Shown here: positions 1-64,000 of the stretch, piece after piece
Layout of the letters: each line of letters begins with the position of its first letter
How positions within the stretch are numbered: position 1 is the first letter of the stretch
Virus record (IMG/VR): IMGVR_UViG_3300030106_006480
Coordinates: 10,143 to 74,142 of that record
DNA from: a virus
DNA: 64,000 nt
Direction: 5' to 3' (one strand)
Made by a program: the position numbers and the translations under genes
The notes under the pieces: generated by a model
What the model was told of the DNA's origin: nothing
Databases searched by the model: none
What the model saw: the letters and a program-made list of their open reading frames with translations, nothing else

Positions 1-98
1 ATGCCAAACATCCACTGCCCTAAGGAAACTTTAATTTCCATAGGGGGCGTTTAGAGGTTTCTATATCCTAGGAGGACTTAACCAAATAGTTAGTGAGT

Positions 99-950
99 TT
101 AAACACCTGAAATATTATCTACTATTTCTTCAGGAGTCATTTGGTTATAGTACTCTTTTACTACTTTCAACCACTTTTCTTGACAGATATTCAAGTGATT
201 TCTAGTGATTTTAAATAGCTGTGTTTTCTCAGGAGTAGACACAAGAATTGCAGCTTGAGCACATTTAATTCCTAGAGTTTGCTCTATACCCAGTGCATAT
301 GCACCAAGTTGTAAGCAGCATTTATTAAACTTCATGTAGCCTGCTAGGTTTTCACGCCACTCAGGTGAACCTTTTTCTAAATTTTTAGGCCACCAACGAT
401 AGTAAGGTTTCACACTAGTCTTCAAGTCAGCTAAAGTGACTTTGCCTCTAGCAATCCCAATAATATCTGGAGACCCTACCCATGAACGTTCTTCGTCGTC
501 TTGGCCCCAAACCCGACCGATACCATCTTGAGACAGGGCAAACTGGTGGTCATCACGCATCGGGGTTTCAGCCCACAACACCTCCTGAAATTGATTTAAA
601 ATCTCAGGCATACCCTCCCAATAAGATGAGTATTCTTGAGGAACATCAAAATCTTCTTTTTTAAGATAGTGTTCCATGCAGCTATGAATACTGGTACCAC
701 GTTCAGCAGCAGCTTCTTTAACACCAGGGTTTGCCTTTGACCACATCTCAAGTTTCTTTTTATTTGCTTCTGATGCTGTTTCAGAAATGATAGTAGTTAC
801 AGAAGGAGCTGGCCCACTCCAGAAAGGAGTTTCATAGTGACGTTTACCATTGATTGTAATTCTTGCAGGCTTTTTATTTAGCTCTTCAAATACAGAGGGA
901 TTTTCTTTAAAAATATCTTTAACAGTTTTCGATTTCTTTTCTACAACCAT
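99..950 (-). CDS. PD-(D/E)XK exonuclease (phage Cas4/RecB-like family)
   Basis: PSVTTIIS, RGTSIH, AE, GSPD...DLKTS and QLGAYA motifs typical of phage PD-(D/E)XK exonucleases. Confidence 0.85.
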   Translation of the reverse strand: MVVEKKSKTVKDIFKENPSVFEELNKKPARITINGKRHYETPFWSGPAPSVTTIISETASEANKKKLEMWSKANPGVKEAAAERGTSIHSCMEHYLKKEDFDVPQEYSSYWEGMPEILNQFQEVLWAETPMRDDHQFALSQDGIGRVWGQDDEERSWVGSPDIIGIARGKVTLADLKTSVKPYYRWWPKNLEKGSPEWRENLAGYMKFNKCCLQLGAYALGIEQTLGIKCAQAAILVSTPEKTQLFKITRNHLNICQEKWLKVVKEYYNQMTPEEIVDNISGV

Positions 951-974
951 TACGAGTTGTGTATATTGTAATTA

Positions 975-1853
975 TTGTACAGGAATTTAAAAATGACGCA
1001 AAAGCGTTTGGCAATTTTGACTCTTTGGAGAGACAGCGAAGATTATATCGAACGTTCTTTAAAACAGTTTGAAGCTCTTGAAAAAGCTTTTGAAGAAGAA
1101 ACAGATCCCATTATCCCTATCTATGGCTTTTTTGAAAATGATTCACAAGACAATACGGCTCAAATCCTAGAGGAATGGTTAAAAAATCGTGTAGGTTTTG
1201 TAGTAGCTGAAACTATTAATGCTCCAAAATGGGGAAGCGTTTCCTCTCTGGATAGAGTTAGGTATCAAGCACGCTATCGCAATTCTGCTCTGGCATTGTT
1301 AAATCGGTATCAATATGACTACCTTTTAGTAGCAGATAGTGATGTGCATTGGGAGCCTGATTGTGTTTTAGCTCTAATGGATTTTCTAGAAGAAGACGGA
1401 GTAGGAGGAGATGCAGGCATGGTATCTCCAAATACAGTTCAAAACGTACGCGATCACGTACAAGATACAGATGAAGAAACTTACTTTGACAGCTGGTCTC
1501 TAGTAGACATTGCAGGAAATCAGTGCCTTACTTTTGCAGCTAATCCATTTTTAGATCCAGATGATCGACTTGATTGGGAAAGTGGTGTGCCAGTTGCATG
1601 CAATAGTGCGTTTGGTTCAATTGCAATGGTTAAACAAGAAGCAATGTCAGGTGTTGAATGGGATGTTATTGACGGAGTAGAGCACTGGGAATTCTGTAAA
1701 AAAATCAGGGAGAATGGCTACAGAGTTTTTGCTGATCCTTTAATTCATGCTCGCATTGTTCATAAAGATAAAATTAAACCAGTACCTGCAGTAGTTGAAT
1801 ATCAAAGGCAAAAGCTCAAGAAGTTTGAGCTTCAAGAATTATTTAAATCATAA
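975..1853 (+). CDS. GT-A fold glycosyltransferase
   Basis: FENDSQDNT, RNSAL, DxD motif (VADSDV), SAFGSIA and EHWEFC motifs. Confidence 0.75.
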   Translation: MYRNLKMTQKRLAILTLWRDSEDYIERSLKQFEALEKAFEEETDPIIPIYGFFENDSQDNTAQILEEWLKNRVGFVVAETINAPKWGSVSSLDRVRYQARYRNSALALLNRYQYDYLLVADSDVHWEPDCVLALMDFLEEDGVGGDAGMVSPNTVQNVRDHVQDTDEETYFDSWSLVDIAGNQCLTFAANPFLDPDDRLDWESGVPVACNSAFGSIAMVKQEAMSGVEWDVIDGVEHWEFCKKIRENGYRVFADPLIHARIVHKDKIKPVPAVVEYQRQKLKKFELQELFKS

Positions 1854-2848
1854 TCAATCATCTCATCAACTAAGTCATCAAGGGTATGCTTTGGTAACCA
1901 ATTGAGAATTTTTTGAGCTTTACTAGAATTTCCCAATAAAGTATCTACTTCTGCTGGCCGGTAAAACTGCTCATTAATTTTAATGACTGGTTTCTTAAGA
2001 GTATTACTCCAACCGATTTCATCCAGACCTTCGCCTTTCCAAACAAGATCTAAATTTAATTTGTTTGCTGCTATCTCACAGAAGTGACGAACACTTGTTT
2101 GTTTACCTGTGGAAACTACATAATCATCTGGTTCATTTTCTTGAAGCATTAAGTACATAGCTTCAACATAGTCGGCAGCATGTCCCCAATCCCGCCAAGA
2201 ATCTAGATTACCAAGCTGAAGAATATGTTGTCTACCTTCTTTTACATCAACAAGTCCCTTGGTAATTTTTTTAGTAACAAAATTTTCACCACGAATAGGA
2301 GATTCGTGATTAAACAGAATGCCATTACAACCAAATAAACCATAGCTTTCCCTATAATTTACAGTTAACCAATAGCCAAAAAGCTTGGCAACCCCATAAG
2401 GACTACGGGGATAGAAATTAGTTTCTTCATGTTGGGGAACTTCTTGAACTTTTCCAAACATTTCCGAGGTAGATGCCTGATAAAATTTTGCACCTACATT
2501 TCTACAAGCTTCAAGAATATTTAATACTCCTAAAGCATTTACATGGGCAGTGCTTGCTGGAGACTTAAAGCTAACTCCAACATGGCTTTGTGCAGCAAGG
2601 TTATAAATTTCATCTGGTTTTGAATCCTGAACTAAGCGATTAACAGAGGCAGCATCAGTTATGTCTGAATACTCCAGACGTAGACACTCTGGTAATTGAC
2701 CATTAAAAATCCATTTGAGTCGATCCAGCTGGTGAGGATTTGCATTATTTCTAATTAAGCCTACGATTTCATATTTTTTCTTTGCTAGTAAATGCGCAAG
2801 ATATGCTCCATCTTGTCCAGTAATACCAGTAATAAGGGCTTTCTTCAT
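1832..2848 (-). CDS. gmd: GDP-mannose 4,6-dehydratase
   Basis: ALITGITGQDGAYLA, YNLAAQSHV, FYQASTSEMFG, SPYGVAK, NGILFNHESP, RDWGHA. Confidence 0.97.
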   Translation of the reverse strand: MKKALITGITGQDGAYLAHLLAKKKYEIVGLIRNNANPHQLDRLKWIFNGQLPECLRLEYSDITDAASVNRLVQDSKPDEIYNLAAQSHVGVSFKSPASTAHVNALGVLNILEACRNVGAKFYQASTSEMFGKVQEVPQHEETNFYPRSPYGVAKLFGYWLTVNYRESYGLFGCNGILFNHESPIRGENFVTKKITKGLVDVKEGRQHILQLGNLDSWRDWGHAADYVEAMYLMLQENEPDDYVVSTGKQTSVRHFCEIAANKLNLDLVWKGEGLDEIGWSNTLKKPVIKINEQFYRPAEVDTLLGNSSKAQKILNWLPKHTLDDLVDEMIDYDLNNS

Positions 2849-2893
2849 TTCAAAAATTGTATATACTGATTAATATAAACAAAACACAGAAGA

Positions 2894-4066
2894 ATGGCTA
2901 GTTATTCTTGGCCCTTACAAAAAAATTCTATTGGATTACAGGAAAAATTAGCACTGACTAAATTCTTATGGACAAGTGATCGTTTTACAAATGGTCCTGA
3001 AGTACAAAAATTTGAAAAAGCCTGGAGCAAATGGCAAGGGAAAAAATATTCTCTATATGTTTCTAATGGGTCTTGTGCGAATTTTTTACTCCTAGATGCA
3101 GTCAAAGAACTTTATTTTCCAAATAGAAGATCATTAAAAATTTTTGCACCAGCGATTAACTGGTCAACCAATTTAGCTACATTTATTCAACAGAAACATG
3201 ATATCTATCTTTACGATATTGATAGAAAAACTTATAGCCCTACCTGGGATTCGGTTTCACAATTATCTAATGTGCAGCCTGATATTGTTTATTTGACACA
3301 TGTCTTAGGTATTTCTAACGACATGGAAAAAGTTAAAGAGATGTGGCCTAATGCCATAATTCTTGAAGACTGCTGTGAATCTCATGGAGCTAAAGATTTT
3401 AAAACAGGAAAAAAAGTAGGGACAACAGGAGAAGGAGCAACCTTTTCTTTTTATTTTGGTCATCATATGACAACCATTGAAGGCGGAATGATTTGTACTG
3501 ATAATAAAAATCTATACAATTTATTAAAAGCAAAACGTTCTCATGGCCTGTCAAGAGAAATGCTACCTATACCTAAACAAAAAGTTGAATTAGATAATCT
3601 AAACATTGATCCTTCTTTTTTATTTCCTACAGCAGGATATAACTTTAGAAATGTAGAATTTGGCGCTGTCCTTGGACAAGTCCAGCTTAAAAAATTAGAT
3701 CATTGGAATAAAATTAGAAATAAAAATTATCAGGAATTTTATTCATGTATAGAAGAAATTCCTGAATATTTTTATAGACCAGCTACACCAGAAGGAAACA
3801 GCGCAATGGTTCTTCCTTTTCATTGTAAGGATGAAGTGCTTGCATTAGATCTAAAAAGATTTTTAAACGAAATAGGAGTTGAAACTCGTCCTTTTTTAGT
3901 AGGTAATGTAACCAATCAACCTTTTATGAAACGAGAAAACTGGGTTGCCAGTACGTTGCCTAACGCTAGTCAAATGGATTGTTGTTCTTTTTATATTGGC
4001 AATAATCAATTTGTAAATCCTGCTAAGATTCAAGAACTGATTTGGCAAATTTTATGCGAGTTTTAA
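2894..4066 (+). CDS. DegT/DnrJ-family PLP enzyme, ColD-like GDP-4-keto-6-deoxymannose 3-dehydratase
   Basis: ILEDCCESHGA; SFYFGHHMTTIEGG has His at the usual Schiff-base Lys position; GYNFR...QLKKL; adjacent to gmd. Confidence 0.8.
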   Translation: MASYSWPLQKNSIGLQEKLALTKFLWTSDRFTNGPEVQKFEKAWSKWQGKKYSLYVSNGSCANFLLLDAVKELYFPNRRSLKIFAPAINWSTNLATFIQQKHDIYLYDIDRKTYSPTWDSVSQLSNVQPDIVYLTHVLGISNDMEKVKEMWPNAIILEDCCESHGAKDFKTGKKVGTTGEGATFSFYFGHHMTTIEGGMICTDNKNLYNLLKAKRSHGLSREMLPIPKQKVELDNLNIDPSFLFPTAGYNFRNVEFGAVLGQVQLKKLDHWNKIRNKNYQEFYSCIEEIPEYFYRPATPEGNSAMVLPFHCKDEVLALDLKRFLNEIGVETRPFLVGNVTNQPFMKRENWVASTLPNASQMDCCSFYIGNNQFVNPAKIQELIWQILCEF

Positions 4067-4767
4067 TCTGTTCGATAATCCGGAATCGAAAAGAATTTTT
4101 ATTTAATTGGAAAGATTTAATACTTTGTTTAGCAGATGAGAATCCTGAGATTACTTTTGATCTTTCTGTATATGAAAATGATTCTATAGACGGAACACAA
4201 GAATATTTAAAACAACTTTTACCAGAGTTAAGAAAAGAATTGAATGAAGTTGTAATAACAATGGGCAATGAGGAGACCCCTTATTTCCCATCTGTTAAAG
4301 ATGAACAACGATGTCATCAACTTGCTACAGCAAGAAATCAATGTTTAGAGCAAGTTTTAATTGAAGAATATGACAAAGTAATTTTCTTTGAACCTGATGT
4401 TGATTTTGAACCAGAAGATTTTAGTGTTCTTTTAAATACAGATGATGATATTTGTTCACCTTATAGCTTGTTGCCTAGCCGTGACTGGATCTATGATTGC
4501 TGGGCTACAAGAATTAGCTTTAAAGATCAAGAATTTACAGGACCAATTTATGATGACATGCCTAATCGTTTAGATGTTGTGTCTACTTTTAATTGTTTTT
4601 GTGTTTATAATGCAAAACCTTTTATTGAAGGGGCAAGATTTTCTGGTATTAACCCCATAACAAAGTCATGGGATTGTGATACTACTGCTATCTGTGCAGA
4701 ATTTAATCGAAGGGGCTACACCAAAGTAGGTTTGTATAAAATTCCTTTGACACATTTTAGAGTTTAA
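4042..4767 (+). CDS. Glycosyltransferase (GT-A-like), distant paralog of 975..1853
   Basis: YENDSIDGT, LATARN, EPDVD, YDCWA and STFNCFCVY motifs; real start probably MRVLICS. Confidence 0.7.
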   Translation: MANFMRVLICSIIRNRKEFLFNWKDLILCLADENPEITFDLSVYENDSIDGTQEYLKQLLPELRKELNEVVITMGNEETPYFPSVKDEQRCHQLATARNQCLEQVLIEEYDKVIFFEPDVDFEPEDFSVLLNTDDDICSPYSLLPSRDWIYDCWATRISFKDQEFTGPIYDDMPNRLDVVSTFNCFCVYNAKPFIEGARFSGINPITKSWDCDTTAICAEFNRRGYTKVGLYKIPLTHFRV

Positions 4768-4799
4768 TTTGTTATTATTTTTAGAGAAGAAATAATCCT

Positions 4800-5057
4800 G
4801 TGGGTAAACCTAGGAAGTATATTGAACGCAATCGAAAAAATTTTCTAGAGCTAAAAAAGAAATTGAAGTGCAACCACTGTGGATATAGTGATTATCGAGC
4901 AATTGATTTTCACCATACACAAGGTGAAAAAGAAGCAAACATTTCTACCATGGTTAGATATGGTTATGCTTGGTCACGAATTGAAGACGAACTAAATAAA
5001 TGTATTCCTCTTTGTTGCAACTGTCATAGAATTGAGCATGAGCTATATGTTAAATAG
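4800..5057 (+). CDS. HNH endonuclease-like zinc protein
   Basis: CNHCG...DFHH...KCIPLCCNCHRIEH. Confidence 0.8.
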   Translation: MGKPRKYIERNRKNFLELKKKLKCNHCGYSDYRAIDFHHTQGEKEANISTMVRYGYAWSRIEDELNKCIPLCCNCHRIEHELYVK

Positions 5058-5111
5058 TGTCTGAGACTTATGTGATTCTATTGAGTTGCTGGGGATTTTT
5101 ATCTATGTTGC

Positions 5112-5663
5112 TTATTCTCTCAAAGTTGCTTTAATGTACCAAGAACTTTTAAAGGAGTCTTCAATCAGTTGTGCCATGTAGTTATCAATATCAGGAGCAT
5201 CTTCTTTTTCTGCTAACTTACGGACTTTTTTTGCCATCATGGCAAATTCCTCTAGATTTTTATAGTAAGTAATTAACATTTGTTTTGCATCATAAGATTC
5301 ACAGTGATTAAACTTTTTATAAGCAGCCAATAAACCTTTCATACACATGGGAAGAAGGTAATCCATTGAACGAATTAACTCACCAACTTTATCAAACTGA
5401 TCTTGGTGAAGTTCATATTGTTTTTTTAAAAACTTATGAATACCAATGAAATTACTAGACTCATAATTGAAATGAATTAAATGAGACTGCACACGAAGCT
5501 GTTCAAGAAAACTAGCCAATTGGGTCATCTCTTGGATAAGTCGCCCTGGACCTTCACTCTTTGGCTTGGGCTGAGCATTATTTTTTACTGGTTCTTGTTC
5601 CCGTTGAGGTGTTTGGCTAATAGTAGAATCGGATTGTTCTACAAAAGGAATGCCGCTATACAT
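5112..5663 (-). CDS. dps: Dps/ferritin-like protein
   Basis: HLIHFNYE...FIGIHKFLKKQYE...DKVGELIR ferroxidase pattern; C-terminal KSSWYIKA. Confidence 0.8.
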   Translation of the reverse strand: MYSGIPFVEQSDSTISQTPQREQEPVKNNAQPKPKSEGPGRLIQEMTQLASFLEQLRVQSHLIHFNYESSNFIGIHKFLKKQYELHQDQFDKVGELIRSMDYLLPMCMKGLLAAYKKFNHCESYDAKQMLITYYKNLEEFAMMAKKVRKLAEKEDAPDIDNYMAQLIEDSFKSSWYIKATLRE

Positions 5664-5717
5664 GAGCTGTTTTTACTGATACTTTATTTTAAAATATAAA
5701 AGTTAATTTTATTCCTT

Positions 5718-6056
5718 ATGGCTAAGGTTATTCGCCCCTGGGGTTGGTATGAAAACCTTTCTAGTGGTGCAGGTTATTTAATAAAAAAATTATATGTAAT
5801 TGCAGGTGAACGTTTAAGTTTGCAATTACATAAACATCGATCTGAACATTGGATAATTATTCGTGGCACAGGAATTATTGAACTAGATGGCGAAAGCAAA
5901 CCAATAAAAGCTCATGACCATATTATTATTCCTGTTGGCACGTCACATAGAGTGACAGCAACAGAACAAGATTTAGTTATCCTTGAACTTCAAGAGGGAG
6001 AAATGTTAGCAGAAGAAGATATAATTAGATTAGAGGATGATTATGGAAGGAAATGA
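5718..6056 (+). CDS. Mannose-6-phosphate isomerase type II cupin (ManC C-terminal domain)
   Basis: RPWGWY, LSLQLHKHRSEHW, EEDIIRLEDDYGR. Confidence 0.9.
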   Translation: MAKVIRPWGWYENLSSGAGYLIKKLYVIAGERLSLQLHKHRSEHWIIIRGTGIIELDGESKPIKAHDHIIIPVGTSHRVTATEQDLVILELQEGEMLAEEDIIRLEDDYGRK

Positions 6057-6205
6057 ATCCATTAAAACAACAAAGAAAATTACAACAGCTTAATGTAAGA
6101 GCTGAGCAATGTTTAACAAGAGAGGAGGCACAGGAGGTTCTAAAAAAAGCAAACAAAGCTCAATGTAAAATCGATTTTGCTTCTTACTATGGACAAAGAC
6201 ACTAA
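6053..6205 (+). CDS. Small hypothetical protein (50 aa, absent from ORF track)
   Basis: MNPLKQQRKLQQLNVRAEQCLTREEAQ...; ATGA overlap with the cupin stop codon. Confidence 0.55.
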   Translation: MNPLKQQRKLQQLNVRAEQCLTREEAQEVLKKANKAQCKIDFASYYGQRH

Positions 6206-6338
6206 AGACAACTGGCAAAAGATTAAAAATTATTTTGAAGATTTGCCGGAAGAAAAACGGGACAACATGTTTTACAAAAGAGCTGTAGCTATTTGCGCAG
6301 ACAAAGACGATCCCCTATTAGACGTTCCCTCTTTTTAA
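6189..6338 (+). CDS. Small cyanophage-type hypothetical protein (49 aa, absent from ORF track)
   Basis: MDKDTKDNWQKIK...FYKRAVAI...DP; overlaps previous ORF; followed by a hairpin. Confidence 0.55.
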   Translation: MDKDTKDNWQKIKNYFEDLPEEKRDNMFYKRAVAICADKDDPLLDVPSF

Positions 6339-6348
6339 TTTGTAATTT

Positions 6349-6369
6349 AGAGGAGGTTAGTCCTCCTCT
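6349..6369 (+). terminator. Hairpin, possible terminator
   Basis: AGAGGAGG-TTAGT-CCTCCTCT inverted repeat after the small-ORF cluster; weak U tract. Confidence 0.35.
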
Positions 6370-6540
6370 TATAGAATAGAAGATCGCATATTTTTTATTA
6401 TGTTTAAATCTTTTATTCAATCACTTAGGTTACAACGCTGGCCCATAATGAGCACAGAGGAAAAGTTTAAAGAAAAACAGAAAAAACTTTTAGCCAAATT
6501 AAAAGGGACAGATCAAAACAAAACTAAAATGTGACTACAA

Positions 6541-6834
6541 TTAGTCATGAAATCCAGCAACAAAGGTTTCTTTTTTTGTAGGTAAGTCTATATCTTGTTG
6601 TTGTTTTAATAGTTCTTTATGTTCTTCTTGTTGAATAATATATTGCTTAACAGCTTCAATACGCTCAAACCATAAGTCCCTTTGAGCTTTACCAGCTTCA
6701 TTTAAGCAAAAGTCTTGCCAAAGCCCAGTAAAAAGATTATTATCACGACCAGAGCATTGATACATGTGTTCCATGAATTCAGCACGTCGCTGTTGCTCCT
6801 TGACATCCCAGTCTTTTAGATACGAAGTGTCCAT
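6541..6834 (-). CDS. Hypothetical protein
   Basis: ORF in a tightly packed minus-strand operon. Confidence 0.6.
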   Translation of the reverse strand: MDTSYLKDWDVKEQQRRAEFMEHMYQCSGRDNNLFTGLWQDFCLNEAGKAQRDLWFERIEAVKQYIIQQEEHKELLKQQQDIDLPTKKETFVAGFHD

Positions 6835-7029
6835 TTACTCTCCAATGACCTGTATAGATTTTACATCTGTCAACAAACTATGCACGGTGCCGTTACGCAT
6901 TTCCCATAAAGAATCAATTAAATCATCGTGAACAATCTCAGAAAATTGTTCTGGTGTACGTCCATCAAATGGGTCGTATTCAATTTCAACATCAACTACA
7001 AAACTAATCTGAGCAATGGGTTTGGTCAC
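6835..7029 (-). CDS. Hypothetical protein
   Basis: Abuts next gene; operon packing. Confidence 0.55.
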   Translation of the reverse strand: MTKPIAQISFVVDVEIEYDPFDGRTPEQFSEIVHDDLIDSLWEMRNGTVHSLLTDVKSIQVIGE

Positions 7030-7065
7030 TGATTGAGAATAAAAGAAGTGGTCTTTAAGATTATA

Positions 7066-7341
7066 TTACTTATCTAATAATTGTTCTAGGCTGTTGACCT
7101 TTGCATTTTCATAATGACCAAGACGTTGTTGAATAATATTTACATAGTTAATAGCTGCATCAACTAAAGTTTCAGCCTCCATAGCACTAGCAACATTTTC
7201 ATTGGCAAGCAGGCCAGCTACTAAAGTAGTGACCTGCCATTCCATTTTGTTACCAATAAGAGCAGGAAGAGGTGTCCCGCTTTTAGTAAAGTTATCTAAA
7301 ACATAGAACAGAAGTTCTTCATAGTTTTTAGAATTAGCCAT
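7066..7341 (-). CDS. Hypothetical protein
   Basis: ORF with operon packing. Confidence 0.6.
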   Translation of the reverse strand: MANSKNYEELLFYVLDNFTKSGTPLPALIGNKMEWQVTTLVAGLLANENVASAMEAETLVDAAINYVNIIQQRLGHYENAKVNSLEQLLDK

Positions 7342-7366
7342 AAAGATCTCTCACGATCTTTCTATT

Positions 7367-7765
7367 CTACCCTTGTTCTGCAAAATACCAGTAGGCTTTT
7401 GCACCGTTGGAGTGATGACGTTTAGCATTAATGAGTTTAATCTTTTTCTCATTTAGCTTTTCAAACTGTTCCCTATTGTAAGGAACATTGTCATTCTCAT
7501 GGATATCAAGCTCAGTTTCAATTAGCTGAAGCTGAAGATCAATATCTTCTACAGCATGCTCATGACATTTTTGTTTAAGCAAAGCTTCTTTAATGTTTTT
7601 GGGAGCATCAAAGTATTGATAGTAATAACTAGGAATTGTTGGATGTTTCTTTGTCCAGTTTTGCATTGAGTAATCGTTTTGTTGTGATCCGATAGTTGGA
7701 TTGGAAACGTACCCCTTCTGGGAGTACTTCTTTGTTTTCGTTTGCAGATTGTAAGGCATCGACAT
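7367..7765 (-). CDS. Hypothetical coiled-coil protein (real start probably downstream, e.g. MQNWTKK)
   Basis: ORF overlapping the 3' end of the Gp157 gene. Confidence 0.55.
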   Translation of the reverse strand: MSMPYNLQTKTKKYSQKGYVSNPTIGSQQNDYSMQNWTKKHPTIPSYYYQYFDAPKNIKEALLKQKCHEHAVEDIDLQLQLIETELDIHENDNVPYNREQFEKLNEKKIKLINAKRHHSNGAKAYWYFAEQG

Positions 7766-8291
7766 TGGGAATAGTTTCGGTTTTTGTTTTAGTAGAAGAA
7801 GTAATAGGAGTACCTTCTAAGTCAAGACATTGTGTAGTAGTAGTTGTCGTTTTTACCATAGCGTATTTTATACGCTCGGCGTCAGACCAATCATCTACGA
7901 TTGTCTCTATTTCTAAAATGTCTTTGATAGGAGATACTGTGAACTCATAATCTTTACCAATAATTTTATTTTCTGGAGCATGACCACGACGATGCAGCTC
8001 TTTAAGAAGAGAACGCATTTGATTAATTTGTGATTGACAGTGTTTTACTGCATCATCAAGTTTTTTCTTTTCTTGCTTGCCGACTTCAAGCATGGATTCA
8101 TATTTAGTTATTTGATAGTGAATTGCATCAATCTTTCTAGATTTGAGCCTGGAACAAGTTTCCAGCTCAGCAAGTGCAATTTCCCTGGTGTCAGGAGTAA
8201 GGAAAGACAGACTGCTCGATAAGGCAGCATAGTGCGAATACAAGTCAAGTGTATTCATGCTATCGAGGTTGAGATGTGTGGCTTGATTCAT
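7629..8291 (-). CDS. Siphovirus Gp157-like protein
   Basis: N-terminal coiled coil with KIDAI; C-terminal LPEGVRF; lies in the recombination/replication module. Confidence 0.6.
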   Translation of the reverse strand: MNQATHLNLDSMNTLDLYSHYAALSSSLSFLTPDTREIALAELETCSRLKSRKIDAIHYQITKYESMLEVGKQEKKKLDDAVKHCQSQINQMRSLLKELHRRGHAPENKIIGKDYEFTVSPIKDILEIETIVDDWSDAERIKYAMVKTTTTTTQCLDLEGTPITSSTKTKTETIPNVDALQSANENKEVLPEGVRFQSNYRITTKRLLNAKLDKETSNNS

Positions 8292-8435
8292 GAGAAGAAA
8301 GAAGAGCAGTAGTTAATTGCAAAAGCACAGACAGCACCAAGGGCAGCCATAGCTACTTCACGAACAAGATCTGTAGCAATTGAAGCAAAGAATGAGAACA
8401 TGAGAAAAAGAAATGATGTGATGTGACTTGAACGA

Positions 8436-9365
8436 TCAGCGTCGGAACTGATCGAACAAGTGATTTAGATGTGGCATAGCTGTTACAGGATAGGGTACAT
8501 AGCCATTGTCAAGCATACGTTCAAATAGACCCCATACGTCATCTTCCGTAAACTTTTCAGTTGGTTGATAAAGCCGCCACTTATCAGCGGTAGCCATGTG
8601 TCCTTTGTCTGTATAGATGACAAGAAACCTTCCTTTATCTTGTAATGTTTTTGGAGGTGAATAAATCCAAGCAGTTGCTTTAGTAATTAAACTACCGCGA
8701 GAAGAAGAGATTAGCTCTGATCTCCGAGACAAAAGAGTACGATAACGTTTGACCCAAGCCTGGTGCTTGCAAGTTGGTTGATAATCACCTAGCTCAGCAG
8801 AAAACTGATCAAGATGTTTGAGTTGTCCTTGGAAAGAACCACAACTGCAATAAGGTTTAGCTGGTTCGTTATCAATTATTTGTTCAGTCTCACTAAAGAT
8901 ATTGAACTTAGGCTTTTCAGGAATCAAACCATCTGGAGAAATTAAATAACCAATATCATAATCTTTAAGAAATTGTTCTATTTGTTCTTGAGTTTGAATG
9001 AAAGAAAGTCTATCAACAAATTTATTCTGCATTTGAGCAGCACTAGTGTTCTTCGAACCACGATAAGCATAGTTGTGTCCTTTGAATATCACATAAGCAT
9101 TGTTTTTCCATAAAGACAATCCACGATTATCAGGACCCATGTAAGCAAAGAAGTTTGGAAACCTGCCTGTAAAATCTTTGTACTGTTGTTTGACGGGAGC
9201 AATAGGATAGTTTTGTTTGGTCCCATCGTTTCTGACAATAATTAGTTCAGATTCTTTAGCATAAATACCAGCAATGTCTCCATCATCAAAGTCAGAGAAA
9301 GTTCTTTTAATGTTTGATCTTGAATAGATTAATTGCTGAGCAAAGTTGAAATCATTGTTAGACAT
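8436..9365 (-). CDS. SWIM zinc-finger protein
   Basis: YCSCGSF...PTCKHQ (CxC...CxH). Confidence 0.7.
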   Translation of the reverse strand: MSNNDFNFAQQLIYSRSNIKRTFSDFDDGDIAGIYAKESELIIVRNDGTKQNYPIAPVKQQYKDFTGRFPNFFAYMGPDNRGLSLWKNNAYVIFKGHNYAYRGSKNTSAAQMQNKFVDRLSFIQTQEQIEQFLKDYDIGYLISPDGLIPEKPKFNIFSETEQIIDNEPAKPYCSCGSFQGQLKHLDQFSAELGDYQPTCKHQAWVKRYRTLLSRRSELISSSRGSLITKATAWIYSPPKTLQDKGRFLVIYTDKGHMATADKWRLYQPTEKFTEDDVWGLFERMLDNGYVPYPVTAMPHLNHLFDQFRR

Positions 9366-9413
9366 GATTGAAATGAAGTGAAGTGATTAGAATGAAACAA
9401 ATGCATCAAATGT

Positions 9414-9650
9414 ATGGAACCTTTAAAACTTGAACCATCCACAGAAGATTTGTTTTGGGAAGCAAAGATGAAGACTTACATAGAAAAGTGTGATAAAGAT
9501 GAATTGAAAGAGGTTGCTACCCTCTTGATAAGGATAGCAACCCAAAGACAGGGAGTAATTAGAGGTTTAATAAAAGACAACATGAACCTTCATTCAAAGA
9601 TTATTGAGTCTTTTCACCTACTCCCTTCTGGTGAATACTCAGAGAGCTGA
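9414..9650 (+). CDS. NblA-like phycobilisome degradation protein (candidate)
   Basis: Short helix-loop-helix STEDLFW...CDKDELKEVATLLIRIATQRQGVIRGLIK fits the NblA pattern; isolated gene against the operon direction. Confidence 0.5.
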   Translation: MEPLKLEPSTEDLFWEAKMKTYIEKCDKDELKEVATLLIRIATQRQGVIRGLIKDNMNLHSKIIESFHLLPSGEYSES

Positions 9651-10769
9651 ATCTTCACCAGTCTTTTGATCTCGTGTAGAAAGCACAGGTGCAAGCATCT
9701 TGTCCGAAATAGAAGCTTCTAATAGTTTGTTAGAAGTTTCTTTCAACATGGGAGGCATGACACCTAAAGGTGTGATTTGTACACCATCAGCAATGTTAAT
9801 AAAACCATTGCCATCTGTGTAACGGCTCATCATTCCAATTGCATATTCATCATGACGTTCCTCTTGAGTACGCTTCATAAGGTTGTCAGGAATGATATGA
9901 CTGTTTAGAGAAAGTTGAGCGGCTTCTTGTCCTTGTTCATAAACAGGACGTTCATAATCAAAAGCAGTAACAGCTGTTGACTGATTACTACCTTGACCAA
10001 CATCTTTCAATTCAAGATAAGGCTGGAAAATATATTGTGCAAAAGCATCGTAATTAGCAGGACGCTTTGGTGTTTTGGTAGCAGTTGCAAGAGCAGATGC
10101 CATATTATCTCGAAACTCTTTAAGTTGATCCCGGAAAGAAGCACCAACAGCACCTTTGATGCTAAGAATTAAAGGCATATCATGGCAACGTTGCCCATAA
10201 CCACTCATGAAATAAACGTAATACCAAGTACGAATTGTATGATCTTTCTTGTTTTCACTATATAAATCCCAAAGCATATTTATTTTTCCAGGGTCATCTA
10301 AATTGTCTGCTGGATTAAATGAACCGATAATAACTGATTTATTTGCCCCTGTCTTTTCATCAACAACATTCTTTTCAAGTAAACCAGCAGTTTCAAAAAC
10401 AATTTGAAAACGTGGTTTGTTAAAAAGGATGCCAGGAGTTGGTTCATTATTGCCACCAAACTTTTGATTGTAAGGTTGAGCAAATGAATCTGGTTCAAGA
10501 TCAGAGGCAGAAGCTTTCCAACCACACTTGATCAGATCTTCTTGCTTGATAAACAAACCACCCATATCACGGGAATGATTGCGATCATTTGGTTTATTAA
10601 TCGCAACAATTTGTCCTGGTGCAGGAGCTGCTCCTATAAATTCTGGTTGTGTGAGATGTAGAAAGGAATCAAGTGAACGTTGTTCTGGAGCTTTTTGAAT
10701 AGCAAGAGAAGATGTTTCAGGAAACAGACTAAGCGTGTTGGACTTGTCTGTTGCTTTTGCAAGTTTCAT
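9639..10769 (-). CDS. DUF5895-like protein (possible ssDNA-annealing/recombination factor)
   Basis: GGLFIKQEDL..CGW, GILFNKPR and HDMPLILSIKGAVGASF motifs; directly downstream of ssb. Confidence 0.55.
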   Translation of the reverse strand: MKLAKATDKSNTLSLFPETSSLAIQKAPEQRSLDSFLHLTQPEFIGAAPAPGQIVAINKPNDRNHSRDMGGLFIKQEDLIKCGWKASASDLEPDSFAQPYNQKFGGNNEPTPGILFNKPRFQIVFETAGLLEKNVVDEKTGANKSVIIGSFNPADNLDDPGKINMLWDLYSENKKDHTIRTWYYVYFMSGYGQRCHDMPLILSIKGAVGASFRDQLKEFRDNMASALATATKTPKRPANYDAFAQYIFQPYLELKDVGQGSNQSTAVTAFDYERPVYEQGQEAAQLSLNSHIIPDNLMKRTQEERHDEYAIGMMSRYTDGNGFINIADGVQITPLGVMPPMLKETSNKLLEASISDKMLAPVLSTRDQKTGEDSAL

Positions 10770-10793
10770 GGTGTCCGTCGGACTAGGGTTGAA

Positions 10794-10821
10794 TAGGCAG
10801 TTTTACGTCATACCCAGGACG
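10794..10821 (-). ncRNA. Family A pseudoknot element, copy 1
   Basis: minus: CGTC-CTGGGTAT-GACG-TAAAAC-TGCCTA. Confidence 0.7.
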
Positions 10822-10851
10822 ATCCCGTCAGAAGAGATAAATGCAGTCTAC

Positions 10852-11673
10852 TTAGAAGGGAGCTGGAGCACCATCTTCCATAACAGATCCTGATGGATCA
10901 GGTAGATCAGGAAGACCAGTTAAGTTAGAACCATAAGGTTCTGCTTGTGGTTTAGATTCTTGTTCCATATCAGCCCATAGCGAGCCTGGCTTCATTCCTT
11001 CAGACATAACTGTCTTTGTTTCAGGAGCTTTGTTTTGCCCATCTCTATCTGCTGGGGGCAAAGTCATCTTATCAACTTGAATTTTGACACGACTTTGCCA
11101 GTTACCTTGTTTATCTTTCCAACTGTCACATACCAGTTTGCCACTAATAGTAATTCCTTTCCCCTTCTTTGTTAGCTTGCACATCCAGTCTGCAAGTTTA
11201 TATCGATCATCTGGATTACTAATTGCATAGACATTAAATAAATCACTTTGTCCTTTACCTGTTGTAACTGCAATAGTTTGATTACAAATTATCAAACCAG
11301 TCGAGGTAATTTTAAATTGACGTTCATCAGAATCATCAACTGTTTTAATTGTGGTTCCAGAAAGAATAACTTGATTGTATGGCCTGAAAGCTTGTTTCAG
11401 AATAGTAGGAAATCCTCCATGAATAGAATGTAGTTTTGATTGAAGATCATGGCGGAGGTTAGCTCCTTGAATATGAATTGGATCATTAACTTGAACAGTG
11501 TCATGCAACTCTTTACCAGTTGCTCCATAGCACCAGTATTCCAAATCAAGATCTGATTTAGAAGGACCGGACTTTGGAATCAAAATAGGAAAGACATAAG
11601 CCTTGGATGTGTTGCTTGTATAAACCTCACGAGGTTTTTCAAGCACTTGGGCACAAACGGTAAGTACGTTCAT
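10852..11673 (-). CDS. ssb: Single-stranded DNA-binding protein (tandem OB folds)
   Basis: NQVILSG, KKGKGITISGKL..DSWKDKQG; acidic C-terminus ending APF. Confidence 0.8.
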   Translation of the reverse strand: MNVLTVCAQVLEKPREVYTSNTSKAYVFPILIPKSGPSKSDLDLEYWCYGATGKELHDTVQVNDPIHIQGANLRHDLQSKLHSIHGGFPTILKQAFRPYNQVILSGTTIKTVDDSDERQFKITSTGLIICNQTIAVTTGKGQSDLFNVYAISNPDDRYKLADWMCKLTKKGKGITISGKLVCDSWKDKQGNWQSRVKIQVDKMTLPPADRDGQNKAPETKTVMSEGMKPGSLWADMEQESKPQAEPYGSNLTGLPDLPDPSGSVMEDGAPAPF

Positions 11674-11694
11674 GATAGTTAGGTGTGTTGTGAT

Positions 11695-11724
11695 TGAAGC
11701 AGTTTAAGGTCATACTTCAGGACC
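11695..11724 (-). ncRNA. Family A pseudoknot element, copy 2 (5' leader of ssb)
   Basis: minus: GGTC-CTGAAGTAT-GACC-TTAAAC-TGCTTCA. Confidence 0.75.
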
Positions 11725-11729
11725 GTCAA

Positions 11730-13541
11730 TCAATGAACATCAAACCAAGTTTTACCAACTTTGGCATCACCTTCAATTGGACAAAGGAAGTTAAAATGTT
11801 CACCTGATTGAATAAAAGCTTTAAGAATATTTTCTTTTACAATTTCAATGTTTTGTTTAGGACAAGAAAGTTCTATTTCATCATGGATCATTGCATGTTG
11901 ATGATAATCAATACCGTAAACAAGACCAGCTTCTATTAAATTGTTATGAGTATTGATAACAACTTGCTTCATTAAAACAGCACCAGCAGCTTGGAGTAAT
12001 ACGTTTAGTGCTTTGAAATCAGAACGACAAAACAATGGACGTTTATCTAAACCAATTAAAAAGCCACGAGCCTGTAATGTTTTGGCAAGTGTATCTTTCA
12101 ATGCTTTAATAGCAGGAATACCAGTCATAAAAGAATCAATTGCATTTTTACCAAGTTGTTTTAACTTGTTTATATCTTTCTCATTTGGATCAACAATAGT
12201 ACCTGCCTTAGCTGATCCACAACCATAAAGAACTGCATAAAGCAAACGCTTACTAATATCTCTAGTTTTTACACCAAACTTTTCTTGGTTATAAATATGA
12301 ATGTCAGTGTCATCATCAATAACTAACTTGCTGTATTCACCTTCATCCCAATACGCAAGATACCCAGCCAAACATCTAAGTTCGAGAGCTTTTGCATCGC
12401 TGCCAATAAGGAACCAGTCGTCAGGAGCATGGAAAAGAGAACGACATTCTTTCCCATAAGGACTATAAGCTGCCGGAGTTTGGGCAGTGTTCGGATTACG
12501 ATGTGAGCAACGGCCAGTAATACAACCATTAGTAATAACGTCCCCATGTATATAACCATCAGGAGAGACAAGCTTGAGCCAAGCGTTGGTACCACTTTGA
12601 ATTTGGCCTAAACGTTTTTTAATTAACATGTATTCTGCCAAAGGCTGAGCTTCTGGATATGGAAGATTTTCTAAAACATCGTCATTCAAGATTGGATTAC
12701 CTTTCTCAGTTAGTTTCTCAGGAGTCCAATTATATTTATCTTTAAATCTTTGAATAATATGAGCACGAGAGTTTGGATTAAAAACTGTAACAGAATCTTT
12801 TAAACGTTTACCTGTACGTTCTGACCAACGTTCTTCAACAATTGGAGGAAAGATTTCTTTTAATTTATCTTCGATTTGCTTGCTGCGTACTGATAATTTA
12901 TCCACAAGAGACAAAGCTGCATCAGTATCAAAAGGAAAACCTGATCGAATTTGTCTCTCAATACATGTAGCAAATTCATGTTCAAGCGCAAGCGATTCCG
13001 AGTGGATAGATTGTTGTTGAATAAGTTGTAATAATTTTGTCGTAACGTTGACATCTTGAATGCAATAGGCAAGCATTTCTTCTGAAAATTCAGAGAAATC
13101 TTGGAAGTCAATCTTCTTATCTGAGAGTCTATAGCCCCATGCTTTGAGGCTAGCTGAACCTCTAAGTTTATTTGGGAGACGGTAGTATATCTCACTGTCC
13201 AGTTCTTCAAGTTTTTCTTTGGGCCAAATGAGTCTGGTGCAGATGAGTGTGTCAATGATTTGTAAAGCAGGGGAATTAAATAATTCAAAGCCAGGCCAAA
13301 GTTTCTTTAGCACTGGAATGTCATAAAACAAAATGTTATGTCCAATCAAACAATCAGCGGCAGCCAAATGATCAAGAGCATCAGTAATGCGATCAGGCCC
13401 ATAGCTAAAAGTTTGTTTTCTATTGAAGTCATATATGACGATACAGAAAATTTCTGTAACTTCATCATATAATCCATTTGATTCAATATCAAATACGAAC
13501 CAGTTTTCATGTTTGGTACCGGGCTTCAGGTTGAACATCAA
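11730..13541 (-). CDS. polA: Family A DNA polymerase (T7-like, with 3'-5' exonuclease)
   Basis: Exo motifs FDIESNG, GHNILFYD, YCIQDV; motif A DAKALELR; motif B RDISKRLLYAVLYG; motif C IHDE. Confidence 0.97.
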   Translation of the reverse strand: MMFNLKPGTKHENWFVFDIESNGLYDEVTEIFCIVIYDFNRKQTFSYGPDRITDALDHLAAADCLIGHNILFYDIPVLKKLWPGFELFNSPALQIIDTLICTRLIWPKEKLEELDSEIYYRLPNKLRGSASLKAWGYRLSDKKIDFQDFSEFSEEMLAYCIQDVNVTTKLLQLIQQQSIHSESLALEHEFATCIERQIRSGFPFDTDAALSLVDKLSVRSKQIEDKLKEIFPPIVEERWSERTGKRLKDSVTVFNPNSRAHIIQRFKDKYNWTPEKLTEKGNPILNDDVLENLPYPEAQPLAEYMLIKKRLGQIQSGTNAWLKLVSPDGYIHGDVITNGCITGRCSHRNPNTAQTPAAYSPYGKECRSLFHAPDDWFLIGSDAKALELRCLAGYLAYWDEGEYSKLVIDDDTDIHIYNQEKFGVKTRDISKRLLYAVLYGCGSAKAGTIVDPNEKDINKLKQLGKNAIDSFMTGIPAIKALKDTLAKTLQARGFLIGLDKRPLFCRSDFKALNVLLQAAGAVLMKQVVINTHNNLIEAGLVYGIDYHQHAMIHDEIELSCPKQNIEIVKENILKAFIQSGEHFNFLCPIEGDAKVGKTWFDVH

Positions 13542-13737
13542 GATTAGTTCCAGGGAAAATGTTATTTTTATTGATCCAGTTTAGAACTTCCATTGCCTCT
13601 GTTTTTGTAGGAAAACAAAGAGCATGTTTAAGATCTGCGCGAGACTTGATATCAAAAAGAAGAAAACAATTTTCTTTTTTGTTAGCGCCAATACACTTAA
13701 TCTTGTCCGGGTCTTGGAAAGAAATTACATAAGACAT
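13507..13737 (-). CDS. Hypothetical protein
   Basis: ORF overlapping the polA start. Confidence 0.55.
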   Translation of the reverse strand: MSYVISFQDPDKIKCIGANKKENCFLLFDIKSRADLKHALCFPTKTEAMEVLNWINKNNIFPGTNLDVQPEARYQT

Positions 13738-13785
13738 TTGAAATAATTAAGGGACGAAATAAGATTATCTCGTCCCAGAAAAAAG

Positions 13786-14547
13786 TCAAGCTTTTTGTCT
13801 ATGCATTTTGTTGTATCCATTGATTCCATTTTTCTTGAGGACAGAAACAGCTTTGCTTGCTGAACTGCCTGCACGCTGAACACCATGAATCAATAAAGCA
13901 AAGGGTTTATCACCAAAACAATGGGAATCATCATGATCTATTTCTAGACCAAGTTGATCTGCTTCTTCTTGTGAATAAACTACTTGAGCAGTGCGCTTGA
14001 AAACATCTGGATTTTCTGTAACCAAATGATCTAACTCACCACCAAGAGAAGCAGTAAGATAAAGATTAGAAGGCAAGTGATCCTTATAATGAAGCCAATA
14101 ATTAAGCGACTTTGTATAGGCATAGAATTTAATTTCGGGAAAGACACCAGCAGTTAGAATCCATGAACGAAAGTAAGCATCGCTAAACATATCACCTGCT
14201 TCATGGATCCGAAACAATTCGTAATTACGATGAGACTGTCTGATTGAATCCATGACAAGCATAGAAATTAGCAGAGCATCTTCACCGCATTGTTTTGTAA
14301 TAGCTTCGTAGTTATGCCAACGCAATTGACGGCATTGTGGAGACCGAGCTTCAGACATTGCAGCAAAACAACGGTAATCAATTTGATCACCTTTTGGTTT
14401 GTCTAAAATCTTACCTGTCTCACGATTAGCAAAAGTGCGACAGACACCAGCTCTTGGACAAGAATAGCCAGCTGGAATGGAAAAGATGAAACGATCATCT
14501 AGCTTTCCGTTGGAATAGGAAAACTTGAGAAGCTTTGTGAATTGCAT
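13786..14547 (-). CDS. Phage Gp88-like (Fe-S/radical-SAM-like) protein
   Basis: FSIPAGYSCP..GVC...CFA, RIHEAGD, FYAYTK, PSNL motifs. Confidence 0.7.
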   Translation of the reverse strand: MQFTKLLKFSYSNGKLDDRFIFSIPAGYSCPRAGVCRTFANRETGKILDKPKGDQIDYRCFAAMSEARSPQCRQLRWHNYEAITKQCGEDALLISMLVMDSIRQSHRNYELFRIHEAGDMFSDAYFRSWILTAGVFPEIKFYAYTKSLNYWLHYKDHLPSNLYLTASLGGELDHLVTENPDVFKRTAQVVYSQEEADQLGLEIDHDDSHCFGDKPFALLIHGVQRAGSSASKAVSVLKKNGINGYNKMHRQKA

Positions 14548-14571
14548 AGTGAAATGTAATAAAGTGAAATA

Positions 14572-14598
14572 CTGGGGCTTACACCAAAGGATGCCCAG
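14572..14598 (-). ncRNA. Family B hairpin element, copy 1
   Basis: minus: CTGGG-CAT-CCTTTGG-TGTAAGC-CCCAG. Confidence 0.65.
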
Positions 14599-14603
14599 GA
14601 ATT

Positions 14604-15002
14604 TTAAAGCTGGTGCTTTTCAAATTCAATATGGTTCAAGACTTGTTTTGCTTTCCAGACAGCAGCCTCACCAATAAAGAATTCAACGTTACAACCAAGA
14701 GCTTTAGATGCTGTTTTAATATCTTTCATTTGTTCGCCAGAAAACTTAAGTGTTTTTTGATGATTAAAAGTTGCTGATCTATCTGTAATAAAAGATCTAT
14801 TTTCTTCAATCCATTTATCTACTTCTTGTTTGTTATAGAAATGTTCTCTACGTGAACTAATTTCTAAATCAGGAGTTGGAAACGTATTATTTTTTACTTT
14901 CTTATATAGAGTGTAACGAGACATAAGAGTCTTACTTAAGACTTCTTTTGCTGAATAGCATTTGCTACGGCGTTCACGAAAAAGCTGAGCTTTAGATGGC
15001 AT
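14604..15002 (-). CDS. AlpA-like HTH regulator with C-terminal extension
   Basis: KEVLSKTLMSRYTLYKKVKNNTFP...EVDKWIE; start moved to MPSKAQ at 15002. Confidence 0.65.
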   Translation of the reverse strand: MPSKAQLFRERRSKCYSAKEVLSKTLMSRYTLYKKVKNNTFPTPDLEISSRREHFYNKQEVDKWIEENRSFITDRSATFNHQKTLKFSGEQMKDIKTASKALGCNVEFFIGEAAVWKAKQVLNHIEFEKHQL

Positions 15003-15040
15003 AGTTGATGAAAAGGAGAATGACTTGTAGAATAAAGGAA

Positions 15041-15092
15041 CGTTCACCTCAATGCGAGGCGCAATTCATCCGGCCAGGGAACGGGGACCGGA
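15041..15092 (+). promoter_or_regulatory. Glutamine riboswitch class II (Downstream-peptide motif)
   Basis: CGTTCA-CCTC.AATGC.GAGG-CGCA...TCCGG...GGAACGGGGA-CCGGA; P1 CGTTC/GAACG; pseudoknot TCCGG/CCGGA; TAGAAT -10 box at 15028-15033; YRG peptide downstream. Confidence 0.85.
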
Positions 15093-15110
15093 GTATTAGC
15101 GGAGGACACC

Positions 15111-15260
15111 ATGTCTAACGAGACACTCACTTATCGTGGCGTTAAGTATAAGCGCGGCGATATCATGACAACTTGGATGATGAACGAAAAACTGAAGCGT
15201 CAGCGTGAAGAGTTTGAAGCAAAGCTCGATCGTTTACGCCAAAAAGGAGAGATTGTTTAA
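15111..15260 (+). CDS. DUF4278-like YRG peptide (49 aa, absent from ORF track)
   Basis: MSNETLTYRGVKYKRG...; GGAGGA Shine-Dalgarno at 15101-15106. Confidence 0.85.
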   Translation: MSNETLTYRGVKYKRGDIMTTWMMNEKLKRQREEFEAKLDRLRQKGEIV

Positions 15261-15484
15261 GCCCAAGGCCAACCTAGTTCAACGTCTGCTTGCCAGATAT
15301 CTGGATCAATAGGACGCTGCTTTACATACAAATTAAATAGGCGTTGCATTTCTTCTAATGTGACGCCTACTTTTTTTGCTATAACAGCTATGTTGGTCTG
15401 GCCTTTGTAGACAAGATCAAGAGCATCTTCAAGCGATATGTTTCCATGTTTTCCGTTTGACAATGTCATGAATACAGCCTTCAC
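15257..15484 (-). CDS. Small HTH-like protein
   Basis: IAVIAKKVGVTLEEMQRLF. Confidence 0.5.
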   Translation of the reverse strand: MKAVFMTLSNGKHGNISLEDALDLVYKGQTNIAVIAKKVGVTLEEMQRLFNLYVKQRPIDPDIWQADVELGWPWA

Positions 15485-15791
15485 TTACACCATATATTTT
15501 ACTCAATTCTCTTTGAGCTTTTCCCTCTGCCCATTCACGTCTTATTTGAATTACATTTGAATCAAACAAGATTGCATTAGGATGCTTTTCACCTGTATTA
15601 AAACCTCCATGTTTTCGTTTAGGCGGAGGATTCCAGTGAACACCAGCATCATCTAATACTTCAGTGCTTCGCCAATGATGATTACATTTTAGACAACGAT
15701 AGTAACGTCTAGTCACATAGTCTCCTTGATGAGTGGACATAACTTTTGTCCCTGTTTTTGATTGTGCATAACATTTAGGACAATTCATCAA
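15429..15791 (-). CDS. NrdR-type Zn-ribbon plus HTH protein
   Basis: CPKC...RRYYRCLKCNHHWRSTE; GEKHPNAIL...LSKIYGVSEGCIHDIVKRKTWKH. Confidence 0.65.
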   Translation of the reverse strand: MMNCPKCYAQSKTGTKVMSTHQGDYVTRRYYRCLKCNHHWRSTEVLDDAGVHWNPPPKRKHGGFNTGEKHPNAILFDSNVIQIRREWAEGKAQRELSKIYGVSEGCIHDIVKRKTWKHIA

Positions 15792-16495
15792 TCTTTACTC
15801 CACATAGTTTCAGAAATAATTGGAAACTGTTCTTTAAAAATTGTTTTACATTGTTCTGCAATTTCTTTATGCTCTAGTTGCGTACCATTTCCTGTACGCA
15901 AGTCAATGTAATGCATCCAAGATTTTAAAGGGCCTGTCATATACATACGAGTAGGACAAGCAAGAGGCAGGATAGACCTGGCACATTCTTTGGCAACACC
16001 ATCGCTAACCATCTCTTGATAGAGATGTTCAGCATCTTCAAACAAAATACTAATGCGTCTGTAGTAATCAGTAAGTTTGCCTTTACCCAATCGACTTGGC
16101 AAATCATCAATTGAATTCTGACGATTTTTAAGATCTTGTCCTCTCAAGTGAGGAATAATTGGCTTACCCATCTCACCAGTATTTGCATAGCGTTGAGAGA
16201 ATTCTTGGAACGAGAATGTCCAGTGCCTTAGTATCTGAGGGCTGATGGCCCTGGTGGTATTGATCTCAAGGCACATAGATGCCATTTCAAAAGGAGACCA
16301 ATGCTTTTGTTTAATTAAATAACGGAGAAGCTTTGGAGCAGTCTCCATGTTGTCTTGATTCTTGGGAGCAGAAACGCGTGCCATATGGACAATCATTTCT
16401 TCAGCATTTGGAGTAGTCCAAATGAGTTTGACAGAAGGATTTTGAAAAGGCATTGATTGTTTATTTAGTTTGGATTGGGGCAAGCCGATGACCAA
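15788..16495 (-). CDS. thyX: FAD-dependent thymidylate synthase
   Basis: HWSPFE, QILRHWTFSFQEFSQRY, AKECARSILP, TQLEH; likely start MPFQN at 16453. Confidence 0.95.
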   Translation of the reverse strand: MVIGLPQSKLNKQSMPFQNPSVKLIWTTPNAEEMIVHMARVSAPKNQDNMETAPKLLRYLIKQKHWSPFEMASMCLEINTTRAISPQILRHWTFSFQEFSQRYANTGEMGKPIIPHLRGQDLKNRQNSIDDLPSRLGKGKLTDYYRRISILFEDAEHLYQEMVSDGVAKECARSILPLACPTRMYMTGPLKSWMHYIDLRTGNGTQLEHKEIAEQCKTIFKEQFPIISETMWSKD

Positions 16496-16742
16496 GATAA
16501 TCTTCTGTGCGTGAGGTGTAGTCCCATTGAACTACATAATGACAAAAGACTGCACCAGCACGGTTCTTTTTTTCTATAATGTTTTTAACCGTACCAACAC
16601 GGTCAAGTATTTTGTCTTTACCGTGATACACATTTCGATGTGTGACACGATCACCAATGGAAAATGCTTGAGATTTGCGTAGAGACATGATGAATAAAAA
16701 AATCCTCAGCCAGCGCAAACCAACTGAGGATGAATCGTCCAA
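16461..16742 (-). CDS. Small SH3-like hypothetical protein
   Basis: FSIGDRV...GTV...YVVQWD; likely start MSLRK. Confidence 0.5.
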   Translation of the reverse strand: MDDSSSVGLRWLRIFLFIMSLRKSQAFSIGDRVTHRNVYHGKDKILDRVGTVKNIIEKKNRAGAVFCHYVVQWDYTSRTEDYLGHRLAPIQTK

Positions 16743-16754
16743 GTAGATATTAGA

Positions 16755-17108
16755 TCAAGAAGCTGCGATGTCAATTGCAGAGAGATCAACTCCTGCTTTT
16801 TCCATCTTGCTTAACATTTCAACCATGATGTTTGCATTCTCCTGGGTCTTAGCCATGAAAGCTTTAGAACGTTCAGCACTCATTGTGTGAACAGTCCCAT
16901 TGGCTTCCTTGTATGCCCAGGAGCCATCAGGTTGCATCTCCCCTTGGGTAATAGCCATACGCTCGCTGTTGCGGGTATAGCGAACCTGTAGGTTACGAAC
17001 ATCTGTTAAACCATCTTGATCAACCCAGGTAAGACCAAGGTTGTAAAGATTGTTGTCATCCATATAGCCATGAGGCTGAGGGATGAGGTGCTTGATTGCT
17101 CCAAACAT
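16755..17108 (-). CDS. Hypothetical protein
   Basis: Start moved to MFGAIK because the longer ORF overlaps the tRNA. Confidence 0.65.
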   Translation of the reverse strand: MFGAIKHLIPQPHGYMDDNNLYNLGLTWVDQDGLTDVRNLQVRYTRNSERMAITQGEMQPDGSWAYKEANGTVHTMSAERSKAFMAKTQENANIMVEMLSKMEKAGVDLSAIDIAAS

Positions 17109-17132
17109 GATGAAATGAAATGTGATTAGGTT

Positions 17133-17221
17133 TGGTGAGAGTGGTGGGACTTGAACCCACATAGCCATTACTGACCGACAGATTTTAAGTCTGTTGCGTC
17201 TACCAATTCCGCCACACTCTC
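17133..17221 (-). tRNA. tRNA-Leu(TAA), CCA encoded
   Basis: GAGAGTG/CACTCTC acceptor stem, GGAATTGGTAGAC D-arm, ACAGA-CTTAAAA-TCTGT anticodon arm, long variable arm, GGGTTCAAGTCCC T-arm, ACCA end. Confidence 0.95.
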
Positions 17222-17225
17222 GTTG

Positions 17226-17262
17226 CTAGGACTTACACCGTGTCAAGGGACCGGATGCCTAG
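17226..17262 (-). ncRNA. Family B hairpin element, copy 2 (4 nt upstream of the tRNA)
   Basis: minus: CTAGG-CAT-CCGGTCCCTTGACACGG-TGTAAGT-CCTAG. Confidence 0.7.
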
Positions 17263-17268
17263 TCGTAT

Positions 17269-19068
17269 TTAGGTTAGTTGTTCTTCTCTTTTTATCAACG
17301 CAACTTTGAATGCGTCTTCAACATTGGAACGTTCGAGATCACTGAGTCTTTTGTTGCCAATATCACCGATTTGATTAACAGTCATGACACCATTATTAAC
17401 AAAGAGTTGAATGGTGTAACGAGGCTGCCCATCAATCATGGTCAGAATGATGAGTTGTCTCATCTTCTTGATATCATCTGCATAACCATGACCAGCACCA
17501 ACACAGTTGCGGACGGCTCGACCCCAAGCTGCTAGCTGGTGTGTGTCATAAGGCTGTAAGAAGCTATACTTAACATCTTCACCGTCATTGCATTGCTCAA
17601 CTTTGATGGGTTGAGGAAATAGCTTCTGAGGCAAGTTAACGTTAGCGTTGCTGATCTTCCATGTCTCTGCCATGAGATGATCGTGCCATTCCATTAAACG
17701 CCAGCGCTTGGGCTTGATGTTGTCAGTACGATCAGTAGTAATGCATTGGCAAAGCATGTCATAAGTATCACGCCAATCTGTCATGTAGACATGGCGCTGT
17801 CCTGTAGCAGCGTCAGCACTTAGAAGGTAACCTCCGCATTCACTTCTTTGTTGGTCAAGTTCTGACTGTTGCTTGTACTTTTGATAGAGCATGTTGAGAA
17901 ATGATTCAACAGGCAAGTTTTCTTGCATCCACTGAAAACCAGTTCTGTTGTGAGAGTTAATTAGTACTATTTTAGAGAGCCAATCAAACCTGGAATGAAG
18001 TAGATTGTGATCAATGTCACGATAAACTTCTTTGATTTCATTGACAGATGATAAGAACTGATAAAGAATTCCATAGGGTGGTTTAAGTGCTTCACGATCA
18101 TACATATTTTGTGCAATATTATTTTCATGAATGACTTTGGTGTCATTCATTGCATTTAAAACTAAAGATCTAAACCACTTGGCAGATAGTACATCTTGCA
18201 TGTATTCACAACAGAAATGTTTACGCAATATATGGATAATATTGTCTACATCATGGACGTACATGGTCTCACTACCCATCCATCTAGGCCTGGACCAGTA
18301 CTTTGACATAATATTTTCAAACTTGTTGTTCTCAGGATCAAGCCGAGTAAAGATATCATCGCTTGATCCTCCTTTGAATTGAGGAATATCTTTGGCAAGT
18401 TGGTTTTCCCATTTTTGAACAGTGCGATAAACAGTCCAGGTCTTACCATAAGACTTGAGGTGATGCTCACTACGGTTGGGATCTTTCCAGTAGTTACCGG
18501 TATAGCCATCCATGATGTCATCTTTAGTCATCAGGATTGTTTTGCGATACCAATAACTGCGGCCATCTTTGATACGTGGAAGCATCATTGATTCATCATT
18601 TTGATTAAACATGCACTTACCAAGTGTGCGACGACTTGGGATGTATACATCAGTACATTGTTTACGAGCTGCTGCTGTATCTCGATACGCAATTGTCAAG
18701 CCATAGATGTATGAATCATCTTTTGACTGTAAAAGCTTGCTGCCATTCGGAGGCAGCCATGCAGCTACCCACAATTGGCGATGATAGTAGACAACAGCAA
18801 ATGGTTCAGGTTCCTGTCCAAAGACAGGCTTCGTAAATAAGTGAACTTTGTCTGGTGCTTTCTCTTTGTTGAGCTGTTCTACTGTTTGTTCCCACAAGTT
18901 GTCTTTAACGACGTGCTTGGGGAACATGTTTGAAGGACGACCACTGGGAAATGTTTTCCGCTTGTTCTTGTTACGATTTTCTGTAGCTATAGGGGCTGCA
19001 AGTTTCTTACGCGTTTGGTCATAGCCTGCAACTTCAAGTGCAAGCTGGTTAGGAAGATTGAAATGCAT
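17269..19068 (-). CDS. PcfJ-domain protein
   Basis: C-terminal WHDHL...LAAWGRAVRNCVG...Y...YTIQL...QI...N pattern. Confidence 0.7.
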   Translation of the reverse strand: MHFNLPNQLALEVAGYDQTRKKLAAPIATENRNKNKRKTFPSGRPSNMFPKHVVKDNLWEQTVEQLNKEKAPDKVHLFTKPVFGQEPEPFAVVYYHRQLWVAAWLPPNGSKLLQSKDDSYIYGLTIAYRDTAAARKQCTDVYIPSRRTLGKCMFNQNDESMMLPRIKDGRSYWYRKTILMTKDDIMDGYTGNYWKDPNRSEHHLKSYGKTWTVYRTVQKWENQLAKDIPQFKGGSSDDIFTRLDPENNKFENIMSKYWSRPRWMGSETMYVHDVDNIIHILRKHFCCEYMQDVLSAKWFRSLVLNAMNDTKVIHENNIAQNMYDREALKPPYGILYQFLSSVNEIKEVYRDIDHNLLHSRFDWLSKIVLINSHNRTGFQWMQENLPVESFLNMLYQKYKQQSELDQQRSECGGYLLSADAATGQRHVYMTDWRDTYDMLCQCITTDRTDNIKPKRWRLMEWHDHLMAETWKISNANVNLPQKLFPQPIKVEQCNDGEDVKYSFLQPYDTHQLAAWGRAVRNCVGAGHGYADDIKKMRQLIILTMIDGQPRYTIQLFVNNGVMTVNQIGDIGNKRLSDLERSNVEDAFKVALIKREEQLT

Positions 19069-19098
19069 GATTTAGTGTAGTGTGATGTGTTGTAAAAG

Positions 19099-19138
19099 AT
19101 TGGGACTTACATGCAGTCGGGGAAATGCAATGCCCAAT
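19099..19138 (-). ncRNA. Family B hairpin element, copy 3
   Basis: minus: ATTGGG-CAT-TGCA...TGCA-TGTAAGT-CCCAAT. Confidence 0.7.
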
Positions 19139-19141
19139 AGA

Positions 19142-19516
19142 TTAGAACTCGATGCAGTCTGGATCGTCTGCAACCCAATCAAGATCTAGTTGATCTAAGA
19201 ATTGAATTTGTTCTGGTTGAGAACCGTCGATAGGAGGTGGTAACTCTCCTTCTTCTAGTTCAAAACACGCACTACAGACTGCTGGACCATATTCAGCAGG
19301 ATGGGCAAAATCTGCTGGATGGTAAGTTGCAGGAATTGTTTGAACCATGTCAGCAATCTCGGCAACAGAGATCCAAGAAGATGTTCCATGTTCATCGACA
19401 AGATCAAGTTCAATAGAGCGGACATAAAGAATTTCAGTCATTAGAGTTGATGTTAAGGATTTGGACCGCCGCATTTGATAATGCTTCGGCTTGGTCAAAA
19501 TACTTGTTCCACTCAT
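19142..19516 (-). CDS. Acidic hypothetical protein (likely start MTEILY)
   Basis: ORF with HPAEYGPAVC motif. Confidence 0.6.
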   Translation of the reverse strand: MSGTSILTKPKHYQMRRSKSLTSTLMTEILYVRSIELDLVDEHGTSSWISVAEIADMVQTIPATYHPADFAHPAEYGPAVCSACFELEEGELPPPIDGSQPEQIQFLDQLDLDWVADDPDCIEF

Positions 19517-19635
19517 TAGAACCGATTGGGTACTGTTGTGCCTCAGTTCTTTTGGTATCTGCTATACCTGATACAGTTTGATAAGCAACCATCAAAGTTT
19601 GGTGATCCATAGTGAAGTGTAGTGTGATGTGGACA

Positions 19636-19663
19636 TAGACAGTTTAAGGTCTTATCTAGGACC
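19636..19663 (-). ncRNA. Family A pseudoknot element, copy 3
   Basis: minus: GGTC-CTAGATAA-GACC-TTAAAC-TGTCTA; minus-strand TATAAT just upstream. Confidence 0.7.
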
Positions 19664-19763
19664 ATGTAAGGGTATTAATTATAAGTATTATTGATTAGTA
19701 GATGTCCCCCCTTGGTAGCCCCCTGGGGGGTGCAGGGGGGGTACCCATTGAGATATTCCATAT

Positions 19764-20132
19764 TTAGATGTGTTCTGGTTTTAGATTAAACTTTTGAATT
19801 GCATCATCCGTTGCTTCTTGATCGCCATCGAGGACGACCAGTCCGCGTATACGATTGGATGCTGCATGCCAAATATAACTAGTGCAGTCATATCGCTCAG
19901 TATCTTTCCCATCAACTACAACAGTGATGGGATACTGTCCAGTCTCGATCTTAGGAGGGATTGTCTTGTCATTAGTAATGATACTGATTAGATCAAACCC
20001 TGCCTTGTCATGGATCTCTCCATGTAGATAGATACCGTCCAGGCCGTAGAAAAGCTCTCCGTCTTTTAAGTGTTTACGATTGAGGGTACCAAAACCTTCT
20101 GCATACCAAGTGGGTTTCATTAGTCTGACCAC
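19764..20132 (-). CDS. Hypothetical protein
   Basis: Early-region ORF. Confidence 0.55.
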   Translation of the reverse strand: MVRLMKPTWYAEGFGTLNRKHLKDGELFYGLDGIYLHGEIHDKAGFDLISIITNDKTIPPKIETGQYPITVVVDGKDTERYDCTSYIWHAASNRIRGLVVLDGDQEATDDAIQKFNLKPEHI

Positions 20133-20410
20133 ATGTCAGGTTTCTTATTGTATTCAGGAAGATCTGGTGTTTCTTCTGGTTTCAAGTCAGGAGGACTGAG
20201 CTTTGGAAGATCACAGATTTTAATGTTGCGTTTGCTGAGGCCGGTTCCGGGGATCCCCACAGATCCACGGATGCCGGACTCTCTTGCATTTAGAGTGAGC
20301 TGGAACGGACCAAGTTTGAATGACTTGGAGAATGATTGTGGGCCACGTTCTGTGAAGTTGATGCCTGCAATCGTCTTGTCAAAGTTGATTGCGCTGCGTT
20401 TGCGTGTCAT
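20120..20410 (-). CDS. DUF4236-like protein
   Basis: SKSFKLGPFQLTLN...GSVGIPGTGLS. Confidence 0.6.
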   Translation of the reverse strand: MTRKRSAINFDKTIAGINFTERGPQSFSKSFKLGPFQLTLNARESGIRGSVGIPGTGLSKRNIKICDLPKLSPPDLKPEETPDLPEYNKKPDMWSD

Positions 20411-20428
20411 GATTTTGAATTGAAATGA

Positions 20429-20632
20429 TTAGTAAGTGATCCTGTAGTGTGTATATCCTGCAGGACGTTTCCGAAGTTTCTCGAATAAAGCTTCAGCTTC
20501 TTTACGAGTATCAAATGAACCATGGTATTTGTAGTGACTATCTATCCAACACTTTTGAATACCGTTAGCTCTTGCTACATAGGATTCTTTAATCAAATAC
20601 TCTTCAACTTTGAAATGTTTGAGGTCTGTCAT
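20429..20632 (-). CDS. Hypothetical early protein
   Basis: ATGA-coupled small ORF chain. Confidence 0.55.
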   Translation of the reverse strand: MTDLKHFKVEEYLIKESYVARANGIQKCWIDSHYKYHGSFDTRKEAEALFEKLRKRPAGYTHYRITY

Positions 20633-20820
20633 GATTCAAGATCCTCTTTGAAGATAAATCCTTTAGCTCTAGCTTTATCTTTAATCTTCTTATCTTGTAT
20701 ATCTTTACCGTGCATATAGCTTTCGACTGATTGTCCAGGTTTTGGGCCTCTTGTTGGAAGTTTAGTAACTTTGTATTCAGTTGCAGGAACCCAGCTTTGT
20801 TTAGATCGTTTGCGTGTCAT
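20629..20820 (-). CDS. Basic hypothetical early protein
   Basis: Coupled ORF; shares MTRKRS N-terminus with 20120..20410. Confidence 0.55.
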   Translation of the reverse strand: MTRKRSKQSWVPATEYKVTKLPTRGPKPGQSVESYMHGKDIQDKKIKDKARAKGFIFKEDLES

Positions 20821-21032
20821 GATGAAGCGTTTGGATAGAGTTGATTGTAGATTGAAACTGTATTGCGATGGAGTGAGTTAACTCGCATAAAGTTAGCTTC
20901 AAGCCATTCGTGTAATGCAATTTCAATAACTCGGGATTCTTCAACCCCGAGTATGTCTGACAACAGTTCAATCATTTGCTGATCGATCTGTGTGATTGGG
21001 GTTACCTTGTAGTTTGATGGGTCAGTCATCAA
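20817..21032 (-). CDS. Hypothetical (ribbon-helix-helix-like) protein
   Basis: Coupled ORF; LSDILGVEESRVIEIALHEWL. Confidence 0.5.
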   Translation of the reverse strand: MMTDPSNYKVTPITQIDQQMIELLSDILGVEESRVIEIALHEWLEANFMRVNSLHRNTVSIYNQLYPNASS

Positions 21033-21219
21033 GAATTTGCTCTGCTAGTTGTTGCATTTTTGTCTCTGCATCTTTCCACTTGTTCAAGTAATACTGCTCT
21101 TCCTCTGGTGTATCAGAGTTGAGCATCATTGCATGGTAAGTGGTGCATTGACGAAATTGTTTTGTGAAGGGATCTTCACCCCACGGCTCTGGTTGCTCCA
21201 GAAGAATTGAAGATGACAC
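21022..21219 (-). CDS. Hypothetical early protein
   Basis: Coupled ORF. Confidence 0.5.
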   Translation of the reverse strand: MSSSILLEQPEPWGEDPFTKQFRQCTTYHAMMLNSDTPEEEQYYLNKWKDAETKMQQLAEQILDD

Positions 21220-21388
21220 GATTCTTTTGAGTGTAGATACGAATGTGTTTTAGGACAGTAGAGTCACTGATGCCATACTTCATTGCTATTTCTTTAGCTG
21301 ATAAGCCTACGAAATAGTATTGATAAGCAGCTTCAGCGATCTCTTCAGGCAGCATGGAGTAACCTCCTTTGATGTACTTTCTGGGCAT
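21176..21388 (-). CDS. HTH DNA-binding protein (sigma region 4-like)
   Basis: YYFVGLSAKEIAMKYGISDSTVLKHIR. Confidence 0.65.
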   Translation of the reverse strand: MPRKYIKGGYSMLPEEIAEAAYQYYFVGLSAKEIAMKYGISDSTVLKHIRIYTQKNRVIFNSSGATRAVG

Positions 21389-21394
21389 TGAGTC

Positions 21395-21601
21395 TTAGCT
21401 GTCGTGTGAAGGAAGTTCAGGGAAGTTAGGATCATCAGGATCCATATTGGTTTTGTAATGGACTGAACCATCTGGTGAGACAAAGCCAGCCATGTACTTA
21501 CCACCTGCATTCTCAGCTATTTCAGCAAATTTTGCGGTGAGCCTCATGAACTGAAGTTTTTGAGAATCAGGAACATTCTCTGGAGTGATGTCTTTAGACA
21601 T
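21395..21601 (-). CDS. Hypothetical early protein
   Basis: ORF in operon. Confidence 0.55.
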   Translation of the reverse strand: MSKDITPENVPDSQKLQFMRLTAKFAEIAENAGGKYMAGFVSPDGSVHYKTNMDPDDPNFPELPSHDS

Positions 21602-21646
21602 GATGAATTAATAAGCAATGATAAGTTTTACTAATGTGTTAATGAG

Positions 21647-21916
21647 TTAAGACCAGTAGTCTTTTCTGCATCTGAATTGAAGCATCTCGTAAGTCCAGCT
21701 GCTTCCTTCAAAGTCAACAATGGTTTTCATTGCTGCTTGAACTGCAGACCAGTCTTCTGGACGTGAGGGGCATACAGACATGTACTGCACACAAGCAGCG
21801 TCAAGTTTGTTCCATGCTTCTTTCCAAGCATCATCATCAAACTCGGGTTCTGTTGGCATCTCACGGCCCTTCTCTTCAAAGTAAGGACCAAAGATGTCTT
21901 TGATTGTTTCAAGCAT
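21647..21916 (-). CDS. Hypothetical early protein
   Basis: ORF downstream of a family B element. Confidence 0.6.
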   Translation of the reverse strand: MLETIKDIFGPYFEEKGREMPTEPEFDDDAWKEAWNKLDAACVQYMSVCPSRPEDWSAVQAAMKTIVDFEGSSWTYEMLQFRCRKDYWS

Positions 21917-21941
21917 AGATTTTGGTGTAGTAAAGGAAAAG

Positions 21942-21972
21942 TACTAGGACTTACGCTGTAAGCTGCCTAGTA
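21942..21972 (-). ncRNA. Family B hairpin element, copy 4
   Basis: minus: TACTAGG-CA-GCTTACAGC-GTAAGT-CCTAGTA. Confidence 0.7.
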
Positions 21973-21986
21973 GTTGTGTTACTTAA

Positions 21987-22358
21987 TCAACAGTAATAAA
22001 CAGGTTCAGTGGGATAATGCCTGGCATAGTCATCACCAAACGTGATATCAATAGCAGTTAATCCTCTGCTGTCGCTAATCAAAGGTTGGTCTTGGTAGTC
22101 GTATCCAATTGAGAGACGGATTGCTTCTTTGATTGCTTGCTTCTTACTGAAGACAAAGATCGTGTTAAGCGGTTCGCCTTCTTCGTACCACCATCCACCT
22201 TCTTCTGGCCCACCATATTTTTGCCAAGTGTTGTGGACTTGGATGGTGATTGGATCTTGGTTGTCGAACTCTTTGTACCAGTTGTAGATGTTGATCCAGT
22301 ACCTTGCGTATCCTGTTTTGGGATACTGTTTGGTGTAGGTTTTGAGTGAATTAGACAT
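21987..22358 (-). CDS. Conserved phage early protein (YGGPEEGGWWY motif)
   Basis: YGGPEEGGWWYEEG motif; P..YYC C-terminus. Confidence 0.7.
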   Translation of the reverse strand: MSNSLKTYTKQYPKTGYARYWINIYNWYKEFDNQDPITIQVHNTWQKYGGPEEGGWWYEEGEPLNTIFVFSKKQAIKEAIRLSIGYDYQDQPLISDSRGLTAIDITFGDDYARHYPTEPVYYC

Positions 22359-22443
22359 CTGAAGTTGTTGTAAAGAACTGTACAGATAACAGTAATGATT
22401 ACAATGATGTGCAAGATGACATCATCGTTATTGTTGTCATGCA

Positions 22444-22638
22444 TTAGTTAGTTCCTCCATATTCTTTGTGATAGTCATCTTCGCCTGATACCGCTTCAGA
22501 CATAAGTTCTTGCATAAGTTGTTCTTGCTCATTAGCTATGTCGTTAAGGACAAATAACTGATCAGCAGTGTATTCAGACTTCTCCTGGTCATCGAAGTTG
22601 TCTTGTTGCTCATGGAGCCAAGTTTTGATAAGTGACAT
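22444..22638 (-). CDS. Acidic hypothetical early protein
   Basis: ORF downstream of a family A element. Confidence 0.55.
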   Translation of the reverse strand: MSLIKTWLHEQQDNFDDQEKSEYTADQLFVLNDIANEQEQLMQELMSEAVSGEDDYHKEYGGTN

Positions 22639-22663
22639 GATGCGTAGTGAAATAAGGTTTGCA

Positions 22664-22691
22664 TGAGCAGTTTAAGGACATGCTCAGGTCC
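22664..22691 (-). ncRNA. Family A pseudoknot element, copy 4
   Basis: minus: GGAC-CTGAGCAT-GTCC-TTAAAC-TGCTCA. Confidence 0.75.
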
Positions 22692-22876
22692 AAGTACTAA
22701 ATTTCGTCCATGCAGTCAGGCATGAAAGCAACGCATTCCTTGATTAGGTCTGAGTTGTTAAGGCATTTGAGAGACTCTTCAGTGTGAAAGTCATCGCTCA
22801 TATCTTCCTGACATTCAAGATAGCTATCGATCAGGATTTTGCGTTGAGCTTTGGTGATGTAGGTACTAGGCATAAT

Positions 22877-23074
22877 TTAGTTGTTGTGTGAAGTGTAGGG
22901 TTGAACTTCAATAGATTGAGCTTGAGTCTTCATTGTGTAGCTAACAGCGTAAACACCGGCCACAACAAGAAGGACACAAGAGATACAACCAACAATCCAG
23001 GTAGGAACATCTGATTTGTAGTAAGAGTCAAGACAGACGTATCTGTTTGAACCAAGCTTGATGATTTGTTTCAT
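22877..23074 (-). CDS. Small membrane protein
   Basis: One hydrophobic segment. Confidence 0.5.
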   Translation of the reverse strand: MKQIIKLGSNRYVCLDSYYKSDVPTWIVGCISCVLLVVAGVYAVSYTMKTQAQSIEVQPYTSHNN

Positions 23075-23460
23075 GATTTGGTGAGCCAGTGATCCTGGAC
23101 TTGTTGTGTGAGTTTAAAGTTGTTGAGTTTGACTTTAATCTGCACGTCATCCCATACGTTGGTTGGTACACAAACTGTCTTGGTTTCAGATTGACCATCA
23201 ACGATGATCATTTCTCTGTACCAGTTTGTTTCCCTATTTCTGGGATAAGCAATGACGATGGCTCTATAGTCATCGCCTGCAGATAATACCATCCATTCCT
23301 TGTCACGAGCAGCAAGGATAGCTTGTTCCTGGAGCTGTTTAGTAGATGGATGGGTCGGGAGAGATGAATCGTGCAAGACTTCGTCGTGCATTGTTGAATC
23401 CATGTTTGATGTTGTCTTTGGTTGGGACTTTGGCATCACCGATGAGGTCACCGATGTCAT
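23071..23460 (-). CDS. Hypothetical early protein
   Basis: Coupled ORF. Confidence 0.5.
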   Translation of the reverse strand: MTSVTSSVMPKSQPKTTSNMDSTMHDEVLHDSSLPTHPSTKQLQEQAILAARDKEWMVLSAGDDYRAIVIAYPRNRETNWYREMIIVDGQSETKTVCVPTNVWDDVQIKVKLNNFKLTQQVQDHWLTKS

Positions 23461-23639
23461 GAAGAAGACTCTTTGTCTTCTTCCTTAGTTTGAATTGAGT
23501 CATTGTCAGAGAATGCATAGAGTGTAACCATGAATGCTCCTGTGGCAATACCAATAGGAGACATTCCAAGAAGTGCGGCACCACCTAGCAAAGCTGCTGT
23601 GATGCCTACTGATTGTCGCTTAGTCTTGTCCATTGTCAA
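23457..23639 (-). CDS. Small membrane protein
   Basis: Gly/Ala-rich hydrophobic segments. Confidence 0.5.
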   Translation of the reverse strand: MTMDKTKRQSVGITAALLGGAALLGMSPIGIATGAFMVTLYAFSDNDSIQTKEEDKESSS

Positions 23640-23654
23640 GATAAGAAACGTTTG

Positions 23655-23710
23655 AGCAGGATATAGAGTCCTGCAGAGAAGGCCCGTAGGCCCTCAGTGC
23701 AAGAGTCAGT
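23655..23710 (-). ncRNA. Intergenic hairpin with alternative pairing (element D)
   Basis: minus: TCTTGCA-CT-GAGGGCC-TACG-GGCCTTC-TC-TGCAGGA, followed by competing GCAGGA...TCCTGC. Confidence 0.55.
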
Positions 23711-23909
23711 TAGCTAAGTAACGGATATGCATGCAGTGTTTAGCATCACCTACCCATGAACGCATAGTAACCAAACGATGATAGTCAGGTTGCTTCAGGC
23801 ATTCCTGGGTAGCAATCTTATTCAGATGTTTCTGCCCTGCTACGCAAAGCAAAGCACCGATACCAACACCTGCAATGATGGCAGTGATAGGAGTGAGAGG
23901 AGAACGCAT
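23706..23909 (-). CDS. Small membrane-anchored protein
   Basis: Start moved to MRSPLTP; N-terminal transmembrane segment. Confidence 0.55.
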   Translation of the reverse strand: MRSPLTPITAIIAGVGIGALLCVAGQKHLNKIATQECLKQPDYHRLVTMRSWVGDAKHCMHIRYLAN

Positions 23910-23928
23910 GATGTGTGATGTAATAGAG

Positions 23929-23995
23929 ATGCCACGGGATTGTGGCAATAACTGCCGGAGGGTTTGCACCTCCGGACCCGCTTTAACGGATCAGT
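23929..23995 (-). ncRNA. Family C tRNA-like element, copy 1
   Basis: minus: ACTGA-T-CCGTTAAAGCGG-GT-CCGGAGG-TGCAAAC-CCTCCGG-CAGTTAT-TGCCAC...GTGGCA. Confidence 0.7.
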
Positions 23996-24203
23996 CTTTA
24001 TCAGAGAAATAACCGACTGCTATGCCAATGGCACCGCAAATCACAAATGTAATGGGATGAGTGGTCATAAACTCCCACTGCCAGTGATAGAACATACGCA
24101 CAGGAGGTAGCGTAAGATACATTGCAAAAGCTAGTAAACAACCAAGGACTGCACCAACTAAAGTTGCACCCAAGGTAGACAGCTTTTCAAATGAAGTGAA
24201 CAT
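23991..24203 (-). CDS. Small two-TM membrane protein
   Basis: Two hydrophobic helices. Confidence 0.55.
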   Translation of the reverse strand: MFTSFEKLSTLGATLVGAVLGCLLAFAMYLTLPPVRMFYHWQWEFMTTHPITFVICGAIGIAVGYFSDKD

Positions 24204-24225
24204 AGTTTAGTGTTTGAAACAATAG

Positions 24226-24290
24226 ATGCCACTTGATTGTGGCAATAGTTGAGTAGGGGATTCGATCCCCCGGCATCACGCCTGGTCAGA
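24226..24290 (-). ncRNA. Family C tRNA-like element, copy 2
   Basis: minus: CTGA..GGCGTGATGCC-GGGGGA-TCGAA-TCCCC...CTAT-TGCCAC...GTGGCA. Confidence 0.6.
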
Positions 24291-24476
24291 TGACCATCTC
24301 AACTGGAGATTCCATCATCTCCACAAAGGAGAGAACAGATATCTCTGAGTAGCCACACTCTTCTGGGTGACCTTCGTAGTTATGTTCGACCGAAAGATCG
24401 AACGCAACCGAGTCGGCCTCCTCCTTAGAGAAGTGTGCGCTGTGTTGTTGACCGTTGAGGATGACGAAGAACACGT
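24286..24476 (-). CDS. Acidic hypothetical early protein
   Basis: Probable GTG start (VFFVIL) after GGAG; the longer ORF-track version runs through element C3. Confidence 0.5.
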
Positions 24477-24496
24477 CAGTCGCTCCGAGTGTGCGG

Positions 24497-24568
24497 TACC
24501 TATCTCCGCTGTAGGTAATAACTGGTGGGGGCATTGCACCCCCACTGGCCGCTTGAACGGACTCAGTT
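24497..24568 (-). ncRNA. Family C tRNA-like element, copy 3
   Basis: minus: AACTG-AGT-CCGTTCAAGCGG-CCA-GTGGGGG-TGCAATG-CCCCCAC-CAGTT-AT-TACCTA...TAGGTA. Confidence 0.7.
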
Positions 24569-24844
24569 GACTTGAGCAACAATAGTTACTGCTCTACCAC
24601 CAAACTCTGGGCTATTGAACATCTTCATGCCTAACTTTGCGTCAGCCATGAATTCAATCAATGCCTTGTAAAGAGCACGGCAGTATTTCATCTGCTCTCG
24701 TTGTTGATCAGAATCATTAGCCAATAGCCAAGTCATCTGTCCTTCAGCAACAAGATAATCAACTGTTTGCAAGATATCTTCTTGGTCAACCGCTGCGTTA
24801 GCGTTGGCTTTCCAATCAAATTTCCAGCTGGTTTGAGTTTGCAT
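24563..24844 (-). CDS. First gene of the early arm, hypothetical
   Basis: ORF preceded by CACTTCACTTCATC leader and element A5. Confidence 0.6.
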   Translation of the reverse strand: MQTQTSWKFDWKANANAAVDQEDILQTVDYLVAEGQMTWLLANDSDQQREQMKYCRALYKALIEFMADAKLGMKMFNSPEFGGRAVTIVAQVN

Positions 24845-24866
24845 GATGAAGTGAAGTGAGTGGACT

Positions 24867-24895
24867 GCTACGGTTTAACGTCCATCAGCTAGACG
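24867..24895 (-). ncRNA. Family A pseudoknot element, copy 5 (divergent)
   Basis: minus: CGTC-TAGCTGATG-GACG-TTAAAC-CGTAGC. Confidence 0.55.
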
Positions 24896-24899
24896 AACT

Positions 24900-25445
24900 A
24901 CACAATCTTTCCTGGCCTTCGGGGCGGCGGAGCGCTAGATAACACAGGAAACTTGTGGAAATCTCAGGGATTTATGGCAGATTCCACAGGGATTTGTGGA
25001 TAACGCAGGTTTCGTACTGCACAGCGGCAGCCTTGGTACCCTTCGCTCAGGTATCGTTGGCTTAACTAACCTTCGCTTAGGGATTCAGGCTTCGTTCGCT
25101 GTTCACCCCAGTTTTGACCCACCCCACCCTTTATTTTTTTTCTATACGGCACCTGCGACCCACAAGGTGTGTGAGACGTCTCAGGTAATTATTAACCTAA
25201 ATGAGGTAAAAAATGGGTTGTTTGTCGCAAAGATAGTGTAATATCACCAGGAATTTGGTAAATATCCTGGGGCAATAAAGCCAATAATATTTAATATTTA
25301 GTAAAGAGTCCTAGATATTTTTATATATCCACAAATGCTGACAAAAAATATTTAATAAAATAAATATTAAGATTTAAATAATATTTTGCAGCACAAAACG
25401 TCGCTAAAACTGACGATTACCCCAAATATTTACCCCAAACCGCCT
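24900..25445. other. Non-coding divergence region; candidate replication origin and/or genome terminus
   Basis: TGTGGATAA (perfect DnaA box) at 24995-25003, near-matches nearby, CCTTCGCT(C/T)AGG repeats, AT-rich tract at about 25285-25390. Confidence 0.45.
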
Positions 25446-25673
25446 TTATTTAAGACCGTGTTTCCTGAATTTGTGCGCAGCTTCTGCTGATTTGCCATAT
25501 TTAACTTTATCTGGAGCCATTTCTGCAATCTCAAACCTACGTTCGCGTAATCGCTCCCTGATTTCACCATCAGTTGCACCAGCCCTGGCTAAATCTTTAG
25601 CTTCTTCGATGGTATTACCAAAAGCTGTTACTCTAAGAGCTTTATTTTTTACTAATTCCCTGTTATCTTCCAT
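25446..25673 (-). CDS. Hypothetical protein
   Basis: Isolated ORF. Confidence 0.55.
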   Translation of the reverse strand: MEDNRELVKNKALRVTAFGNTIEEAKDLARAGATDGEIRERLRERRFEIAEMAPDKVKYGKSAEAAHKFRKHGLK

Positions 25674-25767
25674 TTATCGGGGGATAATCTTTTATTCAGT
25701 GGTTATATTCTAACGTATGTTAGATTTTGCACGATAAAATATTGTTATCAGAAATAATAGTAGTTAA

Positions 25768-28386
25768 ATGGCTTTGCAGGTAGGAGATCTAAACAGAGAT
25801 CCGAAAGAAGGTGGGATAGATCCTCTATCGGTTGGAGTAGGAGTAGGATTAGCCTTAGGCGGTGGGGCATTAGGACTTAAATATAGAAAACAATTGGGTT
25901 TAGATCGCAATATACCAAAAGCAAAGAAAGAATCTAAAGGAATTCAATTAGATAACTTAAATACAGTTAGAAATGTAGGTAGAAAGCAAGAAGTTCCTGA
26001 ATCAAAGGTAGTTGTTCCTGCACCTGAAACTCCTCAAAGAGTAAGTTCTTTTCCAGGTAAGGCTACTCCTGGTAGCGGGTTTAAAAACTTTAGTCAACAA
26101 GCAGATCGTTTACGTTTGGATGTCGGACGAATTGATAGCCTTCTCAAATCATTAGAACCTGATGTAGCCAGAGAATATTCTCAAATGATGGCGACTGAAG
26201 CTAGTCGTCAGGCAGCATCTGTTAGACGCCAAAAAGGACAGATAGTAGATGACCTTATTAAAGAGATTCGCGCAGAACCTCAATCATTTTTAAAAGATAA
26301 AGTACAAGAAGTTGGGATTACTTCTCAAGAGGCATCTCCTGCTCCTGAACGTATTTCACTAAATACATTAACAAATCAATATGAAGCTCAAGGTGAACCT
26401 CGCGCTGCAATGCAAGCTGCTGATGCAGTACAAAGTGCATCTGATCAATTAGATTCTCGCGCTGAAGCTGTTGTTCAGCGTGACACAGATTCTGTTCGCT
26501 TAGGTAAACAACCGGTATTTACTGAAAAGCAACAACGTATATTCCGAGAAACAGCACCACGCACTAAGTTAGATTCTCCTGAAGCAAAATTAAAAAGAGC
26601 TGCTTATCAGTTTGAACAGATGGATATGTCAGGTGGTTTGCCTGACGATCAAATTACAGCAGTTGGTCAAGCCATGGCCGAGGCGCGTTATGATCCAACA
26701 CCTAGTGCCTATGACTTAACAGGAAAAATAGAAGATCTCCCAGGTGTACGTGAGATGTCGGCTAAACGCCGCAAAGAAGTGTTTGGTTCGAAACGTTTAC
26801 CCCCAAGGGGAGCTTTTTCTGACAGTGATTTAAGTGGTATTAATCAAGAAGAGGCAGCAGAACGTATCATGGCGGCAGCTTCCCAAAAAGCAGGATCTTT
26901 AGATGAACAATTACTTTTAGATCCATCTACTCCCTATCAACAACTCAGACAAAGAGGTTTGTTAGGAAGTGTACCTAAGTTTGATCCTTCTACAGGTTAT
27001 GTAGAAACTAATCCCACCATGGAGATTAGGCCAGGTGCTTCTGCTTCGATGAGTGATCGTCCAGGTAAAGCCCGTATTGGAATTGATACAGAATTTGAAA
27101 CTAATTTGGGCACCGAAGGCTCAGCTTATCTAAAAGAAACTCTTGCAAATAAAGAAAGGACTAATAAAGCTTCAACATTACTTGCTGGACGTGTTGCAGA
27201 ACTACAAGGACGTGCCTCTGGATCAGGACGTCAAGAACGTGTCGTAGATGGGTTAGTACCTATCAGGACTTTTGAAGGCGAAGAAACTGCAGGAGTTTTT
27301 ACAGATCCTTCAGGAAAAGTACGTTTGGTTGGAGAAGGACAGCGTCAGAGAGGAAAAATAGAATCAACAGATATGAGTGCTACAGGTACACGCCAGCCAG
27401 GTGGCTTTGAAGAACCTAGTAGAAAAGAAATCTCTCCTTTAATTACTACTGCACCAATGGCAAGAAAAGCCACTAACGAAGACCGTCTAATTACAGATAA
27501 GTTTGGTAGACAATTTGTTATTCAGAGTAAGTCAGTTGTTGAAGGAGCCCAGCCTTTGATGGGGGTTAAAGGCGTAATTAAAACCCCAAGAGTCGGTGGT
27601 AAACCTGGTACAGGTGTTATGTCCTTTAAGTCTGATGCCAAGTCAGAACCTTTAAGTATTAATCGTCAAATGGCTGAAGGTCTTGCTCAAGACGCAGCAG
27701 ATACTTATGTAAATAATCCTTCTGCAAAACTAAAATTCTTGCAAGAAAGAAATCCAAATGCTTTAAAAGGTGTTGAATTTCTTGAAGATGCAGGTAATGC
27801 TTTAGATTATAAAGATTTTATTATTGAATCTGTTGATAAAGGATTAAAACAGAAAGGGATCCAATTAGATGTTCTTCAACCTGAAAAAACTAGTTCAGGT
27901 TCTTTTAATACTGCAGCAGCACATGCTTTTGTAGATGATCTTCTTAAAGTCTCTAAAGATGTTCCAGTATATGCAAGTCCTTTAAAAGTTGATCCAGATA
28001 CAGGTAATCCTGTATTGGACTTTAAAGGGCGCGTTCAAGGAGAGGGAGAGGCTAAACTTATGCCAGGACTTTCTAAAGGCGTTAGAGGTACTGGTGGCGT
28101 CGATCCAATGCAGATTGGAGATGACTATGAAGGCAATGTTGCTTATAACACTATTCGTGTTGAAGGTGGACGTACCCTTACTCCTGAAGAGGCCAGGCCA
28201 CAGCCTTCTCCTGGAACTCCAGAAACAGCAGCTCTTTCAAGTATTCGTGAGCAAATGGCGAATGTTCAACCACGTACTGAACGTTTCTCGGTTCAACCTC
28301 GCGATACAGTAGAAGTTAATGATGATGCTATTCAAAACTTCTTAGCTAAACAAGCACGTCGTTACGGTTCATCCAGGAGGTCTTAA
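25768..28386 (+). CDS. Large putative internal virion/ejection protein
   Basis: 872 aa, N-terminal Gly-rich hydrophobic helix, first gene of the late arm. Confidence 0.5.
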   Translation: MALQVGDLNRDPKEGGIDPLSVGVGVGLALGGGALGLKYRKQLGLDRNIPKAKKESKGIQLDNLNTVRNVGRKQEVPESKVVVPAPETPQRVSSFPGKATPGSGFKNFSQQADRLRLDVGRIDSLLKSLEPDVAREYSQMMATEASRQAASVRRQKGQIVDDLIKEIRAEPQSFLKDKVQEVGITSQEASPAPERISLNTLTNQYEAQGEPRAAMQAADAVQSASDQLDSRAEAVVQRDTDSVRLGKQPVFTEKQQRIFRETAPRTKLDSPEAKLKRAAYQFEQMDMSGGLPDDQITAVGQAMAEARYDPTPSAYDLTGKIEDLPGVREMSAKRRKEVFGSKRLPPRGAFSDSDLSGINQEEAAERIMAAASQKAGSLDEQLLLDPSTPYQQLRQRGLLGSVPKFDPSTGYVETNPTMEIRPGASASMSDRPGKARIGIDTEFETNLGTEGSAYLKETLANKERTNKASTLLAGRVAELQGRASGSGRQERVVDGLVPIRTFEGEETAGVFTDPSGKVRLVGEGQRQRGKIESTDMSATGTRQPGGFEEPSRKEISPLITTAPMARKATNEDRLITDKFGRQFVIQSKSVVEGAQPLMGVKGVIKTPRVGGKPGTGVMSFKSDAKSEPLSINRQMAEGLAQDAADTYVNNPSAKLKFLQERNPNALKGVEFLEDAGNALDYKDFIIESVDKGLKQKGIQLDVLQPEKTSSGSFNTAAAHAFVDDLLKVSKDVPVYASPLKVDPDTGNPVLDFKGRVQGEGEAKLMPGLSKGVRGTGGVDPMQIGDDYEGNVAYNTIRVEGGRTLTPEEARPQPSPGTPETAALSSIREQMANVQPRTERFSVQPRDTVEVNDDAIQNFLAKQARRYGSSRRS

Positions 28387-28388
28387 TC

Positions 28389-28628
28389 GTGGCTAAAAAG
28401 AAAGAGCAACCCAAAAAAGAAAAGAAGAAAAAGTTTATCAAAGAGGCTATCAAACGTCCTGGTACCTTTACAGCTAAAGCTCACAAGAAGGGTATTACTT
28501 CTGCTCAGCTGCAACGTAATGTCTTAGATAATCCTGATGATTATGATGAAAAGACTGTTAAGCAGGCTAATTTAAGAAAAACCTTAGTAGGATTAAATAA
28601 TAAAAGAAAAACTAAAAAGGATAGCTAA
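28389..28628 (+). CDS. Small basic protein
   Basis: Lys-rich; IKRPGTFTAKA...KQANLRKTL. Confidence 0.65.
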   Translation: MAKKKEQPKKEKKKKFIKEAIKRPGTFTAKAHKKGITSAQLQRNVLDNPDDYDEKTVKQANLRKTLVGLNNKRKTKKDS

Positions 28629-29158
28629 TGGGATTTGATATACGTTTGAGTCGTCCAGAAGATTACATGGACGATGTGTCTAAATTCTTCCGTAGCCCAC
28701 GGAGGCATAAAGTTGATTACAAATCTGCTTTTGCTAATAAGGCTTCGGAAGGCGAAGCACCTTTTAATACCGGACGTTTGGGTTTTGAAGAATTAACTAA
28801 AAAAATGACAAGCCGTAAGTTAACTGAAAACCCTCGGCTTGAGTTTATAGATGAGATGGGAAATAATAAAGTGTTTGCGGGAATTGGGCGCTTTGATAAA
28901 GAAACGGATTATAACTTTGAAATAGGAAAACCTAATACTATTTTAAACTTTACTCAGTCACCTATATATAATCCTATGTGGGCAGAGACATATAAGATCA
29001 GTCCTACTGTTGAGACTAAAGTTGACAATCCAATGCCAAGTGTTCTTAATCCAGATCCCAATGGTGTTCTTCAAGCTTCTGCGGATACTCGATTGGAAAA
29101 CGAATTAGAAGGTAACCTTTCAGTTGCTCAAATTCTGAGAGAGGGTAAGGAAGGTTAA
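28628..29158 (+). CDS. Hypothetical late protein
   Basis: Coupled ORF. Confidence 0.6.
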   Translation: MGFDIRLSRPEDYMDDVSKFFRSPRRHKVDYKSAFANKASEGEAPFNTGRLGFEELTKKMTSRKLTENPRLEFIDEMGNNKVFAGIGRFDKETDYNFEIGKPNTILNFTQSPIYNPMWAETYKISPTVETKVDNPMPSVLNPDPNGVLQASADTRLENELEGNLSVAQILREGKEG

Positions 29159-29183
29159 AATTAAATATAAATAGATAGATAAG

Positions 29184-29678
29184 ATGCTGGGAACATTAAG
29201 ACCATTAGCTGGACGCCTTCTCAAATTTGCAGGGGGTGAACAGGCTCGCGGAGTTCTTCCAGCGGCTGCAATGAGTGGCGGGTTAAACGCTCTTATCACA
29301 ACCGCTGCAACAGGAGATCCAGTTCGGGGTCTTACCTATGGTGTTGCTGACTTTTTAGGATCTTATCCAGCAACTCTTGCAGTCCGTGGGTTACGGCCTA
29401 AAGGAATGAGACGTGTAGAGGTTATGGATAAAGGTCAAGGTACTGGTAAGTTTACGAATGAACCAGTGATTTCTCGTTTAGAACTTCCTGCGAACGTAGC
29501 AGCTTCTATTTTTGCTACTGAACTTGTTGCTGCTAATGATCCTACTCTTCATCAGGATGCAACGGTTGCACAACAAAATGCACAACGAGCAGCTATTAAT
29601 TCTGACTTAGCTTTATCCAATGTCTATGCCCCTGGTACGATGTATCAACAGCTAGCAGGTCAGGGAGTTCTTTACTGA
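29184..29678 (+). CDS. Putative virion/ejection protein
   Basis: Ala/Gly-rich; late arm. Confidence 0.5.
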   Translation: MLGTLRPLAGRLLKFAGGEQARGVLPAAAMSGGLNALITTAATGDPVRGLTYGVADFLGSYPATLAVRGLRPKGMRRVEVMDKGQGTGKFTNEPVISRLELPANVAASIFATELVAANDPTLHQDATVAQQNAQRAAINSDLALSNVYAPGTMYQQLAGQGVLY

Positions 29679-30847
29679 TGAACATCTTAAAAGGATTAGG
29701 AAAGGCTTATAAGGAAGGTTTTTCTAAATCAGTAGAAAACATGGGTCTTGCAGAAGGAATTTCTTCTTCTGGTTATACCCCCCATAGTGCAGTACCAATT
29801 GTAGCTAAAGGTGCTTATGGGCAACTTGCACAACAAGGAATTGGTTTTAATACTCCTGTAAAACTTGTTGGTGCAACCACTGCAAGAGTTATGGCTGACC
29901 TTGGGCAAGATGCTACTCGTCATTTATATTGGCGTTATAACCATCCCATGGCAATTTCAGACAAGGTAGCTGAAAGTGCTTTTGGGGATCAGATGAAAAG
30001 ATTTAATGCAGCACAGCGTGGGGCGATTAGTTTGGCTACGGTTGGCTTGCCGGTCGGTGCTTCTTTAGGAACATTTGATATTACCAATGTTGGTGAATTA
30101 GGCCGACCCAAAGGTTACGCTCAATCCTATGCAGAAAAGGGTTCGGAAGACCGCAGAGAAACTTCTCAAGTTGCTCCAGAACTTTTAGAACGATTTGTCC
30201 TTGGTCGCCAAGGGCGACCTCTGAAGTTTGAAACAGCTAAAGAAGATATTCCTGATTTGACAAAAGAAAGGTATTCAAATTATATGAATTACCTTTATAA
30301 CGATAAAGGATTAGTAGGTGCAGGTCTAATTAAAGGGACAACTGAAAACCTTTATGGAGAGCCTGAACTGCGTATTGTTGGATTCCCAGTTGGTCTTCAG
30401 GCAGCTGGTGCATTGGCTGGTGGGACCCTAGCAGGTCGAGCTGCGCTCAAGACTTTACCTAAAAATGTAGTAGAGACTAAAGGTAAGAGTCAGCAAGTAA
30501 CAAGGCGTGTACCGTTGCCTGCAGGTAGTACGAGAAAGGTAGCAGCGATAGGAGGAGCTGGAGCACTGGCAGGGGCTGCAGTAGGTAAGTTAATTAACCG
30601 CGCTATTGCTACACAGGGTCAATCAGATTTACCTTCAACGCAAGAATATGGAATTACATCGAATGAAATCACATCGATGCGTAGTGGAATCACACCAGAA
30701 CGTACTTTAAATGGTAGTCCAGAAGGTGAACTTGTTATGGCTTCATTGCGTGGGTATGGGCCTTATCCTCAATTAGAAAAACTTGGTTTAAACACACCTG
30801 AAAAATTAGAGCGACGTAGGCAAGAATTAATTGCTTTGTATGATTGA
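29678..30847 (+). CDS. Putative virion/ejection protein
   Basis: Glycine-zipper hydrophobic segments. Confidence 0.5.
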   Translation: MNILKGLGKAYKEGFSKSVENMGLAEGISSSGYTPHSAVPIVAKGAYGQLAQQGIGFNTPVKLVGATTARVMADLGQDATRHLYWRYNHPMAISDKVAESAFGDQMKRFNAAQRGAISLATVGLPVGASLGTFDITNVGELGRPKGYAQSYAEKGSEDRRETSQVAPELLERFVLGRQGRPLKFETAKEDIPDLTKERYSNYMNYLYNDKGLVGAGLIKGTTENLYGEPELRIVGFPVGLQAAGALAGGTLAGRAALKTLPKNVVETKGKSQQVTRRVPLPAGSTRKVAAIGGAGALAGAAVGKLINRAIATQGQSDLPSTQEYGITSNEITSMRSGITPERTLNGSPEGELVMASLRGYGPYPQLEKLGLNTPEKLERRRQELIALYD

Positions 30848-30898
30848 AAGAGTTAGTTATAATAGAATTTAAGTACTAAAGAATTTATTTTGTAGGAT

Positions 30899-31834
30899 AT
30901 GTACCCTTATCAAGTACCGACAAGTTTGGGGGGTGCCAATGTAGGTCTCGCTTCACCGCTTACTCAGCCTTTAGATCCTTTACTTGGTAGAGGGCAAATG
31001 AATTTTCAAAGTGGAGTTAATTTAGCAGGACCGACAGCTGAAGCTGGTGAAGATTTTCTTCAAAGGATTCTTAAAGCAAATCCAGGTGCAGACCCTAAAA
31101 AAATCCAAGAAGCATTAAAAGGTGCAGGTTCTAAGGCAAAAGGAGCACTTAAGGGCGCAGTAAAACCTATGCCTTTTGCCCAAGCACGTAGCTTTGGTGC
31201 TGGTCGTCTTGGTGTTGCAGGCGGTCTTCTTGCAGGTGGTTTAACGGCAGTTGATGCTCTTCAACAGGGTCGTCCTTTAGAAGCAGCAGTTGGTGGTACT
31301 GGTGCAGCCTTAGGAACGATTGGTGGTACCGTTTTAGGAGGAATGGCTGGCGGTCCTGTCGGAGCTTTTGTTGGCGGCTCTTTAGGAAGTATGCTTGGTG
31401 GCCAAGCAGGTACTGCAGCTGAATATATTAAGCGTGATATTACAGGAGATCCTATTCGTGGAAAGGATGATCTGAAGAATGAAATCGCTAGACAGCAAAA
31501 AATTGATGAATTGGAATCTAGCCGTTATCGGAACAATTTAGGGGTTTACACAAGTGCTGTACAAGACTTACAGCAGTTTAGTAATAACCAAGAATATTTA
31601 CAGGCTCAACGGATGTTACCGTTGGTTAATAAAATGAAGAACCAAGAATTGGTTCGTCAACAGGCTCTTCTTGCAAGTCAAACACAATCTGCAGCAATGT
31701 TAGGAACACTAGCTACTGCAGGGGCCTTGGCTCAGGGACAGCAAAGGGAAACAGGTGCGATGATTCGTACCGCAATGACTTCCAACCCTTACGCTGGAGC
31801 TGTGCTTCAGGCACCTCAAATTAAGTTTGGTTGA
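30899..31834 (+). CDS. Putative ejection protein with glycine zippers
   Basis: GxxxG repeats followed by Gln-rich coiled coil. Confidence 0.55.
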   Translation: MYPYQVPTSLGGANVGLASPLTQPLDPLLGRGQMNFQSGVNLAGPTAEAGEDFLQRILKANPGADPKKIQEALKGAGSKAKGALKGAVKPMPFAQARSFGAGRLGVAGGLLAGGLTAVDALQQGRPLEAAVGGTGAALGTIGGTVLGGMAGGPVGAFVGGSLGSMLGGQAGTAAEYIKRDITGDPIRGKDDLKNEIARQQKIDELESSRYRNNLGVYTSAVQDLQQFSNNQEYLQAQRMLPLVNKMKNQELVRQQALLASQTQSAAMLGTLATAGALAQGQQRETGAMIRTAMTSNPYAGAVLQAPQIKFG

Positions 31835-32375
31835 TCTTATGGAAATTAATCTTGCTGGTAATTATGGGGAACTCCTGAAAGATTTTAATCCATTAGGAGA
31901 AACTTTTAAGTCTCTTTCAACAGGTGTAGAAGCAGCGGATAATCAAAATTTGACTGATCTATATTTTGCTTCAGAAGAAACAAAAACAAAACCTAATCCA
32001 TTAGATCCTGCAGATAAGCCTAGACCAAACCTAGCAGGCACTGGATCTCTGGCAGATATGGTTAGAGTTCTTGGCGAACTAGAAGAAAGAAAAACTAACA
32101 GGATGTTTGACCGGCTTCCTGAGTTGCTTGACTACAAAATGAAATTAGCCAGGTATATGCAACAAATTGGCAAGGAATCTGTAGAGGTTGCTTATCAAAA
32201 CCGTTTTGCATATGACAGAGCACCTCAAATGGTTGTTGATGCTTTGGCAAAACGTAATACATTTTTGCCTGAGATTGTTGCGTCACCTTTCCAATACACT
32301 GGTGGGGCTAGAGCATTAACAGCAGGCATGAGTGCCCGCGCTGGTCGTTCCGCTTATCCAACGAGGTTAACATAA
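31827..32375 (+). CDS. Hypothetical late protein
   Basis: Coupled ORF. Confidence 0.55.
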   Translation: MVDLMEINLAGNYGELLKDFNPLGETFKSLSTGVEAADNQNLTDLYFASEETKTKPNPLDPADKPRPNLAGTGSLADMVRVLGELEERKTNRMFDRLPELLDYKMKLARYMQQIGKESVEVAYQNRFAYDRAPQMVVDALAKRNTFLPEIVASPFQYTGGARALTAGMSARAGRSAYPTRLT

Positions 32376-32845
32376 TGGAATTTACATCCCCGCTCACAGG
32401 AATAGATTATTCTTATTCACAGTTTCCTGCTGATTTTGATCCTGGGTTTGATATTGATATTAAAACAGGCCCTCTTGGTGGAGATGGAATAGATTTTGGT
32501 GCTTTGTTTAAACCAGCACAAACACAACCAAGACAACAAAATACATATAATTTAATCAGTCCCCAAGCGGCCTTAGGATTAGCAACTAATCTTGGAGCCC
32601 TGGGTGCTCGTAATCAACAAATGAGTGCAATGGATGCTAGGCGAGTAGCTCTTGCTGATACGGCTTCTCAACAAGGCGCTTCTCTTGCCGGTGCTGCATT
32701 TATGAATGCATTAGATCGACAAGCACTTAATGATGTAACTGCCATGGATCTTGGTCCCCGTGGGCGTCAGTTATTCGCAAGAAAAGTACGCTCCAATACC
32801 CCTGGATCCGCGTACCAAAAGTTAGTGGCAGGTAGATTTGCATGA
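32375..32845 (+). CDS. Putative ejection protein
   Basis: Ala/Gln-rich; coupled ORF. Confidence 0.5.
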   Translation: MEFTSPLTGIDYSYSQFPADFDPGFDIDIKTGPLGGDGIDFGALFKPAQTQPRQQNTYNLISPQAALGLATNLGALGARNQQMSAMDARRVALADTASQQGASLAGAAFMNALDRQALNDVTAMDLGPRGRQLFARKVRSNTPGSAYQKLVAGRFA

Positions 32846-32885
32846 TACATACCACTGTTAAAATAAAAAATAACGAGGGGTAAAA

Positions 32886-33614
32886 ATGGGTTTTTTTGAT
32901 GGTATAGGAGACTTTCTTGGTGATATAGGGAAAAAAGCACTTCCCGCAGTAGCTGGTGCAGCAGCTAGTGCTATTCCTGGTGTTGGTCCATTCGTTGCTC
33001 CGCTTGCTGCAGGTGCAACAAATGCATTGCTTGGCGGTGGAAGCAGCGGAGGCGGAGGCGGCGGTCAGGTAGCAGGTCGTTACATGCAGACAATGCAACC
33101 TAGTTTTCAAGATTATCCAAGAACTAGTTATAAAGATTTCATGACAGGAGATCTTGATAAAGACGATTATAAAGACTTTAAAGACGATTTATCAGCAGGC
33201 GTTAGATCGGGTCAATTCAGTCCTTTTGAAGCTTACAGTATGGCTGTTGAAGCTAGAGGTAGGCCCTCTTCATTCTCTTCAAGCTTCTTAGATTACACGC
33301 CTTCTGATCAAGTGGGTTACGGTGCAGTAAAAGAAGCAGCAAAAATGTATGGTCAAAACTTAAGCGATAAACAACAAGATAAACTATTTGAACGTGCTCT
33401 TGCTTCTGGAGCACGAGACTTTGGATCGATTATGGACTTCGCTCAAAGTTCTATTGGATTAGATCCTAAATATCGTAATTATGGTCCTTTGATGAGAGAG
33501 CAAGAATTAGCCCAGGTGTATTATGGAAATATGATTCAGAATCCTACTGATCCGGGACTTAAAACTAATAAATACAGTTATAGAACTCCCACTGGTTTTC
33601 TTGCTTCTTCTTAA
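32886..33614 (+). CDS. Putative pilot/ejection protein
   Basis: MGFFDGIGDFLG...IPGVGP N-terminus and poly-Gly linker. Confidence 0.55.
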   Translation: MGFFDGIGDFLGDIGKKALPAVAGAAASAIPGVGPFVAPLAAGATNALLGGGSSGGGGGGQVAGRYMQTMQPSFQDYPRTSYKDFMTGDLDKDDYKDFKDDLSAGVRSGQFSPFEAYSMAVEARGRPSSFSSSFLDYTPSDQVGYGAVKEAAKMYGQNLSDKQQDKLFERALASGARDFGSIMDFAQSSIGLDPKYRNYGPLMREQELAQVYYGNMIQNPTDPGLKTNKYSYRTPTGFLASS

Positions 33615-33616
33615 AA

Positions 33617-34105
33617 ATGTCTATTCCTAATTATGATGATTTTATAGAATCAAGAGTGCGGATGGCCAAGCCATCTGCACGTAACGCTTATACATATCAA
33701 AAAGCTACTCAAGAATTTTTAAGTAAATACTTTGATGGTAAAGACTCTTCTGATAGCAAGAAGAGAGATGATGACAGGGATATAGATAGAGATAGAGATA
33801 GGGATAGGGATAGGAATAGGGATAGGGATAGGGACCGAAATCGGAATAACAATGATAATGATAGAGATCAGGAAAAAATAGACAGACGGAGAGAGAAACG
33901 TGAACGAGAGCAAAAAGAGCAATTTGAAAATGAAATGTCAGAAGGGAAAACTCTCACTGAAATACAACATGAACATGAGTTCAATTTATTAACTCATAGG
34001 GCAGGGATTGCCAAAGAGATTTTGGCACTTGAAAATCATTACCAAAGAGAAAAAAATGAATTGAACACAATAGTTGGACTATTGGGAGGGATTTGGAACT
34101 CATAA
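33617..34105 (+). CDS. Hypothetical protein with (D/N)R dipeptide repeat
   Basis: DRDRDRDRDRNRDRDRDRNR tract. Confidence 0.6.
   Translation: MSIPNYDDFIESRVRMAKPSARNAYTYQKATQEFLSKYFDGKDSSDSKKRDDDRDIDRDRDRDRDRNRDRDRDRNRNNNDNDRDQEKIDRRREKREREQKEQFENEMSEGKTLTEIQHEHEFNLLTHRAGIAKEILALENHYQREKNELNTIVGLLGGIWNS
33772..33846 (+). repeat. Degenerate hexamer tandem repeat (GATAGG/GATAGA)
   Basis: gatagagatagagatagggatagggataggaatagggataggg visible in sequence. Confidence 0.85.
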
Positions 34106-34154
34106 GTATTGTATAGTTTAAAATATGTAAAGAAGATTCCATTAATCATTCATC

Positions 34155-34406
34155 ATGACTCCAAAAGAGTATAGAGAGCGACTTAAGGCGATTAATAAAG
34201 ATAAGTCCCTTAGTAAAGAACAGAAGCAGAGGCTGAAGGAAGAGTTAGCACAAGCTTTCTACGGTCCCAAAGCTGACTTGGGCCAATTCAATGAACTTCT
34301 TGGCAAGCTTGAAGGTTCTAAAATGAAGCAACAGCGTCAAAGATCTGTTGAAGGTCGCCGTGACATCTTTGCAGGTGGCTTAGCTTCCATGATGACTAAC
34401 TTCTGA
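34155..34406 (+). CDS. Small late protein, paralog of the C-terminal half of 53734..54285
   Basis: Near-identical last 48 aa. Confidence 0.7.
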   Translation: MTPKEYRERLKAINKDKSLSKEQKQRLKEELAQAFYGPKADLGQFNELLGKLEGSKMKQQRQRSVEGRRDIFAGGLASMMTNF

Positions 34407-34455
34407 TCAACTGAAGTAAATCAAAAATACTGCTGGATTTTAAATTTTTCTTGTC

Positions 34456-34752
34456 ATGCTTGATCCTACTGATAAAGATAAAAAGAAAGATCAAGATGGA
34501 GATACGTTTAGTATCACCTCTGTAGATAAAGACAAGGATAAATTTACCACTCAATCTAATCCAGCAGAAGATGATGATTACTTTGATATTGATAAGTACA
34601 GGGCTGCTGCTCAAGTAGCTTATGATTTCGGTAAACTACGTGAACAAGATCGTGGGGATGAAGTCAGAAAAACAGCAGCCCAACAAGATGCTTTCAGAAA
34701 GCAAGACGAAGCCAGGGACGCCAAGCAAGCAGCTAAAGCGTACAAGTTCTGA
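34456..34752 (+). CDS. Hypothetical charged late protein
   Basis: ORF; FDIDKYRAAAQVAY. Confidence 0.6.
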   Translation: MLDPTDKDKKKDQDGDTFSITSVDKDKDKFTTQSNPAEDDDYFDIDKYRAAAQVAYDFGKLREQDRGDEVRKTAAQQDAFRKQDEARDAKQAAKAYKF

Positions 34753-35251
34753 TATTGATATCCAGGTCTTTGAGCATTGGCTTGAAAGCCTGGATGAACC
34801 AACTAGAGAATCTTTTCTTTCTTTTGCTAAAGAAACTTTTTCTGCTATTCAGGCATATCTTTATTGCCGCTTCTTGGGATATGCAGGAAGTATTATTTGC
34901 GTAGAAAAATGGATAAAAGAAAACTATACGAAGCCTGATCATCTTAAAATTTTATTAGATGAAATTGAGGAAATGAAAGAAGACATTAGGAAGCTTAGAG
35001 AAGATATTGAAAACTTTGCGGTAAAACGTGATGTGGGGGTATCTAGAATTGCAGCAATGCAAAAGGAATTAAGAAGTACAATTGGTCAAGTGGATAGTTT
35101 CATGTCTTCTAAAGATAGAAAAGGATTACTAATGGCAGGAGCAGATCGTGCAATTAGAGAAATTACAAATATCTTTAAAGATGATCCAATTGAAGGACCT
35201 TTACAAGAAGCAGGAATGTCTGTATGGGCTAGAATGCAGTTTGAAGATTAA
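34622..35251 (+). CDS. Candidate terminase small subunit
   Basis: Helical/coiled-coil protein about 0.5 kb upstream of terL; start uncertain. Confidence 0.4.
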   Translation: MISVNYVNKIVGMKSEKQQPNKMLSESKTKPGTPSKQLKRTSSDIDIQVFEHWLESLDEPTRESFLSFAKETFSAIQAYLYCRFLGYAGSIICVEKWIKENYTKPDHLKILLDEIEEMKEDIRKLREDIENFAVKRDVGVSRIAAMQKELRSTIGQVDSFMSSKDRKGLLMAGADRAIREITNIFKDDPIEGPLQEAGMSVWARMQFED

Positions 35252-35256
35252 TTATC

Positions 35257-35448
35257 ATGAATTTAGATCCTTACCAGATGACATCGATGCTTGGACAATT
35301 AGGAGATAATAGGGAGTTTGATTTGCAATCTCTAAGCCAAGTGGCTAATCCAGATGCAGATCCAGCCATGTTTCAAGAACTGTTGAATCGTACATCACCT
35401 GATGTTGCCCCCATGGTTGAAGAAGAAATTGATGAGGATATGGAGTAA
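35257..35448 (+). CDS. Small acidic protein
   Basis: Coupled ORF. Confidence 0.5.
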   Translation: MNLDPYQMTSMLGQLGDNREFDLQSLSQVANPDADPAMFQELLNRTSPDVAPMVEEEIDEDME

Positions 35449-35690
35449 TGGCTAAGAAGAAAAAGATGCCGCCCGAAATGGTAGAGTATTTTAAAAATAA
35501 AAATAAAAAGAAAGAAGATGGTTCAGAAATGAACGATAAAGAAAAGCGTAAAGATGCAATTAAGAATACAGATAAAAAAGTAGCTCCTGAAAAAGATATT
35601 AAAAAGCAAAGTAAAGAAGATAAGCTAGCTCTTCTTGAAAAAGCACGTAAAGCCAAGAAAGCTGCAAAAACTTATAAAAATAAAAAATGA
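35448..35690 (+). CDS. Small basic protein
   Basis: MAKKKKMPPEMVEYFKNK; Lys-rich. Confidence 0.6.
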   Translation: MAKKKKMPPEMVEYFKNKNKKKEDGSEMNDKEKRKDAIKNTDKKVAPEKDIKKQSKEDKLALLEKARKAKKAAKTYKNKK

Positions 35691-35729
35691 GGATATCGAG
35701 TACTATCTATTTAGTATTAGAAGTATAAA

Positions 35730-37256
35730 GTGCCTTCACATCTTCATTTAGCTTATAGACGCAACGCTCAAGCCGCTGCAAAAAAACATCGGCTTAGAAA
35801 AAGCGGTAAAGAAGAGTTATTTGAAAGGGCAAGAGAAGATTTTGGGTTTTTCTGTGAATATGTTGCAGGCAAACCTCCTGCAGAACATCATAAGGAATGG
35901 CATCGTCAATTAGTAACAAATGAAGCTAGTTCGTGCTTATTGAAAATTGCTGGACCTAATGTTGATTTACTTGGTCCTAGGGGATCAGCCAAATCAACTG
36001 TGCTAGGTCTTTTTACTGCTTGGGCCATTGGTATTCATACTGCAGCCAAGAAGCCCTTACAGATTCTTTACTTGTCTTATACGGTTGATATTGCACGTTC
36101 AAAATCAGCAACAATTAAACGTATTATTGAATCAAAAAAATATCAACAAGTTTTTCCTACAGTAAAGCTACTTAAAAATGTAACGAGTAACGAGTACTGG
36201 TCTATTGACCATAAGTTTGCTGGTATTGATACAACAGGTGAAGAACAATTCACATTGTGTGCTGCTGGCTTAAAAGGTTCGGTTACTTCAAAGCGTTCTC
36301 AACTCGTTATTATTGATGACCCTATTAAGTCAGCTACAGATATCGCGAATCCAGATATTCGCAAAATGATGGAAGAAAATTGGAATGCAGTGATCGCTCC
36401 AACTATGTTTGAAGGGGGTAGAGCAATTTGTTTAGGCACTCGCTTTAGGCATGATGATATACATACGACAACGTTTTGTCCAAATAATAATTGGAATCAG
36501 ATTGTTTTATCTGCAATAAAGAATAATGAAGAAACGGGAGAAGAAGAATCATACTGGCCTTCCATGTGGTCACTTGATTACTTAAAAGAAAAGAAACGAC
36601 AGGCCCCTGTGGCGTTTAGTTTTCAATATATGAATCAAGTTTTAAGACAGAGTGAATTGTCTTTAGCTCCAGAGTTATTAGTCAAAGCTGAAATTGCAAC
36701 TGAATTTGACACCCTTGGTATAGGTGTTGACTTATCTGCAGGAACAAAAGAAAAAAATGACTATACCGTAATGGTTTTAGGTGGCCGTATAGGAGACAAA
36801 ATTCATATCATTGATTACAGGCGACTACGTGTAATGGGTAATTTAGAGAAGTTAGATGCAATGAAAGAATTAATGAATGATTGGTCAATCATAGGAAGAC
36901 AACAGGATGGTACTTATTTCCCAACGTATTCAACATGTGATGTTTGGTCTGAAGCTGTACAATATCAAGCTTCTTTAGAAGCAGACTTTAAACGAATATG
37001 TTTAAATCAAGAAGGGCTTTATAATTTAATTTGGCATCCTGTAAAAGGATTCCGTGCTGATAAGCTTGCACGCTTCAGAGGTATTATGGGAATGTTTGAA
37101 GACCGTAAAATAGTATTTAACAGGTACAGAAATTTCACTGCAATGTTTGAAGAGCTAACTAATTTTGGAGTTAGTAGCCATGATGACTGCGTAGATGCTT
37201 TAGTTTGGCTTGTTAATGGTCTTAGTCGCAAAGGCAAACTTCAAGTTGATTACTAA
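35730..37256 (+). CDS. terL: Terminase large subunit
   Basis: Walker A GPRGSAKST, Walker B IIDDP, GTR coupling motif, nuclease GVDLS...DYT...HDDCVDA. Confidence 0.95.
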   Translation: MPSHLHLAYRRNAQAAAKKHRLRKSGKEELFERAREDFGFFCEYVAGKPPAEHHKEWHRQLVTNEASSCLLKIAGPNVDLLGPRGSAKSTVLGLFTAWAIGIHTAAKKPLQILYLSYTVDIARSKSATIKRIIESKKYQQVFPTVKLLKNVTSNEYWSIDHKFAGIDTTGEEQFTLCAAGLKGSVTSKRSQLVIIDDPIKSATDIANPDIRKMMEENWNAVIAPTMFEGGRAICLGTRFRHDDIHTTTFCPNNNWNQIVLSAIKNNEETGEEESYWPSMWSLDYLKEKKRQAPVAFSFQYMNQVLRQSELSLAPELLVKAEIATEFDTLGIGVDLSAGTKEKNDYTVMVLGGRIGDKIHIIDYRRLRVMGNLEKLDAMKELMNDWSIIGRQQDGTYFPTYSTCDVWSEAVQYQASLEADFKRICLNQEGLYNLIWHPVKGFRADKLARFRGIMGMFEDRKIVFNRYRNFTAMFEELTNFGVSSHDDCVDALVWLVNGLSRKGKLQVDY

Positions 37257-37480
37257 TGGAACATCTTTTAGGTGCAACAATTGCAGCAATTTCTGGCGGT
37301 GGCTGGTTTATCAGTAAAGTATTTGGGAGGATGCGAGTTTTGGAAGATCGTATTGATCGTATGCCTCTTGAGTATGTTTTAAAACAAGATTACATACGTG
37401 AAATGGAAAAGATGAATAGTGAATTTAGCGAAATCAATAATAAGCTTGATAAACTTGTGGAAAGATTACTTTCCAAATGA
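37256..37480 (+). CDS. Small TM plus coiled-coil protein (holin-like)
   Basis: N-terminal hydrophobic stretch; EYVLKQDY...KLDKL. Confidence 0.5.
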   Translation: MEHLLGATIAAISGGGWFISKVFGRMRVLEDRIDRMPLEYVLKQDYIREMEKMNSEFSEINNKLDKLVERLLSK

Positions 37481-37656
37481 GCTACTACATAGAAGTACAA
37501 GAAACTGAAAACGGAGATCTTTTTATTGAGCTTCCAGAAGAAATCATTGAAACCTTGGGATGGGAAGATGAAGACTTATTAACTTGGGACCTAAAGGGAA
37601 GTGGTTTTATTGTGAAGAAATTAAATGATGATTCAGGTTATGAGCAAGTAGAATAA
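37477..37656 (+). CDS. AbrB/MazE-like DNA-binding protein (59 aa, absent from ORF track)
   Basis: GDLFIELPEEIIETLGWEDEDLLTW. Confidence 0.7.
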   Translation: MSYYIEVQETENGDLFIELPEEIIETLGWEDEDLLTWDLKGSGFIVKKLNDDSGYEQVE

Positions 37657-37691
37657 TTAAAAAGTTTTAAATAAGTTAAATACAAGGTCTA

Positions 37692-37979
37692 ATGGCACAA
37701 GACGACTCAAAATATACAAAGCCAGGTCTACGCGAATCAATTAAAAAGCGTATTACAGCTGGTAGTAAAGGTGGCAAACCTGGTCAGTGGTCTGCGCGTA
37801 AAGCACAGATGGTCGCTGCTGAATACAAAAAGAAAGGCGGTGGCTATAAAGGTGGCGAAGGCAAGAAACAAAAAGATCTTAAGAAGTGGGGTAAAGAAGA
37901 TTGGCAAACTAAAGATCAATATGAAAAAGGCAAGAAAGCAGCTAGTGCTGCTAAAAAACACAAGGAGAAAAAATCATGA
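37692..37979 (+). CDS. DUF5872-like protein, N-terminal half
   Basis: YTKPGLRE...GGKPGQWSARKAQ...YKKKGGGY...LKKWGKEDWQTK. Confidence 0.7.
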   Translation: MAQDDSKYTKPGLRESIKKRITAGSKGGKPGQWSARKAQMVAAEYKKKGGGYKGGEGKKQKDLKKWGKEDWQTKDQYEKGKKAASAAKKHKEKKS

Positions 37980-38098
37980 AACACGCAAAAAAAGATTTAA
38001 AAAAGATTTCAAAACAACTAAAAGGCAGCGCAAAAACACACGCTGGGCAAGCTAAAAAACTTGACAAGCTTGCTGGTAAGTATATGGAGAAAAAGTAA
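37976..38098 (+). CDS. Small basic protein (40 aa, absent from ORF track)
   Basis: MKHAKKDLKKISKQLKGSAKTHAGQAKKLDKLAGKYMEKK; GGAG upstream. Confidence 0.6.
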   Translation: MKHAKKDLKKISKQLKGSAKTHAGQAKKLDKLAGKYMEKK

Positions 38099-38278
38099 TG
38101 GGATATACAGCTATTATTCTTGCTTGGATGATGTCTTGTTCTCAGTATCATGCAGCAGTAAATCGTTTATATTCTGATCCTTATTTTCAGAAACCTCAAT
38201 ACCATCAAGAACGCAAACAAATTCATGAGTTTTTCAAGACAAAAACTTGGCCTGAGTGCTTAGAGATGGAGACTTAAT

Positions 38279-39004
38279 ATGCCTTTATTTAATATTGCTG
38301 GTAAATATGCAGATGCTCTTGGAAGCGGTATTCAATCCGCAGTAGCAGAAGGCTTTAATATGTTGCCAGACAGAATAAATTTATTTGGGCGTTATCTTAC
38401 AGGAGTCGGTAATAAAAACTTAAAGTTAGATCCATCAACTGAAAGAGCTTTACTTCAGGCAACCGAAAAACCTCCGACGGCCATGAGAATGGTGCCTACA
38501 TTTCCTGATGAAAAAACTGCTTTTATGGGAGACTTTTCAAAAATGACAATGGCACCTAAACCTTTTCCTGCAGCTGGACCCGGTATTCCAACCTCAGGTC
38601 CAGTATATCCATATGCAGGAGGGGATCAGGTAGCTTCTCAAACCCTTGGCAGTTTTAATGCTGAAGTTACACCTACTGCTGTACGAGTAAGAGACACTTA
38701 TGACATGGAGAATAGATCAGAAGATCCTGATTTAGTTAGCGGTCGATTCCAACCAGGTAAAGCATATAAAACTTTAAGAGGAGCTTTTGACCCAACAAAA
38801 ATTTATAATCCAAAAATTGATAAACTTTCAGACATTAGTCACAGGTTAACGCCAGAACAAAAACAGTTTGATAACTATATAAATGTAGTAGGCAAAAGCA
38901 CAACTTTTAGCCCTATGACAGATGTAGGTAGAGCTGTTATGTATGCATTGCCTATTAAGTTCAAACCTTATGAAATTGACTACACAATTCAACGGCCGCA
39001 ATAA
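38279..39004 (+). CDS. Hypothetical late protein
   Basis: TLGSF...VRDTYD motif. Confidence 0.6.
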   Translation: MPLFNIAGKYADALGSGIQSAVAEGFNMLPDRINLFGRYLTGVGNKNLKLDPSTERALLQATEKPPTAMRMVPTFPDEKTAFMGDFSKMTMAPKPFPAAGPGIPTSGPVYPYAGGDQVASQTLGSFNAEVTPTAVRVRDTYDMENRSEDPDLVSGRFQPGKAYKTLRGAFDPTKIYNPKIDKLSDISHRLTPEQKQFDNYINVVGKSTTFSPMTDVGRAVMYALPIKFKPYEIDYTIQRPQ

Positions 39005-39006
39005 TC

Positions 39007-39216
39007 ATGACAGATAAAGCAATTCAATCTGACGGTACGACCAAGCGTTACCTTCCCAAAAAAGCCTGGGCCAAACTTTCTAAAAAAGAAAGGGAAGATA
39101 CTGATCGCAAAAAACGAGAAGGTTCTCGTCAAGGAAAACAGTTTGTAGCTAACACAGAGAAAGCTAAGAAAGCAGGAAAGGCTGCTAGGATGTATAAACA
39201 AAAGGGTCGTAAATAG
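39007..39216 (+). CDS. DUF5872-like protein, C-terminal half
   Basis: DGTTKRYLPKKAWAKLS...KKREGSRQGKQFVANT. Confidence 0.65.
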   Translation: MTDKAIQSDGTTKRYLPKKAWAKLSKKEREDTDRKKREGSRQGKQFVANTEKAKKAGKAARMYKQKGRK

Positions 39217-39219
39217 TAA

Positions 39220-41544
39220 ATGTCCACCTCAAAGGCTAGGCTTAAAGAAATTATTGACGCCTACATCGATCGCGATGGTGATGCCGGTATAGATACCGGT
39301 ATTGTTGCTGGTCATTTATCACAAATGAAACTTTTTGGTATCCGCCAAGGGGTTGAATTCTTTCCTGCACAAGATAACTTTGGTGCTCAACGCAAAGACT
39401 TTATCGATAAAGTTGTCAAATATAATCGTTTAGATACACGCCTTGATTCCATTTGGGATTATTTTATTTGTGATGGAAAAGGCCTATATTATATTCGGCC
39501 CACAAAAACAAACTACCGTTTATATTTCTTTCGCGCTCATGAGTACCGGAGCTATTACAACGTAGATGGTGAGCTTGAACAGGTTGTCATTATCTATAGT
39601 TACAAAGTTAAAGCACCTAGTCAGGGAATGTATCAAGGTGTCAATTTTAACGAAGTAGGTTTGAACCCCAATGAAAGTCAAGGGAAGAAAAAGTATATCC
39701 GACTTTCAATTAAAAAAGATGAGATTGAAGAGACACATTCAGATGCAGAAATGTCGTTCGATCTCCCCAAAGGACAATCTCCAGGGAAAACAACTAAGTT
39801 TGAAAATAGTATGGGATTTATTCCATGCGTAGAAATTATCAATAACGCAAAAGGTTTCTCCATGGACGGTAATGGAGATTTTGATGCATTAGCTGATCAT
39901 ATTGTCACCCATGACGATATGGTAAAAAATATTAGAAAAAACTTACAGTTCTTTGGTAACCCTACTTTATTATCTTCTAGGCCAAAAACTGATTTATTAG
40001 ATGTTGGCGGAGATGGCGGAGCACAACGCCCTTCTATTGCAGCTAACTCAGGCTTTGGCAGTCCAATGCCAATGAGTCGATCAACTTTCAAACAAGATCC
40101 GATTCAACGTGGAGTCGATGGTCAGCTCCGTGTACCAAGGGTTATTGCGAATTTAGAGCCAAACGATCGTGTTGGTTATATCGTTCCTGATGCTGTTAGT
40201 GGTGATCAAAACTCTATTGTCCGTCAATACCAAGAAGAAATCCGCCTTGCACTTGGTGGTGTAGATGATTCTTCTATTAGTGCTAGTGCAACTGCTACAG
40301 AGTACAAATCAATTTTTGGTCGAGTAGCAGCAACTTCGCAAAAAAAAGCTAATTCTATTTACACTCATGGACTCTGCCGTTGTTTTGAACTAATTATATT
40401 TCAAGAAGAACAGATGTTTAAAGACTCTTTGGCAGCTGCTGCCAAGATAGAAAAACCTTTACCTTTAAAAACAGGTGCATCTGATGAAGAAATAATTTCT
40501 TATAAACAAGCAGAACAGGTCTATGAACAGCAGCTAAAACAGATTATGATGGCGTGTGTTAAAGCACAAATGATTCCCCCTGGTGTCAAAGGACTGATAC
40601 CAGATGGAGACATTTCAATGCTTTGGCGCTGGATGGGGCCTGTCTATCAAGACACTACTCAAGATATTTTGAACAACTCTATTGTTGTACGAAATCTTCA
40701 AGAGTTAGGAGTTGATAGCATAGAAGCACTGAAATATCTTTTTCCATCTAAAACTGATGAGGAAAGAGCGGAAATGCTTTCGGGCTTCCCATTCAGGATG
40801 GTGAATGAGTTACAGGGAGCTTACTCTCAGTTTTCTCGTTTAATTGGGGGGATGATGCAGACTCCCCACCCTCAGTCACCGGATTTACCGATGGCTGCTG
40901 ATCCCAGACTGGATTTAACTCCATATCTGTATCGAACTTTAGAAGCATTACAAAAGGAGATGAGTTATGCAGGACGCTACCGTCCAATCGACCCCACAGA
41001 TGAGCCAAGCACCAGCGGTAGCTCCCAGCAGCTACGTGGCAGCTCCAGCTCAACAAGCACCGGCTCAACAGAGTCCAGTGGGGACGTATTACCCTCAAGC
41101 AGTGCCGAACGTGGCACCACAGGGGACTACCAGTTACCAATCAAGCCCTACTCAGTCCGTCCCCCAATCCCAACCGGCGGGGGATCAGAACAGCCCATGG
41201 GAGTCGGCATTCAATCGAGTAGTGGGTCTTCTGGGCAGCCCGGTTCAATCCCCGTTCCAGGGTCAACCATCACAGGCCCCGGCGCAGACACCGGTTCAGT
41301 ATTCCCCGGCCAATTACGGTCAGGCATCAAGCCAGACTATGCCCGCATCGGCTCCGCAGACCTCATATCCCAGCCAGGGTTACTCGGACAACTCTTCCCA
41401 AACTTACTCGGTCAGCTCGTTAGCGGACGTGGCGGACCTGGTGGGGTGGAGCCCGGAAAGCCGGATGGTGATCGAAAACTACGGGACAGAAGCTCCGGCG
41501 ATTCTAAACCAGTACGCTCTAAACCTGGAAAGCGTCGTAGATAG
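39220..41544 (+). CDS. Portal protein with long disordered C-terminal extension
   Basis: Lies between terL and scaffold/capsid; MGFIPCVEI.N...GDF...L motif typical of SPP1-like portals. Confidence 0.75.
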   Translation: MSTSKARLKEIIDAYIDRDGDAGIDTGIVAGHLSQMKLFGIRQGVEFFPAQDNFGAQRKDFIDKVVKYNRLDTRLDSIWDYFICDGKGLYYIRPTKTNYRLYFFRAHEYRSYYNVDGELEQVVIIYSYKVKAPSQGMYQGVNFNEVGLNPNESQGKKKYIRLSIKKDEIEETHSDAEMSFDLPKGQSPGKTTKFENSMGFIPCVEIINNAKGFSMDGNGDFDALADHIVTHDDMVKNIRKNLQFFGNPTLLSSRPKTDLLDVGGDGGAQRPSIAANSGFGSPMPMSRSTFKQDPIQRGVDGQLRVPRVIANLEPNDRVGYIVPDAVSGDQNSIVRQYQEEIRLALGGVDDSSISASATATEYKSIFGRVAATSQKKANSIYTHGLCRCFELIIFQEEQMFKDSLAAAAKIEKPLPLKTGASDEEIISYKQAEQVYEQQLKQIMMACVKAQMIPPGVKGLIPDGDISMLWRWMGPVYQDTTQDILNNSIVVRNLQELGVDSIEALKYLFPSKTDEERAEMLSGFPFRMVNELQGAYSQFSRLIGGMMQTPHPQSPDLPMAADPRLDLTPYLYRTLEALQKEMSYAGRYRPIDPTDEPSTSGSSQQLRGSSSSTSTGSTESSGDVLPSSSAERGTTGDYQLPIKPYSVRPPIPTGGGSEQPMGVGIQSSSGSSGQPGSIPVPGSTITGPGADTGSVFPGQLRSGIKPDYARIGSADLISQPGLLGQLFPNLLGQLVSGRGGPGGVEPGKPDGDRKLRDRSSGDSKPVRSKPGKRRR

Positions 41545-41947
41545 TGCTGTTGCTTGGGCTGACAGTGCATTAGAGACTCTGCAAGGTTATGCAGAATTTG
41601 CTGTTAATGAGCACCAAGAGAATCTCACTTATAACGAGATGCTCACCAACCCCGACATTCTGTCTGATTACACACTGGAATTCTTTGGTCCTAATGGTCC
41701 TTATCCTGTGTATGAAAATGAGCAGCAATTAGAAACAGTTGGACATCCGACTGCACCTGCTCAACAGACTGGCTATCAGAATATTCCTGGTATGCCTGCT
41801 CCTCCTGCAGCGGCTGCTCCTGAGCAACCTGCAGATTTCTGGGGTTCCTTTAAGGCACAAATGGATCGTGATCCCAGCCAAGCTTGGCGTCTTGTGAACC
41901 AAGCCTCACCTCAAGCGATGGCTAATAAGCTCTTCGTTATGGAGTGA
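40967..41947 (+). CDS. Capsid scaffolding protein (candidate)
   Basis: Q/P/S-rich N-terminus, GGAG Shine-Dalgarno at about 40956, upstream of the capsid gene. Confidence 0.6.
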   Translation: MQDATVQSTPQMSQAPAVAPSSYVAAPAQQAPAQQSPVGTYYPQAVPNVAPQGTTSYQSSPTQSVPQSQPAGDQNSPWESAFNRVVGLLGSPVQSPFQGQPSQAPAQTPVQYSPANYGQASSQTMPASAPQTSYPSQGYSDNSSQTYSVSSLADVADLVGWSPESRMVIENYGTEAPAILNQYALNLESVVDSAVAWADSALETLQGYAEFAVNEHQENLTYNEMLTNPDILSDYTLEFFGPNGPYPVYENEQQLETVGHPTAPAQQTGYQNIPGMPAPPAAAAPEQPADFWGSFKAQMDRDPSQAWRLVNQASPQAMANKLFVME

Positions 41948-41950
41948 TAA

Positions 41951-42493
41951 ATGAATGCACAATTTCTTAGGTATGCAATACCGGCTGCTCTTGGCGCAGG
42001 AGCTGGTTTAACCAAAGGATACCAAGAAGGCGGTGTGGGTGGTGCCCTAGGTGGTGCCGCCCTTGGCGCTGGATTGGGTGCTGCAGGTATGGGTTTAGCT
42101 CGTGCAAGTTTTAGTCAATCAGGTCCTTTAGCTGGAAAGTTTGTGGGATTGATTGATGATGCAGGTAGCATGGTAGGTAAAGGTGCAAGAAAAGCATCTG
42201 AAGCTTTGAATAAAGCTGGTGCAGGAAATGCAGCATCCTTAGCAGATGATTTAGCAAATCTTGTAACACCACAATACGGATCTCGCACTGCAGGTGAAGC
42301 TTTGCAACGACAAAGGCAAATCACTAATGTTGGTTCAACAGCTCTTGGTTCCCTTGGAGCTTTAGGAGGTGCTGGACTAACTAAAGGAATTATTGGAGCA
42401 ATGAATCCTGCGATTGATCCAGAAATACCTGGTTCAAGTAACACCCAAGGTGCTCGTATGAGTATGCAAGCTTATCCCGGTATGTATGCCTAA
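41951..42493 (+). CDS. Gly/Ala-rich virion protein
   Basis: Glycine zippers. Confidence 0.55.
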   Translation: MNAQFLRYAIPAALGAGAGLTKGYQEGGVGGALGGAALGAGLGAAGMGLARASFSQSGPLAGKFVGLIDDAGSMVGKGARKASEALNKAGAGNAASLADDLANLVTPQYGSRTAGEALQRQRQITNVGSTALGSLGALGGAGLTKGIIGAMNPAIDPEIPGSSNTQGARMSMQAYPGMYA

Positions 42494-42587
42494 ATTACAG
42501 ACTGCTAAAATTTTTGATAGTAGGACAGTTTTTGTCTGAATCGTCACCTTTAAAAAAACATCCCGAGACACTGGAGGATAACAACAA

Positions 42588-43751
42588 GTGTTTTTAGATA
42601 CCGACTTTCCAAAAATTCTGGGTGCGGAACTGTATCGTCCCCACCCTGCTTATGTGTGCGAAATGGCCGTTGAGCCTGTAGTTGTTCACGACTTCACCTC
42701 TCAACCTGGCCAAACCGTACAGCTTGATCGTTATAAGTTCTGGGGAACCCCAGGTACTAAGGACAGCCGTGAGCGCGTGGCTGACCAAACGATTGGTACT
42801 GCTAATAGCCGTAACATCACCAAAGAGAAGGTGTTGGTTGTGCTTAAAGAGTACACCGGTCCTGCGGATCCGGGTGACCCTACTCAGCCTTCAACCTTTA
42901 AGATTGCCCGTGAAACTCTGATCACTGCTCAGCGTCTGCTTCTTGATACAGGCAACCTGAACATGTTCCACCAGAGCATTGGTTCTCTGACCCTGTTGGA
43001 TGACTACCGCCGTTGGCGTGATCGCGTCTTCATTGACGAACTTTCTAAAGCTGAAGCAAATGGTGCTGCTTCAACTTCTCAAGGTGGTTATTTCTTTGCT
43101 GGCAGCAAAACCAAAGATGCTTCCGGTCGTATTTCTTATACCGCTGCTGAGTATGGTGATCAAATTCAACAGTTCTCTGTTCGCACTGACCTGCTGAATG
43201 TTGTGAAGGACATGCGTAAGCGCAACGTCCCCACTTTTGCTGATGGTTTGTATCGCTGTATCTGCGATCCCACCTTCATGCTGCACCTGCGTCGTGACTC
43301 CGACTTCCGTGAGATTGCACGTTACAGCGGCAATCCTGGTCAGGGCATGTACATGGGTAACCCCATGATGCCTAACAACTCCAGCTTCTTCATGGGTCCC
43401 CAAGCTGGTCAGGGTTATTTCCTGGCTGGTGAGCCTGTGATGCCTACTGGTGTGCAATTTGAAGGCGTTAAGTTCTTCGAGTCAACCAACTTCCCGAGCA
43501 AGAATATCACTACCTCTTTCGATGCTGGTTCAACCTATGCTTCTAAGGAAGTCGCTCAAGGCTTCTTCTTCGGTCCTCAGTCAATCGGTGTTGGCATCGG
43601 TGGCCCGAATGCTCAAGTCCTGATTAACAATAATGATGACTTCTCACGCTTCATTATTCTTATCTGGCAACTGTATGCTGGTTTTGAGATTCTGAATAAG
43701 GACTTCGTGACCACTGCCTTTAGCTACGTCCAAGACGACGGTAGTGTTTGA
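42588..43751 (+). CDS. Major capsid protein
   Basis: 387 aa, strong GGAGGA SD, strongly biased codons, PGQTVQLDRY and G.FEGVKFFES HK97-fold (N4-gp56-like) pattern. Confidence 0.85.
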   Translation: MFLDTDFPKILGAELYRPHPAYVCEMAVEPVVVHDFTSQPGQTVQLDRYKFWGTPGTKDSRERVADQTIGTANSRNITKEKVLVVLKEYTGPADPGDPTQPSTFKIARETLITAQRLLLDTGNLNMFHQSIGSLTLLDDYRRWRDRVFIDELSKAEANGAASTSQGGYFFAGSKTKDASGRISYTAAEYGDQIQQFSVRTDLLNVVKDMRKRNVPTFADGLYRCICDPTFMLHLRRDSDFREIARYSGNPGQGMYMGNPMMPNNSSFFMGPQAGQGYFLAGEPVMPTGVQFEGVKFFESTNFPSKNITTSFDAGSTYASKEVAQGFFFGPQSIGVGIGGPNAQVLINNNDDFSRFIILIWQLYAGFEILNKDFVTTAFSYVQDDGSV

Positions 43752-43790
43752 TAAGTATCAATAGTAAACATTAACAAATTGGAGCTATAA

Positions 43791-44594
43791 ATGTCCTATC
43801 TTTCGACTAAGAAAATCTTTCCAGGTAACTGGAATGAGCCTCTGAATGGTTGGTACAAAAATATTGATACCAACGACAGCGGCACTAACGATGCTTCCAA
43901 GGCTGGCCCGACTTCTGTTCTGGCCGTCCCTGGTTATCGTTATTTCCAGCAGCGTGGTTATGCCAAAGTTACCGTCACTTCTGGTGATGGTGGTGCTGCT
44001 TCTCTTGATGTGATCGTTCCTTCTCCTTATCGGAATGATGACACTCGGACCGATATCACCGGCATGGTGATTTCTGGTTCTGCAACTTTACCTGCTTACG
44101 GTTACCGTGCCACGGTTTCTGTTGCTTCCGGTTGGGGTGATGGTCGTGTTGCTTCTGGTGTGTATAACGCCACTGGTAATGTGATTTCATTCGGTCGTGA
44201 CAATAGCGGCAGCCCTGTTTCCGCTGGCGGCGTAGGAGAAGGTGTGGTTCAAGCCAACCTTGCTTCTACCGTTTCTGGTTCACAAGCTGGTGAAATCTAC
44301 TATGCAGGTGGTTCTGCTGCTTACAGTACTGTGCCCTTCTTAACAGCCACTGGAGCTGCTGGTGTTACTGCTGCCAAGGTTTACAAAGAACTGACTGCTG
44401 CAACCACCTTTAAGGTGTACTCCAAGGCTTCTGGCAACGCTACTTCCACTGCTGGTGGTGTCTACATCTCTAGCGATGACAAGTCTGCCAACCGCTTTGG
44501 TTATATCGTTGTTGAAATCAGCTATGTCCAACCTGATGACGCTGCTGGTTATGAAGACATCGAGCAATACCTTGACAATCGTATTGTCAGCTGA
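43791..44594 (+). CDS. Abundant structural protein (capsid decoration or tail subunit)
   Basis: Same codon bias as the capsid gene; G/S/T/A-rich beta protein. Confidence 0.6.
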   Translation: MSYLSTKKIFPGNWNEPLNGWYKNIDTNDSGTNDASKAGPTSVLAVPGYRYFQQRGYAKVTVTSGDGGAASLDVIVPSPYRNDDTRTDITGMVISGSATLPAYGYRATVSVASGWGDGRVASGVYNATGNVISFGRDNSGSPVSAGGVGEGVVQANLASTVSGSQAGEIYYAGGSAAYSTVPFLTATGAAGVTAAKVYKELTAATTFKVYSKASGNATSTAGGVYISSDDKSANRFGYIVVEISYVQPDDAAGYEDIEQYLDNRIVS

Positions 44595-44636
44595 TAGGTA
44601 TTAAGTTAAACTAGGACCAGATTAATTCTGGTCCTA

Positions 44637-45047
44637 ATGCTTTACCGTCATAAAAAAACAGGCGCTCGTCTTAAAATTGTCAGCGAGTGGGATGAAGGTG
44701 AATGGTTCATGGTTGAAGACCAGGATGGGCGTCTGTTTACCACTCATAAATATGAAGTAGAGCCTGACGAAGCTGCTACTAAAAAAGTGAAAACTCTTCA
44801 GGTAAAAGATGTAGCGGCTAAAGAAGAACCGCGTACTTTTCCACCAGAGACTCGCTTAAATATCAATACAGCTACAGCACAAATGATTGCTGATCATATC
44901 AAAGGAATTGGTATGAAAACTGCACGCGATATTAAAGACTTACAAATGTCAATGTCAGGCGAAAGATTTGTTAATTTAGAACAGTTAAAACAAATTAAAC
45001 GTGTGGACTGGGAGTCAGTTTTTGCAGCTGATTTAATCCGGGTTTAG
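44637..45047 (+). CDS. Helix-hairpin-helix (ComEA-like) DNA-binding protein
   Basis: RLNINTAT...IKGIGMKTA..I.......F.NLEQL. Confidence 0.75.
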   Translation: MLYRHKKTGARLKIVSEWDEGEWFMVEDQDGRLFTTHKYEVEPDEAATKKVKTLQVKDVAAKEEPRTFPPETRLNINTATAQMIADHIKGIGMKTARDIKDLQMSMSGERFVNLEQLKQIKRVDWESVFAADLIRV

Positions 45048-45081
45048 GAAGATTATAATTAACAAATAATAGCTATGAAGT

Positions 45082-45543
45082 GTGAAACTATCAAACTTTG
45101 ACAAAAGCCGTGTTAGGTATCACCTTGGCTATTATTTAGTTTCTGTTCCAGCAGGTGACTATGCCCGCCTGGAAGAAGCTATGAATACTGTTCCTGATGA
45201 TTATTTTTATCGCAAGATAGTTAATCAGATAGGACGTTGCGATACAGCAGAAGCTAAAACAGAGGTTGCATCAGCTCCCTCAACACGGATTGAAAGCATT
45301 GCTGGTGATGTAGATCGAACCATTCGTTCTAGCAATACAAAAGATGCTTTAAAAACCTGGGATGATATTTATCTGTATGAGACTAATCGTCTTGCACAGA
45401 TTCTTTATGTACCTAACTATAAAGATCCCTTCCAGGCCCGTTACCGTTATGAACGATCAGGTGCCGAATTCATTGAAGCGTTACCTGGCCCAGCTGATAC
45501 AGCAGTTGGCTCTAATATTTATCTCCATTCAACTCTTCGATAG
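45082..45543 (+). CDS. Head-tail adaptor-like protein
   Basis: LS.FDKSRVRYHLGY N-terminus; position after head genes. Confidence 0.5.
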   Translation: MKLSNFDKSRVRYHLGYYLVSVPAGDYARLEEAMNTVPDDYFYRKIVNQIGRCDTAEAKTEVASAPSTRIESIAGDVDRTIRSSNTKDALKTWDDIYLYETNRLAQILYVPNYKDPFQARYRYERSGAEFIEALPGPADTAVGSNIYLHSTLR

Positions 45544-45545
45544 TC

Positions 45546-46457
45546 ATGCCTAAGCGTTCACGTTATTCTCAAAGAGTTCAAAGCCCTACTCCCTACCAAA
45601 AGAGTAGACAATTTGAAGTTGTCGAAGATCCTAGCGATCCCTATGGCTATCGACTGGTTCGTACAAAAGGAGAATATTATGGACCAGCTTATGCACCTGA
45701 TGAAGCATTAGGTCTTTTAGGGGAAGGCAACATTTATGGTGGCTTACCTTATGATCTTGCAAAAACAGAAGCTCCTTACTATCGGAAAGAAACTCCTGTA
45801 ACACCTACTGCACCCGTACCCGTAAAAGAAGATGTAGGTTTTGCACCTCAACTTGCAGATTATGAGAAAGTTCGCAAAATTGCAGCAGAGACAGGAGATC
45901 CAGAAGCCATTAAACAAGCAGAAGAGCTTGGCATGGCAATCTTTAATGCTAAGTATTCAGAAGAAAATCCAGGGTTAATTGCAGGCGATAGAGGCGTCAG
46001 TTTTAATAATCGTCCAGTTCAAAACCCCTTGATGGCAAAATATTTTCCAGAGAGGCTAAAACAACCATCTCCTTATGGCGCAGATACCCTTGCACAACAA
46101 AATGAGTTTTACCAAGCAGATATCGGAGAAACTTTTGTTGATCCTCCAACAGTACTGAGGAGTAATATTTTTAAAGGTCAACCTGAGCCTTTTACAATCG
46201 AGAATCAACCCGATGGTACTCCTACCATGGATCCTCGTTATAGTAATCCAGTTTTTACTGAAACGATGAAAAGTATGCTTGGAGTAGATCCTAGTGAGTT
46301 AATGAAAGCAACTTATAGTATGGGTTCTGGTCAATCTATAGAGACATTGCCTGCTAACACTTCGCCAGAAGCATATATGACACAACTAGATAATAAAAGT
46401 TTAGAAGTCCAAGAATTTATGGAAAAGTTTTTAGCAGATAAATTAGGAGCTAAATAA
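45546..46457 (+). CDS. Hypothetical late protein
   Basis: ORF. Confidence 0.55.
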   Translation: MPKRSRYSQRVQSPTPYQKSRQFEVVEDPSDPYGYRLVRTKGEYYGPAYAPDEALGLLGEGNIYGGLPYDLAKTEAPYYRKETPVTPTAPVPVKEDVGFAPQLADYEKVRKIAAETGDPEAIKQAEELGMAIFNAKYSEENPGLIAGDRGVSFNNRPVQNPLMAKYFPERLKQPSPYGADTLAQQNEFYQADIGETFVDPPTVLRSNIFKGQPEPFTIENQPDGTPTMDPRYSNPVFTETMKSMLGVDPSELMKATYSMGSGQSIETLPANTSPEAYMTQLDNKSLEVQEFMEKFLADKLGAK

Positions 46458-46459
46458 AG

Positions 46460-47068
46460 ATGAAAGCAGATATGCGATATCTATCAAACCCTGATATTGC
46501 TTACTATGCAAGAAAAGCAGGTTTTTCAGGAGATTTAGTTCCTGTCATGGTTGCTATCGCAAACGCAGAATCAGGGAGAGATCGACTTGCTCTTAATCCT
46601 AATGCAGCAACAGGAGATGAATCTTATGGCCTAACCCAAATCAATATGCTTGGTAAAATGGGTCCAGAACGTCGCAAATTATTTGGTATTAAATCCAATG
46701 AGGAGTTATATGATCCAGAAACTAATCTTAAAGCTGCTAAAAAGATTTATGATAGACAAGGCTTAAATGCTTGGAGTGTTTACAGATCAGGTGCATATAA
46801 ACCTTTTTTAGACGGTTCAATACAAGCATCAAATCTAGACGGAGGAATTGATAAAACACAACTAGAACTAGGTAAATATGAAATAGATACTGGAAAAGAG
46901 GTAGCGCTAGAGTCGCAAAATAAAAGAGAAGAGGCAATGAAAAGTGCTTTAATGTTTAAAATGATTCAAAACCAACTTCAACAACCAAGCATGATAGAGC
47001 AATTAATAGAAGAACCTTTATCAATGCCTAATATGGGAGGACTAATGCCTCCTGATATGCCTGTGTAG
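46460..47068 (+). CDS. Lytic transglycosylase (SLT-like), probably virion-associated
   Basis: AIANAESG, SYGLTQIN, LYDPETN, QGLNAWSVY. Confidence 0.85.
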   Translation: MKADMRYLSNPDIAYYARKAGFSGDLVPVMVAIANAESGRDRLALNPNAATGDESYGLTQINMLGKMGPERRKLFGIKSNEELYDPETNLKAAKKIYDRQGLNAWSVYRSGAYKPFLDGSIQASNLDGGIDKTQLELGKYEIDTGKEVALESQNKREEAMKSALMFKMIQNQLQQPSMIEQLIEEPLSMPNMGGLMPPDMPV

Positions 47069-47096
47069 TATTATGGTTAAATAAAATATTGTAATT

Positions 47097-47891
47097 ATGT
47101 CTTCGTCCAATACAAATAAGCAGCCTGTATTTATTGATCGTCCACTGTTTAATTCAGTGCGAGTCACTACAAATACAGTTGGCTCTGCAGAAGATTTAAA
47201 TGTGCAAGGTGGTCAAGCACCTGCACTGTTAGTAGATATGGATGCTGCTGAAACAGATACAAATAATAGTGGAGGTTTGATTGATTCCATTTTAATTACA
47301 AGAAATAATTTTTATCCTGATCCAGAATATACAATTGAATCAGGAACTTCAGGTAATGTTATCTCACTAACTAGTGGTCAAACAGTTTATGTTAAAGAAA
47401 CAGGAGTTTTTGCAGCAAGTAATGTCCCTGAAAGCGGCGTTGGATATTATACTTACACCGGAGGAACGCCAGCAGTTTTGGCCGGTCCTAATACATCAAT
47501 TAGTTTTTCTGGCCTTGCCAGTGCTACTACTAGTGGTTTTAGTTATGCAGGATTAAATAGCCGTAATACTGTACAAGCTACTTTCGTTGTTTATCAAACC
47601 CGTGGAACAACTTTACCTGTGCCAGCCTCTGGTGACTACAAAATTGTTTTTACAAAAACATTGGGAGTAGATGTAGACCAGGCAGATTGCTCTGATCAAA
47701 TGCCCGTATTGGCTACTCCTGTTCCTCAAGCAGGAAACACTACAGGACTTGGTGAAAGTGCTCCTCTTCGTAACAAGGGAATCTTTCTACAAAAAGGTGA
47801 TCGTCTTTATGTAGGTATTTATGCCAATGGCGCAAACGTATCTGGTTATACAGGTGGTGCTCATGTAACAGCACAAGGCGGATATTTCTAA
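47097..47891 (+). CDS. Virion structural protein
   Basis: NKQPVFIDRP N-terminus; L.KGDRLY...AQGGYF C-terminus. Confidence 0.55.
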   Translation: MSSSNTNKQPVFIDRPLFNSVRVTTNTVGSAEDLNVQGGQAPALLVDMDAAETDTNNSGGLIDSILITRNNFYPDPEYTIESGTSGNVISLTSGQTVYVKETGVFAASNVPESGVGYYTYTGGTPAVLAGPNTSISFSGLASATTSGFSYAGLNSRNTVQATFVVYQTRGTTLPVPASGDYKIVFTKTLGVDVDQADCSDQMPVLATPVPQAGNTTGLGESAPLRNKGIFLQKGDRLYVGIYANGANVSGYTGGAHVTAQGGYF

Positions 47892-47895
47892 TTTC

Positions 47896-49491
47896 ATGGC
47901 TAAGAAAAATTCTTTTGGTTTTTCTTTTACCGGTTCTTCTGCTTCATTTGCAAATGTAAATGATTACAATGCAAATAAAATAAAACCAATAACAACGGAA
48001 TTTTCCAAAGGCTCTATTCCAGATTCAATTTATACATCAAATAGAGAAGCTTCTTGGAGTCGTTGGAGAAGGGGATATGAGCTTGCTGTAGGCTTAACTG
48101 AAAGTAATGATTATATATACCCTTTTAAATATGAAGTGCCTGAATCTACTACTAGTGGTAATCCCACTCCTACTATTTCAGGGGCTTTTGTAGGCTTTCC
48201 TACTGTTAATAGAGACCTGGGAATGCAATGGGCAGTCTGGAGATATGCAGGAAGTTTTAGGACAGATTCAGCAATAGATCCAGATTCAGGTAGCTTTTTA
48301 TCTGTTAAAACAGTTACAGAAGATGATAACTATTGGTTTGTAACTCTTGAAGGAAACTGGAGTTTGATTAATCCTTTACCATCGCCTTTCTTCATTCCAG
48401 TTTCTGGTCAACCCGATGGATTAGAGCCGGCAACAACTGAGATTTTTGAAGACAGAATAGTTGAGTTAAGTGGAGAGTTAATTAACAAAGAGACAATAAA
48501 TCCGGAAACACAAACACGTTATGGTTATATTCAAGCTGTTCTAATTGATTCCAATCCTTATACAGGTGTTCTTAAATTTAGAAAAGCAGGTTCTGTAGAA
48601 ATAACTCCTGATGCAACTTATGTAACTCCTGCAACCCAAGGATTTAGAGTAGGAAGGTTTTTAAATACAGGTTCAAGATATTGTTGTACATGTCAAGACT
48701 TTACTCATAGAGATTATGCATTTATAAGCAATTTAAGTGAGAGTGATAAAAAGCGTTTTCCACGCTCTAATATTGCCAGTATTAAACCTGGCAGACATGA
48801 AAGCGTTACTTTAACTGGAGCAATAAATAATAGTGCAATGACATCTATAGATCTTGATCGCTTTCTTGATGTCGTTTCACCTGAAAATTTTCAAGTAGGA
48901 TACACAGTTCAATCTAGTGGTGAAACGGTTACAAATAATCCGCATAGAGATAATCCAGGAATTTTTAGAGAATTTGGATCTACTTATACAAGAAGTACAA
49001 CAAATATTTCAGTTTCAGGTTCTAATGCAGAAGGTATTCCTAAGTACAATGATTACGACTCACTGCAGCTTACTGTTGACTTTTCTGTTTTAAAGCAAGA
49101 TATTCTTTTGACTTTGACAGATAACTGGACACCTTTATTAGATGAACTTAGATATTGCAAACATATTTATGCTCTTAAGTTTAAAGATCGTTTATTTCCA
49201 CCAGAACCTTCAGACTTCCCTGTGGGCATGGGCAGCATGGTGGAATGGGAAGAAAAATTAGTAGCTAAAACGCAAAGTGATAGAGAACGTGCGCAACAAA
49301 ATTATGAAACTATAAGGGCTTTGGGAACAATGGATGTCCCTCCCTATAATGCTCAATCTCCTGTTCTATACCCAATGCTTCAAAAGCTTTTCAATATCAC
49401 AATAGACAGAATTAGCTTGCGGAATTTTACAATGTTTGATAAAAACAATCAGCCCTATATACCGGCTAGCGGAGAAAAACCAGGTATTTAA
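47896..49491 (+). CDS. Putative tail/neck protein with interrupted SWIM-type Zn site
   Basis: YCCTCQDF...(about 155 aa)...RYCKHIYA. Confidence 0.5.
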   Translation: MAKKNSFGFSFTGSSASFANVNDYNANKIKPITTEFSKGSIPDSIYTSNREASWSRWRRGYELAVGLTESNDYIYPFKYEVPESTTSGNPTPTISGAFVGFPTVNRDLGMQWAVWRYAGSFRTDSAIDPDSGSFLSVKTVTEDDNYWFVTLEGNWSLINPLPSPFFIPVSGQPDGLEPATTEIFEDRIVELSGELINKETINPETQTRYGYIQAVLIDSNPYTGVLKFRKAGSVEITPDATYVTPATQGFRVGRFLNTGSRYCCTCQDFTHRDYAFISNLSESDKKRFPRSNIASIKPGRHESVTLTGAINNSAMTSIDLDRFLDVVSPENFQVGYTVQSSGETVTNNPHRDNPGIFREFGSTYTRSTTNISVSGSNAEGIPKYNDYDSLQLTVDFSVLKQDILLTLTDNWTPLLDELRYCKHIYALKFKDRLFPPEPSDFPVGMGSMVEWEEKLVAKTQSDRERAQQNYETIRALGTMDVPPYNAQSPVLYPMLQKLFNITIDRISLRNFTMFDKNNQPYIPASGEKPGI

Positions 49492-49598
49492 CTATTTTAT
49501 AATAAATTTAAGTCCTATTAAATAGGCTTATAGCGCTTTTATACTCTTCTTGATGATTCCAACGACTTTCTATAATTGGGCCACAACCCAATAGAGCC

Positions 49599-50024
49599 AT
49601 GCTTACTACACAACCCGTTTCAGATCAATGCATTGTTGACGAATACTTTCATCTTTCTTCACAAAAAAGTAATCGAAAACTAGGGTGGCTTTTAGGAATG
49701 ATAGCTGTTTACGGAAAGTCTCCAAAAGAACTAGAAGGCTTTACCTGGAACGCTGATAACACCATCAATATTAAGGGAAAGAAAAAACCATTATTTCCCC
49801 TGCATCCTCAATGGGTGTTTTTGTTTCAGTTAAAAGAAAAGCAGCCACGGAAAAGTGACTGCTGGGTTAGCCTTTGCAACGAATTTGAACAAGGAGTAAA
49901 AGCAAATGAAATTAAGTTAACAACTTCAAAGCTTTTACTTTCTCACGGAATTCGGAAGCTAGTCTACCAATACGAAAACGTTAAGCAACCTCCTGTTCTT
50001 GAAGAGTCTTTTGTACATTCTTGA
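49599..50024 (+). CDS. Degenerate tyrosine-recombinase-like fragment
   Basis: WLLGMIAVYGKSPKEL and PLHPQWV..F.L resemble cyanobacterial integrase box I region; catalytic Arg absent. Confidence 0.45.
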   Translation: MLTTQPVSDQCIVDEYFHLSSQKSNRKLGWLLGMIAVYGKSPKELEGFTWNADNTINIKGKKKPLFPLHPQWVFLFQLKEKQPRKSDCWVSLCNEFEQGVKANEIKLTTSKLLLSHGIRKLVYQYENVKQPPVLEESFVHS

Positions 50025-50184
50025 TGTTCCACCTATAGGTGTCACGAGAACGTGTTTCAGGGAAGGCCGCATAATGCGGTCCTAGCTTAAAAGTGCCATC
50101 ATCACGCATTTTAAAAAGTTCTTTTCGGTTGATACCGAGGACTTCTTCTGCGATATGAGGGCGGACCCAGTTTTTGTCGGCCAT
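49981..50184 (-). CDS. Excisionase-like HTH protein
   Basis: AEEVLGINRKELFKMRDDGTFKLGPHY...YRWNI. Confidence 0.6.
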   Translation of the reverse strand: MADKNWVRPHIAEEVLGINRKELFKMRDDGTFKLGPHYAAFPETRSRDTYRWNIKNVQKTLQEQEVA

Positions 50185-50334
50185 AGAAAAGAGGCGTACT
50201 TCTTTAAGTTACGCATTAAAAATATAAAGTCAAGTTCTTCTTGCACGATTTCAGCTTTACGTTAGTTTTTTGTTTAGTAATGTAAAGTGTCTTTGGTTAG
50301 GGCATTTTAGAATATATCAACAGCAGAATAGCGT

Positions 50335-50691
50335 ATGTTTGCAAGCGCGGACGAACCACTCGCCCTACTTGTTGAACTAAGACCAAAACACGCTAAAAGG
50401 AGGTTTAGAGATGAAATTTATAATGCCTGGGACTATAATTGCGCTTACTGCGGAAAACCTGCGACAAGTTTAGATCACATCATTCCCAAATTTAAATCAG
50501 GATCTAGCAATAGGAACAATTTGATTCCTGCATGTAGAAGATGTAACGCGAATAAAGGATCTATGGATTTAGAAGAATGGTATTGCATTCAAGATTTTTA
50601 CACTGAAGAAAGATTAGATAGAATAAAAGAATGGATGGAATGTGAAATTATTATCTTTCCTGATCCAATGTTTTCGTATAACCCTGCATAA
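50335..50691 (+). CDS. HNH endonuclease
   Basis: CAYCG...SLDHIIPK..G....NNLIPACRRCNANKG. Confidence 0.9.
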   Translation: MFASADEPLALLVELRPKHAKRRFRDEIYNAWDYNCAYCGKPATSLDHIIPKFKSGSSNRNNLIPACRRCNANKGSMDLEEWYCIQDFYTEERLDRIKEWMECEIIIFPDPMFSYNPA

Positions 50692-52733
50692 TGGCTGCTC
50701 TAACTAGTCTTAATTTTGGAAAACTTTCTGAAGAAGAAGCTCAGCAATTATTAAATCAATTTATTCATGGAGGAGCGTTAACCAGCCTGGTCCAGGAACA
50801 AACTGACCCTGAGAAAGAAGAAGCTTTCAGAGTACTTGCTGCTAATGTCCTTAAGAGAACAACAGAGAAACTAACACAAGAACAGAGGAAGCATCAAGGA
50901 CTTCAGATGATGTTAGATATGCCTGGTTATTCTGACGTTGTTAATCAAAGTGCTGATATTACCCAACAACTTTTAGGAGACACAGGGGTTGGAGGATACT
51001 TAAAAATGGCGGGAATGGGAGACCTGGAGAAAAAATTTAAATCAAGTATAGATAAAAGCTTAGGATTAGGAAACAATGTAATTGTAAATTGGCAAAACTG
51101 GTTTGAAGAAGAATTAGAAGATGAATATTTAAAAGACTTTGATAAATTTGAATCATTAGAAGAAAGAAAAGATTTAATTGGGATTATTAAACGTGCAAAC
51201 GATAGAGGAGCATCTTTATGGAATCTTGATTTAGATAAACTAGGTGATCCAGACTATAAGCCTGAATTAACAGAAGCCTTTTTAAATGCAGCTGGTTTTG
51301 ATAATCAAGAAGAGTTTATAGAATCTTTAGATAAAAATTTATTAAAAGGTGAACTTACTGAAGAAGAAATAGAAAAATTAGATAAAACAGATATTAGAGA
51401 TTTTAAAAGATTGATGGCAGATCAATTGTATTCAAAATATACAGCTGCTATTGAGAAAAGAAATCAAAACTTAGGTCCCGATGAAACTCCTGTGCAAGCT
51501 ATGGCATTGCAAGAATTTCTCCAACAAAATTTTCCAACAGCTATAGGACAAAATGAAGACGGAACGGATTATGTCATTGGCAGTCCTAATATAGATATAG
51601 AAGGATTACAAAATCAAATTAATGAAAAGATCACAAAGTTAGAAGAAGAGTTAGGCAGTGAAAGTTATCAGATTGAATACAATGGAAAAGAATACACATT
51701 TGATCCAGAGTTTACAAGAAATTTTATAGCTGATTATTTAAGGCCACGTTTTGATCATTCAAAGTCAATGGCAGAATTTGTAGAATATTTAGGTAATGAA
51801 GATACAGGAGAAAATCTTTTAACTACTCAAACAGTATCTACAGCTTTAAAAGAGTACGGAGAAAAGATGGCGCAAACATATATTGATTATCTACAAACGG
51901 AGGGTTCAGAAGAAGGTGCTGCTTTTACACTAGAAGAATTGAAAAACCAAATTCAACAAGATTTACTCGACAGAGTTAAAGAAGATAAACAAGGTTTTTC
52001 GGGTAACGTCTTTATGAATTTTGTGGGACCAGATAAATATGTAGACCTTGTTTTAGATAAACTAGGAGTTAAAGATCCAACAAGTGAAGAAGGACAAGAA
52101 GCTTTAAAAGAGATGGGGCTATCTGGTGAAGGAAGTTTAGATGACTTAAAAAATACTTTAAAAGAACAATTGACAGGTTTAGATGCATATGAAATAAGAG
52201 AAAAAATTAAAAAGCTTGTAAAAGAAGGTAAAGTGCCTGCTCAAATGGCTTTAGGTGTTGAATATATTCAAAGAGAAGGAGACAAAGATTTTGGCAAAGA
52301 AAAACAAGATGAAACTCAAAATGCTATTTATGAAATGTTTAAAGAATCAGGATATCAAGGAGACGCAGAAGACTTATTTAATGAAGAGTTTATGGAAGGA
52401 TTTGATTCAAATTTTTTAAGTCAAGGTCTTTCAGGTGAGTTTAAATTAGACACATCAAGCCCAGGAGGAATGTTGGCTTCCACTCAAAATTTAATGGGAA
52501 GTTTGGGAAATGATGATGACCTTTATAATGTAAGTAAAGCAAATAAAACTCAAGACATTGCCAATTATTACAAAACATTTGGCAAAGATAGAAACAAATC
52601 CAAAGCTAATGATTTCCTGGGAGGCGATGATTTAATGAATGAAATATCAGGATTAGCAGGATTTGCTGGAATAGATCTGAGTTCTGGAACAGGAACAGGG
52701 TTTGGTAACTTTGGTCAGGCAGGTTACTTCTAA
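50691..52733 (+). CDS. Large acidic helical protein (putative internal virion protein)
   Basis: 680 aa; E/D/K-rich; Gly-rich C-terminus. Confidence 0.5.
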   Translation: MAALTSLNFGKLSEEEAQQLLNQFIHGGALTSLVQEQTDPEKEEAFRVLAANVLKRTTEKLTQEQRKHQGLQMMLDMPGYSDVVNQSADITQQLLGDTGVGGYLKMAGMGDLEKKFKSSIDKSLGLGNNVIVNWQNWFEEELEDEYLKDFDKFESLEERKDLIGIIKRANDRGASLWNLDLDKLGDPDYKPELTEAFLNAAGFDNQEEFIESLDKNLLKGELTEEEIEKLDKTDIRDFKRLMADQLYSKYTAAIEKRNQNLGPDETPVQAMALQEFLQQNFPTAIGQNEDGTDYVIGSPNIDIEGLQNQINEKITKLEEELGSESYQIEYNGKEYTFDPEFTRNFIADYLRPRFDHSKSMAEFVEYLGNEDTGENLLTTQTVSTALKEYGEKMAQTYIDYLQTEGSEEGAAFTLEELKNQIQQDLLDRVKEDKQGFSGNVFMNFVGPDKYVDLVLDKLGVKDPTSEEGQEALKEMGLSGEGSLDDLKNTLKEQLTGLDAYEIREKIKKLVKEGKVPAQMALGVEYIQREGDKDFGKEKQDETQNAIYEMFKESGYQGDAEDLFNEEFMEGFDSNFLSQGLSGEFKLDTSSPGGMLASTQNLMGSLGNDDDLYNVSKANKTQDIANYYKTFGKDRNKSKANDFLGGDDLMNEISGLAGFAGIDLSSGTGTGFGNFGQAGYF

Positions 52734-53032
52734 TGGCAGACAAACGAAAGAAAGCAGCTAAAGCAGCTCGACTACATAAAGATAAAATGGCTTGTAATAA
52801 GCCTAAAAAGACTGCAAATCATCCAACTAAGTCACATGTTGTTAAAGCCTGTGCAAACGGTAAAGAAAAAATTATTAGGTTTGGTCAACAAGGAGTTAAA
52901 GGAGCAGGAAAAAATCCTAAATCAGCTAAAGATAAAGCACGTAGGAAGTCATACTATGCGCGTCATAATGCACAAGATAGTAAGCCAAGTATAATGTCTG
53001 CTCGTTATTGGTCTCATAAGGTGAAGTGGTAA
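52733..53032 (+). CDS. Conserved basic viral protein (DUF5754-like)
   Basis: HPTKSHVV...KIIRFGQQG...ARRKSYYARH...SARYWSHKVKW. Confidence 0.65.
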   Translation: MADKRKKAAKAARLHKDKMACNKPKKTANHPTKSHVVKACANGKEKIIRFGQQGVKGAGKNPKSAKDKARRKSYYARHNAQDSKPSIMSARYWSHKVKW

Positions 53033-53403
53033 TGTTACTTGCAGGACGTTTTGGAGATTTAATTAAAGATGCCCCTGAAGTATATCAAGGGTATCAACTA
53101 GCAGGAGGTGATACTGCCTCAGAGTTACTTGCAAGAATAAAACCATTAGCACAGTCAAGAGGCTTCCTTGGTTCAAGTATCACACCAGGATTACAAATGA
53201 TGGGTTTTAATATTGATGATGTAATGTATGATCGGTTCTCTCCATCAGTAATGTCTGCACTCGTACCCAGCACATCCGATAGCGATAGAAGAGCTTTCCA
53301 AACATTCAGAGGAGCAGAACCACCAAAAAATCAAGCTAGAAAATATTTAGATCAAAATGTTGCTAGATTTTTATCAAGATCTCCTTCAGCAGGAATGATT
53401 TAA
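53026..53403 (+). CDS. Hypothetical late protein
   Basis: Coupled ORF (likely ATG at 53032); LAGRF at N-terminus. Confidence 0.55.
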   Translation: MVMLLAGRFGDLIKDAPEVYQGYQLAGGDTASELLARIKPLAQSRGFLGSSITPGLQMMGFNIDDVMYDRFSPSVMSALVPSTSDSDRRAFQTFRGAEPPKNQARKYLDQNVARFLSRSPSAGMI

Positions 53404-53404
53404 C

Positions 53405-53587
53405 ATGGAATCAATTGAGATTGAGTTGCAACCACAAGCAATACGCCTTCTTTATACTGCAGTTTGTGATGCAATTCAACACTGGCCTGGCTCTCCAGCA
53501 AGACCCGCACAAGAGCAAATAGATTTACACGCAATGAAATCTGTATTATTTGCTATGATGCTAGAACTTCAATTTGAAGAGCAATGA
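53405..53587 (+). CDS. Small cyanophage hypothetical protein
   Basis: LLY.AV...I..WPGSPARP..EQ..L. Confidence 0.6.
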   Translation: MESIEIELQPQAIRLLYTAVCDAIQHWPGSPARPAQEQIDLHAMKSVLFAMMLELQFEEQ

Positions 53588-53697
53588 AAAACATTGATGG
53601 CTATGTTCAAGGTCGTCCTAAAAAAACAAAACAAGGACAAGGTAAGCATTCAAAGCCCAACCATGGCAGGAAAAAATCTAGAGGCCAAGGAAAATAA
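53584..53697 (+). CDS. Small basic peptide (37 aa, absent from ORF track)
   Basis: PKKTKQGQGKHSK...KKSRGQGK; ATGA overlap. Confidence 0.6.
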   Translation: MKNIDGYVQGRPKKTKQGQGKHSKPNHGRKKSRGQGK

Positions 53698-53733
53698 GCA
53701 ATAAGTATAATAAATATAAAAGTATTTTTAGAA

Positions 53734-54285
53734 ATGTTTAGTTCAACTGCATATTTTAGAGCTAATCCTGATGTTGAGTTATTTTATAAAGACTCTAGTA
53801 AAAAAGGAATTTTAGGAGCTGATAGTGCTTATGCCAGGAAGTATGGCAGAAGTACCAAGGACTGGGAAGAAAACTGGATTAAGAAAATGAATCGGCAATT
53901 TGGAACAAATAAAACAGATGTAGGTCAATTTACTGCTGATCAATTTGCTAAACACCATTTTAAACAATATGGTAAAAAAGAAAATCGTTTAAAAAAAGAT
54001 TCACAAAGAGGCAAAGAATATAGAACACAATTAAAAAATCTATCAGGTTATGAAAGAAAAATTGACCAAATTAATAATGATCGTAATTTAACAGCAGAAC
54101 AAAAAAGACGTCTTATTGAAGAACAAGCACAAAGTCAGTATGGACCTAAGGCTGATATGGGACAATTCAACAAACTTCTTCGCAAGCTCGAAGGCTCCAA
54201 AATGAAGCAACAACGTCAAAGATCTGTTGAAGGACGAAGAGATATTTATGCTGGTGGGTTAGCTTCAATGATGGCTAATTTCTAA
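53734..54285 (+). CDS. Late protein with YxxxNPDV-type domain fused to a duplicated C-terminal module
   Basis: YFRANPDV...AKHHFKQYGKKENR; C-terminus shared with 34155..34406. Confidence 0.65.
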   Translation: MFSSTAYFRANPDVELFYKDSSKKGILGADSAYARKYGRSTKDWEENWIKKMNRQFGTNKTDVGQFTADQFAKHHFKQYGKKENRLKKDSQRGKEYRTQLKNLSGYERKIDQINNDRNLTAEQKRRLIEEQAQSQYGPKADMGQFNKLLRKLEGSKMKQQRQRSVEGRRDIYAGGLASMMANF

Positions 54286-54322
54286 AAAAATAGTTTAATA
54301 TAGAAAGAATTGCTAAAACATA

Positions 54323-54991
54323 ATGTCCGATTATTGGCGGGCACTAAGTATAGTTAAAAAATACGAGGGATTTAATGAGCGTGCTTATTGTGATCCAGAA
54401 ACAGGAGGCGAGCCTTTTACAATAGGTTATGGTACGCAGTTTTATCCTGATGAAACCCCTGTTAAACAGGGGCATCGCTGTACTAAAGAAAAGGCAATTG
54501 AGTATTTAATTAATGAAATAAGAGAGATTTCCAAAGAAATTGAAAAATTAGATTTACCAATTGACTTTGCAATGAAAGAAGCTCTCGCTTCTTTTGTGCA
54601 TTCTGTTGGATGGAAGCCATTTCTTTACAGTAGTATTATTGATTCAGCAGAACGAAGAGACTGGCTAGCAGTAGTAGAAGAAATAAATTCTTGGATTTAC
54701 GATCGAAATAATAATGTAATTGCTCCTTTAATCAACAGAAGACAAGAAGAGGCTTTATTGTTTTTAAGCAATGTAGACTGTGCCTGGACATCTCAGGAGT
54801 TATTGCTTAAAGCTTTTAGAGATTATAGTGCAGCTCCTCACGAAGTGCGAGCAATAAGAAATCTACAGCAACAAATCAACCCTTATGTGCTTGCGGATTT
54901 CTACAATCAGTTCTATTTAAAAGGCCCCAAAGATTGGGAGATGTCTACAGAAGATCTTGATAAAATTTTTAGTGTAGGTCTTACTGAATAG
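54323..54991 (+). CDS. Lysozyme (GH24 endolysin)
   Basis: KYEGF...AYCDP....PFTIGYGT; ALASF; L..RR..E..LF. Confidence 0.85.
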   Translation: MSDYWRALSIVKKYEGFNERAYCDPETGGEPFTIGYGTQFYPDETPVKQGHRCTKEKAIEYLINEIREISKEIEKLDLPIDFAMKEALASFVHSVGWKPFLYSSIIDSAERRDWLAVVEEINSWIYDRNNNVIAPLINRRQEEALLFLSNVDCAWTSQELLLKAFRDYSAAPHEVRAIRNLQQQINPYVLADFYNQFYLKGPKDWEMSTEDLDKIFSVGLTE

Positions 54992-55019
54992 ATTAGAATA
55001 AAAAAAAGAATTTAATCAA

Positions 55020-55310
55020 ATGGGTAGTTCTAACGAAACAAAAGAGTTTGAAATGCCCCTTCATATGCAGCTTGCATTGAGGAGAGCAGAATTGCAAGCA
55101 AAAGAGTTGACATGGGATCAACTTGTTACAGCATTACTAGAACTTTATCGTCAGCGTTTGATGGAAATTCAAACAATAAAGGACATGCTTCAAGAAGAAG
55201 CAATTGAACTTGAGTTTGATATTCCCTCTGATGTAGAGCTTGTGCAATTAGCTATGACAGCAATGCTAGAAGAAGATACTGAAGAAGGAGAAGAAGAACA
55301 TCCTTTCTGA
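55020..55310 (+). CDS. NblA-like protein with acidic C-terminal tail
   Basis: MPLHMQLALRRAELQAKELTWDQLVTALLELYRQRLMEIQTIKDML matches the NblA helix-loop-helix pattern. Confidence 0.6.
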   Translation: MGSSNETKEFEMPLHMQLALRRAELQAKELTWDQLVTALLELYRQRLMEIQTIKDMLQEEAIELEFDIPSDVELVQLAMTAMLEEDTEEGEEEHPF

Positions 55311-55336
55311 TTTATACTTTTTAAAACAAATAAAAA

Positions 55337-55654
55337 ATGCTCTCAACAGAATATCGACTTCGTCTTGAATTTATTTGTTCAAAAATTGCAAAAGGAGAAG
55401 AGGTAAAGCTAGAAGATATGATCTGGGCCGATAAGCTTGCAAAAGCAAATCGATCAGCAGGTGAAATTATGCGCCGTGCCAGAAGATTAGTAAACAACCC
55501 AGAAATGAAACAATCTAGTCTAGAGGGATTTATGAATGCATTGGACCTGGGAGATCCAGATCCAAACAATCATAAGAAAGGTTTTGATAGCGCGGATGAT
55601 ATGGTCCAGTGGTTTAGCCAAGACAAAACTGACGATTGGCGTCAACGAGATTGA
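55337..55654 (+). CDS. Conserved cyanophage hypothetical protein
   Basis: MLSTEYRLRLEFIC...LDLGDPDP...WF...DDWRQRD. Confidence 0.7.
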   Translation: MLSTEYRLRLEFICSKIAKGEEVKLEDMIWADKLAKANRSAGEIMRRARRLVNNPEMKQSSLEGFMNALDLGDPDPNNHKKGFDSADDMVQWFSQDKTDDWRQRD

Positions 55655-56082
55655 TCAATCAAACGTTTTAAATACCACTCTGCTTTTTTCAGTGACTCAA
55701 TACCCCCTTTATGCTTTTCTCTCCAAACATACTTGGCGACGTTACCTTTTAGGTAGCCTCTATATTCTTCTGGCGTTAGCTGTGCTTCGATGGCTTCAAT
55801 ACATTCAACACCGCCGTCAGTGTAGTGAGAAGGATGATTTACATTATCGATCAAAACAGGACGTTCTTTTGAATCGTCGTCGTTTGTATTAGTAGCCCAA
55901 GGGACAGGGCAAATTCCCCCTGGACAATCAGAGGTCTCTTCAACTTCTTCTTCTAATGTTTCATTTATCTGATTAAACCAATCCTTTTTTAATTCAGATC
56001 GATCATTAACTTCCGTGGTTGAGGCATTGCTCCGTTCTGCAAACCCATTTCGGCACTTGGTATTGTTCCCGTTAGACGACAT
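55642..56082 (-). CDS. DUF3310 domain protein
   Basis: NVNHPSHY.....ECIEAI...GYLKGNVAKYVWR...KGG.ESLKKAEWYL. Confidence 0.85.
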   Translation of the reverse strand: MSSNGNNTKCRNGFAERSNASTTEVNDRSELKKDWFNQINETLEEEVEETSDCPGGICPVPWATNTNDDDSKERPVLIDNVNHPSHYTDGGVECIEAIEAQLTPEEYRGYLKGNVAKYVWREKHKGGIESLKKAEWYLKRLIDQSR

Positions 56083-56279
56083 CGACTTAACTCCGGATCT
56101 AATGAAAGATTAATCCTAGGACGAGAAGCTTGAGTTAAAGCTAAGCCAGTATTAAATTGGTCATACAAAGGAACATCTTGATCTTCATTATCTAATTCTT
56201 CACCAAAATCTTCTACATCTACCATGCGCCCAGGTACTTCATTCTTAGTGCGCAAAAAAGAATCGATAAAAGGATCCAT
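55989..56279 (-). CDS. Hypothetical protein
   Basis: ORF overlapping the DUF3310 gene start. Confidence 0.5.
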   Translation of the reverse strand: MDPFIDSFLRTKNEVPGRMVDVEDFGEELDNEDQDVPLYDQFNTGLALTQASRPRINLSLDPELSRCRLTGTIPSAEMGLQNGAMPQPRKLMIDLN

Positions 56280-56337
56280 TGATATTAGGGTTTAAATTCC
56301 TCTATTACAATGGTAACATCAGGAATTTGTTTATTTA

Positions 56338-56673
56338 ATGGATAAATATAAAAACCAAAGCAGCTCTGGTGCTGAAGTCAGCGATTTAAATCCTGAGCAG
56401 CAGTACGATGTTGATCTTCGTTATTTTGATGAAGAAGAGAAAGCAATGGGCGGTGATCTTGCGAATAAAGGAAAGCAGAGGAATGTTCGTCAGTTTTTAA
56501 AGTCATCCAGAGCAGCTGATCTTTATCGGAAAAAGAAAGAGGTGGAAGCGCCATACTTTGATCAACGTAATTTACAAGGTTACTCTAGTTTTTATGGACC
56601 CAAGTACGGACCTGTTGGGTCTACTAATTATGCACCTAAGCCTACTTCGAGATTAGGAGTCAGACTTTACTAA
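56338..56673 (+). CDS. Hypothetical protein
   Basis: SGAEVSDLNPEQQYDVDLR. Confidence 0.55.
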   Translation: MDKYKNQSSSGAEVSDLNPEQQYDVDLRYFDEEEKAMGGDLANKGKQRNVRQFLKSSRAADLYRKKKEVEAPYFDQRNLQGYSSFYGPKYGPVGSTNYAPKPTSRLGVRLY

Positions 56674-57283
56674 AGACTACTTCATTTGGTTGGTTTTGAT
56701 ATTTTCCTTTTCTATCGGCATAACTTGTTTCACATGGCACACCACGATAAAACAACAGTTGACAAATACCTTCATTAGCATAAATACGATTAAATAGACC
56801 AGTACAATTATGGATTTCTAAAGTAAGATGACCTTCCCAACAAGCCTCTGCTGGTGTAATATTTGCCATAATTCCTGAGCGAGCATAAGTACTTTTACCG
56901 ACAGCAACTACAGTAATGTCCCTTGGAAGCTTAATATATTCCATAGCAACTCCAAGACAATAACCATAAGGAGGAATGATAAAATATTGACCCCTTTTAT
57001 CTTCTTGCAAGTCAGTCATCTTTAAAATGTTGGGATCAAAATCTTTTACATCACATTCTCCTCGCTGTACTCCTCCAAATAAAAGACATTGCTTTGGAGA
57101 AAGTCTAATATCATAGCCATAAGAACTTAATCCATAGCTAAGAATTTTACGATCATTCTCTTTAGATACACACGACTCAGAAAAAGGACTAATCATTCCT
57201 TTATTCAGTGCAAGATCTTTGATTTCGTAGTCAGAAAGGACGCTCATTTTTTCTTGGCAGTCTTTTAAATATACACCTTTCAA
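56660..57283 (-). CDS. dcd: dCTP deaminase
   Basis: SYGLSSYGYDIRL, GKSTYARSG, TPAEACWEGHLTLE, YANEGICQ, YADRKGKYQNQ; likely start MSVLSD. Confidence 0.95.
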   Translation of the reverse strand: MKGVYLKDCQEKMSVLSDYEIKDLALNKGMISPFSESCVSKENDRKILSYGLSSYGYDIRLSPKQCLLFGGVQRGECDVKDFDPNILKMTDLQEDKRGQYFIIPPYGYCLGVAMEYIKLPRDITVVAVGKSTYARSGIMANITPAEACWEGHLTLEIHNCTGLFNRIYANEGICQLLFYRGVPCETSYADRKGKYQNQPNEVVFSKV

Positions 57284-57900
57284 GCGATAACACGACCTTT
57301 TTCAGAGTATAAATCCACAAAAAATTCAGTAGCTTTTTCAATATCAGTCTTAGGTTGTAAATAAACAGCCAAGCTTACTCCTGTTTTATATTTCTGCAAT
57401 CTCTCCTCGTTAAAATAATTTCTAATTAAAGTAGGACGCCCTTTCAAAATACAAACAGGGTGATCAAAAATATCCTGACAATACATTGTCATGTCAATAT
57501 AATTTGAAAAATAAATTGCTTGTTCTATTTCACCTTCCAACCATTTTCGTTTTAAGGTTCGCCACCATATTGCATGGCCTGCTGTCAAGGTAGGTGACAA
57601 CCCTCTAGTAGGCTTCCATCTTTGACTTTGTTTATGCCAAAAATAAGAGTGATGTGGAGGAAATAGATAAACATTTCCATGCCACTTTTGTTCATTTAAG
57701 CCATCATCAGTAGGCACAAAAAATTCTTTTGCATTAACAAATTCATTAGCTTTTTTAGAGCTAGCTGGATCTAAATCGATACCACCCATAACAAGATGGG
57801 CTGAATCTACTAAATCACGATTAGTAATCCATTCAAAATCTTCAATTTTTCTATTGCCTCTACGAAGCCCCATCTGCCATTTTGTTATAATCGATTTCAA
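57280..57900 (-). CDS. Phage N6-adenine methyltransferase-like protein with altered catalytic motif
   Basis: EWIT...MGGIDLDPASS..AN...DDGL..KWHGNVYLFPPH (NPPY replaced by FPPH). Confidence 0.7.
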   Translation of the reverse strand: MKSIITKWQMGLRRGNRKIEDFEWITNRDLVDSAHLVMGGIDLDPASSKKANEFVNAKEFFVPTDDGLNEQKWHGNVYLFPPHHSYFWHKQSQRWKPTRGLSPTLTAGHAIWWRTLKRKWLEGEIEQAIYFSNYIDMTMYCQDIFDHPVCILKGRPTLIRNYFNEERLQKYKTGVSLAVYLQPKTDIEKATEFFVDLYSEKGRVIA

Positions 57901-58249
57901 TATACCTCATTCCTCGCTCATCATTTAATAAGTAGCCTGCTTTTTCTTCAGGTTTAATTTTTGCCGCAGCTTGAATAATACGATCATAAACTTGATACAA
58001 GCTATCATCGTCTTCAGAATTTCTTTTTGCAGACTCCAGCTCTTCTAATGTCATCCAAAAAGCTGAATGCTCTGCCCCTGGTTGAAATACTAAAACCCCT
58101 GGGCCTTGTTCGGTCCAACATTTTACCCAGTGCTTACCCATATCTGCAAGAATAATCTTTACAGTGACATCTAAATATTTAGCTTCATCTTCAGAGTCGT
58201 GATTTTTAATAACTTTAGAAAGCAGCTCAGTTCTTCGGTCCATTATCAA
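57860..58249 (-). CDS. Hypothetical protein
   Basis: Operon ORF. Confidence 0.55.
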   Translation of the reverse strand: MIMDRRTELLSKVIKNHDSEDEAKYLDVTVKIILADMGKHWVKCWTEQGPGVLVFQPGAEHSAFWMTLEELESAKRNSEDDDSLYQVYDRIIQAAAKIKPEEKAGYLLNDERGMRYIEIDYNKMADGAS

Positions 58250-58697
58250 GCAGTCCTTGTTTTTTTAGTATTGTAAGTATCTTATCTAATGGCTGATAAA
58301 TTACAACCATTTTTCCTAGGACACCTCTTTTCTTAATTAATTTTCCATTTTCATCTCTTAACTTTTCAAATTCTTTTGCACGAATTAAATATTCTGCTAC
58401 ACAACGTAAACGACGTTTCAAAGATAAGTCTGCGTTTGGAAAACGATGGCATATAGTTTCTGATTGCATATCTTTAAAGGCAAGGCGTAATCTATTGGCT
58501 AAAGTCAAGTTACTATTTACATCTTCAAGTTCAAAACGTTTTAAAGATTCTAGATATCTTTTTAATGTATTTGTATCAAAAGAACCAGAAGGAGGAAGAA
58601 AAGGAAAAACCTGAGCGCAAAGTTCTTTTGGCAAATGCTCTTGATAATTTTCAAGAGTAATTATATCTATATTTATGTCAAAAAAACGGTGTTTCAT
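58227..58697 (-). CDS. Hypothetical protein
   Basis: Operon ORF. Confidence 0.6.
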   Translation of the reverse strand: MKHRFFDINIDIITLENYQEHLPKELCAQVFPFLPPSGSFDTNTLKRYLESLKRFELEDVNSNLTLANRLRLAFKDMQSETICHRFPNADLSLKRRLRCVAEYLIRAKEFEKLRDENGKLIKKRGVLGKMVVIYQPLDKILTILKKQGLLDNGPKN

Positions 58698-59143
58698 TTT
58701 TCTAAATGCTCAACATCAGGAACAGTTGGATTAGGGATATAATCTAAATTTCTTTTATTACGGCCATCATAAAGAGCATTCGTTGTATCAAAACTTCTCA
58801 AAGTGACTTCTTTCCCCTTTGCAAAAGAAATAATTAACTGATTCCAGGGGATTCGTACTGTATTTCTTTGTTTACCTGGGATAACAATATAATGAAGACC
58901 CTGTTTCCATCCTGTCTTTGGATTTTTCTTTCCCTGTAAAATCCAATTTCTGATGGTTTGATCAGAAATATTTAAACGCTTGGCACATTCTTCAGTAGAT
59001 ATGTACTCATCTGCATAGACTTCGGGAGAAACTTGATCTGTTTCTTCAGAAAAATAACGGCTATGCCACATTGAAGCAAGGATATTTCTGATACCTTTTA
59101 ATTCAGCGCTTACATCATGAAGTGCAGTGATCAGACCTTTCAT
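58694..59143 (-). CDS. Excisionase/MerR-like HTH regulator
   Basis: EYISTEECAKRLNISDQTIRNWI...GWKQGLHY. Confidence 0.7.
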   Translation of the reverse strand: MKGLITALHDVSAELKGIRNILASMWHSRYFSEETDQVSPEVYADEYISTEECAKRLNISDQTIRNWILQGKKNPKTGWKQGLHYIVIPGKQRNTVRIPWNQLIISFAKGKEVTLRSFDTTNALYDGRNKRNLDYIPNPTVPDVEHLEK

Positions 59144-59163
59144 TTTATTTATTTTTTTTAATT

Positions 59164-59538
59164 TTGTTTAATGGTACACTTTATGTAAACGATTTGCAAA
59201 TCATGGACGAACAAGTGCCTATGAGCCAGGAACCACAGATTCCTCAAGTACCTCGTCCTGATTTCACAGCTATGCGGCAGCAAGCAATGCAACAAGCTAT
59301 TGCAGAATTTGAACAACAAAAACTCATTGCACAGAATGAGAAAAGCACTCAACAATATCCTCAACCACAAATGACTGCTACTCCTACTCAGCAGCAAGTT
59401 GTTTATGTGCGTCGAAATCTTACACTAGCAGAACTGTTAATCACCTTAGTTATTGCTTGTGGAGTAGTCTTAGGAGGACAATTTACCTGGCATATTTTTA
59501 CTGACATCCTTCCAAGGATAGAGATAAAGGAGAAATAA
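59164..59538 (+). CDS. Gln-rich membrane protein
   Basis: Q/P-rich N-terminus and C-terminal TM; likely start MDEQV. Confidence 0.55.
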   Translation: MFNGTLYVNDLQIMDEQVPMSQEPQIPQVPRPDFTAMRQQAMQQAIAEFEQQKLIAQNEKSTQQYPQPQMTATPTQQQVVYVRRNLTLAELLITLVIACGVVLGGQFTWHIFTDILPRIEIKEK

Positions 59539-59581
59539 GCAATACTATAATTAACAATATAGCTTGTTAAAAGTAGTATAA

Positions 59582-61360
59582 ATGGCCTCCAATAGGAAAA
59601 TTACAGAGTTTCCGCTGATCATTGGAGGCGAAGTAGATGATGAAGATCTGCTAACAATTGTTCATATTTTTGAGGTTGACCCTACATTACGGAACAAAAA
59701 ACTAACTTTTAGCGGTTTAAAAAAATATCTAGATAACTTTTATTTAAATACAACATCAGGTGGTCGCGTTATAGGCGACCTAGAGATTTCAGGAAACCTA
59801 ACTGTTACAGGATATGGTGACTTTAATTATATAGATGTAACTACCTCAGGAAATTTTAATACTATTAATGTCACTAGTAATGCTGTTATTGGTGGAAATA
59901 TTACAGGTGTTGTTATCTCAGGTCAAAATGTAGTCATATCTGATGGGTTAGATGCGACTACAATTACAGGAGATACAGTAACGGGTACTACAGCCCAGTT
60001 CACAACAGGTGTTTTTCAACGCGTTGAAACTTTAAATACTGTTACTGGTAATCGTGCAGAATTCAATGAGTTTCAAGGTGGAACAGCTGTATTAACAACC
60101 TCAGTTTCTGGTGCAACTGTTACAGGAAATACTGGTGAATTCACAACAGGAATTATTCATACATTAATTGTCTCTTCCGGTCACACCATTGGTGGAGACT
60201 TAACTGTAACTGGAAATTTAAACGTATCAGGAGATTTTGTTCTTGATGGATCAGGAACAATTAATGAAACATTACATGTAGAGAGCGGCATTACAAATAG
60301 TGGTGACATTTCAACCATCACCATTACGGGTTCTGGTGCAGCTTTCACTACGATTACAGGTACGACAGTTACAGGTACTGATGCAAAGTTTGCCAGTGGA
60401 GACTTCACTACTAAAGTATCCGGCTTAACTATTACCGGCACCAGTGGTAACTTTACGCGTGTTCAAGCTGTCTCAGGTATTTATACTAGCCAACTGTCAG
60501 GTTTAACAGTTACAGGAACGAGTGCATTATTTACTGTAGTAACAGGAGTTTCAGGTGTATTTACTGAAGAAATATCTGGAACTACTATTACAGGTACAAC
60601 AATAAGAATGATTAGTGGTGCGTTTGAAAGTGGCACCTTTACTGAAAATTTATACGGACAAACCGTAACAGGTTTAACAGCACGTTTTGTTAGTGGTGTA
60701 TTCTCTTCTGAAGTAAGTGCCCCTGAAGTTACAGGTCAAACTGCAAGATTCCAAACAATCACAGGTGGATTTGGAAACTTTACAACACTGACAGGTGTTA
60801 CTTTTACTGGAGATACAATTAATGCCCAATCTGGTACGTTTACCACGATTGTTTCAGGTACTACTGTTACTGGAGATACGATTAATGGAACAACTATTAA
60901 TGCTGTAACTCTTCAAGCTATTAACTTATCATTCTCAGGTGACCAAACAATCTCAGGTAACTTTGATGTTATAGGAACAGGTTCATTTCAGAGCACTGTA
61001 AATCTTTCAGGAATTACGCGTTTTTCTTCTGGAACACAAGCTGGACCATCGATTACATATTTAAGTGATACAGGGGTAGGTTTATTTTTCAGTTCAGGTA
61101 CTAATACACAAATTAGTGTCACAACTTCTGGAACAGAAAGAGTTAGATTTGCAGATGATGCTGCATATGTTTTAAATAATTTAAGAGTATCTGGCACAAC
61201 CAATGTATCAGGAGATGCAACTTTTAGTGGAGATGTCCAGGCTGCTACTGTATTAATTACAACGCCTTCAGGAGGAACACCAGCAGCTATCATTTCTGGT
61301 GTTGTTTCAGGAAATACTTCAGGACTTGTTGTACAAGGGCCTTTGATTATTTTGCCCTAG
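59582..61360 (+). CDS. Tail fibre/spike protein
   Basis: NRKITEFP N-terminus; many SG.T(I/V)TG....F..G.F repeats. Confidence 0.75.
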   Translation: MASNRKITEFPLIIGGEVDDEDLLTIVHIFEVDPTLRNKKLTFSGLKKYLDNFYLNTTSGGRVIGDLEISGNLTVTGYGDFNYIDVTTSGNFNTINVTSNAVIGGNITGVVISGQNVVISDGLDATTITGDTVTGTTAQFTTGVFQRVETLNTVTGNRAEFNEFQGGTAVLTTSVSGATVTGNTGEFTTGIIHTLIVSSGHTIGGDLTVTGNLNVSGDFVLDGSGTINETLHVESGITNSGDISTITITGSGAAFTTITGTTVTGTDAKFASGDFTTKVSGLTITGTSGNFTRVQAVSGIYTSQLSGLTVTGTSALFTVVTGVSGVFTEEISGTTITGTTIRMISGAFESGTFTENLYGQTVTGLTARFVSGVFSSEVSAPEVTGQTARFQTITGGFGNFTTLTGVTFTGDTINAQSGTFTTIVSGTTVTGDTINGTTINAVTLQAINLSFSGDQTISGNFDVIGTGSFQSTVNLSGITRFSSGTQAGPSITYLSDTGVGLFFSSGTNTQISVTTSGTERVRFADDAAYVLNNLRVSGTTNVSGDATFSGDVQAATVLITTPSGGTPAAIISGVVSGNTSGLVVQGPLIILP

Positions 61361-61399
61361 TGTAGAATAGACAAATAAAAAGAGTAATAGTACCAAGAA

Positions 61400-63511
61400 A
61401 TGGCTCAATACGGGACAGTTAAAGCCGATTTTATTACATTCACTAGTGGCACGAATACCGATATTACTTTAACTGTAAGCAGTATTAAAAATATTGCAGA
61501 AACAGGAATTCAAATAACAGGAAATATTACAGGAAAAGATATTATTGCCAATGGAAATATTTATGTAACTTCAGGTGTTTTTATTGATGATACTTTAAAA
61601 GTAACAGGTGTTGTAGGTATTGGAGGAGAAACAACTGTAAGTGGGCACTTTAATGCTTCAGGACTTGCTTGTGTAAGTGGACTTCAAGTTTTAAACGATG
61701 CCACTGTCGCTGGAAACATTTCAGTAACAGGAAGTATTAGTGGTAATAGCCTATTTGTTGAATCAGGTTGTTTTGCGTCAGGAACAAAATCAAATCCATC
61801 AATTTATGCAAGTGGAGACGAAGACACAGGCATTTATTTTCCAAATCCAAACCAGGTTGGTTTTACAGCTGAGGGAGAAGAACGTTTTCGTGTGAGCAAT
61901 GGAACAGTTTTTATAACAGGTATCTTAGACATTAGTAAATCTCCTACAGAAAATCATGTTTTTATAGGAAATTCAATCGCAAGTTCGCATACTCTTGCAA
62001 ATGCACCAACAGATTTATTGGTAGTTGGTGATCATATTTTTGATTTTGTTTCAGGTATTAATGGAAATAATGGTATCCAAGACCAGGTTGCCTATGGAAT
62101 CCATTCTATGGAAACCTTAGTAGCTAATGGAGGAGGAGGAGATAATAATACAATTGGAACTCAAGTAGCTTATGGCTATTATGTTCTTCAAAATTTAAAA
62201 TTAAGTACAGGAGGAGCAGGTAATCATACTGTTGGAACTAATGTTGTCTTTGGACATGAATCATTCTTAATCCAAACTGCTACAGGGACAGAGACAAACC
62301 TTAATGTTTCTGTTGGTAGGCGTAATGCTTATGCAAATGATTTTGCTGGTGCAGCTCATAATAGTTTGCTTGGAAATGAAGCAGGATATAGCCTTAGCAG
62401 TGGTGTAGGTAATACACTAATCGGTTCTCTTGCAGGACGTACTGTTTCTGGTCAAAGTAATAATGTTGTTATTGGTTACTTAACAGGTACAGGTTTAACG
62501 GGAAGCAACAATGTTGTCATTGGATATAATCGAGATGCTCCTAACTTAACTGAAGATAAACAGCTAGCTATTGGAGCAGATGATGGAAATTGGATTACAG
62601 GGCGTTCAGATTTTTCAGTAACAGTTTCTGGAACATTAAGTGGAACCGTTATTGATGCAACGACTTTTTCTGGAGCATTTAGTGGTAATGGAGCAAACAT
62701 TACTAATTTAAACGGATCAGCAATTAGTGCAGGTACAGTTCCAGTTCCTAGACTTCCTATTGCAACAACCTCTTCTTCAGGTATTGTTCAATTAAATAAC
62801 ACTTTAACAAGCACATCTACCAGCTTAGCGGCAACAGCTGGTGCATTAAAAACTGCAAATGATACAGCAGAGGGAGCATTACAAAGATCTGGTGGAACAA
62901 TTTCAGGAGCAGTAACTTCTACTGCTGCTATTGATATTAATAATACTTTAACTGTTGGAGATGGTACCACAGCAAACCAAAAACTACGCATTCGTAAAGT
63001 TGATAATAACGTTGCAGACCATTTAGAGTTTTATAATGGCACAACACTTGTTGGTGAAATTGGTGTTGAAGATTCTAATTTTTTACGTTTAAATCAAGAA
63101 ACAAATACTCCTGTCTTTACTCCTCGATACATTAGAGCAGAACAAGGCTTTCATGTTGGTACTACTGAAGTTATTACATCAAGCGGAAGACTACATGCTG
63201 ATAATTCAACAATTTTAACTGCACCTGCAATTAGTTTTGAAGGAGATGAAGACACTGGAATCTATCGCCCCAGTGACAATCAAATGGGTATTGTCTCAAG
63301 TGGTGTTGAAGCAGTGCGTATTACTGAGGAAGCAACTCCTATTTTGCAAAAAGGTTTTGGTGTTAGTAATTTACCTTCTGGACAAGTTGGAGAAATTGCC
63401 AGAGTTACTGATGCAAATTCGCCTGCCGTAGGAAGCACAGTAGCAGGAGGAGGAGCAGCTCCTGCATTATGCTGGTACAACGGTACAAATTGGACTGTTA
63501 TCGGAGTTTAA
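61400..63511 (+). CDS. Tail fibre/receptor-binding protein
   Basis: Beta repeats, GDEDTGIY modules, N..IG repeats, ATTSSSGIVQL fibre repeat, WYNGTNW end. Confidence 0.8.
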   Translation: MAQYGTVKADFITFTSGTNTDITLTVSSIKNIAETGIQITGNITGKDIIANGNIYVTSGVFIDDTLKVTGVVGIGGETTVSGHFNASGLACVSGLQVLNDATVAGNISVTGSISGNSLFVESGCFASGTKSNPSIYASGDEDTGIYFPNPNQVGFTAEGEERFRVSNGTVFITGILDISKSPTENHVFIGNSIASSHTLANAPTDLLVVGDHIFDFVSGINGNNGIQDQVAYGIHSMETLVANGGGGDNNTIGTQVAYGYYVLQNLKLSTGGAGNHTVGTNVVFGHESFLIQTATGTETNLNVSVGRRNAYANDFAGAAHNSLLGNEAGYSLSSGVGNTLIGSLAGRTVSGQSNNVVIGYLTGTGLTGSNNVVIGYNRDAPNLTEDKQLAIGADDGNWITGRSDFSVTVSGTLSGTVIDATTFSGAFSGNGANITNLNGSAISAGTVPVPRLPIATTSSSGIVQLNNTLTSTSTSLAATAGALKTANDTAEGALQRSGGTISGAVTSTAAIDINNTLTVGDGTTANQKLRIRKVDNNVADHLEFYNGTTLVGEIGVEDSNFLRLNQETNTPVFTPRYIRAEQGFHVGTTEVITSSGRLHADNSTILTAPAISFEGDEDTGIYRPSDNQMGIVSSGVEAVRITEEATPILQKGFGVSNLPSGQVGEIARVTDANSPAVGSTVAGGGAAPALCWYNGTNWTVIGV

Positions 63512-63550
63512 GTTTATAATAGTTAAATATGACAAATAGTAGACAGTAAA

Positions 63551-64000
63551 ATGACTGAAAAATTTGGTGCTATTCATGTTGATAATTTTGTCTGCACCAG
63601 CGGTACCAGTGAAGTTGTTGTAAAAGTCAGTGGTTTAACTACTATTGCAAGAAGTGGGATTACGATTACAGGTGATATCTTAGCGGATAATATAACTTCT
63701 ACAGGAAATTTAGGTGTAAGCGGTACTACAACTTTAGCTGGTGTAAGTACTGTTAATAATAATTTAAATGTATCAGGATTATTTGTACAAAATAATGCAA
63801 CAATTACAGGAGATGTTTTTATCTCAGGTGATCTTACAGTTACAGGAACCATTACAGGAACTGTAGAAACAGCAGAGAATTTAAACGTTGTTGCAAACTC
63901 ATCTAATTTAGATCGTTTTCCTGTCTTCAGTACAGTTACAGCTGGTGTTTCTCTTCCATATGTTGATGGAGACTTTAAATATAATCCTAGTCAAAATAAA
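63551..64000 (+). CDS. Tail fibre protein, truncated by window end (absent from ORF track)
   Basis: MTEKFGAIHVDNFVCTSG... is paralogous to the 61400 N-terminus; frame open to the window end. Confidence 0.7.
   Translation, partial: MTEKFGAIHVDNFVCTSGTSEVVVKVSGLTTIARSGITITGDILADNITSTGNLGVSGTTTLAGVSTVNNNLNVSGLFVQNNATITGDVFISGDLTVTGTITGTVETAENLNVVANSSNLDRFPVFSTVTAGVSLPYVDGDFKYNPSQNK

What the first reader, a model, noticed from the sequence alone, without database searches (positions are those of the whole stretch)
10794..24895. An intergenic structured-RNA system across the early arm: at least 13 elements in three repeated families plus one singleton
Seen: most sizeable spacers on the minus-strand early arm carry one of three recurring folds (A pseudoknot x5, B asymmetric-loop hairpin x4, C tRNA-like junction x3) or a switch-like hairpin (D). 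Most have the same layout: upstream stop codon, then the element, then a CACAT/CACTT-rich leader lacking a Shine-Dalgarno, then ATG. I saw none in the late arm. Stems covary while loops stay fixed, which points to selection on structure rather than simple duplication. Inference: this is a post-transcriptional control layer for long early transcripts, such as processing sites, 5' stabilisers against RNase J/E, or binding sites for a phage protein. It would be analogous to T7 RNase III sites but built from different folds.
Basis: partly seen in the sequence, partly recalled or inferred. Interest (0 to 1): 0.9.

Follow-up and report, generated by a model that had tools for sequence, protein, structure and literature searches.

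The report
Interchangeable folded RNA modules between cyanophage genes
This marine cyanophage separates its early and replication genes with small, strongly conserved folded RNA modules of at least four kinds, none catalogued; one matches a plant-virus RNA knot that stops RNA-degrading enzymes, so they probably shield the separate messages, which is untested.

Summary
Covariance models and comparison with other phage contigs confirm 12 of the 13 reported elements. All lie on the minus strand of the early arm:
- 4 H-type pseudoknots (PK)
- 4 bulged hairpins (HP; GGCA, variable hairpin, G-UAAGY-CC)
- 3 three-way junctions (C) whose closing helix contains the upstream UGA stop codon
- 1 bistable hairpin (D)

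The fifth "pseudoknot" (24867-24895) is not supported. None matches Rfam, and the late arm has none.

Each module starts 0-7 nt after (family C: on) a stop codon. Each ends 20-32 nt before the next AUG, followed by a G-poor leader without a Shine-Dalgarno sequence.

PK and HP replace each other in front of the same four orthologous genes in relatives, including the cultured Synechococcus phage S-EIV1. This points to one shared job.

PK is widespread in IMG/VR, in about 30 cultured phage records, and rare in bacterial genomes. It shares stem 1, the loop-1 cytosine and the UUAAACU linker with the Xrn1-resistant "coremin" knot of RNA viruses.

Best reading (about 45%): roadblocks against 5'-to-3' decay (RNase J, RNase E scanning) that cap each translational unit. 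No RNA data were available, so function is inferred.

This scan has already reported the same families on other DNA.

The parts
22664..22692 (-). PK copy 1: H-type pseudoknot (stem 1 GGAC/GUCC, loop-1 C, stem 2 UGAGCA/UGCUCA, linker UUAAAC). It starts 5 nt after a UAG stop, and the AUG at 22638 lies 25 nt downstream.
   Evidence: R1 51.9 bits, E 6e-13; spacer sequence
19636..19664 (-). PK copy 2 (stem 1 GGUC/GACC, stem 2 UAGAUA/UGUCUA). A 25-nt G-poor leader leads to the AUG at 19610.
   Evidence: R1 42.1 bits, E 4.5e-10
11695..11725 (-). PK copy 3, 5 nt after the PolA stop and 21-22 nt before the SSB AUG.
   Evidence: R1 35.9 bits, E 2.8e-8; Pfam SSB and DNA_pol_A
10794..10822 (-). PK copy 4 (stem 1 CGUC/GACG, linker UAAAAC), upstream of the DUF5895 gene.
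   Evidence: R1 35.8 bits, E 3.1e-8
24867..24895 (-). Doubtful fifth PK in the 5' leader of the first early gene. It has the hairpin CGUC/GACG and the linker UUAAAC, but only a shifted 4-bp stem 2.
   Evidence: Not found by R1 at E<=10; no conserved counterpart
21944..21970 (-). HP copy 1: outer stem CUAGG/CCUAG, then CA, an inner hairpin, G and the bulge UAAGU. The AUG lies 27 nt downstream.
   Evidence: R2 32.2 bits, E 1.3e-7
19100..19137 (-). HP copy 2, 4 nt after a UAA stop and 31 nt before the AUG of the PcfJ-like gene.
   Evidence: R2 26.3 bits, E 8.9e-6
17226..17262 (-). HP copy 3, ending 4 nt before the 5' end of tRNA-Leu.
   Evidence: R2 32.4 bits, E 1.1e-7; ARAGORN and Rfam tRNA
14572..14598 (-). 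HP copy 4 (minimal form), 5 nt after a UAA stop and 24 nt before the AUG of the GP88-like gene.
   Evidence: R2 43.1 bits, E 5.2e-11
24493..24567 (-). Family C copy 1. The closing helix includes the UGA stop (24563-24565). It is followed by hairpin H1, hairpin H2 (loop UGCAAUG) and an H3 pseudoknot variant.
24227..24290 (-). Family C copy 2. H1 is GGC/GCC, H2 has a T-arm-like loop AUCGAAU, and H3 is GCCAC/GUGGC. A leader of about 23 nt leads to the AUG at 24203.
23930..23996 (-). Family C copy 3. The closing helix lies on the UGA stop at 23991-23993. H2 has the loop UGCAAAC and H3 is GCCAC/GUGGC. The AUG is at 23909.
   Evidence: fold z = -4.2; covariation
23656..23705 (-). Element D. It starts directly after the UGA stop. 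The middle strand UGCAGGA pairs either with an upstream strand or a downstream strand. A 22-nt leader leads to the AUG at 23633.
   Evidence: z = -5.2; homologues and compensatory changes
22401..22428 (-). Conserved hairpin in the 85-nt spacer 22359-22443. The spacer is truly intergenic; the overlapping 121-aa ORF has no homologues.
13751..13776 (-). Terminator-like hairpin with a U-rich tail after the GP88-like gene.
   Evidence: z = -5.0; terminator scan
17133..17221 (-). tRNA-Leu (anticodon UAA), embedded in the early arm.
15005..15369 (+). Antisense unit: a promoter-like site, a Glutamine-II riboswitch (15038-15093), a 49-aa ORF (15111-15260) and a terminator-like hairpin.
   Evidence: Rfam 54.2 bits against a gathering score of 33

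Best explanation
The early/replication arm is read as long mRNA divided into translational units. Between units lies a compact cassette: a stop codon, a small pre-folded RNA module (PK, HP, C or D) and a G-poor, Shine-Dalgarno-less leader of 20-32 nt before the AUG.

The modules are interchangeable cis-acting RNA structures. I propose that they act as mechanical roadblocks or caps. They would stop enzymes moving 5' to 3' along the RNA, namely the exonuclease RNase J and 5'-end-dependent scanning by RNase E. Each downstream unit would then keep a defined, protected 5' end and an open leader.

Shown: the structures, their conservation and covariation, their placement, and their interchangeability.

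Inferred: the direction of protection and the enzymes involved.
For: Evidence that these are RNA-level structures:
- PK stem 2 and stem 1 covary, with 23 U-G wobbles that would be A-C mismatches on the other strand.
- HP strict matches number 145, against 1 in reversed-sequence controls.
- Family C is 99% paired with many compensatory changes, including in its unselected closing helix.

Strand and place:
- All copies run in the same direction as the flanking genes.
- 64 of 122 HP copies start 2-7 nt after a stop, and 56 of 122 end 25-32 nt before an AUG. The commonest PK-to-AUG distance is 22 nt.
- Leaders hold 8-9% G and CUCAAC repeats, with almost no Shine-Dalgarno sequence.

Interchangeability:
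- In front of SSB and DUF5895, the window and S-EIV1 have PK while L005 and L007 have HP.
- In front of GP88, the window, L005 and L007 have HP while S-EIV1 has PK.
- In front of the PcfJ-like gene, the window and L005 have HP while S-EIV1 and L033 have PK.

Conservation: the modules are islands of nucleotide identity among diverged small early genes.

Resemblance to a tested roadblock:
- PK shares with coremin (xrRNA-C and its Watson-Crick variant) a 4-bp stem 1, a loop-1 cytosine, a penultimate loop A and the linker UUAAACU.
- Coremin stalls Xrn1 and scanning ribosomes in vitro (PMC6546385, PMC10520033, PMC10321173).

Distribution:
- PK occurs in phages of Lactobacillus, Staphylococcus, Rhizobium, Roseobacter-group bacteria, crAss-like phages and Synechococcus.
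- It gave no match in 28 Gb of E. coli genomes.
- By my own knowledge, this fits hosts that have RNase J.
- In phages phig1e and StB12, PK lies upstream of the scaffold and capsid genes.
Against: - No RNA ends, half-lives or nuclease assays exist for any copy, and no RNA sequencing run holds this phage.
- HP, C and D have no known roadblock relative. Their role is inferred only from shared position and swapping.
- PK lacks the second hairpin that coremin needs, and its loop differs at the 'G6' position.
- The tight spacing to the upstream stop codon fits protection of the upstream 3' end equally well.
- The link between host range and RNase J rests on a BLAST search that sees only near-consensus copies, and on my recollection of where RNase J occurs.
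Confidence: 0.45

Rival explanations
1. The modules are processing or 3'-end punctuation signals. They would be cut by, or would halt, host enzymes (RNase E, RNase III, RNase P/Z, or 3' exonucleases). The upstream message would then end in a protective structure, as at T7 RNase III sites or in the mitochondrial tRNA-punctuation model.
For: - The modules begin 0-7 nt after the stop codon.
- Family C has a T-arm-like hairpin and starts on the stop codon.
- One HP abuts a real tRNA.
- A genuine tRNA occupies an equivalent intergenic slot.
Against: - HP helices (9-13 bp) are too short for RNase III (my own knowledge).
- Neither ARAGORN nor the Rfam tRNA model accepts the C elements.
- The spacing to the downstream AUG is as tight as that to the stop.
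- A plain GC-rich hairpin would be enough to block 3' exonucleases, yet unpaired nucleotides are strictly conserved.
Confidence: 0.2
2. The modules serve translation. They would bound an unstructured standby leader for 30S and S1 loading without a Shine-Dalgarno sequence. They would also stop terminating ribosomes from sliding into the next unit, so each unit is initiated independently.
For: - The module-to-AUG distance is fixed at 20-32 nt, about the upstream edge of a 30S footprint. Leaders are G-poor and CA-rich.
- Modules occur only where genes do not overlap.
- Coremin blocks scanning ribosomes.
Against: - In Firmicutes phages, PK lies 64-144 nt upstream of genes.
- In Roseophage SIO1 it lies 290 nt before the next gene.
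- Late genes of this phage manage without modules.
Confidence: 0.15
3. The modules are operators for an RNA-binding protein, from phage or host. An example would be autoregulation of SSB, as at the T4 gene 32 pseudoknot.
For: - A PK precedes the SSB gene here and in S-EIV1.
- Unpaired nucleotides are conserved (UUAAAC, UAAGU, UGCAAAC).
Against: - The same PK precedes many unrelated genes.
- In L005 and L007 the SSB gene has HP instead.
- PK occurs in phages with no shared gene set.
Confidence: 0.05
4. The modules act at the DNA level. They would be conserved linkers that promote recombination and shuffling of small early genes, like the promoter-early stem-loop cassettes of T4-type phages. Alternatively they would be promoters or priming sites.
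For: The modules are nucleotide-identity islands, up to 100% over 47 nt, between unrelated small ORFs.
Against: - G-U wobbles and compensatory changes point to selection on the folded sense strand.
- The HP halves are separated by 4-40 nt, which rules out a fixed duplex site.
- Promoter-like sites are not enriched: 30 found against 44 expected.
- Shuffling may be a side effect of conservation rather than the function.
Confidence: 0.05
5. The modules are small self-cleaving ribozymes, or recoding signals for frameshift or read-through.
For: - They are independent of host and carry conserved unpaired nucleotides.
- PK has the build of luteovirus frameshift knots and sits 5 nt after stop codons.
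Against: - No Rfam ribozyme matches at E<=5.
- The downstream AUG is in frame with the upstream stop in only one third of cassettes. Slippery heptamers occur in 2 of 21 PK and 2 of 64 HP cassettes.
Confidence: 0.05

Closest known systems
Coremin motif (xrRNA-C) and its Watson-Crick variant xrRNA-WCC of beny-, cucumo- and other RNA viruses (PMC6546385, PMC10520033, PMC10321173)
   Same: - A short stem 1 of 4 bp, with GACG in some copies.
- A single loop-1 pyrimidine (C).
- A conserved A before the last loop base.
- The linker UUAAACU, then a stem 2 formed by loop and linker.
- A compact H-type knot, sometimes placed between genes.
   Different: - PK occurs in DNA phages of bacteria, not RNA viruses of eukaryotes.
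- Stem 2 is 6 bp, against 0-3 bp.
- No second hairpin follows.
- The loop base after loop 1 is U rather than G.
- The target enzyme cannot be Xrn1.
- Resistance to any nuclease is untested.
Luteovirus -1 frameshift pseudoknots (BWYV, PLRV), as compared in PMC10321173
   Same: Same dimensions. Loop-1 C lies in the stem-2 groove and an A-rich loop lies along stem 1.
   Different: There is no slippery site and no frame relation. PK sits after stop codons, between genes.
RNase III processing sites of T7 early mRNA (own knowledge)
   Same: Repeated intercistronic hairpins with an asymmetric internal loop in a long early transcript.
   Different: HP is only 9-13 bp. The bulge sequence is conserved and the module is widespread. 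Cleavage has not been shown.
Promoter-early stem-loop (PeSL) cassettes of T4-type phages (Arbiol et al. 2010, own knowledge)
   Same: Conserved intergenic motifs that flank variable small early genes.
   Different: There is no promoter signal. Covariation shows selection on RNA folding.
PPR10-type barriers at chloroplast intercistronic regions (Pfalz 2009, Prikryl 2011; own knowledge)
   Same: A block placed some tens of nucleotides upstream of a start codon defines processed ends by stopping exonucleases, in a lineage related to cyanobacteria.
   Different: There the barrier is a bound protein. Here it would be the RNA fold itself.
T4 gene 32 mRNA leader pseudoknot
   Same: A pseudoknot upstream of the phage SSB gene.
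   Different: It is not specific to SSB. The sequence is unrelated, and HP replaces it in relatives.

Membership tests
Coremin / xrRNA-C (including xrRNA-WCC) | 5' hairpin (hp1) of 3-5 bp whose pairing is required | tested here: met
   Stem 1 is 4 bp and 99% paired, with AU/UA exchange in 20 of 69 sequences. CGUC/GACG and UGUC/GACA variants occur in the window and in S-EIV1.
Coremin / xrRNA-C (including xrRNA-WCC) | Loop rule YG(N)nAD, with an irreplaceable first loop pyrimidine | tested here: inconclusive
   The first loop base is C in at least 90% of sequences, and the penultimate A is invariant. The second base is U (paired in stem 2) rather than G.
Coremin / xrRNA-C (including xrRNA-WCC) | Conserved spacer GUUAAACUAC, with A16-A20 essential | tested here: inconclusive
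   UUAAACU is identical and nearly invariant. The next two bases differ and belong to stem 2, as in the WCC variant.
Coremin / xrRNA-C (including xrRNA-WCC) | Second hairpin (hp2) directly after the spacer | tested here: not met
   No conserved hairpin follows. A G-poor unstructured leader follows instead.
Coremin / xrRNA-C (including xrRNA-WCC) | Stalls a 5'-3' exoribonuclease | not testable with these tools
   This needs an RNase J or Xrn1 assay. No RNA runs were available.
Any Rfam 15 family | Match at the gathering score, or at E<=5 | tested here: not met
   Only tRNA-Leu and Glutamine-II (plus strand) match; nothing matches on the elements.
tRNA or tRNA-like structure (family C) | Cloverleaf with acceptor stem, anticodon arm and CCA or a discriminator | tested here: not met
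   ARAGORN and Rfam find only the real tRNA-Leu. C has a 3-4 bp closing helix and two hairpins, one with a T-loop-like 7-nt loop.
RNase III site of the T7 type (family HP) | About two helical turns of duplex with an internal loop | tested here: not met
   The outer stem is 5 bp and the inner stem is 3-9 bp.
-1 frameshift or read-through stimulator | Slippery heptamer 5-9 nt upstream, or an in-frame open extension | tested here: not met
   Slippery heptamers occur in 2 of 21 PK and 2 of 64 HP cassettes. The downstream AUG is in frame in about one third.
PeSL cassette | Early promoter next to the stem-loop | tested here: not met
   Promoter-like sites number 30 against 44 expected, and none recurs at the modules.
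Glutamine-II riboswitch (antisense unit only) | Rfam RF01704 at the gathering score, followed by a short ORF | tested here: met
   54.2 bits against 33; a 49-aa ORF starts 18 nt downstream.

The most novel reading that the evidence does not exclude
PK, and by functional equivalence HP and C, would be the first exoribonuclease-resistant RNAs of the bacterial world. Under this reading, DNA phages across several phyla use the same knot as plant and fungal RNA viruses (coremin) to stop RNase J or RNase E scanning. Cyanophages of the S-EIV1 lineage have built a whole interchangeable toolkit of such caps, one per translational unit.
Probability: 0.3. Interest if true: 0.9.

Novelty: new variant of a known kind. 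Interest (0 to 1): 0.78.

Why it matters
Three or four uncatalogued RNA families would gain a testable role. They are conserved to the nucleotide across many uncultured marine phages, and PK also occurs in phages of Firmicutes, Alphaproteobacteria and Bacteroidota.

If they block RNase J or RNase E, several things follow:
- They would show how phages shape the lifetime and stoichiometry of messages within one transcript.
- They would tie bacterial viruses to the xrRNA strategy of eukaryotic RNA viruses.
- They would give compact, portable mRNA-stabilising and insulating parts for cyanobacteria and Gram-positive hosts.

A cultured phage-host pair, S-EIV1 with Synechococcus PCCC-A2c, carries 7 PK and 2 HP copies, so the question can be tested directly.

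Tried and rejected
- Near-identity search of the arm against GenBank phages: no match.
- Sequencing runs: 20 DNA holders from marine metagenomes, and no RNA holder listed.
- Rfam at E<=5: only chance-level snoU49 and MIR hits on the arm.
- BLAST of a short HP query against cultured phages: only chance partial hits. The variable inner hairpin defeats BLAST.
- PK pattern in 596 Gb of bacterial genomes: 80 hits, of which 66 lack the pairings. This served as a negative control; 14 genuine copies (possibly prophage, context not checked) remain.
- Pfam on ten small early proteins and the riboswitch ORF: no family.
- Literature: no paper links xrRNA, RNase J and phage. The catalogue of 10,006 viral structured-RNA candidates (PMC10690425) and the Minerva preprint do not describe these motifs in their main text. 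S-EIV1 papers on hand do not mention them.
- Recoding was rejected.
- A sigma-70 promoter reading of PK was rejected. The hexamer-like strings are only 11 nt apart, and the scan shows no enrichment.
- The G/C-rich 'pseudoknot' at 19700-19750 and the fifth PK were left unsupported.

Full report
**What the window is**

The window covers bases 10143-74142 of a 74-kb IMG/VR virus record. The stretch from 9.6 to 24.9 kb is a minus-strand arm. It holds many small ORFs followed by replication genes: a PcfJ-like protein, ThyX, an AlpA-type HTH protein, a GP88-like protein, DNA polymerase A, SSB and a DUF5895 protein. A strong terminator-like hairpin at 9511-9543 closes the arm.

The closest cultured relative is Synechococcus phage S-EIV1, with 61% PolA identity and a syntenic arm. 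The DNA is held by marine metagenomes. Together with a Glutamine-II riboswitch, this points to a marine cyanophage of the S-EIV1 lineage.

**Checking the observation**

Printing every spacer of the arm in mRNA sense showed the recurring elements directly.

*PK.* A pattern scan of IMG/VR gave more than 118 loci, and 101 of 132 matches had at least 5 of 6 stem-2 pairs. The same pattern in 596 Gb of bacterial genomes gave 80 hits, of which only 14 had both helices. Chance matches therefore do not carry the fold, and the element is strongly enriched in phage DNA.

An alignment of 69 copies is 97% paired. It shows GC/AU/GU exchange at three stem-2 pairs and AU/UA exchange in stem 1. The covariance model R1 finds exactly four copies in the window, all on the minus strand; the next hit has E 0.53.

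*HP.* A strict structural pattern gives 145 hits in 3.1 Mb of viral loci, against 1 in reversed-sequence controls. Outer stems vary (CUGGG, CUAGG, CUUGG, AUGGG, GUAGG, UUGGG) and inner hairpins range from 4 to 40 nt. Model R2 finds exactly four copies, all on the minus strand.

*Family C.* Three copies are present. Thirty-nine homologues give a three-way junction whose closing helix contains the UGA stop codon of the upstream gene. That helix was not used for selection, yet it is 97% paired and shows CG/GC/UA exchange. H2 shows four or five pair types per position around an invariant GG-UGCAAAC-CC.

*Element D.* It is conserved in about 16 contigs. In L010, compensatory changes keep both of its mutually exclusive helices.

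*Unsupported.* The fifth 'pseudoknot' (24867-24895) and the G/C-rich structure near 19700 are not supported.

Neither model finds anything in the late arm. Late-arm leaders are A-rich and of a different style. Rfam matches none of the elements.

**Anatomy of the cassette**

- Across loci, 64 of 122 HP copies start 2-7 nt after a stop codon that closes a same-strand ORF, and 56 of 122 end 25-32 nt before an ORF-opening AUG.
- PK peaks at 5-9 nt after the stop and 22 nt before the AUG.
- Family C starts on the stop codon itself, and D starts directly after it.
- The leaders hold 8-9% G and carry CUCAAC-type repeats. They almost never have a Shine-Dalgarno sequence.
- Cassettes occur where genes do not overlap. 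Within blocks, genes overlap stop to start.
- There is no frame relation across cassettes and slippery sites are rare (4 of 85 cassettes), so recoding is excluded.

**The modules form one system**

HP copies turn up in many loci that were fetched only for their PK. C, D and the 22.4-kb hairpin recur in the same contigs, often in several copies. They form islands of nucleotide identity among diverged small genes.

PK and HP also replace each other in front of orthologous genes:

| Gene | PK | HP |
|---|---|---|
| SSB | window, S-EIV1 | L005, L007 |
| DUF5895 | window, S-EIV1 | L005, L007 |
| GP88-like | S-EIV1 | window, L005, L007 |
| PcfJ-like | S-EIV1, L033 | window, L005 |

This argues for one shared function.

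**What it resembles**

Coremin is a 4-bp hairpin with a YG..AD loop and the spacer GUUAAACUAC, followed by a second hairpin. Its Watson-Crick variant forms a short stem 2 between loop and spacer. It stalls Xrn1 and scanning ribosomes and promotes frameshifting.

PK shares the 4-bp stem 1, the loop-1 cytosine, the penultimate loop A and the string UUAAACU. Some copies read GACGUUAAACU exactly. PK differs in having a 6-bp stem 2 and no second hairpin. This is a resemblance in sequence and build, not a shown function.

**Distribution**

PK occurs at unannotated intergenic places in the following cultured or named phages:
- Lactobacillus phages (phig1e, and others by BLAST)
- Staphylococcus phage StB12
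- Rhizobium phages
- Roseophage SIO1
- Lentibacter and Celeribacter phages
- two crAss-like phages
- S-EIV1

In phig1e and StB12 it lies upstream of the scaffold and capsid genes.

No match was found in 28 Gb of E. coli genomes. By my own knowledge this fits hosts that have RNase J, but a proper census was not done.

**Mechanism**

The best-supported reading is a set of RNA roadblocks. They would cap each translational unit against 5'-to-3' decay and keep the leader open. A comparable known case is the protein barrier at chloroplast intercistronic regions.

The rivals remain open because no RNA data exist for this phage:
- protection or processing of the upstream 3' end
- insulation of translation
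- protein operators
- recombination linkers
- ribozymes

**Earlier work in this scan**

Earlier follow-ups on other genomes reported the same PK family several times. They also reported the UAAGU-bulge hairpin family and 'interchangeable RNA roadblocks between cyanophage genes'. My results were obtained independently on this window and agree with them.

**Verdict**

The elements are uncatalogued and I found no published description of them. Function remains untested.

Noticed in passing
window 15005-15369 (+): A complete antisense unit lies inside the minus-strand arm. It has a promoter-like TTGATG-17-TAGAAT, a Glutamine-II riboswitch (54 bits), a 49-aa ORF with no Pfam family, and a terminator-like hairpin at 15338-15369. 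It is partly conserved in L005, L006 and L007.
   Followed up: partly
window 17133-17221 (-): tRNA-Leu (UAA) sits in line in the early arm, with an HP ending 4 nt before its 5' end. The ORF listed as 16755-17168 overlaps the tRNA, so its real start must lie further downstream.
   Followed up: partly
window 23909, 23633, 24534/24474, 19441: Several mechanical ORF starts look wrong.
- The gene after C3 starts at AUG 23909, not GUG 23969.
- The gene after D starts at AUG 23633.
- The gene after C1 has an in-frame AUG inside the H2 loop (24534) and a GUG at 24474; which is used is unclear.
- The 124-aa ORF probably starts at 19441, overlapping the stop of a 58-aa ORF.
   Followed up: partly
HP leaders in many loci; window 14548-14571: ACUUA, the complement of the UAAGU bulge, occurs in 15 of 72 HP leaders against 4.7 expected by shuffling. 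It is not enriched in PK leaders. A bulge-leader pseudoknot is possible in a minority of copies. Relatedness of copies was not controlled.
   Followed up: partly
window 24493-24520 (-) and homologues (L084, L253, L114, L044, L110): The third hairpin of family C comes in two forms. One is a plain hairpin, GCCAC-N6-GUGGC. The other is RCCUN-CAGCGGAGAU-NAGGY-ACCGC, whose loop GCGG can pair with the downstream CCGC to form a further pseudoknot type.
   Followed up: no
PK and HP consensus: PK and HP share the string CUGRGCAU. Both also have a UAA-containing single strand just 5' of the last helix strand. This could reflect common descent or a common partner.
   Followed up: no
window 25768-64000 (+) versus 9600-24900 (-): Early-arm leaders are C-rich and G-poor with CUCAAC repeats. 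Late-arm leaders are A-rich with weak Shine-Dalgarno-like GGAG. The early arm also has higher G+C (41-43% against 35-38%).
   Followed up: partly
L007 about 1290-1335, L241, L229 (upstream of the orthologue of window gene 22444-22638): Where the window has PK, these relatives carry a different element that ends in CGUAAGUCCCAG but lacks the usual CUGGGCA 5' half. It may be a further HP variant.
   Followed up: no
window 19700-19750 (-): A C-run/G-run segment upstream of PK copy 2 could form a large pseudoknot. Its fold is not better than shuffles (z = -0.3), and only the ACCCCCCUGCACCCCCC part recurs, in L106 and L013.
   Followed up: partly

Follow-up and report, generated by a model that had tools for sequence, protein, structure and literature searches.

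On the minus strand of this viral DNA, a window of 64,000 nucleotides, a compact pseudoknot lies between the genes for DNA polymerase A and a protein that binds single-stranded DNA (SSB), and similar elements lie ahead of four other genes. The initial annotation had proposed two roles for them, SSB-nucleation sites or exonuclease-blocking caps. The locus raises the question of whether the pseudoknot is a switch of the ssb gene or a device of more general use. The sequencing sets listed for the phage are all marine metagenome DNA.

Five pseudoknots on the minus strand

The five sites given in the initial annotation were confirmed, and all of them fold alike on the minus strand, as H-type pseudoknots of 28-30 nt. 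The layout consists of a 4-bp stem 1 (S1), a loop 1 of 1-2 nt, a stem 2 (S2) with 6-7 bp and a linker, U(U/A)AAAC, which reads UUAAAC in four of the five copies and UAAAAC in copy 1. The H-type fold, the compensatory changes in both stems and the near-invariant linker described beforehand were borne out, and one copy does lead ssb. This is copy 2 (11695-11724; like all features below, on the minus strand), with S1 GGUC/GACC, a 7-bp S2 UGAAGUA/UGCUUCA and a score of 40.6 bits in a covariance model. It starts 5 nt past the stop codon of the DNA polymerase A gene (11730-13541, 603 aa), and the next gene downstream is ssb (10852-11673, 273 aa; PF00436, E 2.8e-8; phrog_44). The SSB is of the bacterial OB-fold type and had no match to the T4 gp32 family.

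Copy 1 (10794-10821; S1 CGUC/GACG, S2 UGGGUA/UGCCUA, 37.7 bits) starts 30 nt past the ssb stop codon and precedes a DUF5895 gene (9639-10769, 376 aa; PF19247). Copy 3 (19636-19663; S1 GGUC/GACC, S2 UAGAUA/UGUCUA, 41.3 bits) precedes a 58-aa ORF without a family match (19434-19610). Copy 4 (22664-22691; S1 GGAC/GUCC, S2 UGAGCA/UGCUCA, 48.5 bits) is identical to the family consensus. It starts 5 nt past the stop codon of the ORF at 22697-22873 and precedes a 64-aa ORF (22444-22638), whose homologue in the related loci L022 and L093 also has a pseudoknot in front. Copy 5 (24867-24895; S1 CGUC/GACG, 19.8 bits, E 0.0025) is divergent; its S2, read from the letters as GCU(G)AUG/CGUAGC, has 6 bp and a single bulged G, and loop 1 is 2 nt long (UA). 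It comes first among the copies in the early arm, closes a stretch of about 540 nt without an ORF on the same strand and precedes a 93-aa ORF (24563-24844).

The distance from the end of the knot to the next AUG was 24, 21, 25, 25 and 22 nt for copies 1 to 5. The leader that separates copy 2 from the ssb AUG (11674-11694, 21 nt) contains neither a G nor a Shine-Dalgarno sequence, and the other leaders (10770-10793, 19611-19635, 22639-22663 and 24845-24866) are G-poor and likewise lack a Shine-Dalgarno sequence. Family-wide, the 22 nt 3' of the pseudoknot average 15% G.

The minus strand holds 87 T[TA]AAAC sites. The linker and a G+C-rich 4-bp S1 occur together only at the five sites, and four of these also have an S2 of at least 6 bp in the same register. 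There is no sixth copy in the whole 74,142-bp genome, and the next-best match of the covariance model in the window scored 13 bits, below all five sites. Since the five sites are part of that model's training set, the independent support comes from the copies in other phages. A chance origin of the five sites is excluded. Minimum free energy folding of single copies gave z-scores of -1.9 to +0.4 with a program unable to predict pseudoknots. As judged from the sequence, each copy is predicted to be transcribed within a long early message.

A family of phage RNA pseudoknots

A degenerate-pattern scan of IMG/VR gave at least 119 matches. Both stems, defined as all four pairs of S1 and at least five of six pairs of S2, form in 91 of the matches listed; only 10 of 122 pattern matches in bacterial genomes form both. 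When partners were permuted among the 83 distinct 28-mers of the matches listed, 11.7 ± 2.9 passed, compared with 58 observed. A sequence-only model then yielded 139 distinct copies, in which 96.0% of cells are paired, against 24-39% when the partners were slid. Across these 139 copies there were 163 double-change cells (48 in shuffles), and three of the four S1 pairs and four of the six S2 pairs covary. The sense strand carries 41 U-G and 17 G-U wobbles, which on the opposite strand would appear as A-C mismatches. Since both stems covary and the wobbles are confined to the sense strand, the element is an RNA with a real structure. Of 118 copies, 96 have the pseudoknot on the strand of the gene and 1 has it on the opposite strand.

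In the consensus layout, a single C crosses S2, which has 6-7 bp, and the linker is U(U/A)AAAC. S1 has 4 bp (3 bp in some phages), and its loop-closing pair, C9-G19, was found in 134 of 134 scorable copies. Twelve positions (C9, C10, U11, A17, G19, U25, A27-C30, U31 and G32) are invariant in the 139 copies, although the sequence-based search accounts for part of this invariance. The second linker base tends to track the second S1 pair, being U in 62 of 79 copies with a G-C pair and A in 12 of 16 with an A-U or U-A pair.

Rfam had no family matching at the five sites at gathering level or at the consensus copies, pistol and preQ1 included, and Rfam 15 holds no model that matches the element. 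At the SA13, phig1e, StB12 and KC5a loci, where the knot stands in front of a GP20 or scaffold gene, neither GP20-a (RF02991) nor GP20-b (RF03003) matched at E values up to 1. A literature search by motif letters returned unrelated primer matches only, and the accessible parts of published accounts of phage structured RNAs contain no match to the pseudoknot. The five sites are members of a large uncatalogued family of phage RNA pseudoknots.

One locus from a Saprospiraceae MAG (L159) carries a tandem 32-nt array in which S1 and the linker are present. A type III antitoxin-like array was considered there and rejected, given its poor S2 and the absence of a toxin ORF nearby.

Among cultured phages, the intergenic matches belong to phages of Firmicutes, Cyanobacteria, Actinobacteria and alpha-proteobacteria, with carriers that infect S. 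aureus, Lactobacillus, Bacillus and Synechococcus; none was found in enterobacterial phages. Good copies occur in one Vibrio phage lineage and in CrAss-like phages as well. Most beta- and gamma-proteobacteria have only the RNase E/G-type enzyme (PMC3997798).

Possible roles of the pseudoknot

The family precedes genes, tRNAs and ribozyme-like RNAs, many of them unrelated, in about 80 distinct phage fragments. A tRNA lies 2-5 nt 3' of the pseudoknot end in five loci, and GIR1-like RNAs follow the knot directly in several. Staphylococcus and Lactobacillus phages carry one copy ahead of the scaffold and major capsid genes, and syntenic relatives of the present phage carry the knot also ahead of GP88 and PcfJ-like genes. 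A Shine-Dalgarno sequence follows the knot in some family members and is absent in others. These observations show that the element is generic and tied to no single gene. Among 82 non-redundant loci, no ORF family co-occurs with the motif as a phage-encoded partner; the most widely shared protein family reaches at most 13 loci, and those 13 are the window's own relatives. The lack of a broadly shared protein family argues for a partner that is host-wide or for none at all.

The spacing of the knot is also characteristic. The gap from the upstream stop codon to the knot is almost never below 4 nt (mode 5), so that termination of a ribosome does not require unwinding of the knot. The distance from the knot to the start codon peaks at 16-30 nt (mode 22) and is mostly at least 16 nt, so a 30S subunit can still bind. 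This spacing fits a structure that must stay folded. Where relatives have a further ORF between polA and ssb, the knot keeps its place about 19-21 nt before the ssb AUG.

Given these features, we favour, at a probability of about 0.42, the reading that the pseudoknot is a folded block protecting the downstream RNA from 5'-to-3' decay, as in the exonuclease-blocking caps proposed initially. The polycistronic RNA would be cut upstream, and a 5'-to-3' exonuclease would then meet the knot and stop, so that the leader and the gene behind it survive; elsewhere the protected unit would be a tRNA or a ribozyme-like RNA. If the host is a cyanobacterium, as presumed, RNase J would be the enzyme; 5'-end-dependent entry of RNase E may be blocked likewise. 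The layout and the analogy with coremin, an exonuclease-resistant motif of eukaryotic RNA viruses that is compared below, suggest that the linker lies in the minor groove of S1. The knot would need no dedicated protein and would act as a mechanical block just outside the ribosome footprint on the start region. The host range speaks for this reading, with no match in enterobacterial phages and only an RNase E/G-type enzyme in most beta- and gamma-proteobacteria, whereas the copies in the one Vibrio phage lineage and in CrAss-like phages count against it. No usable S. aureus RNase J 5'-end map over prophage capsid genes was found. A 28-nt protein-free shield could explain unequal gene levels within one phage operon, candidate cases being the scaffold and capsid versus portal genes of Staphylococcus and Lactobacillus phages and the individual early genes here. 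If the reading is true, the element would offer a very small portable mRNA stabiliser for bacteria. The cultured S. aureus, Lactobacillus, Bacillus and Synechococcus phages that carry it make the idea directly testable.

Such a general shield for phage messages is more likely than a switch of the SSB gene. In such a switch, SSB would spread from the knot over the leader and repress translation at low levels of single-stranded DNA, much as T4 gp32 acts on its own mRNA. One copy does lead ssb, and a copy at this place is kept in five relatives (L085, L082, L017, L016 and L074). The knot also has a geometry like that of the T2/T4 gene 32 pseudoknot and an unstructured leader behind it. However, the same element stands before unrelated genes, GP88 and PcfJ-like genes among them, before late structural genes, tRNAs and ribozyme-like RNAs and in phages of many phyla, the ssb slot of the closest relative found (L022) holds a different hairpin, termed family B, and the leader is just 21 nt long and the SSB bacterial in type. 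SSB nucleation or autoregulation, as the initial annotation had suggested, is therefore highly improbable. A related-locus search with the phage SSB protein found no locus. The 12 invariant junction positions, the linker base that tends to follow the second S1 pair and an architecture like that of small pseudoknot aptamers such as preQ1-I would suit a specific partner, either a protein that hosts of many phyla have in common or a small ligand for which the conserved helical junction is the binding site. We regard this as very unlikely, since there is no expression platform (S2 is clear of the ribosome binding site and start codon), the downstream genes are too diverse to answer to a single metabolite, a pocket would have little space in a fold whose loop 1 and junction measure 1 nt each, no Rfam riboswitch matched, no protein co-occurs, and the invariance owes something to the search method. 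The possibility that TAAACT serves as the -10 box of a DNA-level promoter, with transcription starting from the 3' edge of the motif, has a negligible probability. Copies 2 and 3 do show TTGACG-17-TAAACT and TTACAT-17-TAAACT, and functional RNA units start right after the motif, but at the remaining copies no -35 match is present, the region has fewer promoter-like sites than its shuffles (30 vs. 44.3 ± 7.6), and stem covariation with sense-strand-only wobbles is not expected of a duplex DNA site. The promoter reading was rejected on the wobble covariation and the missing -35 boxes.

Two further explanations concern the genes on either side of the knot. It might be a translation device that forms the upstream edge of the ribosome landing site, whether by insulating the G-poor leader, as a standby or S1-docking element, or as a barrier that keeps terminating ribosomes from sliding on; taken jointly, these variants are unlikely. 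The tight AUG distance and the G-poor, unstructured leaders, often without a Shine-Dalgarno sequence, speak for them, as does the position of the knot 5-8 nt past the upstream stop codon, which is the spacing of recoding pseudoknots. Coremin stops scanning ribosomes and promotes -1 frameshifting (PMC10520033, PMC10321173), and tisB standby translation requires a 5' pseudoknot (PMC7708055); the study on S1 and a pseudoknot concerns the preQ1 aptamer (PMC7038950). Yet the copies that lie 2-5 nt before tRNAs or abut ribozyme-like RNAs serve no start codon, in Firmicutes phages 57-142 nt separate the knot from the scaffold gene downstream, and the element occurs both with and without a Shine-Dalgarno sequence. 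The pseudoknot could instead belong to the 3' end of the upstream gene, blocking 3'-to-5' exonucleases once the RNA is cut downstream or, with a U-run, aiding termination. In 41 of the 99 copies that could be scored, the knot starts 4-12 nt past the stop codon of the upstream gene, and where a tRNA follows 2-5 nt further on, RNase P cleavage would make the knot the 3' terminus of the upstream RNA. A U-run comes after about 17 copies, and in one locus (L023) a TTGACA-17-TATAAT consensus promoter lies just 3' of the knot; these copies look more like 3'-end elements and count against the shield. Nevertheless, U-runs are absent at all five window copies, no gene lies within about 540 nt upstream of copy 5, the L017 knot lies about 75 nt past the upstream stop codon and 19 nt before ssb, and the coremin block is known for the 5'-to-3' direction only (PMC6546385, PMC10520033, PMC10321173). 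A 3'-end role for the family is quite unlikely.

Comparison with known pseudoknots

The pseudoknot of the T2/T4 gene 32 leader is a compact H-type fold with a 1-nt loop 1 over an S2 of 6-7 bp and a loop of 6-7 nt over S1. The T4 knot and copy 2 both stand in the leader of an SSB gene with unstructured RNA downstream. However, the gene 32 leader is about 40 nt or more, much longer than the 21 nt here, and there is no sequence similarity. The gene 32-type knot is specific to the leader of its own SSB gene, whereas the phage element is not confined to ssb and its five copies in the window precede five different genes. For all the similar geometry, coremin is a much closer match. Gene 32 has no model in Rfam, according to one account (PMC10690425).

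The window's element was also compared with three other small pseudoknots. The -1 frameshift knots of BWYV and PEMV-1 have a conserved loop 1 C, a junction from which one base is extruded and a loop rich in A that occupies the S1 minor groove. Luteovirus-type knots and the phage element are both about 28 nt long, but S2 has 3 bp in the former and 6 bp in the latter. No frameshift setting was found, the phage sites being intergenic with no slippery heptamer 5-9 nt upstream and no overlapping -1 frame; the upstream frame stops 5-100 nt before the knot, and past the polA stop codon the next in-frame stop follows after 16 codons. STAXI, which the initial annotation had named as a precedent, is a pseudoknot-containing motif near ssb-type genes that is thought to act as single-stranded DNA, whereas the phage element is sense-strand RNA. 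The STAXI check gave no match at the sites, either in a cmscan at E values up to 10 over 10700-11800 or in the gathering-level Rfam search. The preQ1-I aptamer is also a small H-type fold, with an A-rich 3' tail in the minor groove of stem 1; unlike it, the phage knot has a loop 1 and a junction of 1 nt each. No preQ1-I (RF00522) match was found, the downstream genes are unrelated to queuosine, and the end of S2 leaves 16-30 nt to the AUG and 5-12 nt to any Shine-Dalgarno sequence.

By sequence and layout, the phage knots look like an extended form of the coremin motif. To our knowledge, exoribonuclease-resistant RNAs (xrRNAs) are known only from eukaryotic RNA viruses. Coremin, or xrRNA-C, is found in beny-, cucumo- and many other such viruses (PMC6546385, PMC10520033, PMC10321173). 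Its hp1 has 3-5 bp and a pyrimidine-purine (C-G) loop-closing pair (PMC6546385), and the phage S1, of 4 bp (3 in some) with C9-G19 closing the loop, has the same form; S1 of copies 1 and 5, CGUC/GACG, is the BNYVV coremin's own stem. The hp1 loop consensus is YGAD or YGNNAD, loops of 6-8 nt are functional, and an 8-nt loop, CGCAAAGC, can function; in the BNYVV context, however, a CCGAAA loop with G third was not Xrn1-resistant (PMC6546385, PMC10520033, PMC10321173). The first base and the last two of the phage loop, C-U-G-N-N-Y-A-(U/A), fit coremin, but its second base is U and G comes third. The spacers are alike in 8 of 9 nt, UUAAACUAC in coremin and UUAAACUGC in the phage (consensus U(U/A)AAACUGC). 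In the coremin spacer UUAAACUAC, A16-A20 are essential and U14A is tolerated (PMC6546385, PMC10520033, PMC10321173), and the U14A variant (UAAAAC) occurs naturally in both coremin and the phage knot. A27-U31 are invariant in the phage spacer, whose position 20 is a G pairing with Y16 where coremin has A. Coremin has been modelled as an H-type pseudoknot with adenines in the S1 minor groove (PMC6546385, PMC10520033, PMC10321173). Both elements can be present in tandem or as multiple copies, and both are found in intergenic regions and in UTRs.

The two elements also differ. The coremin S2 consists of 3 pairs, the phage S2 of 6-7 bp that are fully Watson-Crick. For Xrn1 resistance, coremin strictly depends on a second hairpin, hp2, which follows the spacer directly and has at least 3-4 bp (PMC6546385, PMC10321173). 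The phage knot has no hp2, and its 3' strand pairs back into the hp1 loop instead. Among 117 copies, a hairpin of at least 4 bp at 0-3 nt past the knot was found in 32, compared with 28.3 ± 3.8 in shuffles, and the folding energy downstream of the knot is at shuffle level. The lack of a conserved hp2 and the U at loop base 2, where coremin requires G, count against the shield reading. The BWYV pseudoknot is comparable in size to coremin and, like other frameshifter pseudoknots of similar size, does not stop Xrn1, so compactness alone is no predictor of resistance (PMC10321173). The likeness to coremin could be convergence on a stable fold and not shared function.

At coremin, Xrn1 stalls one nucleotide before hp1 (PMC6546385, PMC10520033, PMC10321173). 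The motif also halts scanning ribosomes and promotes -1 frameshifting in reticulocyte lysate, and variants derived from it, screened separately, produced a -1 frameshift reporter signal in E. coli colonies (PMC10520033, PMC10321173). None of the papers searched deals with both coremin and phages. The phage knot belongs to bacterial viruses with DNA genomes, for which RNase J, not Xrn1, would be the enzyme that matters, and a flaviviral xrRNA also stops bacterial RNase J1 (PMC5760640). We suggest, tentatively and with some doubt, that phages carry a true xrRNA class whose core (stem 1, the loop ends and the UUAAACU linker) is common with the coremin of plant, fungal and invertebrate RNA viruses. 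If so, one solution of about 20 nt would stop RNase J in bacteria and Xrn1 in eukaryotes, and phage polycistronic messages would be divided into cistrons that are each armoured. It may then be asked whether the coremin core was exchanged between bacterial and eukaryotic viruses or found twice by them.

The pseudoknot family in the window and in other phages

The five minus-strand sites (copy 1, 10794-10821; copy 2, 11695-11724, before ssb; copy 3, 19636-19663; copy 4, 22664-22691; copy 5, 24867-24895) were present as the initial annotation had read them, and they fold as H-type pseudoknots (hereafter, knots). The layout from 5' to 3' is stem 1 (S1, 4 bp), loop 1 (C), the 5' strand of stem 2 (S2, 6-7 nt), a junction base (U/A), the 3' strand of S1, the linker U(U/A)AAAC and the 3' strand of S2. 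Copy 5 is divergent: its loop 1 has 2 nt, and its S2 was read as 6 bp plus a single bulged G. Only five of the 87 minus-strand T[TA]AAAC sites have a G+C-rich S1; these are the five copies, and four of them have an S2 of at least 6 bp in the same register. Looser scans across the whole phage genome gave no further copies. A covariance model ranked the five copies at the top (48.5 to 19.8 bits; next match, 13 bits). Since all five were training sequences, this ranking is not independent support, and the independent evidence lies elsewhere.

The pattern GNNCCTNNNNAWGNNCTWAAACTG, which leaves the inner stem positions unconstrained, had at least 119 matches in at least 117 IMG/VR loci. Among the 119 matches listed, 91 had S1 paired at 4/4 and S2 at no fewer than 5/6 positions, and 62 had 6/6. 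Of the distinct 28-mers among the matches listed, 58/83 passed, compared with 11.7 ± 2.9 after permutation of the 3' halves. Across bacterial and archaeal genomes totalling 596 Gb, the same pattern gave 122 matches, only 10 of which passed; these may belong to prophages and were found in assemblies of Lactobacillales, Clostridia, Akkermansia and the like. A sequence-only model (R1) yielded 153 hits across the window and 99 loci, frequently several on a contig and on one strand. In the R1 alignment, 96.0% of cells were paired, compared with 24-39% when the partners were slid by 1-3 columns. Double-change cells numbered 163 versus 48.4 in shuffles, and two-sided changes occurred at three of the four S1 pairs and four of the six S2 pairs. 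The pseudoknot reading of the initial annotation holds, with compensatory changes in both stems.

The knot loci cluster into 82 groups (90% identity), and any one ORF family occurs in 13 of them at most. Knots also occur in Roseobacter phage SIO1 and S-EIVl, in Lentibacter, Celeribacter, Paracoccus, Rhizobium, Bacillus, Streptococcus, Arthrobacter, Mycobacterium, Nostoc and Microcystis phages, and in cyanomyoviruses, crAss-like phages and one Vibrio phage lineage. The last, that of Vibrio phage D456 g1, is the only gamma-proteobacterial phage lineage found with the knot. A good copy there lies within a cluster of very small ORFs (L245:2219-3268; L-numbers denote loci of other phages or contigs) that are annotated against the direction of an otherwise plus-strand operon and may be mis-called. 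A tandem array at the end of a Saprospiraceae MAG contig (L159:2783-2884, minus strand) has at least 3.5 units of 32 nt with the S1 and linker of the knot and an S2 pairing at only 4/6 positions. No ORF of at least 80 aa lies beside it; it resembles type III antitoxin repeats, with nothing in support of that identity.

The phage genome is a single contig of 74,142 bp (38.8% G+C), of which the window covers bases 10143-74142. Its minus-strand early arm (~5000-25700) contains small early genes and replication genes, including those for DNA polymerase A, SSB, ThyX, GP88, a PcfJ-like protein and DUF5895. The structural genes (terminase, virion structural protein, major head protein and tail fibre) follow on the plus strand from 25768. 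Rfam matched a glutamine-II riboswitch and one tRNA in the window, and nothing else. The riboswitch aptamer, at 15038-15093 on the plus strand (54.2 bits versus a gathering score of 33), is antisense to the early arm and supports a cyanobacterial host. We consider a marine cyanobacterial host likely, because the nearest match of the polymerase region is Synechococcus phage S-EIVl, and the sequencing runs containing phage DNA are marine metagenomes only.

Position of the knot and the units behind it

In all five copies, 21-25 nt separate the knot end from the AUG, and the leaders behind them are poor in G and lack a Shine-Dalgarno sequence. For copies 2 and 4, the knot begins 5 nt past the stop codon of the preceding gene. 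Across the family, the distance to the start codon peaked at 16-30 nt (mode, 22) and the gap after the upstream stop codon at 5-8 nt, being shorter than 4 nt in just one copy. For copies 12-35 nt from the start codon, a Shine-Dalgarno-like sequence was present in 18 and absent in 42. Upstream of copy 5, ~540 nt (24896-25445, minus strand) without a minus-strand ORF extend to the ORF at 25446-25673. This stretch has an AT-rich promoter-like part followed by G-rich blocks, gave no Rfam match, and could represent an extended structured leader or a noncoding RNA.

The knot precedes ssb in five syntenic relatives (L085, L082, L017, L016 and L074) as it does at copy 2, where the initial annotation had placed it, and precedes the DUF5895 gene in L085, L082, L016 and L074. 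In relatives with an extra ORF between polA and ssb, the knot is still ~19-21 nt before the ssb AUG. Several syntenic relatives have extra knots before the GP88 and PcfJ-like genes, positions that in the window hold a different hairpin, previously termed family B; the ssb slot of L022, the closest relative found, is itself a family B element. The two elements look interchangeable within the same slot. Family B hairpins (minus strand, 14572-14598, 17226-17262, 19099-19138 and 21942-21972; in the relative, L022:10040-10072) have the layout GGGCA..hairpin..GUAAGYCC and are followed by an AUG after 24-31 nt or by tRNA-Leu after 4 nt.

In cultured phages, a single knot separates the head-morphogenesis gene from the (GP20) scaffold and major capsid genes, as in S. 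aureus phage SA13, StB12 and Lactobacillus phages phig1e and KC5a. The SA13 knot is at L242:1501-1528, other Staphylococcus/Lactobacillus siphovirus loci are L238, L240 and L241, and a U-run sometimes follows. For SA13, 83 Staphylococcus phage records matched. These siphoviruses offer tractable systems for tests of the knot. In five loci (L023, L037, L060, L079 and L091), a tRNA gene begins 2-5 nt past the knot end. GIR1-like RNAs of ~180-200 nt lie directly 3' of the knot at L025:768-966(+), L048:1546-1750(-) and L053:1874-2053(-), matching the GIR1 lariat-capping ribozyme model (RF01807) weakly (26-40 bits, E 2e-6 to 0.016; gathering score 100). The downstream sequences of L030, L031 and L092 are similar and have long conserved core blocks in common with them. 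The RNAs behind the knot in L025, L048 and L053 may represent a class of phage ribozymes derived from group I.

Competing accounts of the knot

The knot is an RNA structure on the sense strand of the genes. At pair 16:32, 88 copies have C-G and 41 have U-G, and at pair 12:35, 17 copies have G-U; these wobbles would become A-C mismatches on the complementary strand. The strand of the neighbouring ORFs carries the knot in 96/118 cases and the opposite strand in one, a chance pattern match without S2. The sense-only wobble pairs and the strand bias exclude both a site in double-stranded DNA and a hairpin promoter on the template strand. A promoter reading, to which TTGACG-17-TAAACT at copy 2 might point, is also unlikely given this evidence for RNA, and the region contains 30 promoter-like sites including that one, compared with 44 in shuffles. 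Autoregulation by SSB, as initially suggested, is unlikely as well: the knot serves many genes, is replaceable by another fold (family B at ssb in L022) and has no companion protein, indicating that it is generic and not a gene-specific operator or SSB device. A STAXI identity, raised by the initial annotation, is not supported either, as Rfam searches of the knots gave no STAXI, preQ1, pistol or GP20 motif.

A role in translation, as an insulator, standby site or ribosome stop, would account for the tight spacing between knot and AUG but leaves the copies before tRNAs and ribozyme-like RNAs unexplained. Formation of a 3' end for the upstream gene is a further rival that fits the short gap past stop codons and the U-runs behind ~17 copies; it does not explain copy 5, nor the L017 copy, which follows the upstream stop by ~75 nt and precedes ssb by just 19 nt. 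Binding of a ligand or another protein is possible, since twelve positions at the junction are invariant and the linker shows what may be a base-triple correlation, although there is no expression platform and the downstream genes lack a common theme. In the A2 alignment (columns 7:21 and 26), copies with G-C as the second S1 pair tend to have U as the second linker base (62/79), and those with A-U/U-A tend to have A there (12/16). These counts, uncorrected for relatedness, hint at a minor-groove base triple.

Possible exonuclease blocking and the comparison with coremin

A conserved, generic sense-strand RNA pseudoknot stands at the front of RNA units. We hold with limited confidence that an exonuclease-blocking cap, the second alternative of the initial annotation, is its best current explanation. 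The knot in a phage message would halt 5'-to-3' decay and so protect the leader together with the unit that follows, whether a gene, a tRNA or a ribozyme-like RNA. The spacing would suit a fold that must persist: judging from general ribosome geometry, the 5-nt gap would place the knot start approximately at the mRNA channel entrance of a ribosome with the stop codon in its A site, and a gap of at least 16 nt to the AUG would leave the 30S footprint free. In a BLAST-based, non-quantitative survey, cultured phages with intergenic copies lean to particular host groups, which presumably carry RNase J; enterobacterial phages are absent, and the Vibrio lineage is an exception to this lean. A flaviviral xrRNA forms a mechanical block of a general kind that halts bacterial RNase J1 (PMC5760640). 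Coremin (xrRNA-C), an element of eukaryotic RNA viruses, stalls Xrn1 one nucleotide before its first hairpin, hp1 (PMC10321173, PMC10520033), blocks scanning ribosomes and stimulates -1 frameshifting (PMC10321173). A separate screen of E. coli colonies picked up a frameshift reporter signal from coremin-derived variants. Against exonuclease blocking, coremin resistance requires the second hairpin, hp2, and ordinary frameshifter pseudoknots do not resist Xrn1 (PMC10321173).

Among the papers searched, none connects coremin with phages. The BNYVV coremin consists of hp1 (CGUC-CGAA-GACG), hp2 and, between the two, the spacer UUAAACUAC, whose bases A16-A20 are essential and which tolerates U14A (PMC6546385). 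Coremin loops of 6-8 nt are functional when Y is first and A-D last (PMC10520033), and the model is an H-type pseudoknot in which loop bases 6-8 pair with spacer bases 18-20 and adenines lie in the stem 1 minor groove (PMC10321173). The phage knot has the same C-G closing pair, a loop that begins with C and ends with A then U/A, eight of the nine spacer bases and also the UAAAAC variant; copies 1 and 5 bear the CGUC/GACG stem of BNYVV itself. It differs in a U at the second loop base, in an S2 lengthened to 6-7 Watson-Crick pairs through four extra loop bases, and in having no conserved hp2. Given this shared core and these differences, we class the knot as a look-alike variant of coremin rather than a proven member. 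This variant, absent from Rfam, dispenses with hp2, has a long S2 and occurs in DNA phages.

What the first reader, a model, noticed from the sequence alone, without database searches (positions are those of the whole stretch)
14572..21972. Family B: GG-CA(T)-[variable hairpin]-GTAAG(T/C)-CC elements, one abutting the tRNA 5' end
Seen at 14572-14598, 17226-17262, 19099-19138 and 21942-21972. The outer stem covaries (CTGGG/CCCAG, CTAGG/CCTAG, TTGGG/CCCAA). The apical hairpin is free in length and sequence. The asymmetric internal loop CA(T)/GTAAG is invariant. Copy 2 ends 4 nt before the tRNA-Leu 5' end, so the element is not only a translation signal. Inference: a protein-binding or cleavage module, possibly catalytic. 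I do not recognise it as a named family.
Basis: partly seen in the sequence, partly recalled or inferred. Interest (0 to 1): 0.75.

Follow-up and report, generated by a model that had tools for sequence, protein, structure and literature searches.

The report
Cyanophage RNA boundary hairpin motif
A small hairpin with a fixed internal loop recurs on the coding strand of this marine cyanophage and hundreds of relatives, always just after a stop codon and just before a tRNA, a guide-RNA array or the next gene's leader, so it most likely marks or protects RNA ends, by a mechanism not yet known.

Summary
The window is 64 kb of a 74-kb S-EIV1-like cyanophage. It holds exactly four copies, all on the minus (sense) strand.

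**Consensus:** 5'-CUNGG-C-R-[variable hairpin]-R-UAAG-Y-CCN'AG.

**Spread:** a covariance model finds 203 copies in 65 related viral loci, all on the gene strand. One exact variant occurs in 91 further viral stretches. No Rfam family matches, and I found no host copies.

**Structure:** covariation supports the outer and inner helices. The loop letters C and UAAG are invariant.

**Position:**
- It starts a median of 7 nt after the upstream stop codon and never overlaps it.
- It ends about 29 nt before the next ATG.
- It ends 3-4 nt before a tRNA in 50 of 60 tRNA contexts.
- In 12 other contigs it ends 0-1 nt before YNNGG tandem arrays that look like VIPR guide RNAs.

A covarying pseudoknot (Family A) fills the same slot before orthologous genes, which argues that the element acts as RNA.

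**Best reading (about 0.5):** a factor-recognised boundary hairpin that sets or protects transcript ends.

**Less likely:**
- a hairpin promoter
- a translation operator
- a ribozyme

The scan noted the same motif earlier in another genome.

The parts
14572..14598 (-). Family B copy 1. Outer stem CUGGG/CCCAG, loop CA / GUAAGC, minimal apical hairpin. It lies 24 nt upstream of the ATG of the GP88-like gene.
   Evidence: (40.3 bits)
17226..17262 (-). Family B copy 2. Outer stem CUAGG/CCUAG. It ends 4 nt before the 5' end of tRNA-Leu(UAA) and starts shortly after the stop of the 599-aa gene.
   Evidence: 33.6 bits; not in the training set
19099..19138 (-). Family B copy 3. Outer stem AUUGGG/CCCAAU. 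It lies 30 nt upstream of the ATG of the 599-aa PcfJ-like gene.
   Evidence: 25.7 bits; not in the training set
21942..21972 (-). Family B copy 4. Seven-pair outer stem UACUAGG/CCUAGUA. It lies 25 nt upstream of the ATG of an 89-aa ORF.
   Evidence: (37.5 bits)
17133..17221 (-). tRNA-Leu(UAA), abutted by copy 2. It is itself followed by a G-less leader of about 24 nt and the ATG of a 137-aa ORF (16755-17168).
   Evidence: 63 bits, RF00005
14548..14571 (-). G-poor, Shine-Dalgarno-less leader between copy 1 and its ATG. Equivalent leaders lie at 19069-19098 and 21917-21941.
   Evidence: G at 2-10% across leader positions 2-24 in 99 copies
13786..14547 (-). GP88-like gene (PF17338) downstream of copy 1. 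Orthologues in 9 other loci are also preceded by the element.
17269..19068 (-). 599-aa PcfJ-like gene flanked by copies 3 and 2. It was used as the marker to fetch relatives.
21647..21916 (-). 89-aa ORF downstream of copy 4, with no family match.

Best explanation
Family B is a cis-acting RNA element on the long sense transcript of the early/replication arm. It folds into a hairpin with three parts:
- a covarying outer stem of 5-8 pairs
- a fixed asymmetric internal loop, C-R on the 5' strand and R-UAAG-Y on the 3' strand; the loop may contain a C-G and an R-U pair with bulged AA
- an apical stem-loop that is free in length and sequence

The fixed loop is most likely the recognition surface for a trans-acting factor. 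The factor is probably a host endoribonuclease or RNA-binding protein, because the motif occurs in several unrelated phage types.

The element marks the border between a translated cistron and the next functional RNA. Cutting at or next to it, or blocking exonucleases at it, would do two things. It would leave the upstream message with a protective 3' hairpin. It would also give the downstream RNA (tRNA, guide-RNA array, or an unstructured leader of about 25 nt plus ORF) a defined 5' end.

Shown here: the fold, the strand, the positions, the conservation and the interchange with a pseudoknot.
Inferred: action at RNA level, the factor, and the cut or protection.
For: 1. Structure:
- 89.5% of cells are paired.
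- The covariation score is 0.380, against 0.107 in shuffles (0 of 500 reach it) and at most 0.10 for slid partners.
- Pair 3 reads GC 68, UA 19, AU 14, GU 2, with none unpaired (independent count).

2. Strand:
- 203 of 203 model hits lie on the gene strand.
- The plain pattern gives 199 on the gene strand and 13 on the other.
- Sense folds are more stable than antisense folds in 97 cases against 49 (p = 7e-5).
- Sense folds hold 114 G-U pairs against 72 in antisense folds.

3. Position:
- The element starts a median of 7 nt after the upstream stop, at least 2 nt, and never overlaps the ORF.
- It ends a median of 29 nt before the ATG.
- It ends 3-6 nt before the tRNA in 50 of 60 distinct tRNA contexts, including a tRNA-Asn in a 109-kb contig.
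- It ends 0-1 nt before YNNGG tandem arrays in 12 distinct contigs.

4. Interchange:
- Before the orthologous 599-aa gene, most relatives carry the covarying Family A pseudoknot: 25 of 56 by an automatic test, and about 44 when I read the other regions by eye. Six carry Family B. The spacing of about 28 nt is the same.
- ssb is led by Family A here and by Family B in the 80%-identical relative L005.
- A pseudoknot can only act as RNA.

5. Before tRNAs that lack the element, a GC hairpin with a U tract sits in the same place. This fits a role as an end-protecting hairpin.

6. There is no sigma-70-like -10 box at a fixed distance upstream.

7. No T7-like RNA polymerase was detected in the genome.
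Against: - No RNA data exist for this phage: no RNA run was listed. No cut, RNA end or bound factor has been seen.
- In guide-RNA-like arrays only the first unit carries the element. That fits a promoter or an mRNA/ncRNA border better than a general guide-processing signal.
- The sense-strand bias in G-U pairs is modest, and the copies are phylogenetically related.
- No candidate partner protein was found in the phage.
- The motif was not found in the host genomes I tested, so no host precedent points to the enzyme.
- The helices are short, and single-sequence folding energies barely beat shuffles.
Confidence: 0.5

Rival explanations
1. Hairpin-type promoter for a middle gene class. The DNA extrudes the hairpin, as at phage N4 early promoters, and an unknown polymerase or factor starts transcription a few nt downstream. 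tRNAs and guide arrays would then start at their mature 5' ends, and mRNAs would have leaders of about 25 nt.
For: - The spacing to tRNA (3-4 nt) and to YNNGG arrays (0-1 nt) is fixed.
- Only the first unit of an array carries the element.
- Copies cluster in a 5-10 kb sub-region of complete genomes.
- All sequence information lies inside the element.
- With the hairpin removed, copy 3 reads ATTGGGCA...GTAAG. This resembles the Syn5 polymerase promoter ATTGGGCACCCGTAA followed by G at +1 (PMC3950665).
Against: - No T7-like polymerase was detected (its control did not ring, so this is weak).
- There is no giant N4-type ORF.
- The 599-aa protein shows no polymerase fold.
- A covarying RNA pseudoknot fills the same slot with the same spacing.
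- The G-U bias favours the sense strand.
- In L008 and L011 a terminator-like hairpin lies between the element and the tRNA.
- The gap between the two conserved halves varies from 9 to more than 60 nt, which rules out a duplex promoter.
Confidence: 0.13
2. Translation-linked element: an operator for a repressor, or a folded domain that docks on the 30S platform as a standby site and loads ribosomes onto the Shine-Dalgarno-less, G-poor leader.
For: - Families A, B and C and the real tRNA all sit 20-30 nt upstream of an ATG, before a G-depleted leader.
- The layout recalls the pseudoknot plus unstructured leader of T4 gene 32 (my own knowledge).
Against: About a quarter of the copies precede a tRNA or a guide-RNA-like array, where nothing is translated. 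This reading can therefore cover only part of the family.
Confidence: 0.15
3. Small self-cleaving ribozyme that cuts at its 3' base. It would be a functional analogue of the hammerhead ribozymes interspersed in some VIPR arrays.
For: - The loop nucleotides are invariant, and the element abuts the 5' ends of mature RNAs.
- Hammerheads do this job in other VIPR arrays (preprint 10.64898/2026.04.26.720920).
Against: - The minimal form is 28 nt with about 10 fixed letters and no conserved flank. This is smaller than any natural self-cleaving class that I know of.
- No ribozyme model matches at E up to 10.
Confidence: 0.03
4. Processive antitermination site of the nut/put type, which modifies the host RNA polymerase as it transcribes the arm.
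For: - Several copies lie along one long transcription unit, all in sense orientation.
- Terminator-like hairpins occur in the arm, at 16702-16731 and 13751-13776.
Against: - The precise abutment to tRNA and guide arrays is not explained.
- No boxA-like partner motif is seen.
- No N-like protein was recognised.
Confidence: 0.05

Closest known systems
RNase III processing hairpins between phage T7 early genes (R0.3, R1.1 and others)
   Same: Both are intercistronic hairpins with an internal loop on a polycistronic phage transcript. In T7, after the cut the hairpin stays at the 3' end of the upstream message and stabilises it (my own knowledge). That layout and the proposed logic match Family B.
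   Different: T7 sites have about two turns of helix. Family B can be as small as 28 nt, with 5 + 3 pairs and a free apical length. Its loop sequence is unrelated. No cleavage has been shown.
REP / intercistronic stabiliser hairpins of bacterial operons
   Same: Both are repeated imperfect palindromes within operons that can protect upstream mRNA from 3' exonucleases. Both appear at non-orthologous sites.
   Different: Family B has one strict orientation, a fixed non-palindromic loop, and exact abutment to tRNA and guide-RNA starts. No RAYT-type transposase is known for it.
CRISPR repeat hairpins cut by Cas6, or by RNase E in Synechocystis CRISPR3
   Same: In both, a hairpin borders a guide RNA. 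The cut at the base of the hairpin would define the guide's 5' end.
   Different: Family B precedes only the first unit of an array. It also precedes tRNAs and ordinary genes in phages that have no array.
Phage N4 virion-polymerase hairpin promoters, and the Syn5 polymerase promoter
   Same: Family B is a hairpin at a short fixed distance from RNA starts. The letters GGGCA and GTAAG are shared with the Syn5 promoter (PMC3950665).
   Different: N4 hairpins have 5-7 pairs and a 3-nt loop, and they need a giant virion polymerase. Syn5's promoter is 15 contiguous bp and needs a T7-like polymerase. Neither polymerase was found here.
Family A pseudoknot and Family C tRNA-like elements of the same phage arm
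   Same: They occupy the same slot: after a stop codon and 20-30 nt before an ATG with a G-poor leader. Families A and B replace each other before orthologous genes.
   Different: The folds are different. Only Family B was seen abutting tRNAs and guide-RNA-like arrays.

Membership tests
Any Rfam 15 family | A match to a curated covariance model | tested here: not met
   cmscan of 14000-22500 at E up to 10 finds only the tRNA, a glutamine-II riboswitch and noise. Nothing lies on the four copies.
T7-type RNase III processing site | About 20 bp of near-continuous double helix | tested here: not met
   The minimal copies are 28 nt, with a 5-pair outer and a 3-pair inner helix.
T7-type RNase III processing site | Intercistronic position on a polycistronic transcript | tested here: met
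   The element starts a median of 7 nt after a stop and ends 29 nt before the next ATG, on the sense strand only.
T7-type RNase III processing site | Cleavage by RNase III | not testable with these tools
   This needs an enzyme assay or end mapping.
N4-type hairpin promoter | Short 5-7 bp stem with a 3-nt loop that carries the specific contacts | tested here: not met
   The apical loop and stem are free in length and sequence. The conserved letters sit in an internal loop.
N4-type hairpin promoter | Cognate virion RNA polymerase gene in the genome | tested here: inconclusive
   The largest ORFs are 872 and 868 aa. PF00940 gave no hit, but its control did not ring. The 872-aa protein has no Pfam or PHROG hit and shows no Asp-rich motif such as DxDxD. 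It was not folded.
Syn5 / T7-like promoter | Contiguous duplex promoter of fixed length | tested here: not met
   The two conserved halves are 9-24 nt apart in the window and its closest relatives (L002/L003), and up to more than 60 nt elsewhere.
Kink-turn | A 3-nt bulge followed by tandem sheared G-A / A-G pairs | tested here: not met
   The loop strands are C-R and R-UAAG-Y. There is no GA on both strands. This is judged by sequence only.
Intrinsic terminator | A GC-rich hairpin followed by a U tract | tested here: not met
   U reaches only about 47% at positions +2 to +4, and there is no U run. The terminator scan lists none of the four copies.
Hammerhead or other self-cleaving ribozymes | A match to the class consensus, and self-cleavage | tested here: inconclusive
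   No model match was found. Self-cleavage cannot be tested with these tools.

The most novel reading that the evidence does not exclude
The 28-nt hairpin is a portable 'RNA start mark' used by several unrelated cyanophage lineages. A host enzyme, or the RNA itself, would cut precisely at its 3' base. That cut would create the 5' ends of tRNAs, VIPR guide-RNA arrays and short-leader mRNAs, and would leave the hairpin as a 3' cap on the upstream message. This would be a new sequence- and structure-specific processing signal, or in the extreme case the smallest natural self-cleaving motif.
Probability: 0.3. Interest if true: 0.8.

Novelty: new variant of a known kind. Interest (0 to 1): 0.62.

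Why it matters
How cyanophages without their own RNA polymerase organise expression of long gene arms is poorly known. This motif, with the pseudoknot and tRNA-like families beside it, suggests a punctuation system made of folded RNAs.

It is widespread: 203 copies in 65 related loci and 91 further stretches for a single exact variant. No catalogue lists it.

It links three kinds of product: tRNAs, VIPR-like guide arrays and Shine-Dalgarno-less mRNAs.

If a defined cut or block is shown, two things follow:
- It would give a compact, portable tool for setting RNA ends in cyanobacteria.
- It would give a handle on how VIPR guide arrays are matured in cyanophages.

The cultured phage S-EIV1 carries copies, so the question can be tested at the bench.

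Tried and rejected
- **Expression data:** no RNA holder was listed for this DNA. The runs that hold it are marine DNA metagenomes, so I did not use read laying.
- **Nucleotide search of phage records:** no match.
- **Host copies:**
  - An exact-variant scan of 185,579 prokaryote genomes gave 106 hits. I estimated about 200 by chance.
  - Many hits lie in one conserved Bacteroidota coding region, and none that I inspected has the outer stem.
  - Two cyanobacterial genomes hold fewer matches than the reversed-pattern control.
- **Sigma-70 promoter inside or before the element:**
  - There is no fixed -10 box upstream.
  - By my reading, GTAAGT and TAAGTC lack the key -11A or -7T.
- **Pseudoknot between GUAAG and the leader:** YTTAC is only mildly enriched (36 against 20 expected), so I dropped the idea.
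- **Hidden polymerase:**
  - The 599-aa protein was folded (pLDDT 81). It gave no Foldseek hit at E <= 0.001 (best 0.076) and only weak GNAT-like matches at its C-terminus (Z about 6).
  - The 872-aa protein has 31 homologues and no domain. It has a Gly-rich hydrophobic stretch and looks to me like a virion or ejection protein, so I did not fold it.
- **Partner protein:** Pfam on 20 small early ORFs gave only one weak sigma-region-4-like HTH, at 21176-21388.
- **PF00940 and PF07068 on other carrier contigs:** nothing rang, and neither did the controls, so these searches are uninformative.
- **Similarity to rRNA sites:** I recalled a likeness to the S8 site and helix 37 of 16S rRNA. This rests on memory only, was not tested, and is not claimed.
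Full report
**What the window is**

- The window is bases 10143-74142 of a 74,142-bp IMG/VR virus record that is about 98% complete.
- Its DNA polymerase is 61% identical to that of Synechococcus phage S-EIV1 (S-EIVl in the record). Its 599-aa protein finds only S-EIV1 and two Synechococcus jumbo phages.
- The DNA occurs in marine metagenomes.
- Genes from about 25,700 leftwards lie on the minus strand. They include small early ORFs, thyX, DNA polymerase, SSB and primase.
- Structural genes run rightwards from 25,768.
- The finding therefore lies on the coding strand of the early/replication arm.

**The observation**

- The pattern GGCA-N(4-34)-GTAAGYCC matches four times, all on the minus strand. 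Shuffles expect 0.15.
- The whole genome holds no further copy.
- Read on the sense strand, the copies are:

| Copy | Form |
|---|---|
| 1 | CUGGG-CA-[..]-GUAAGC-CCCAG |
| 2 | CUAGG-CA-[..]-GUAAGU-CCUAG |
| 3 | AUUGGG-CA-[..]-GUAAGU-CCCAAU |
| 4 | UACUAGG-CA-[..]-GUAAGU-CCUAGUA |

- Three copies lie 24-30 nt before an ATG. The genes are the GP88-like gene, the 599-aa PcfJ-like gene and an 89-aa ORF.
- One copy ends 4 nt before tRNA-Leu(UAA).
- Thermodynamic folding of single copies is unremarkable (z -0.65 to -2.4).

**Relatives**

- An alignment of the 599-aa protein fetched 65 S-EIV1-like viral loci.
- The plain pattern occurs 199 times on the gene strand and 13 times on the other strand. 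That gives 159 distinct copies.
- A covariance model built from 22 minimal 28-nt copies gave these results:
  - It finds exactly the four window copies in an unfiltered scan.
  - It finds 203 copies at E <= 0.01 in 1.33 Mb, every one on the gene-sense strand.
- Counts on the model alignment:

| Measure | Observed | Control |
|---|---|---|
| Cells paired | 89.5% | about 75% in shuffles |
| Covariation score | 0.380 | 0.107 in shuffles (0 of 500 reach it); at most 0.10 for slid partners |

- Outer pair 3 reads GC 68, UA 19, AU 14, GU 2, with no unpaired case. The two inner pairs also covary.
- The first inner position is usually U opposite U, but it is Watson-Crick whenever it differs from U-U.
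- Loop letters in 103 distinct copies:

| Position | Letters |
|---|---|
| 5' strand, first | C in 103 |
| 5' strand, second | A in 89, G in 11 |
| 3' strand, first | G in 98, A in 5 |
| 3' strand, UAAG | 103 of 103 |
| 3' strand, last | U in 96, C in 6 |

- Two independent natural variants change the C and the G of UAAG together, to U and A. They are L026/L054 and a second hairpin in L009.
  - This hints at a C-G pair inside the loop with a bulged AA. It is only suggestive.
- One exact variant of the motif occurs in 91 further viral stretches, so the family is large.
- No Rfam family matches.

**Position rules**

- The five-pair core starts a median of 7 nt after the stop of the upstream ORF. 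The mode is 3-4 nt and the minimum is 2 nt. It never overlaps the ORF.
- It ends a median of 29 nt before the next ATG, with an interquartile range of 25-31 nt.
- The intervening leader is strikingly poor in G (2-10%) and has no fixed motif.
- Of 60 distinct tRNA contexts in these phages, 50 have the element ending 3-6 nt before the tRNA 5' end. One of these is a tRNA-Asn in a 109-kb contig that lacks the 599-aa marker.
- Where the element is missing before a tRNA, most cases have a GC hairpin with a U tract abutting the tRNA instead.
  - In 12 distinct contigs the element follows a stop codon and then abuts a tandem array of YNNGG units.
  - The repeat phase starts 0-1 nt after the 3' arm.
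  - Such arrays are the hallmark of the recently described VIPR guide RNAs (preprint 10.64898/2026.04.26.720920).
  - Only the first unit of each array has the element.
- In complete relatives the copies cluster in a 5-10 kb part of one arm, as they do here.

**RNA or DNA**

Several results point to action as RNA.
- Before the orthologous 599-aa gene, most relatives carry the Family A element at the same spacing of about 28 nt. The count is 25 of 56 distinct upstream regions by an automatic test, and about 44 when I read the remaining regions by eye.
  - Family A is a compact pseudoknot with two covarying stems and a fixed UUAAAC linker.
  - Six relatives carry Family B in that slot.
- The ssb gene is led by Family A here and by Family B in an 80%-identical relative.
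- A pseudoknot has no plausible role as DNA. Two modules that replace each other in one slot most likely act at the same level.
- Sense-strand folds are more stable than antisense folds (97 against 49, p = 7e-5). They also hold more G-U pairs (114 against 72).
- The element never overlaps an ORF.
- No -10-like box sits at a fixed distance upstream.
- The real tRNA-Leu of the window is itself followed by a G-less leader of about 24 nt and an ATG.
- So a tRNA, the tRNA-like Family C, the Family A pseudoknot and the Family B hairpin all occupy the position 'folded RNA, short unstructured leader, start codon'.

**Best explanation and rivals**

- I read Family B as a boundary hairpin on a polycistronic transcript.
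  - Its fixed loop is a recognition surface for a factor. The factor is probably host-encoded, because the motif occurs in at least three kinds of viral genome.
  - Its role would be to set or protect RNA ends at the border between a translated cistron and the next RNA.
  - The cut, the protection and the factor are all inferred.
- The hairpin-promoter reading explains three things well: the fixed spacing to RNA starts, the use at the first array unit only, and the clustering.
  - Copy 3 also resembles the Syn5 promoter once the hairpin is removed.
  - Against it stand the interchange with a pseudoknot, the lack of any detected polymerase, and a terminator-like hairpin between element and tRNA in two relatives.
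- A purely translational role cannot cover the tRNA and array copies.
- A ribozyme is unlikely at 28 nt with no conserved flanks, but I could not test it.

**Novelty and verdict**

- The kind of element, an intercistronic hairpin that defines or protects RNA ends, is known from T7 RNase III sites, REP elements and CRISPR repeats.
- This motif fits none of those families on the features tested, and no catalogue lists it.
- It is a real, widespread, well-supported RNA motif with an unknown partner.
- The same motif was noted earlier by this scan in another genome. I reached the tRNA, leader and array associations here by my own counts.

Noticed in passing
window 15038-15093 (+), with ORF 15111-15260 (+): A glutamine-II riboswitch aptamer (RF01704, 54.2 bits against a cut-off of 33) sits before a 49-aa ORF. 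The unit is inserted antisense to the early arm.
   Followed up: partly
window 10794-10821, 11695-11724, 19636-19663, 22664-22691, 24867-24895 (-): Family A is a compact pseudoknot (stem 1, loop, UUAAAC linker, stem 2 pairing with the loop) 21-25 nt before ATGs. Across relatives both stems covary by eye. Family A replaces Family B before orthologous genes.
   Followed up: partly
window 23929-24568 (-): Three elements have T-arm-like GC hairpins (loops such as GGUGCAAUGCC and GGAUCGAAUCC). Each starts at an upstream stop codon, and the two whose 3' ends I examined stop 20-23 nt before the next ATG.
   Followed up: no
L176, L218, L233, L241, L245 and others: These contigs carry tandem YNNGG arrays with conserved hairpin tails, which look like VIPR guide RNAs. 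In the contigs I inspected the arrays lie downstream of an ORF ending in GDWRPKHGRF; it is 235 aa in the one case fully delimited. Two ORFs at this position (235 and 250 aa) had no Pfam match. Family B lies between the ORF and the first guide.
   Followed up: partly
L014-L069, about 11,900-12,100; window 17133-17221: The tRNAs with anticodon UAA come in two sizes among relatives. One is 86-89 nt with a long variable arm, as in the window. The other is 73-78 nt without it, which is unusual for a tRNA-Leu.
   Followed up: no
window 19690-19750: An odd G/C-run tract (runs of 6-8 C or G) lies in an intergenic gap of the early arm. It does not show the 5-nt YNNGG period.
   Followed up: no
window 16702-16731 (-) and 13751-13776 (-): Strong terminator-like hairpins lie inside the early arm. 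The first has a U tract; the second is followed by a T-rich tail (UUAAUUAUUU). The first follows the tRNA and the 137-aa ORF unit.
   Followed up: no
window 21176-21388 (-): A 70-aa ORF has a weak sigma-70 region 4 / LuxR-type helix-turn-helix (E 2e-4 to 3e-3, below the cut-offs). It lies in the block that follows copy 4.
   Followed up: no
window 17269-19068 (-): The 599-aa PcfJ-like protein is conserved across S-EIV1-like phages. The AlphaFold model has pLDDT 81. No solved fold matches clearly, and only a weak GNAT-like C-terminal domain appears (Z about 6).
   Followed up: partly
L026 about 11,960-12,000, L054 about 8,940-8,980, L009 about 8,070-8,105: Variant hairpins change the invariant loop C and the G of UAAG together, to U and A. 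This suggests that these two letters pair.
   Followed up: partly
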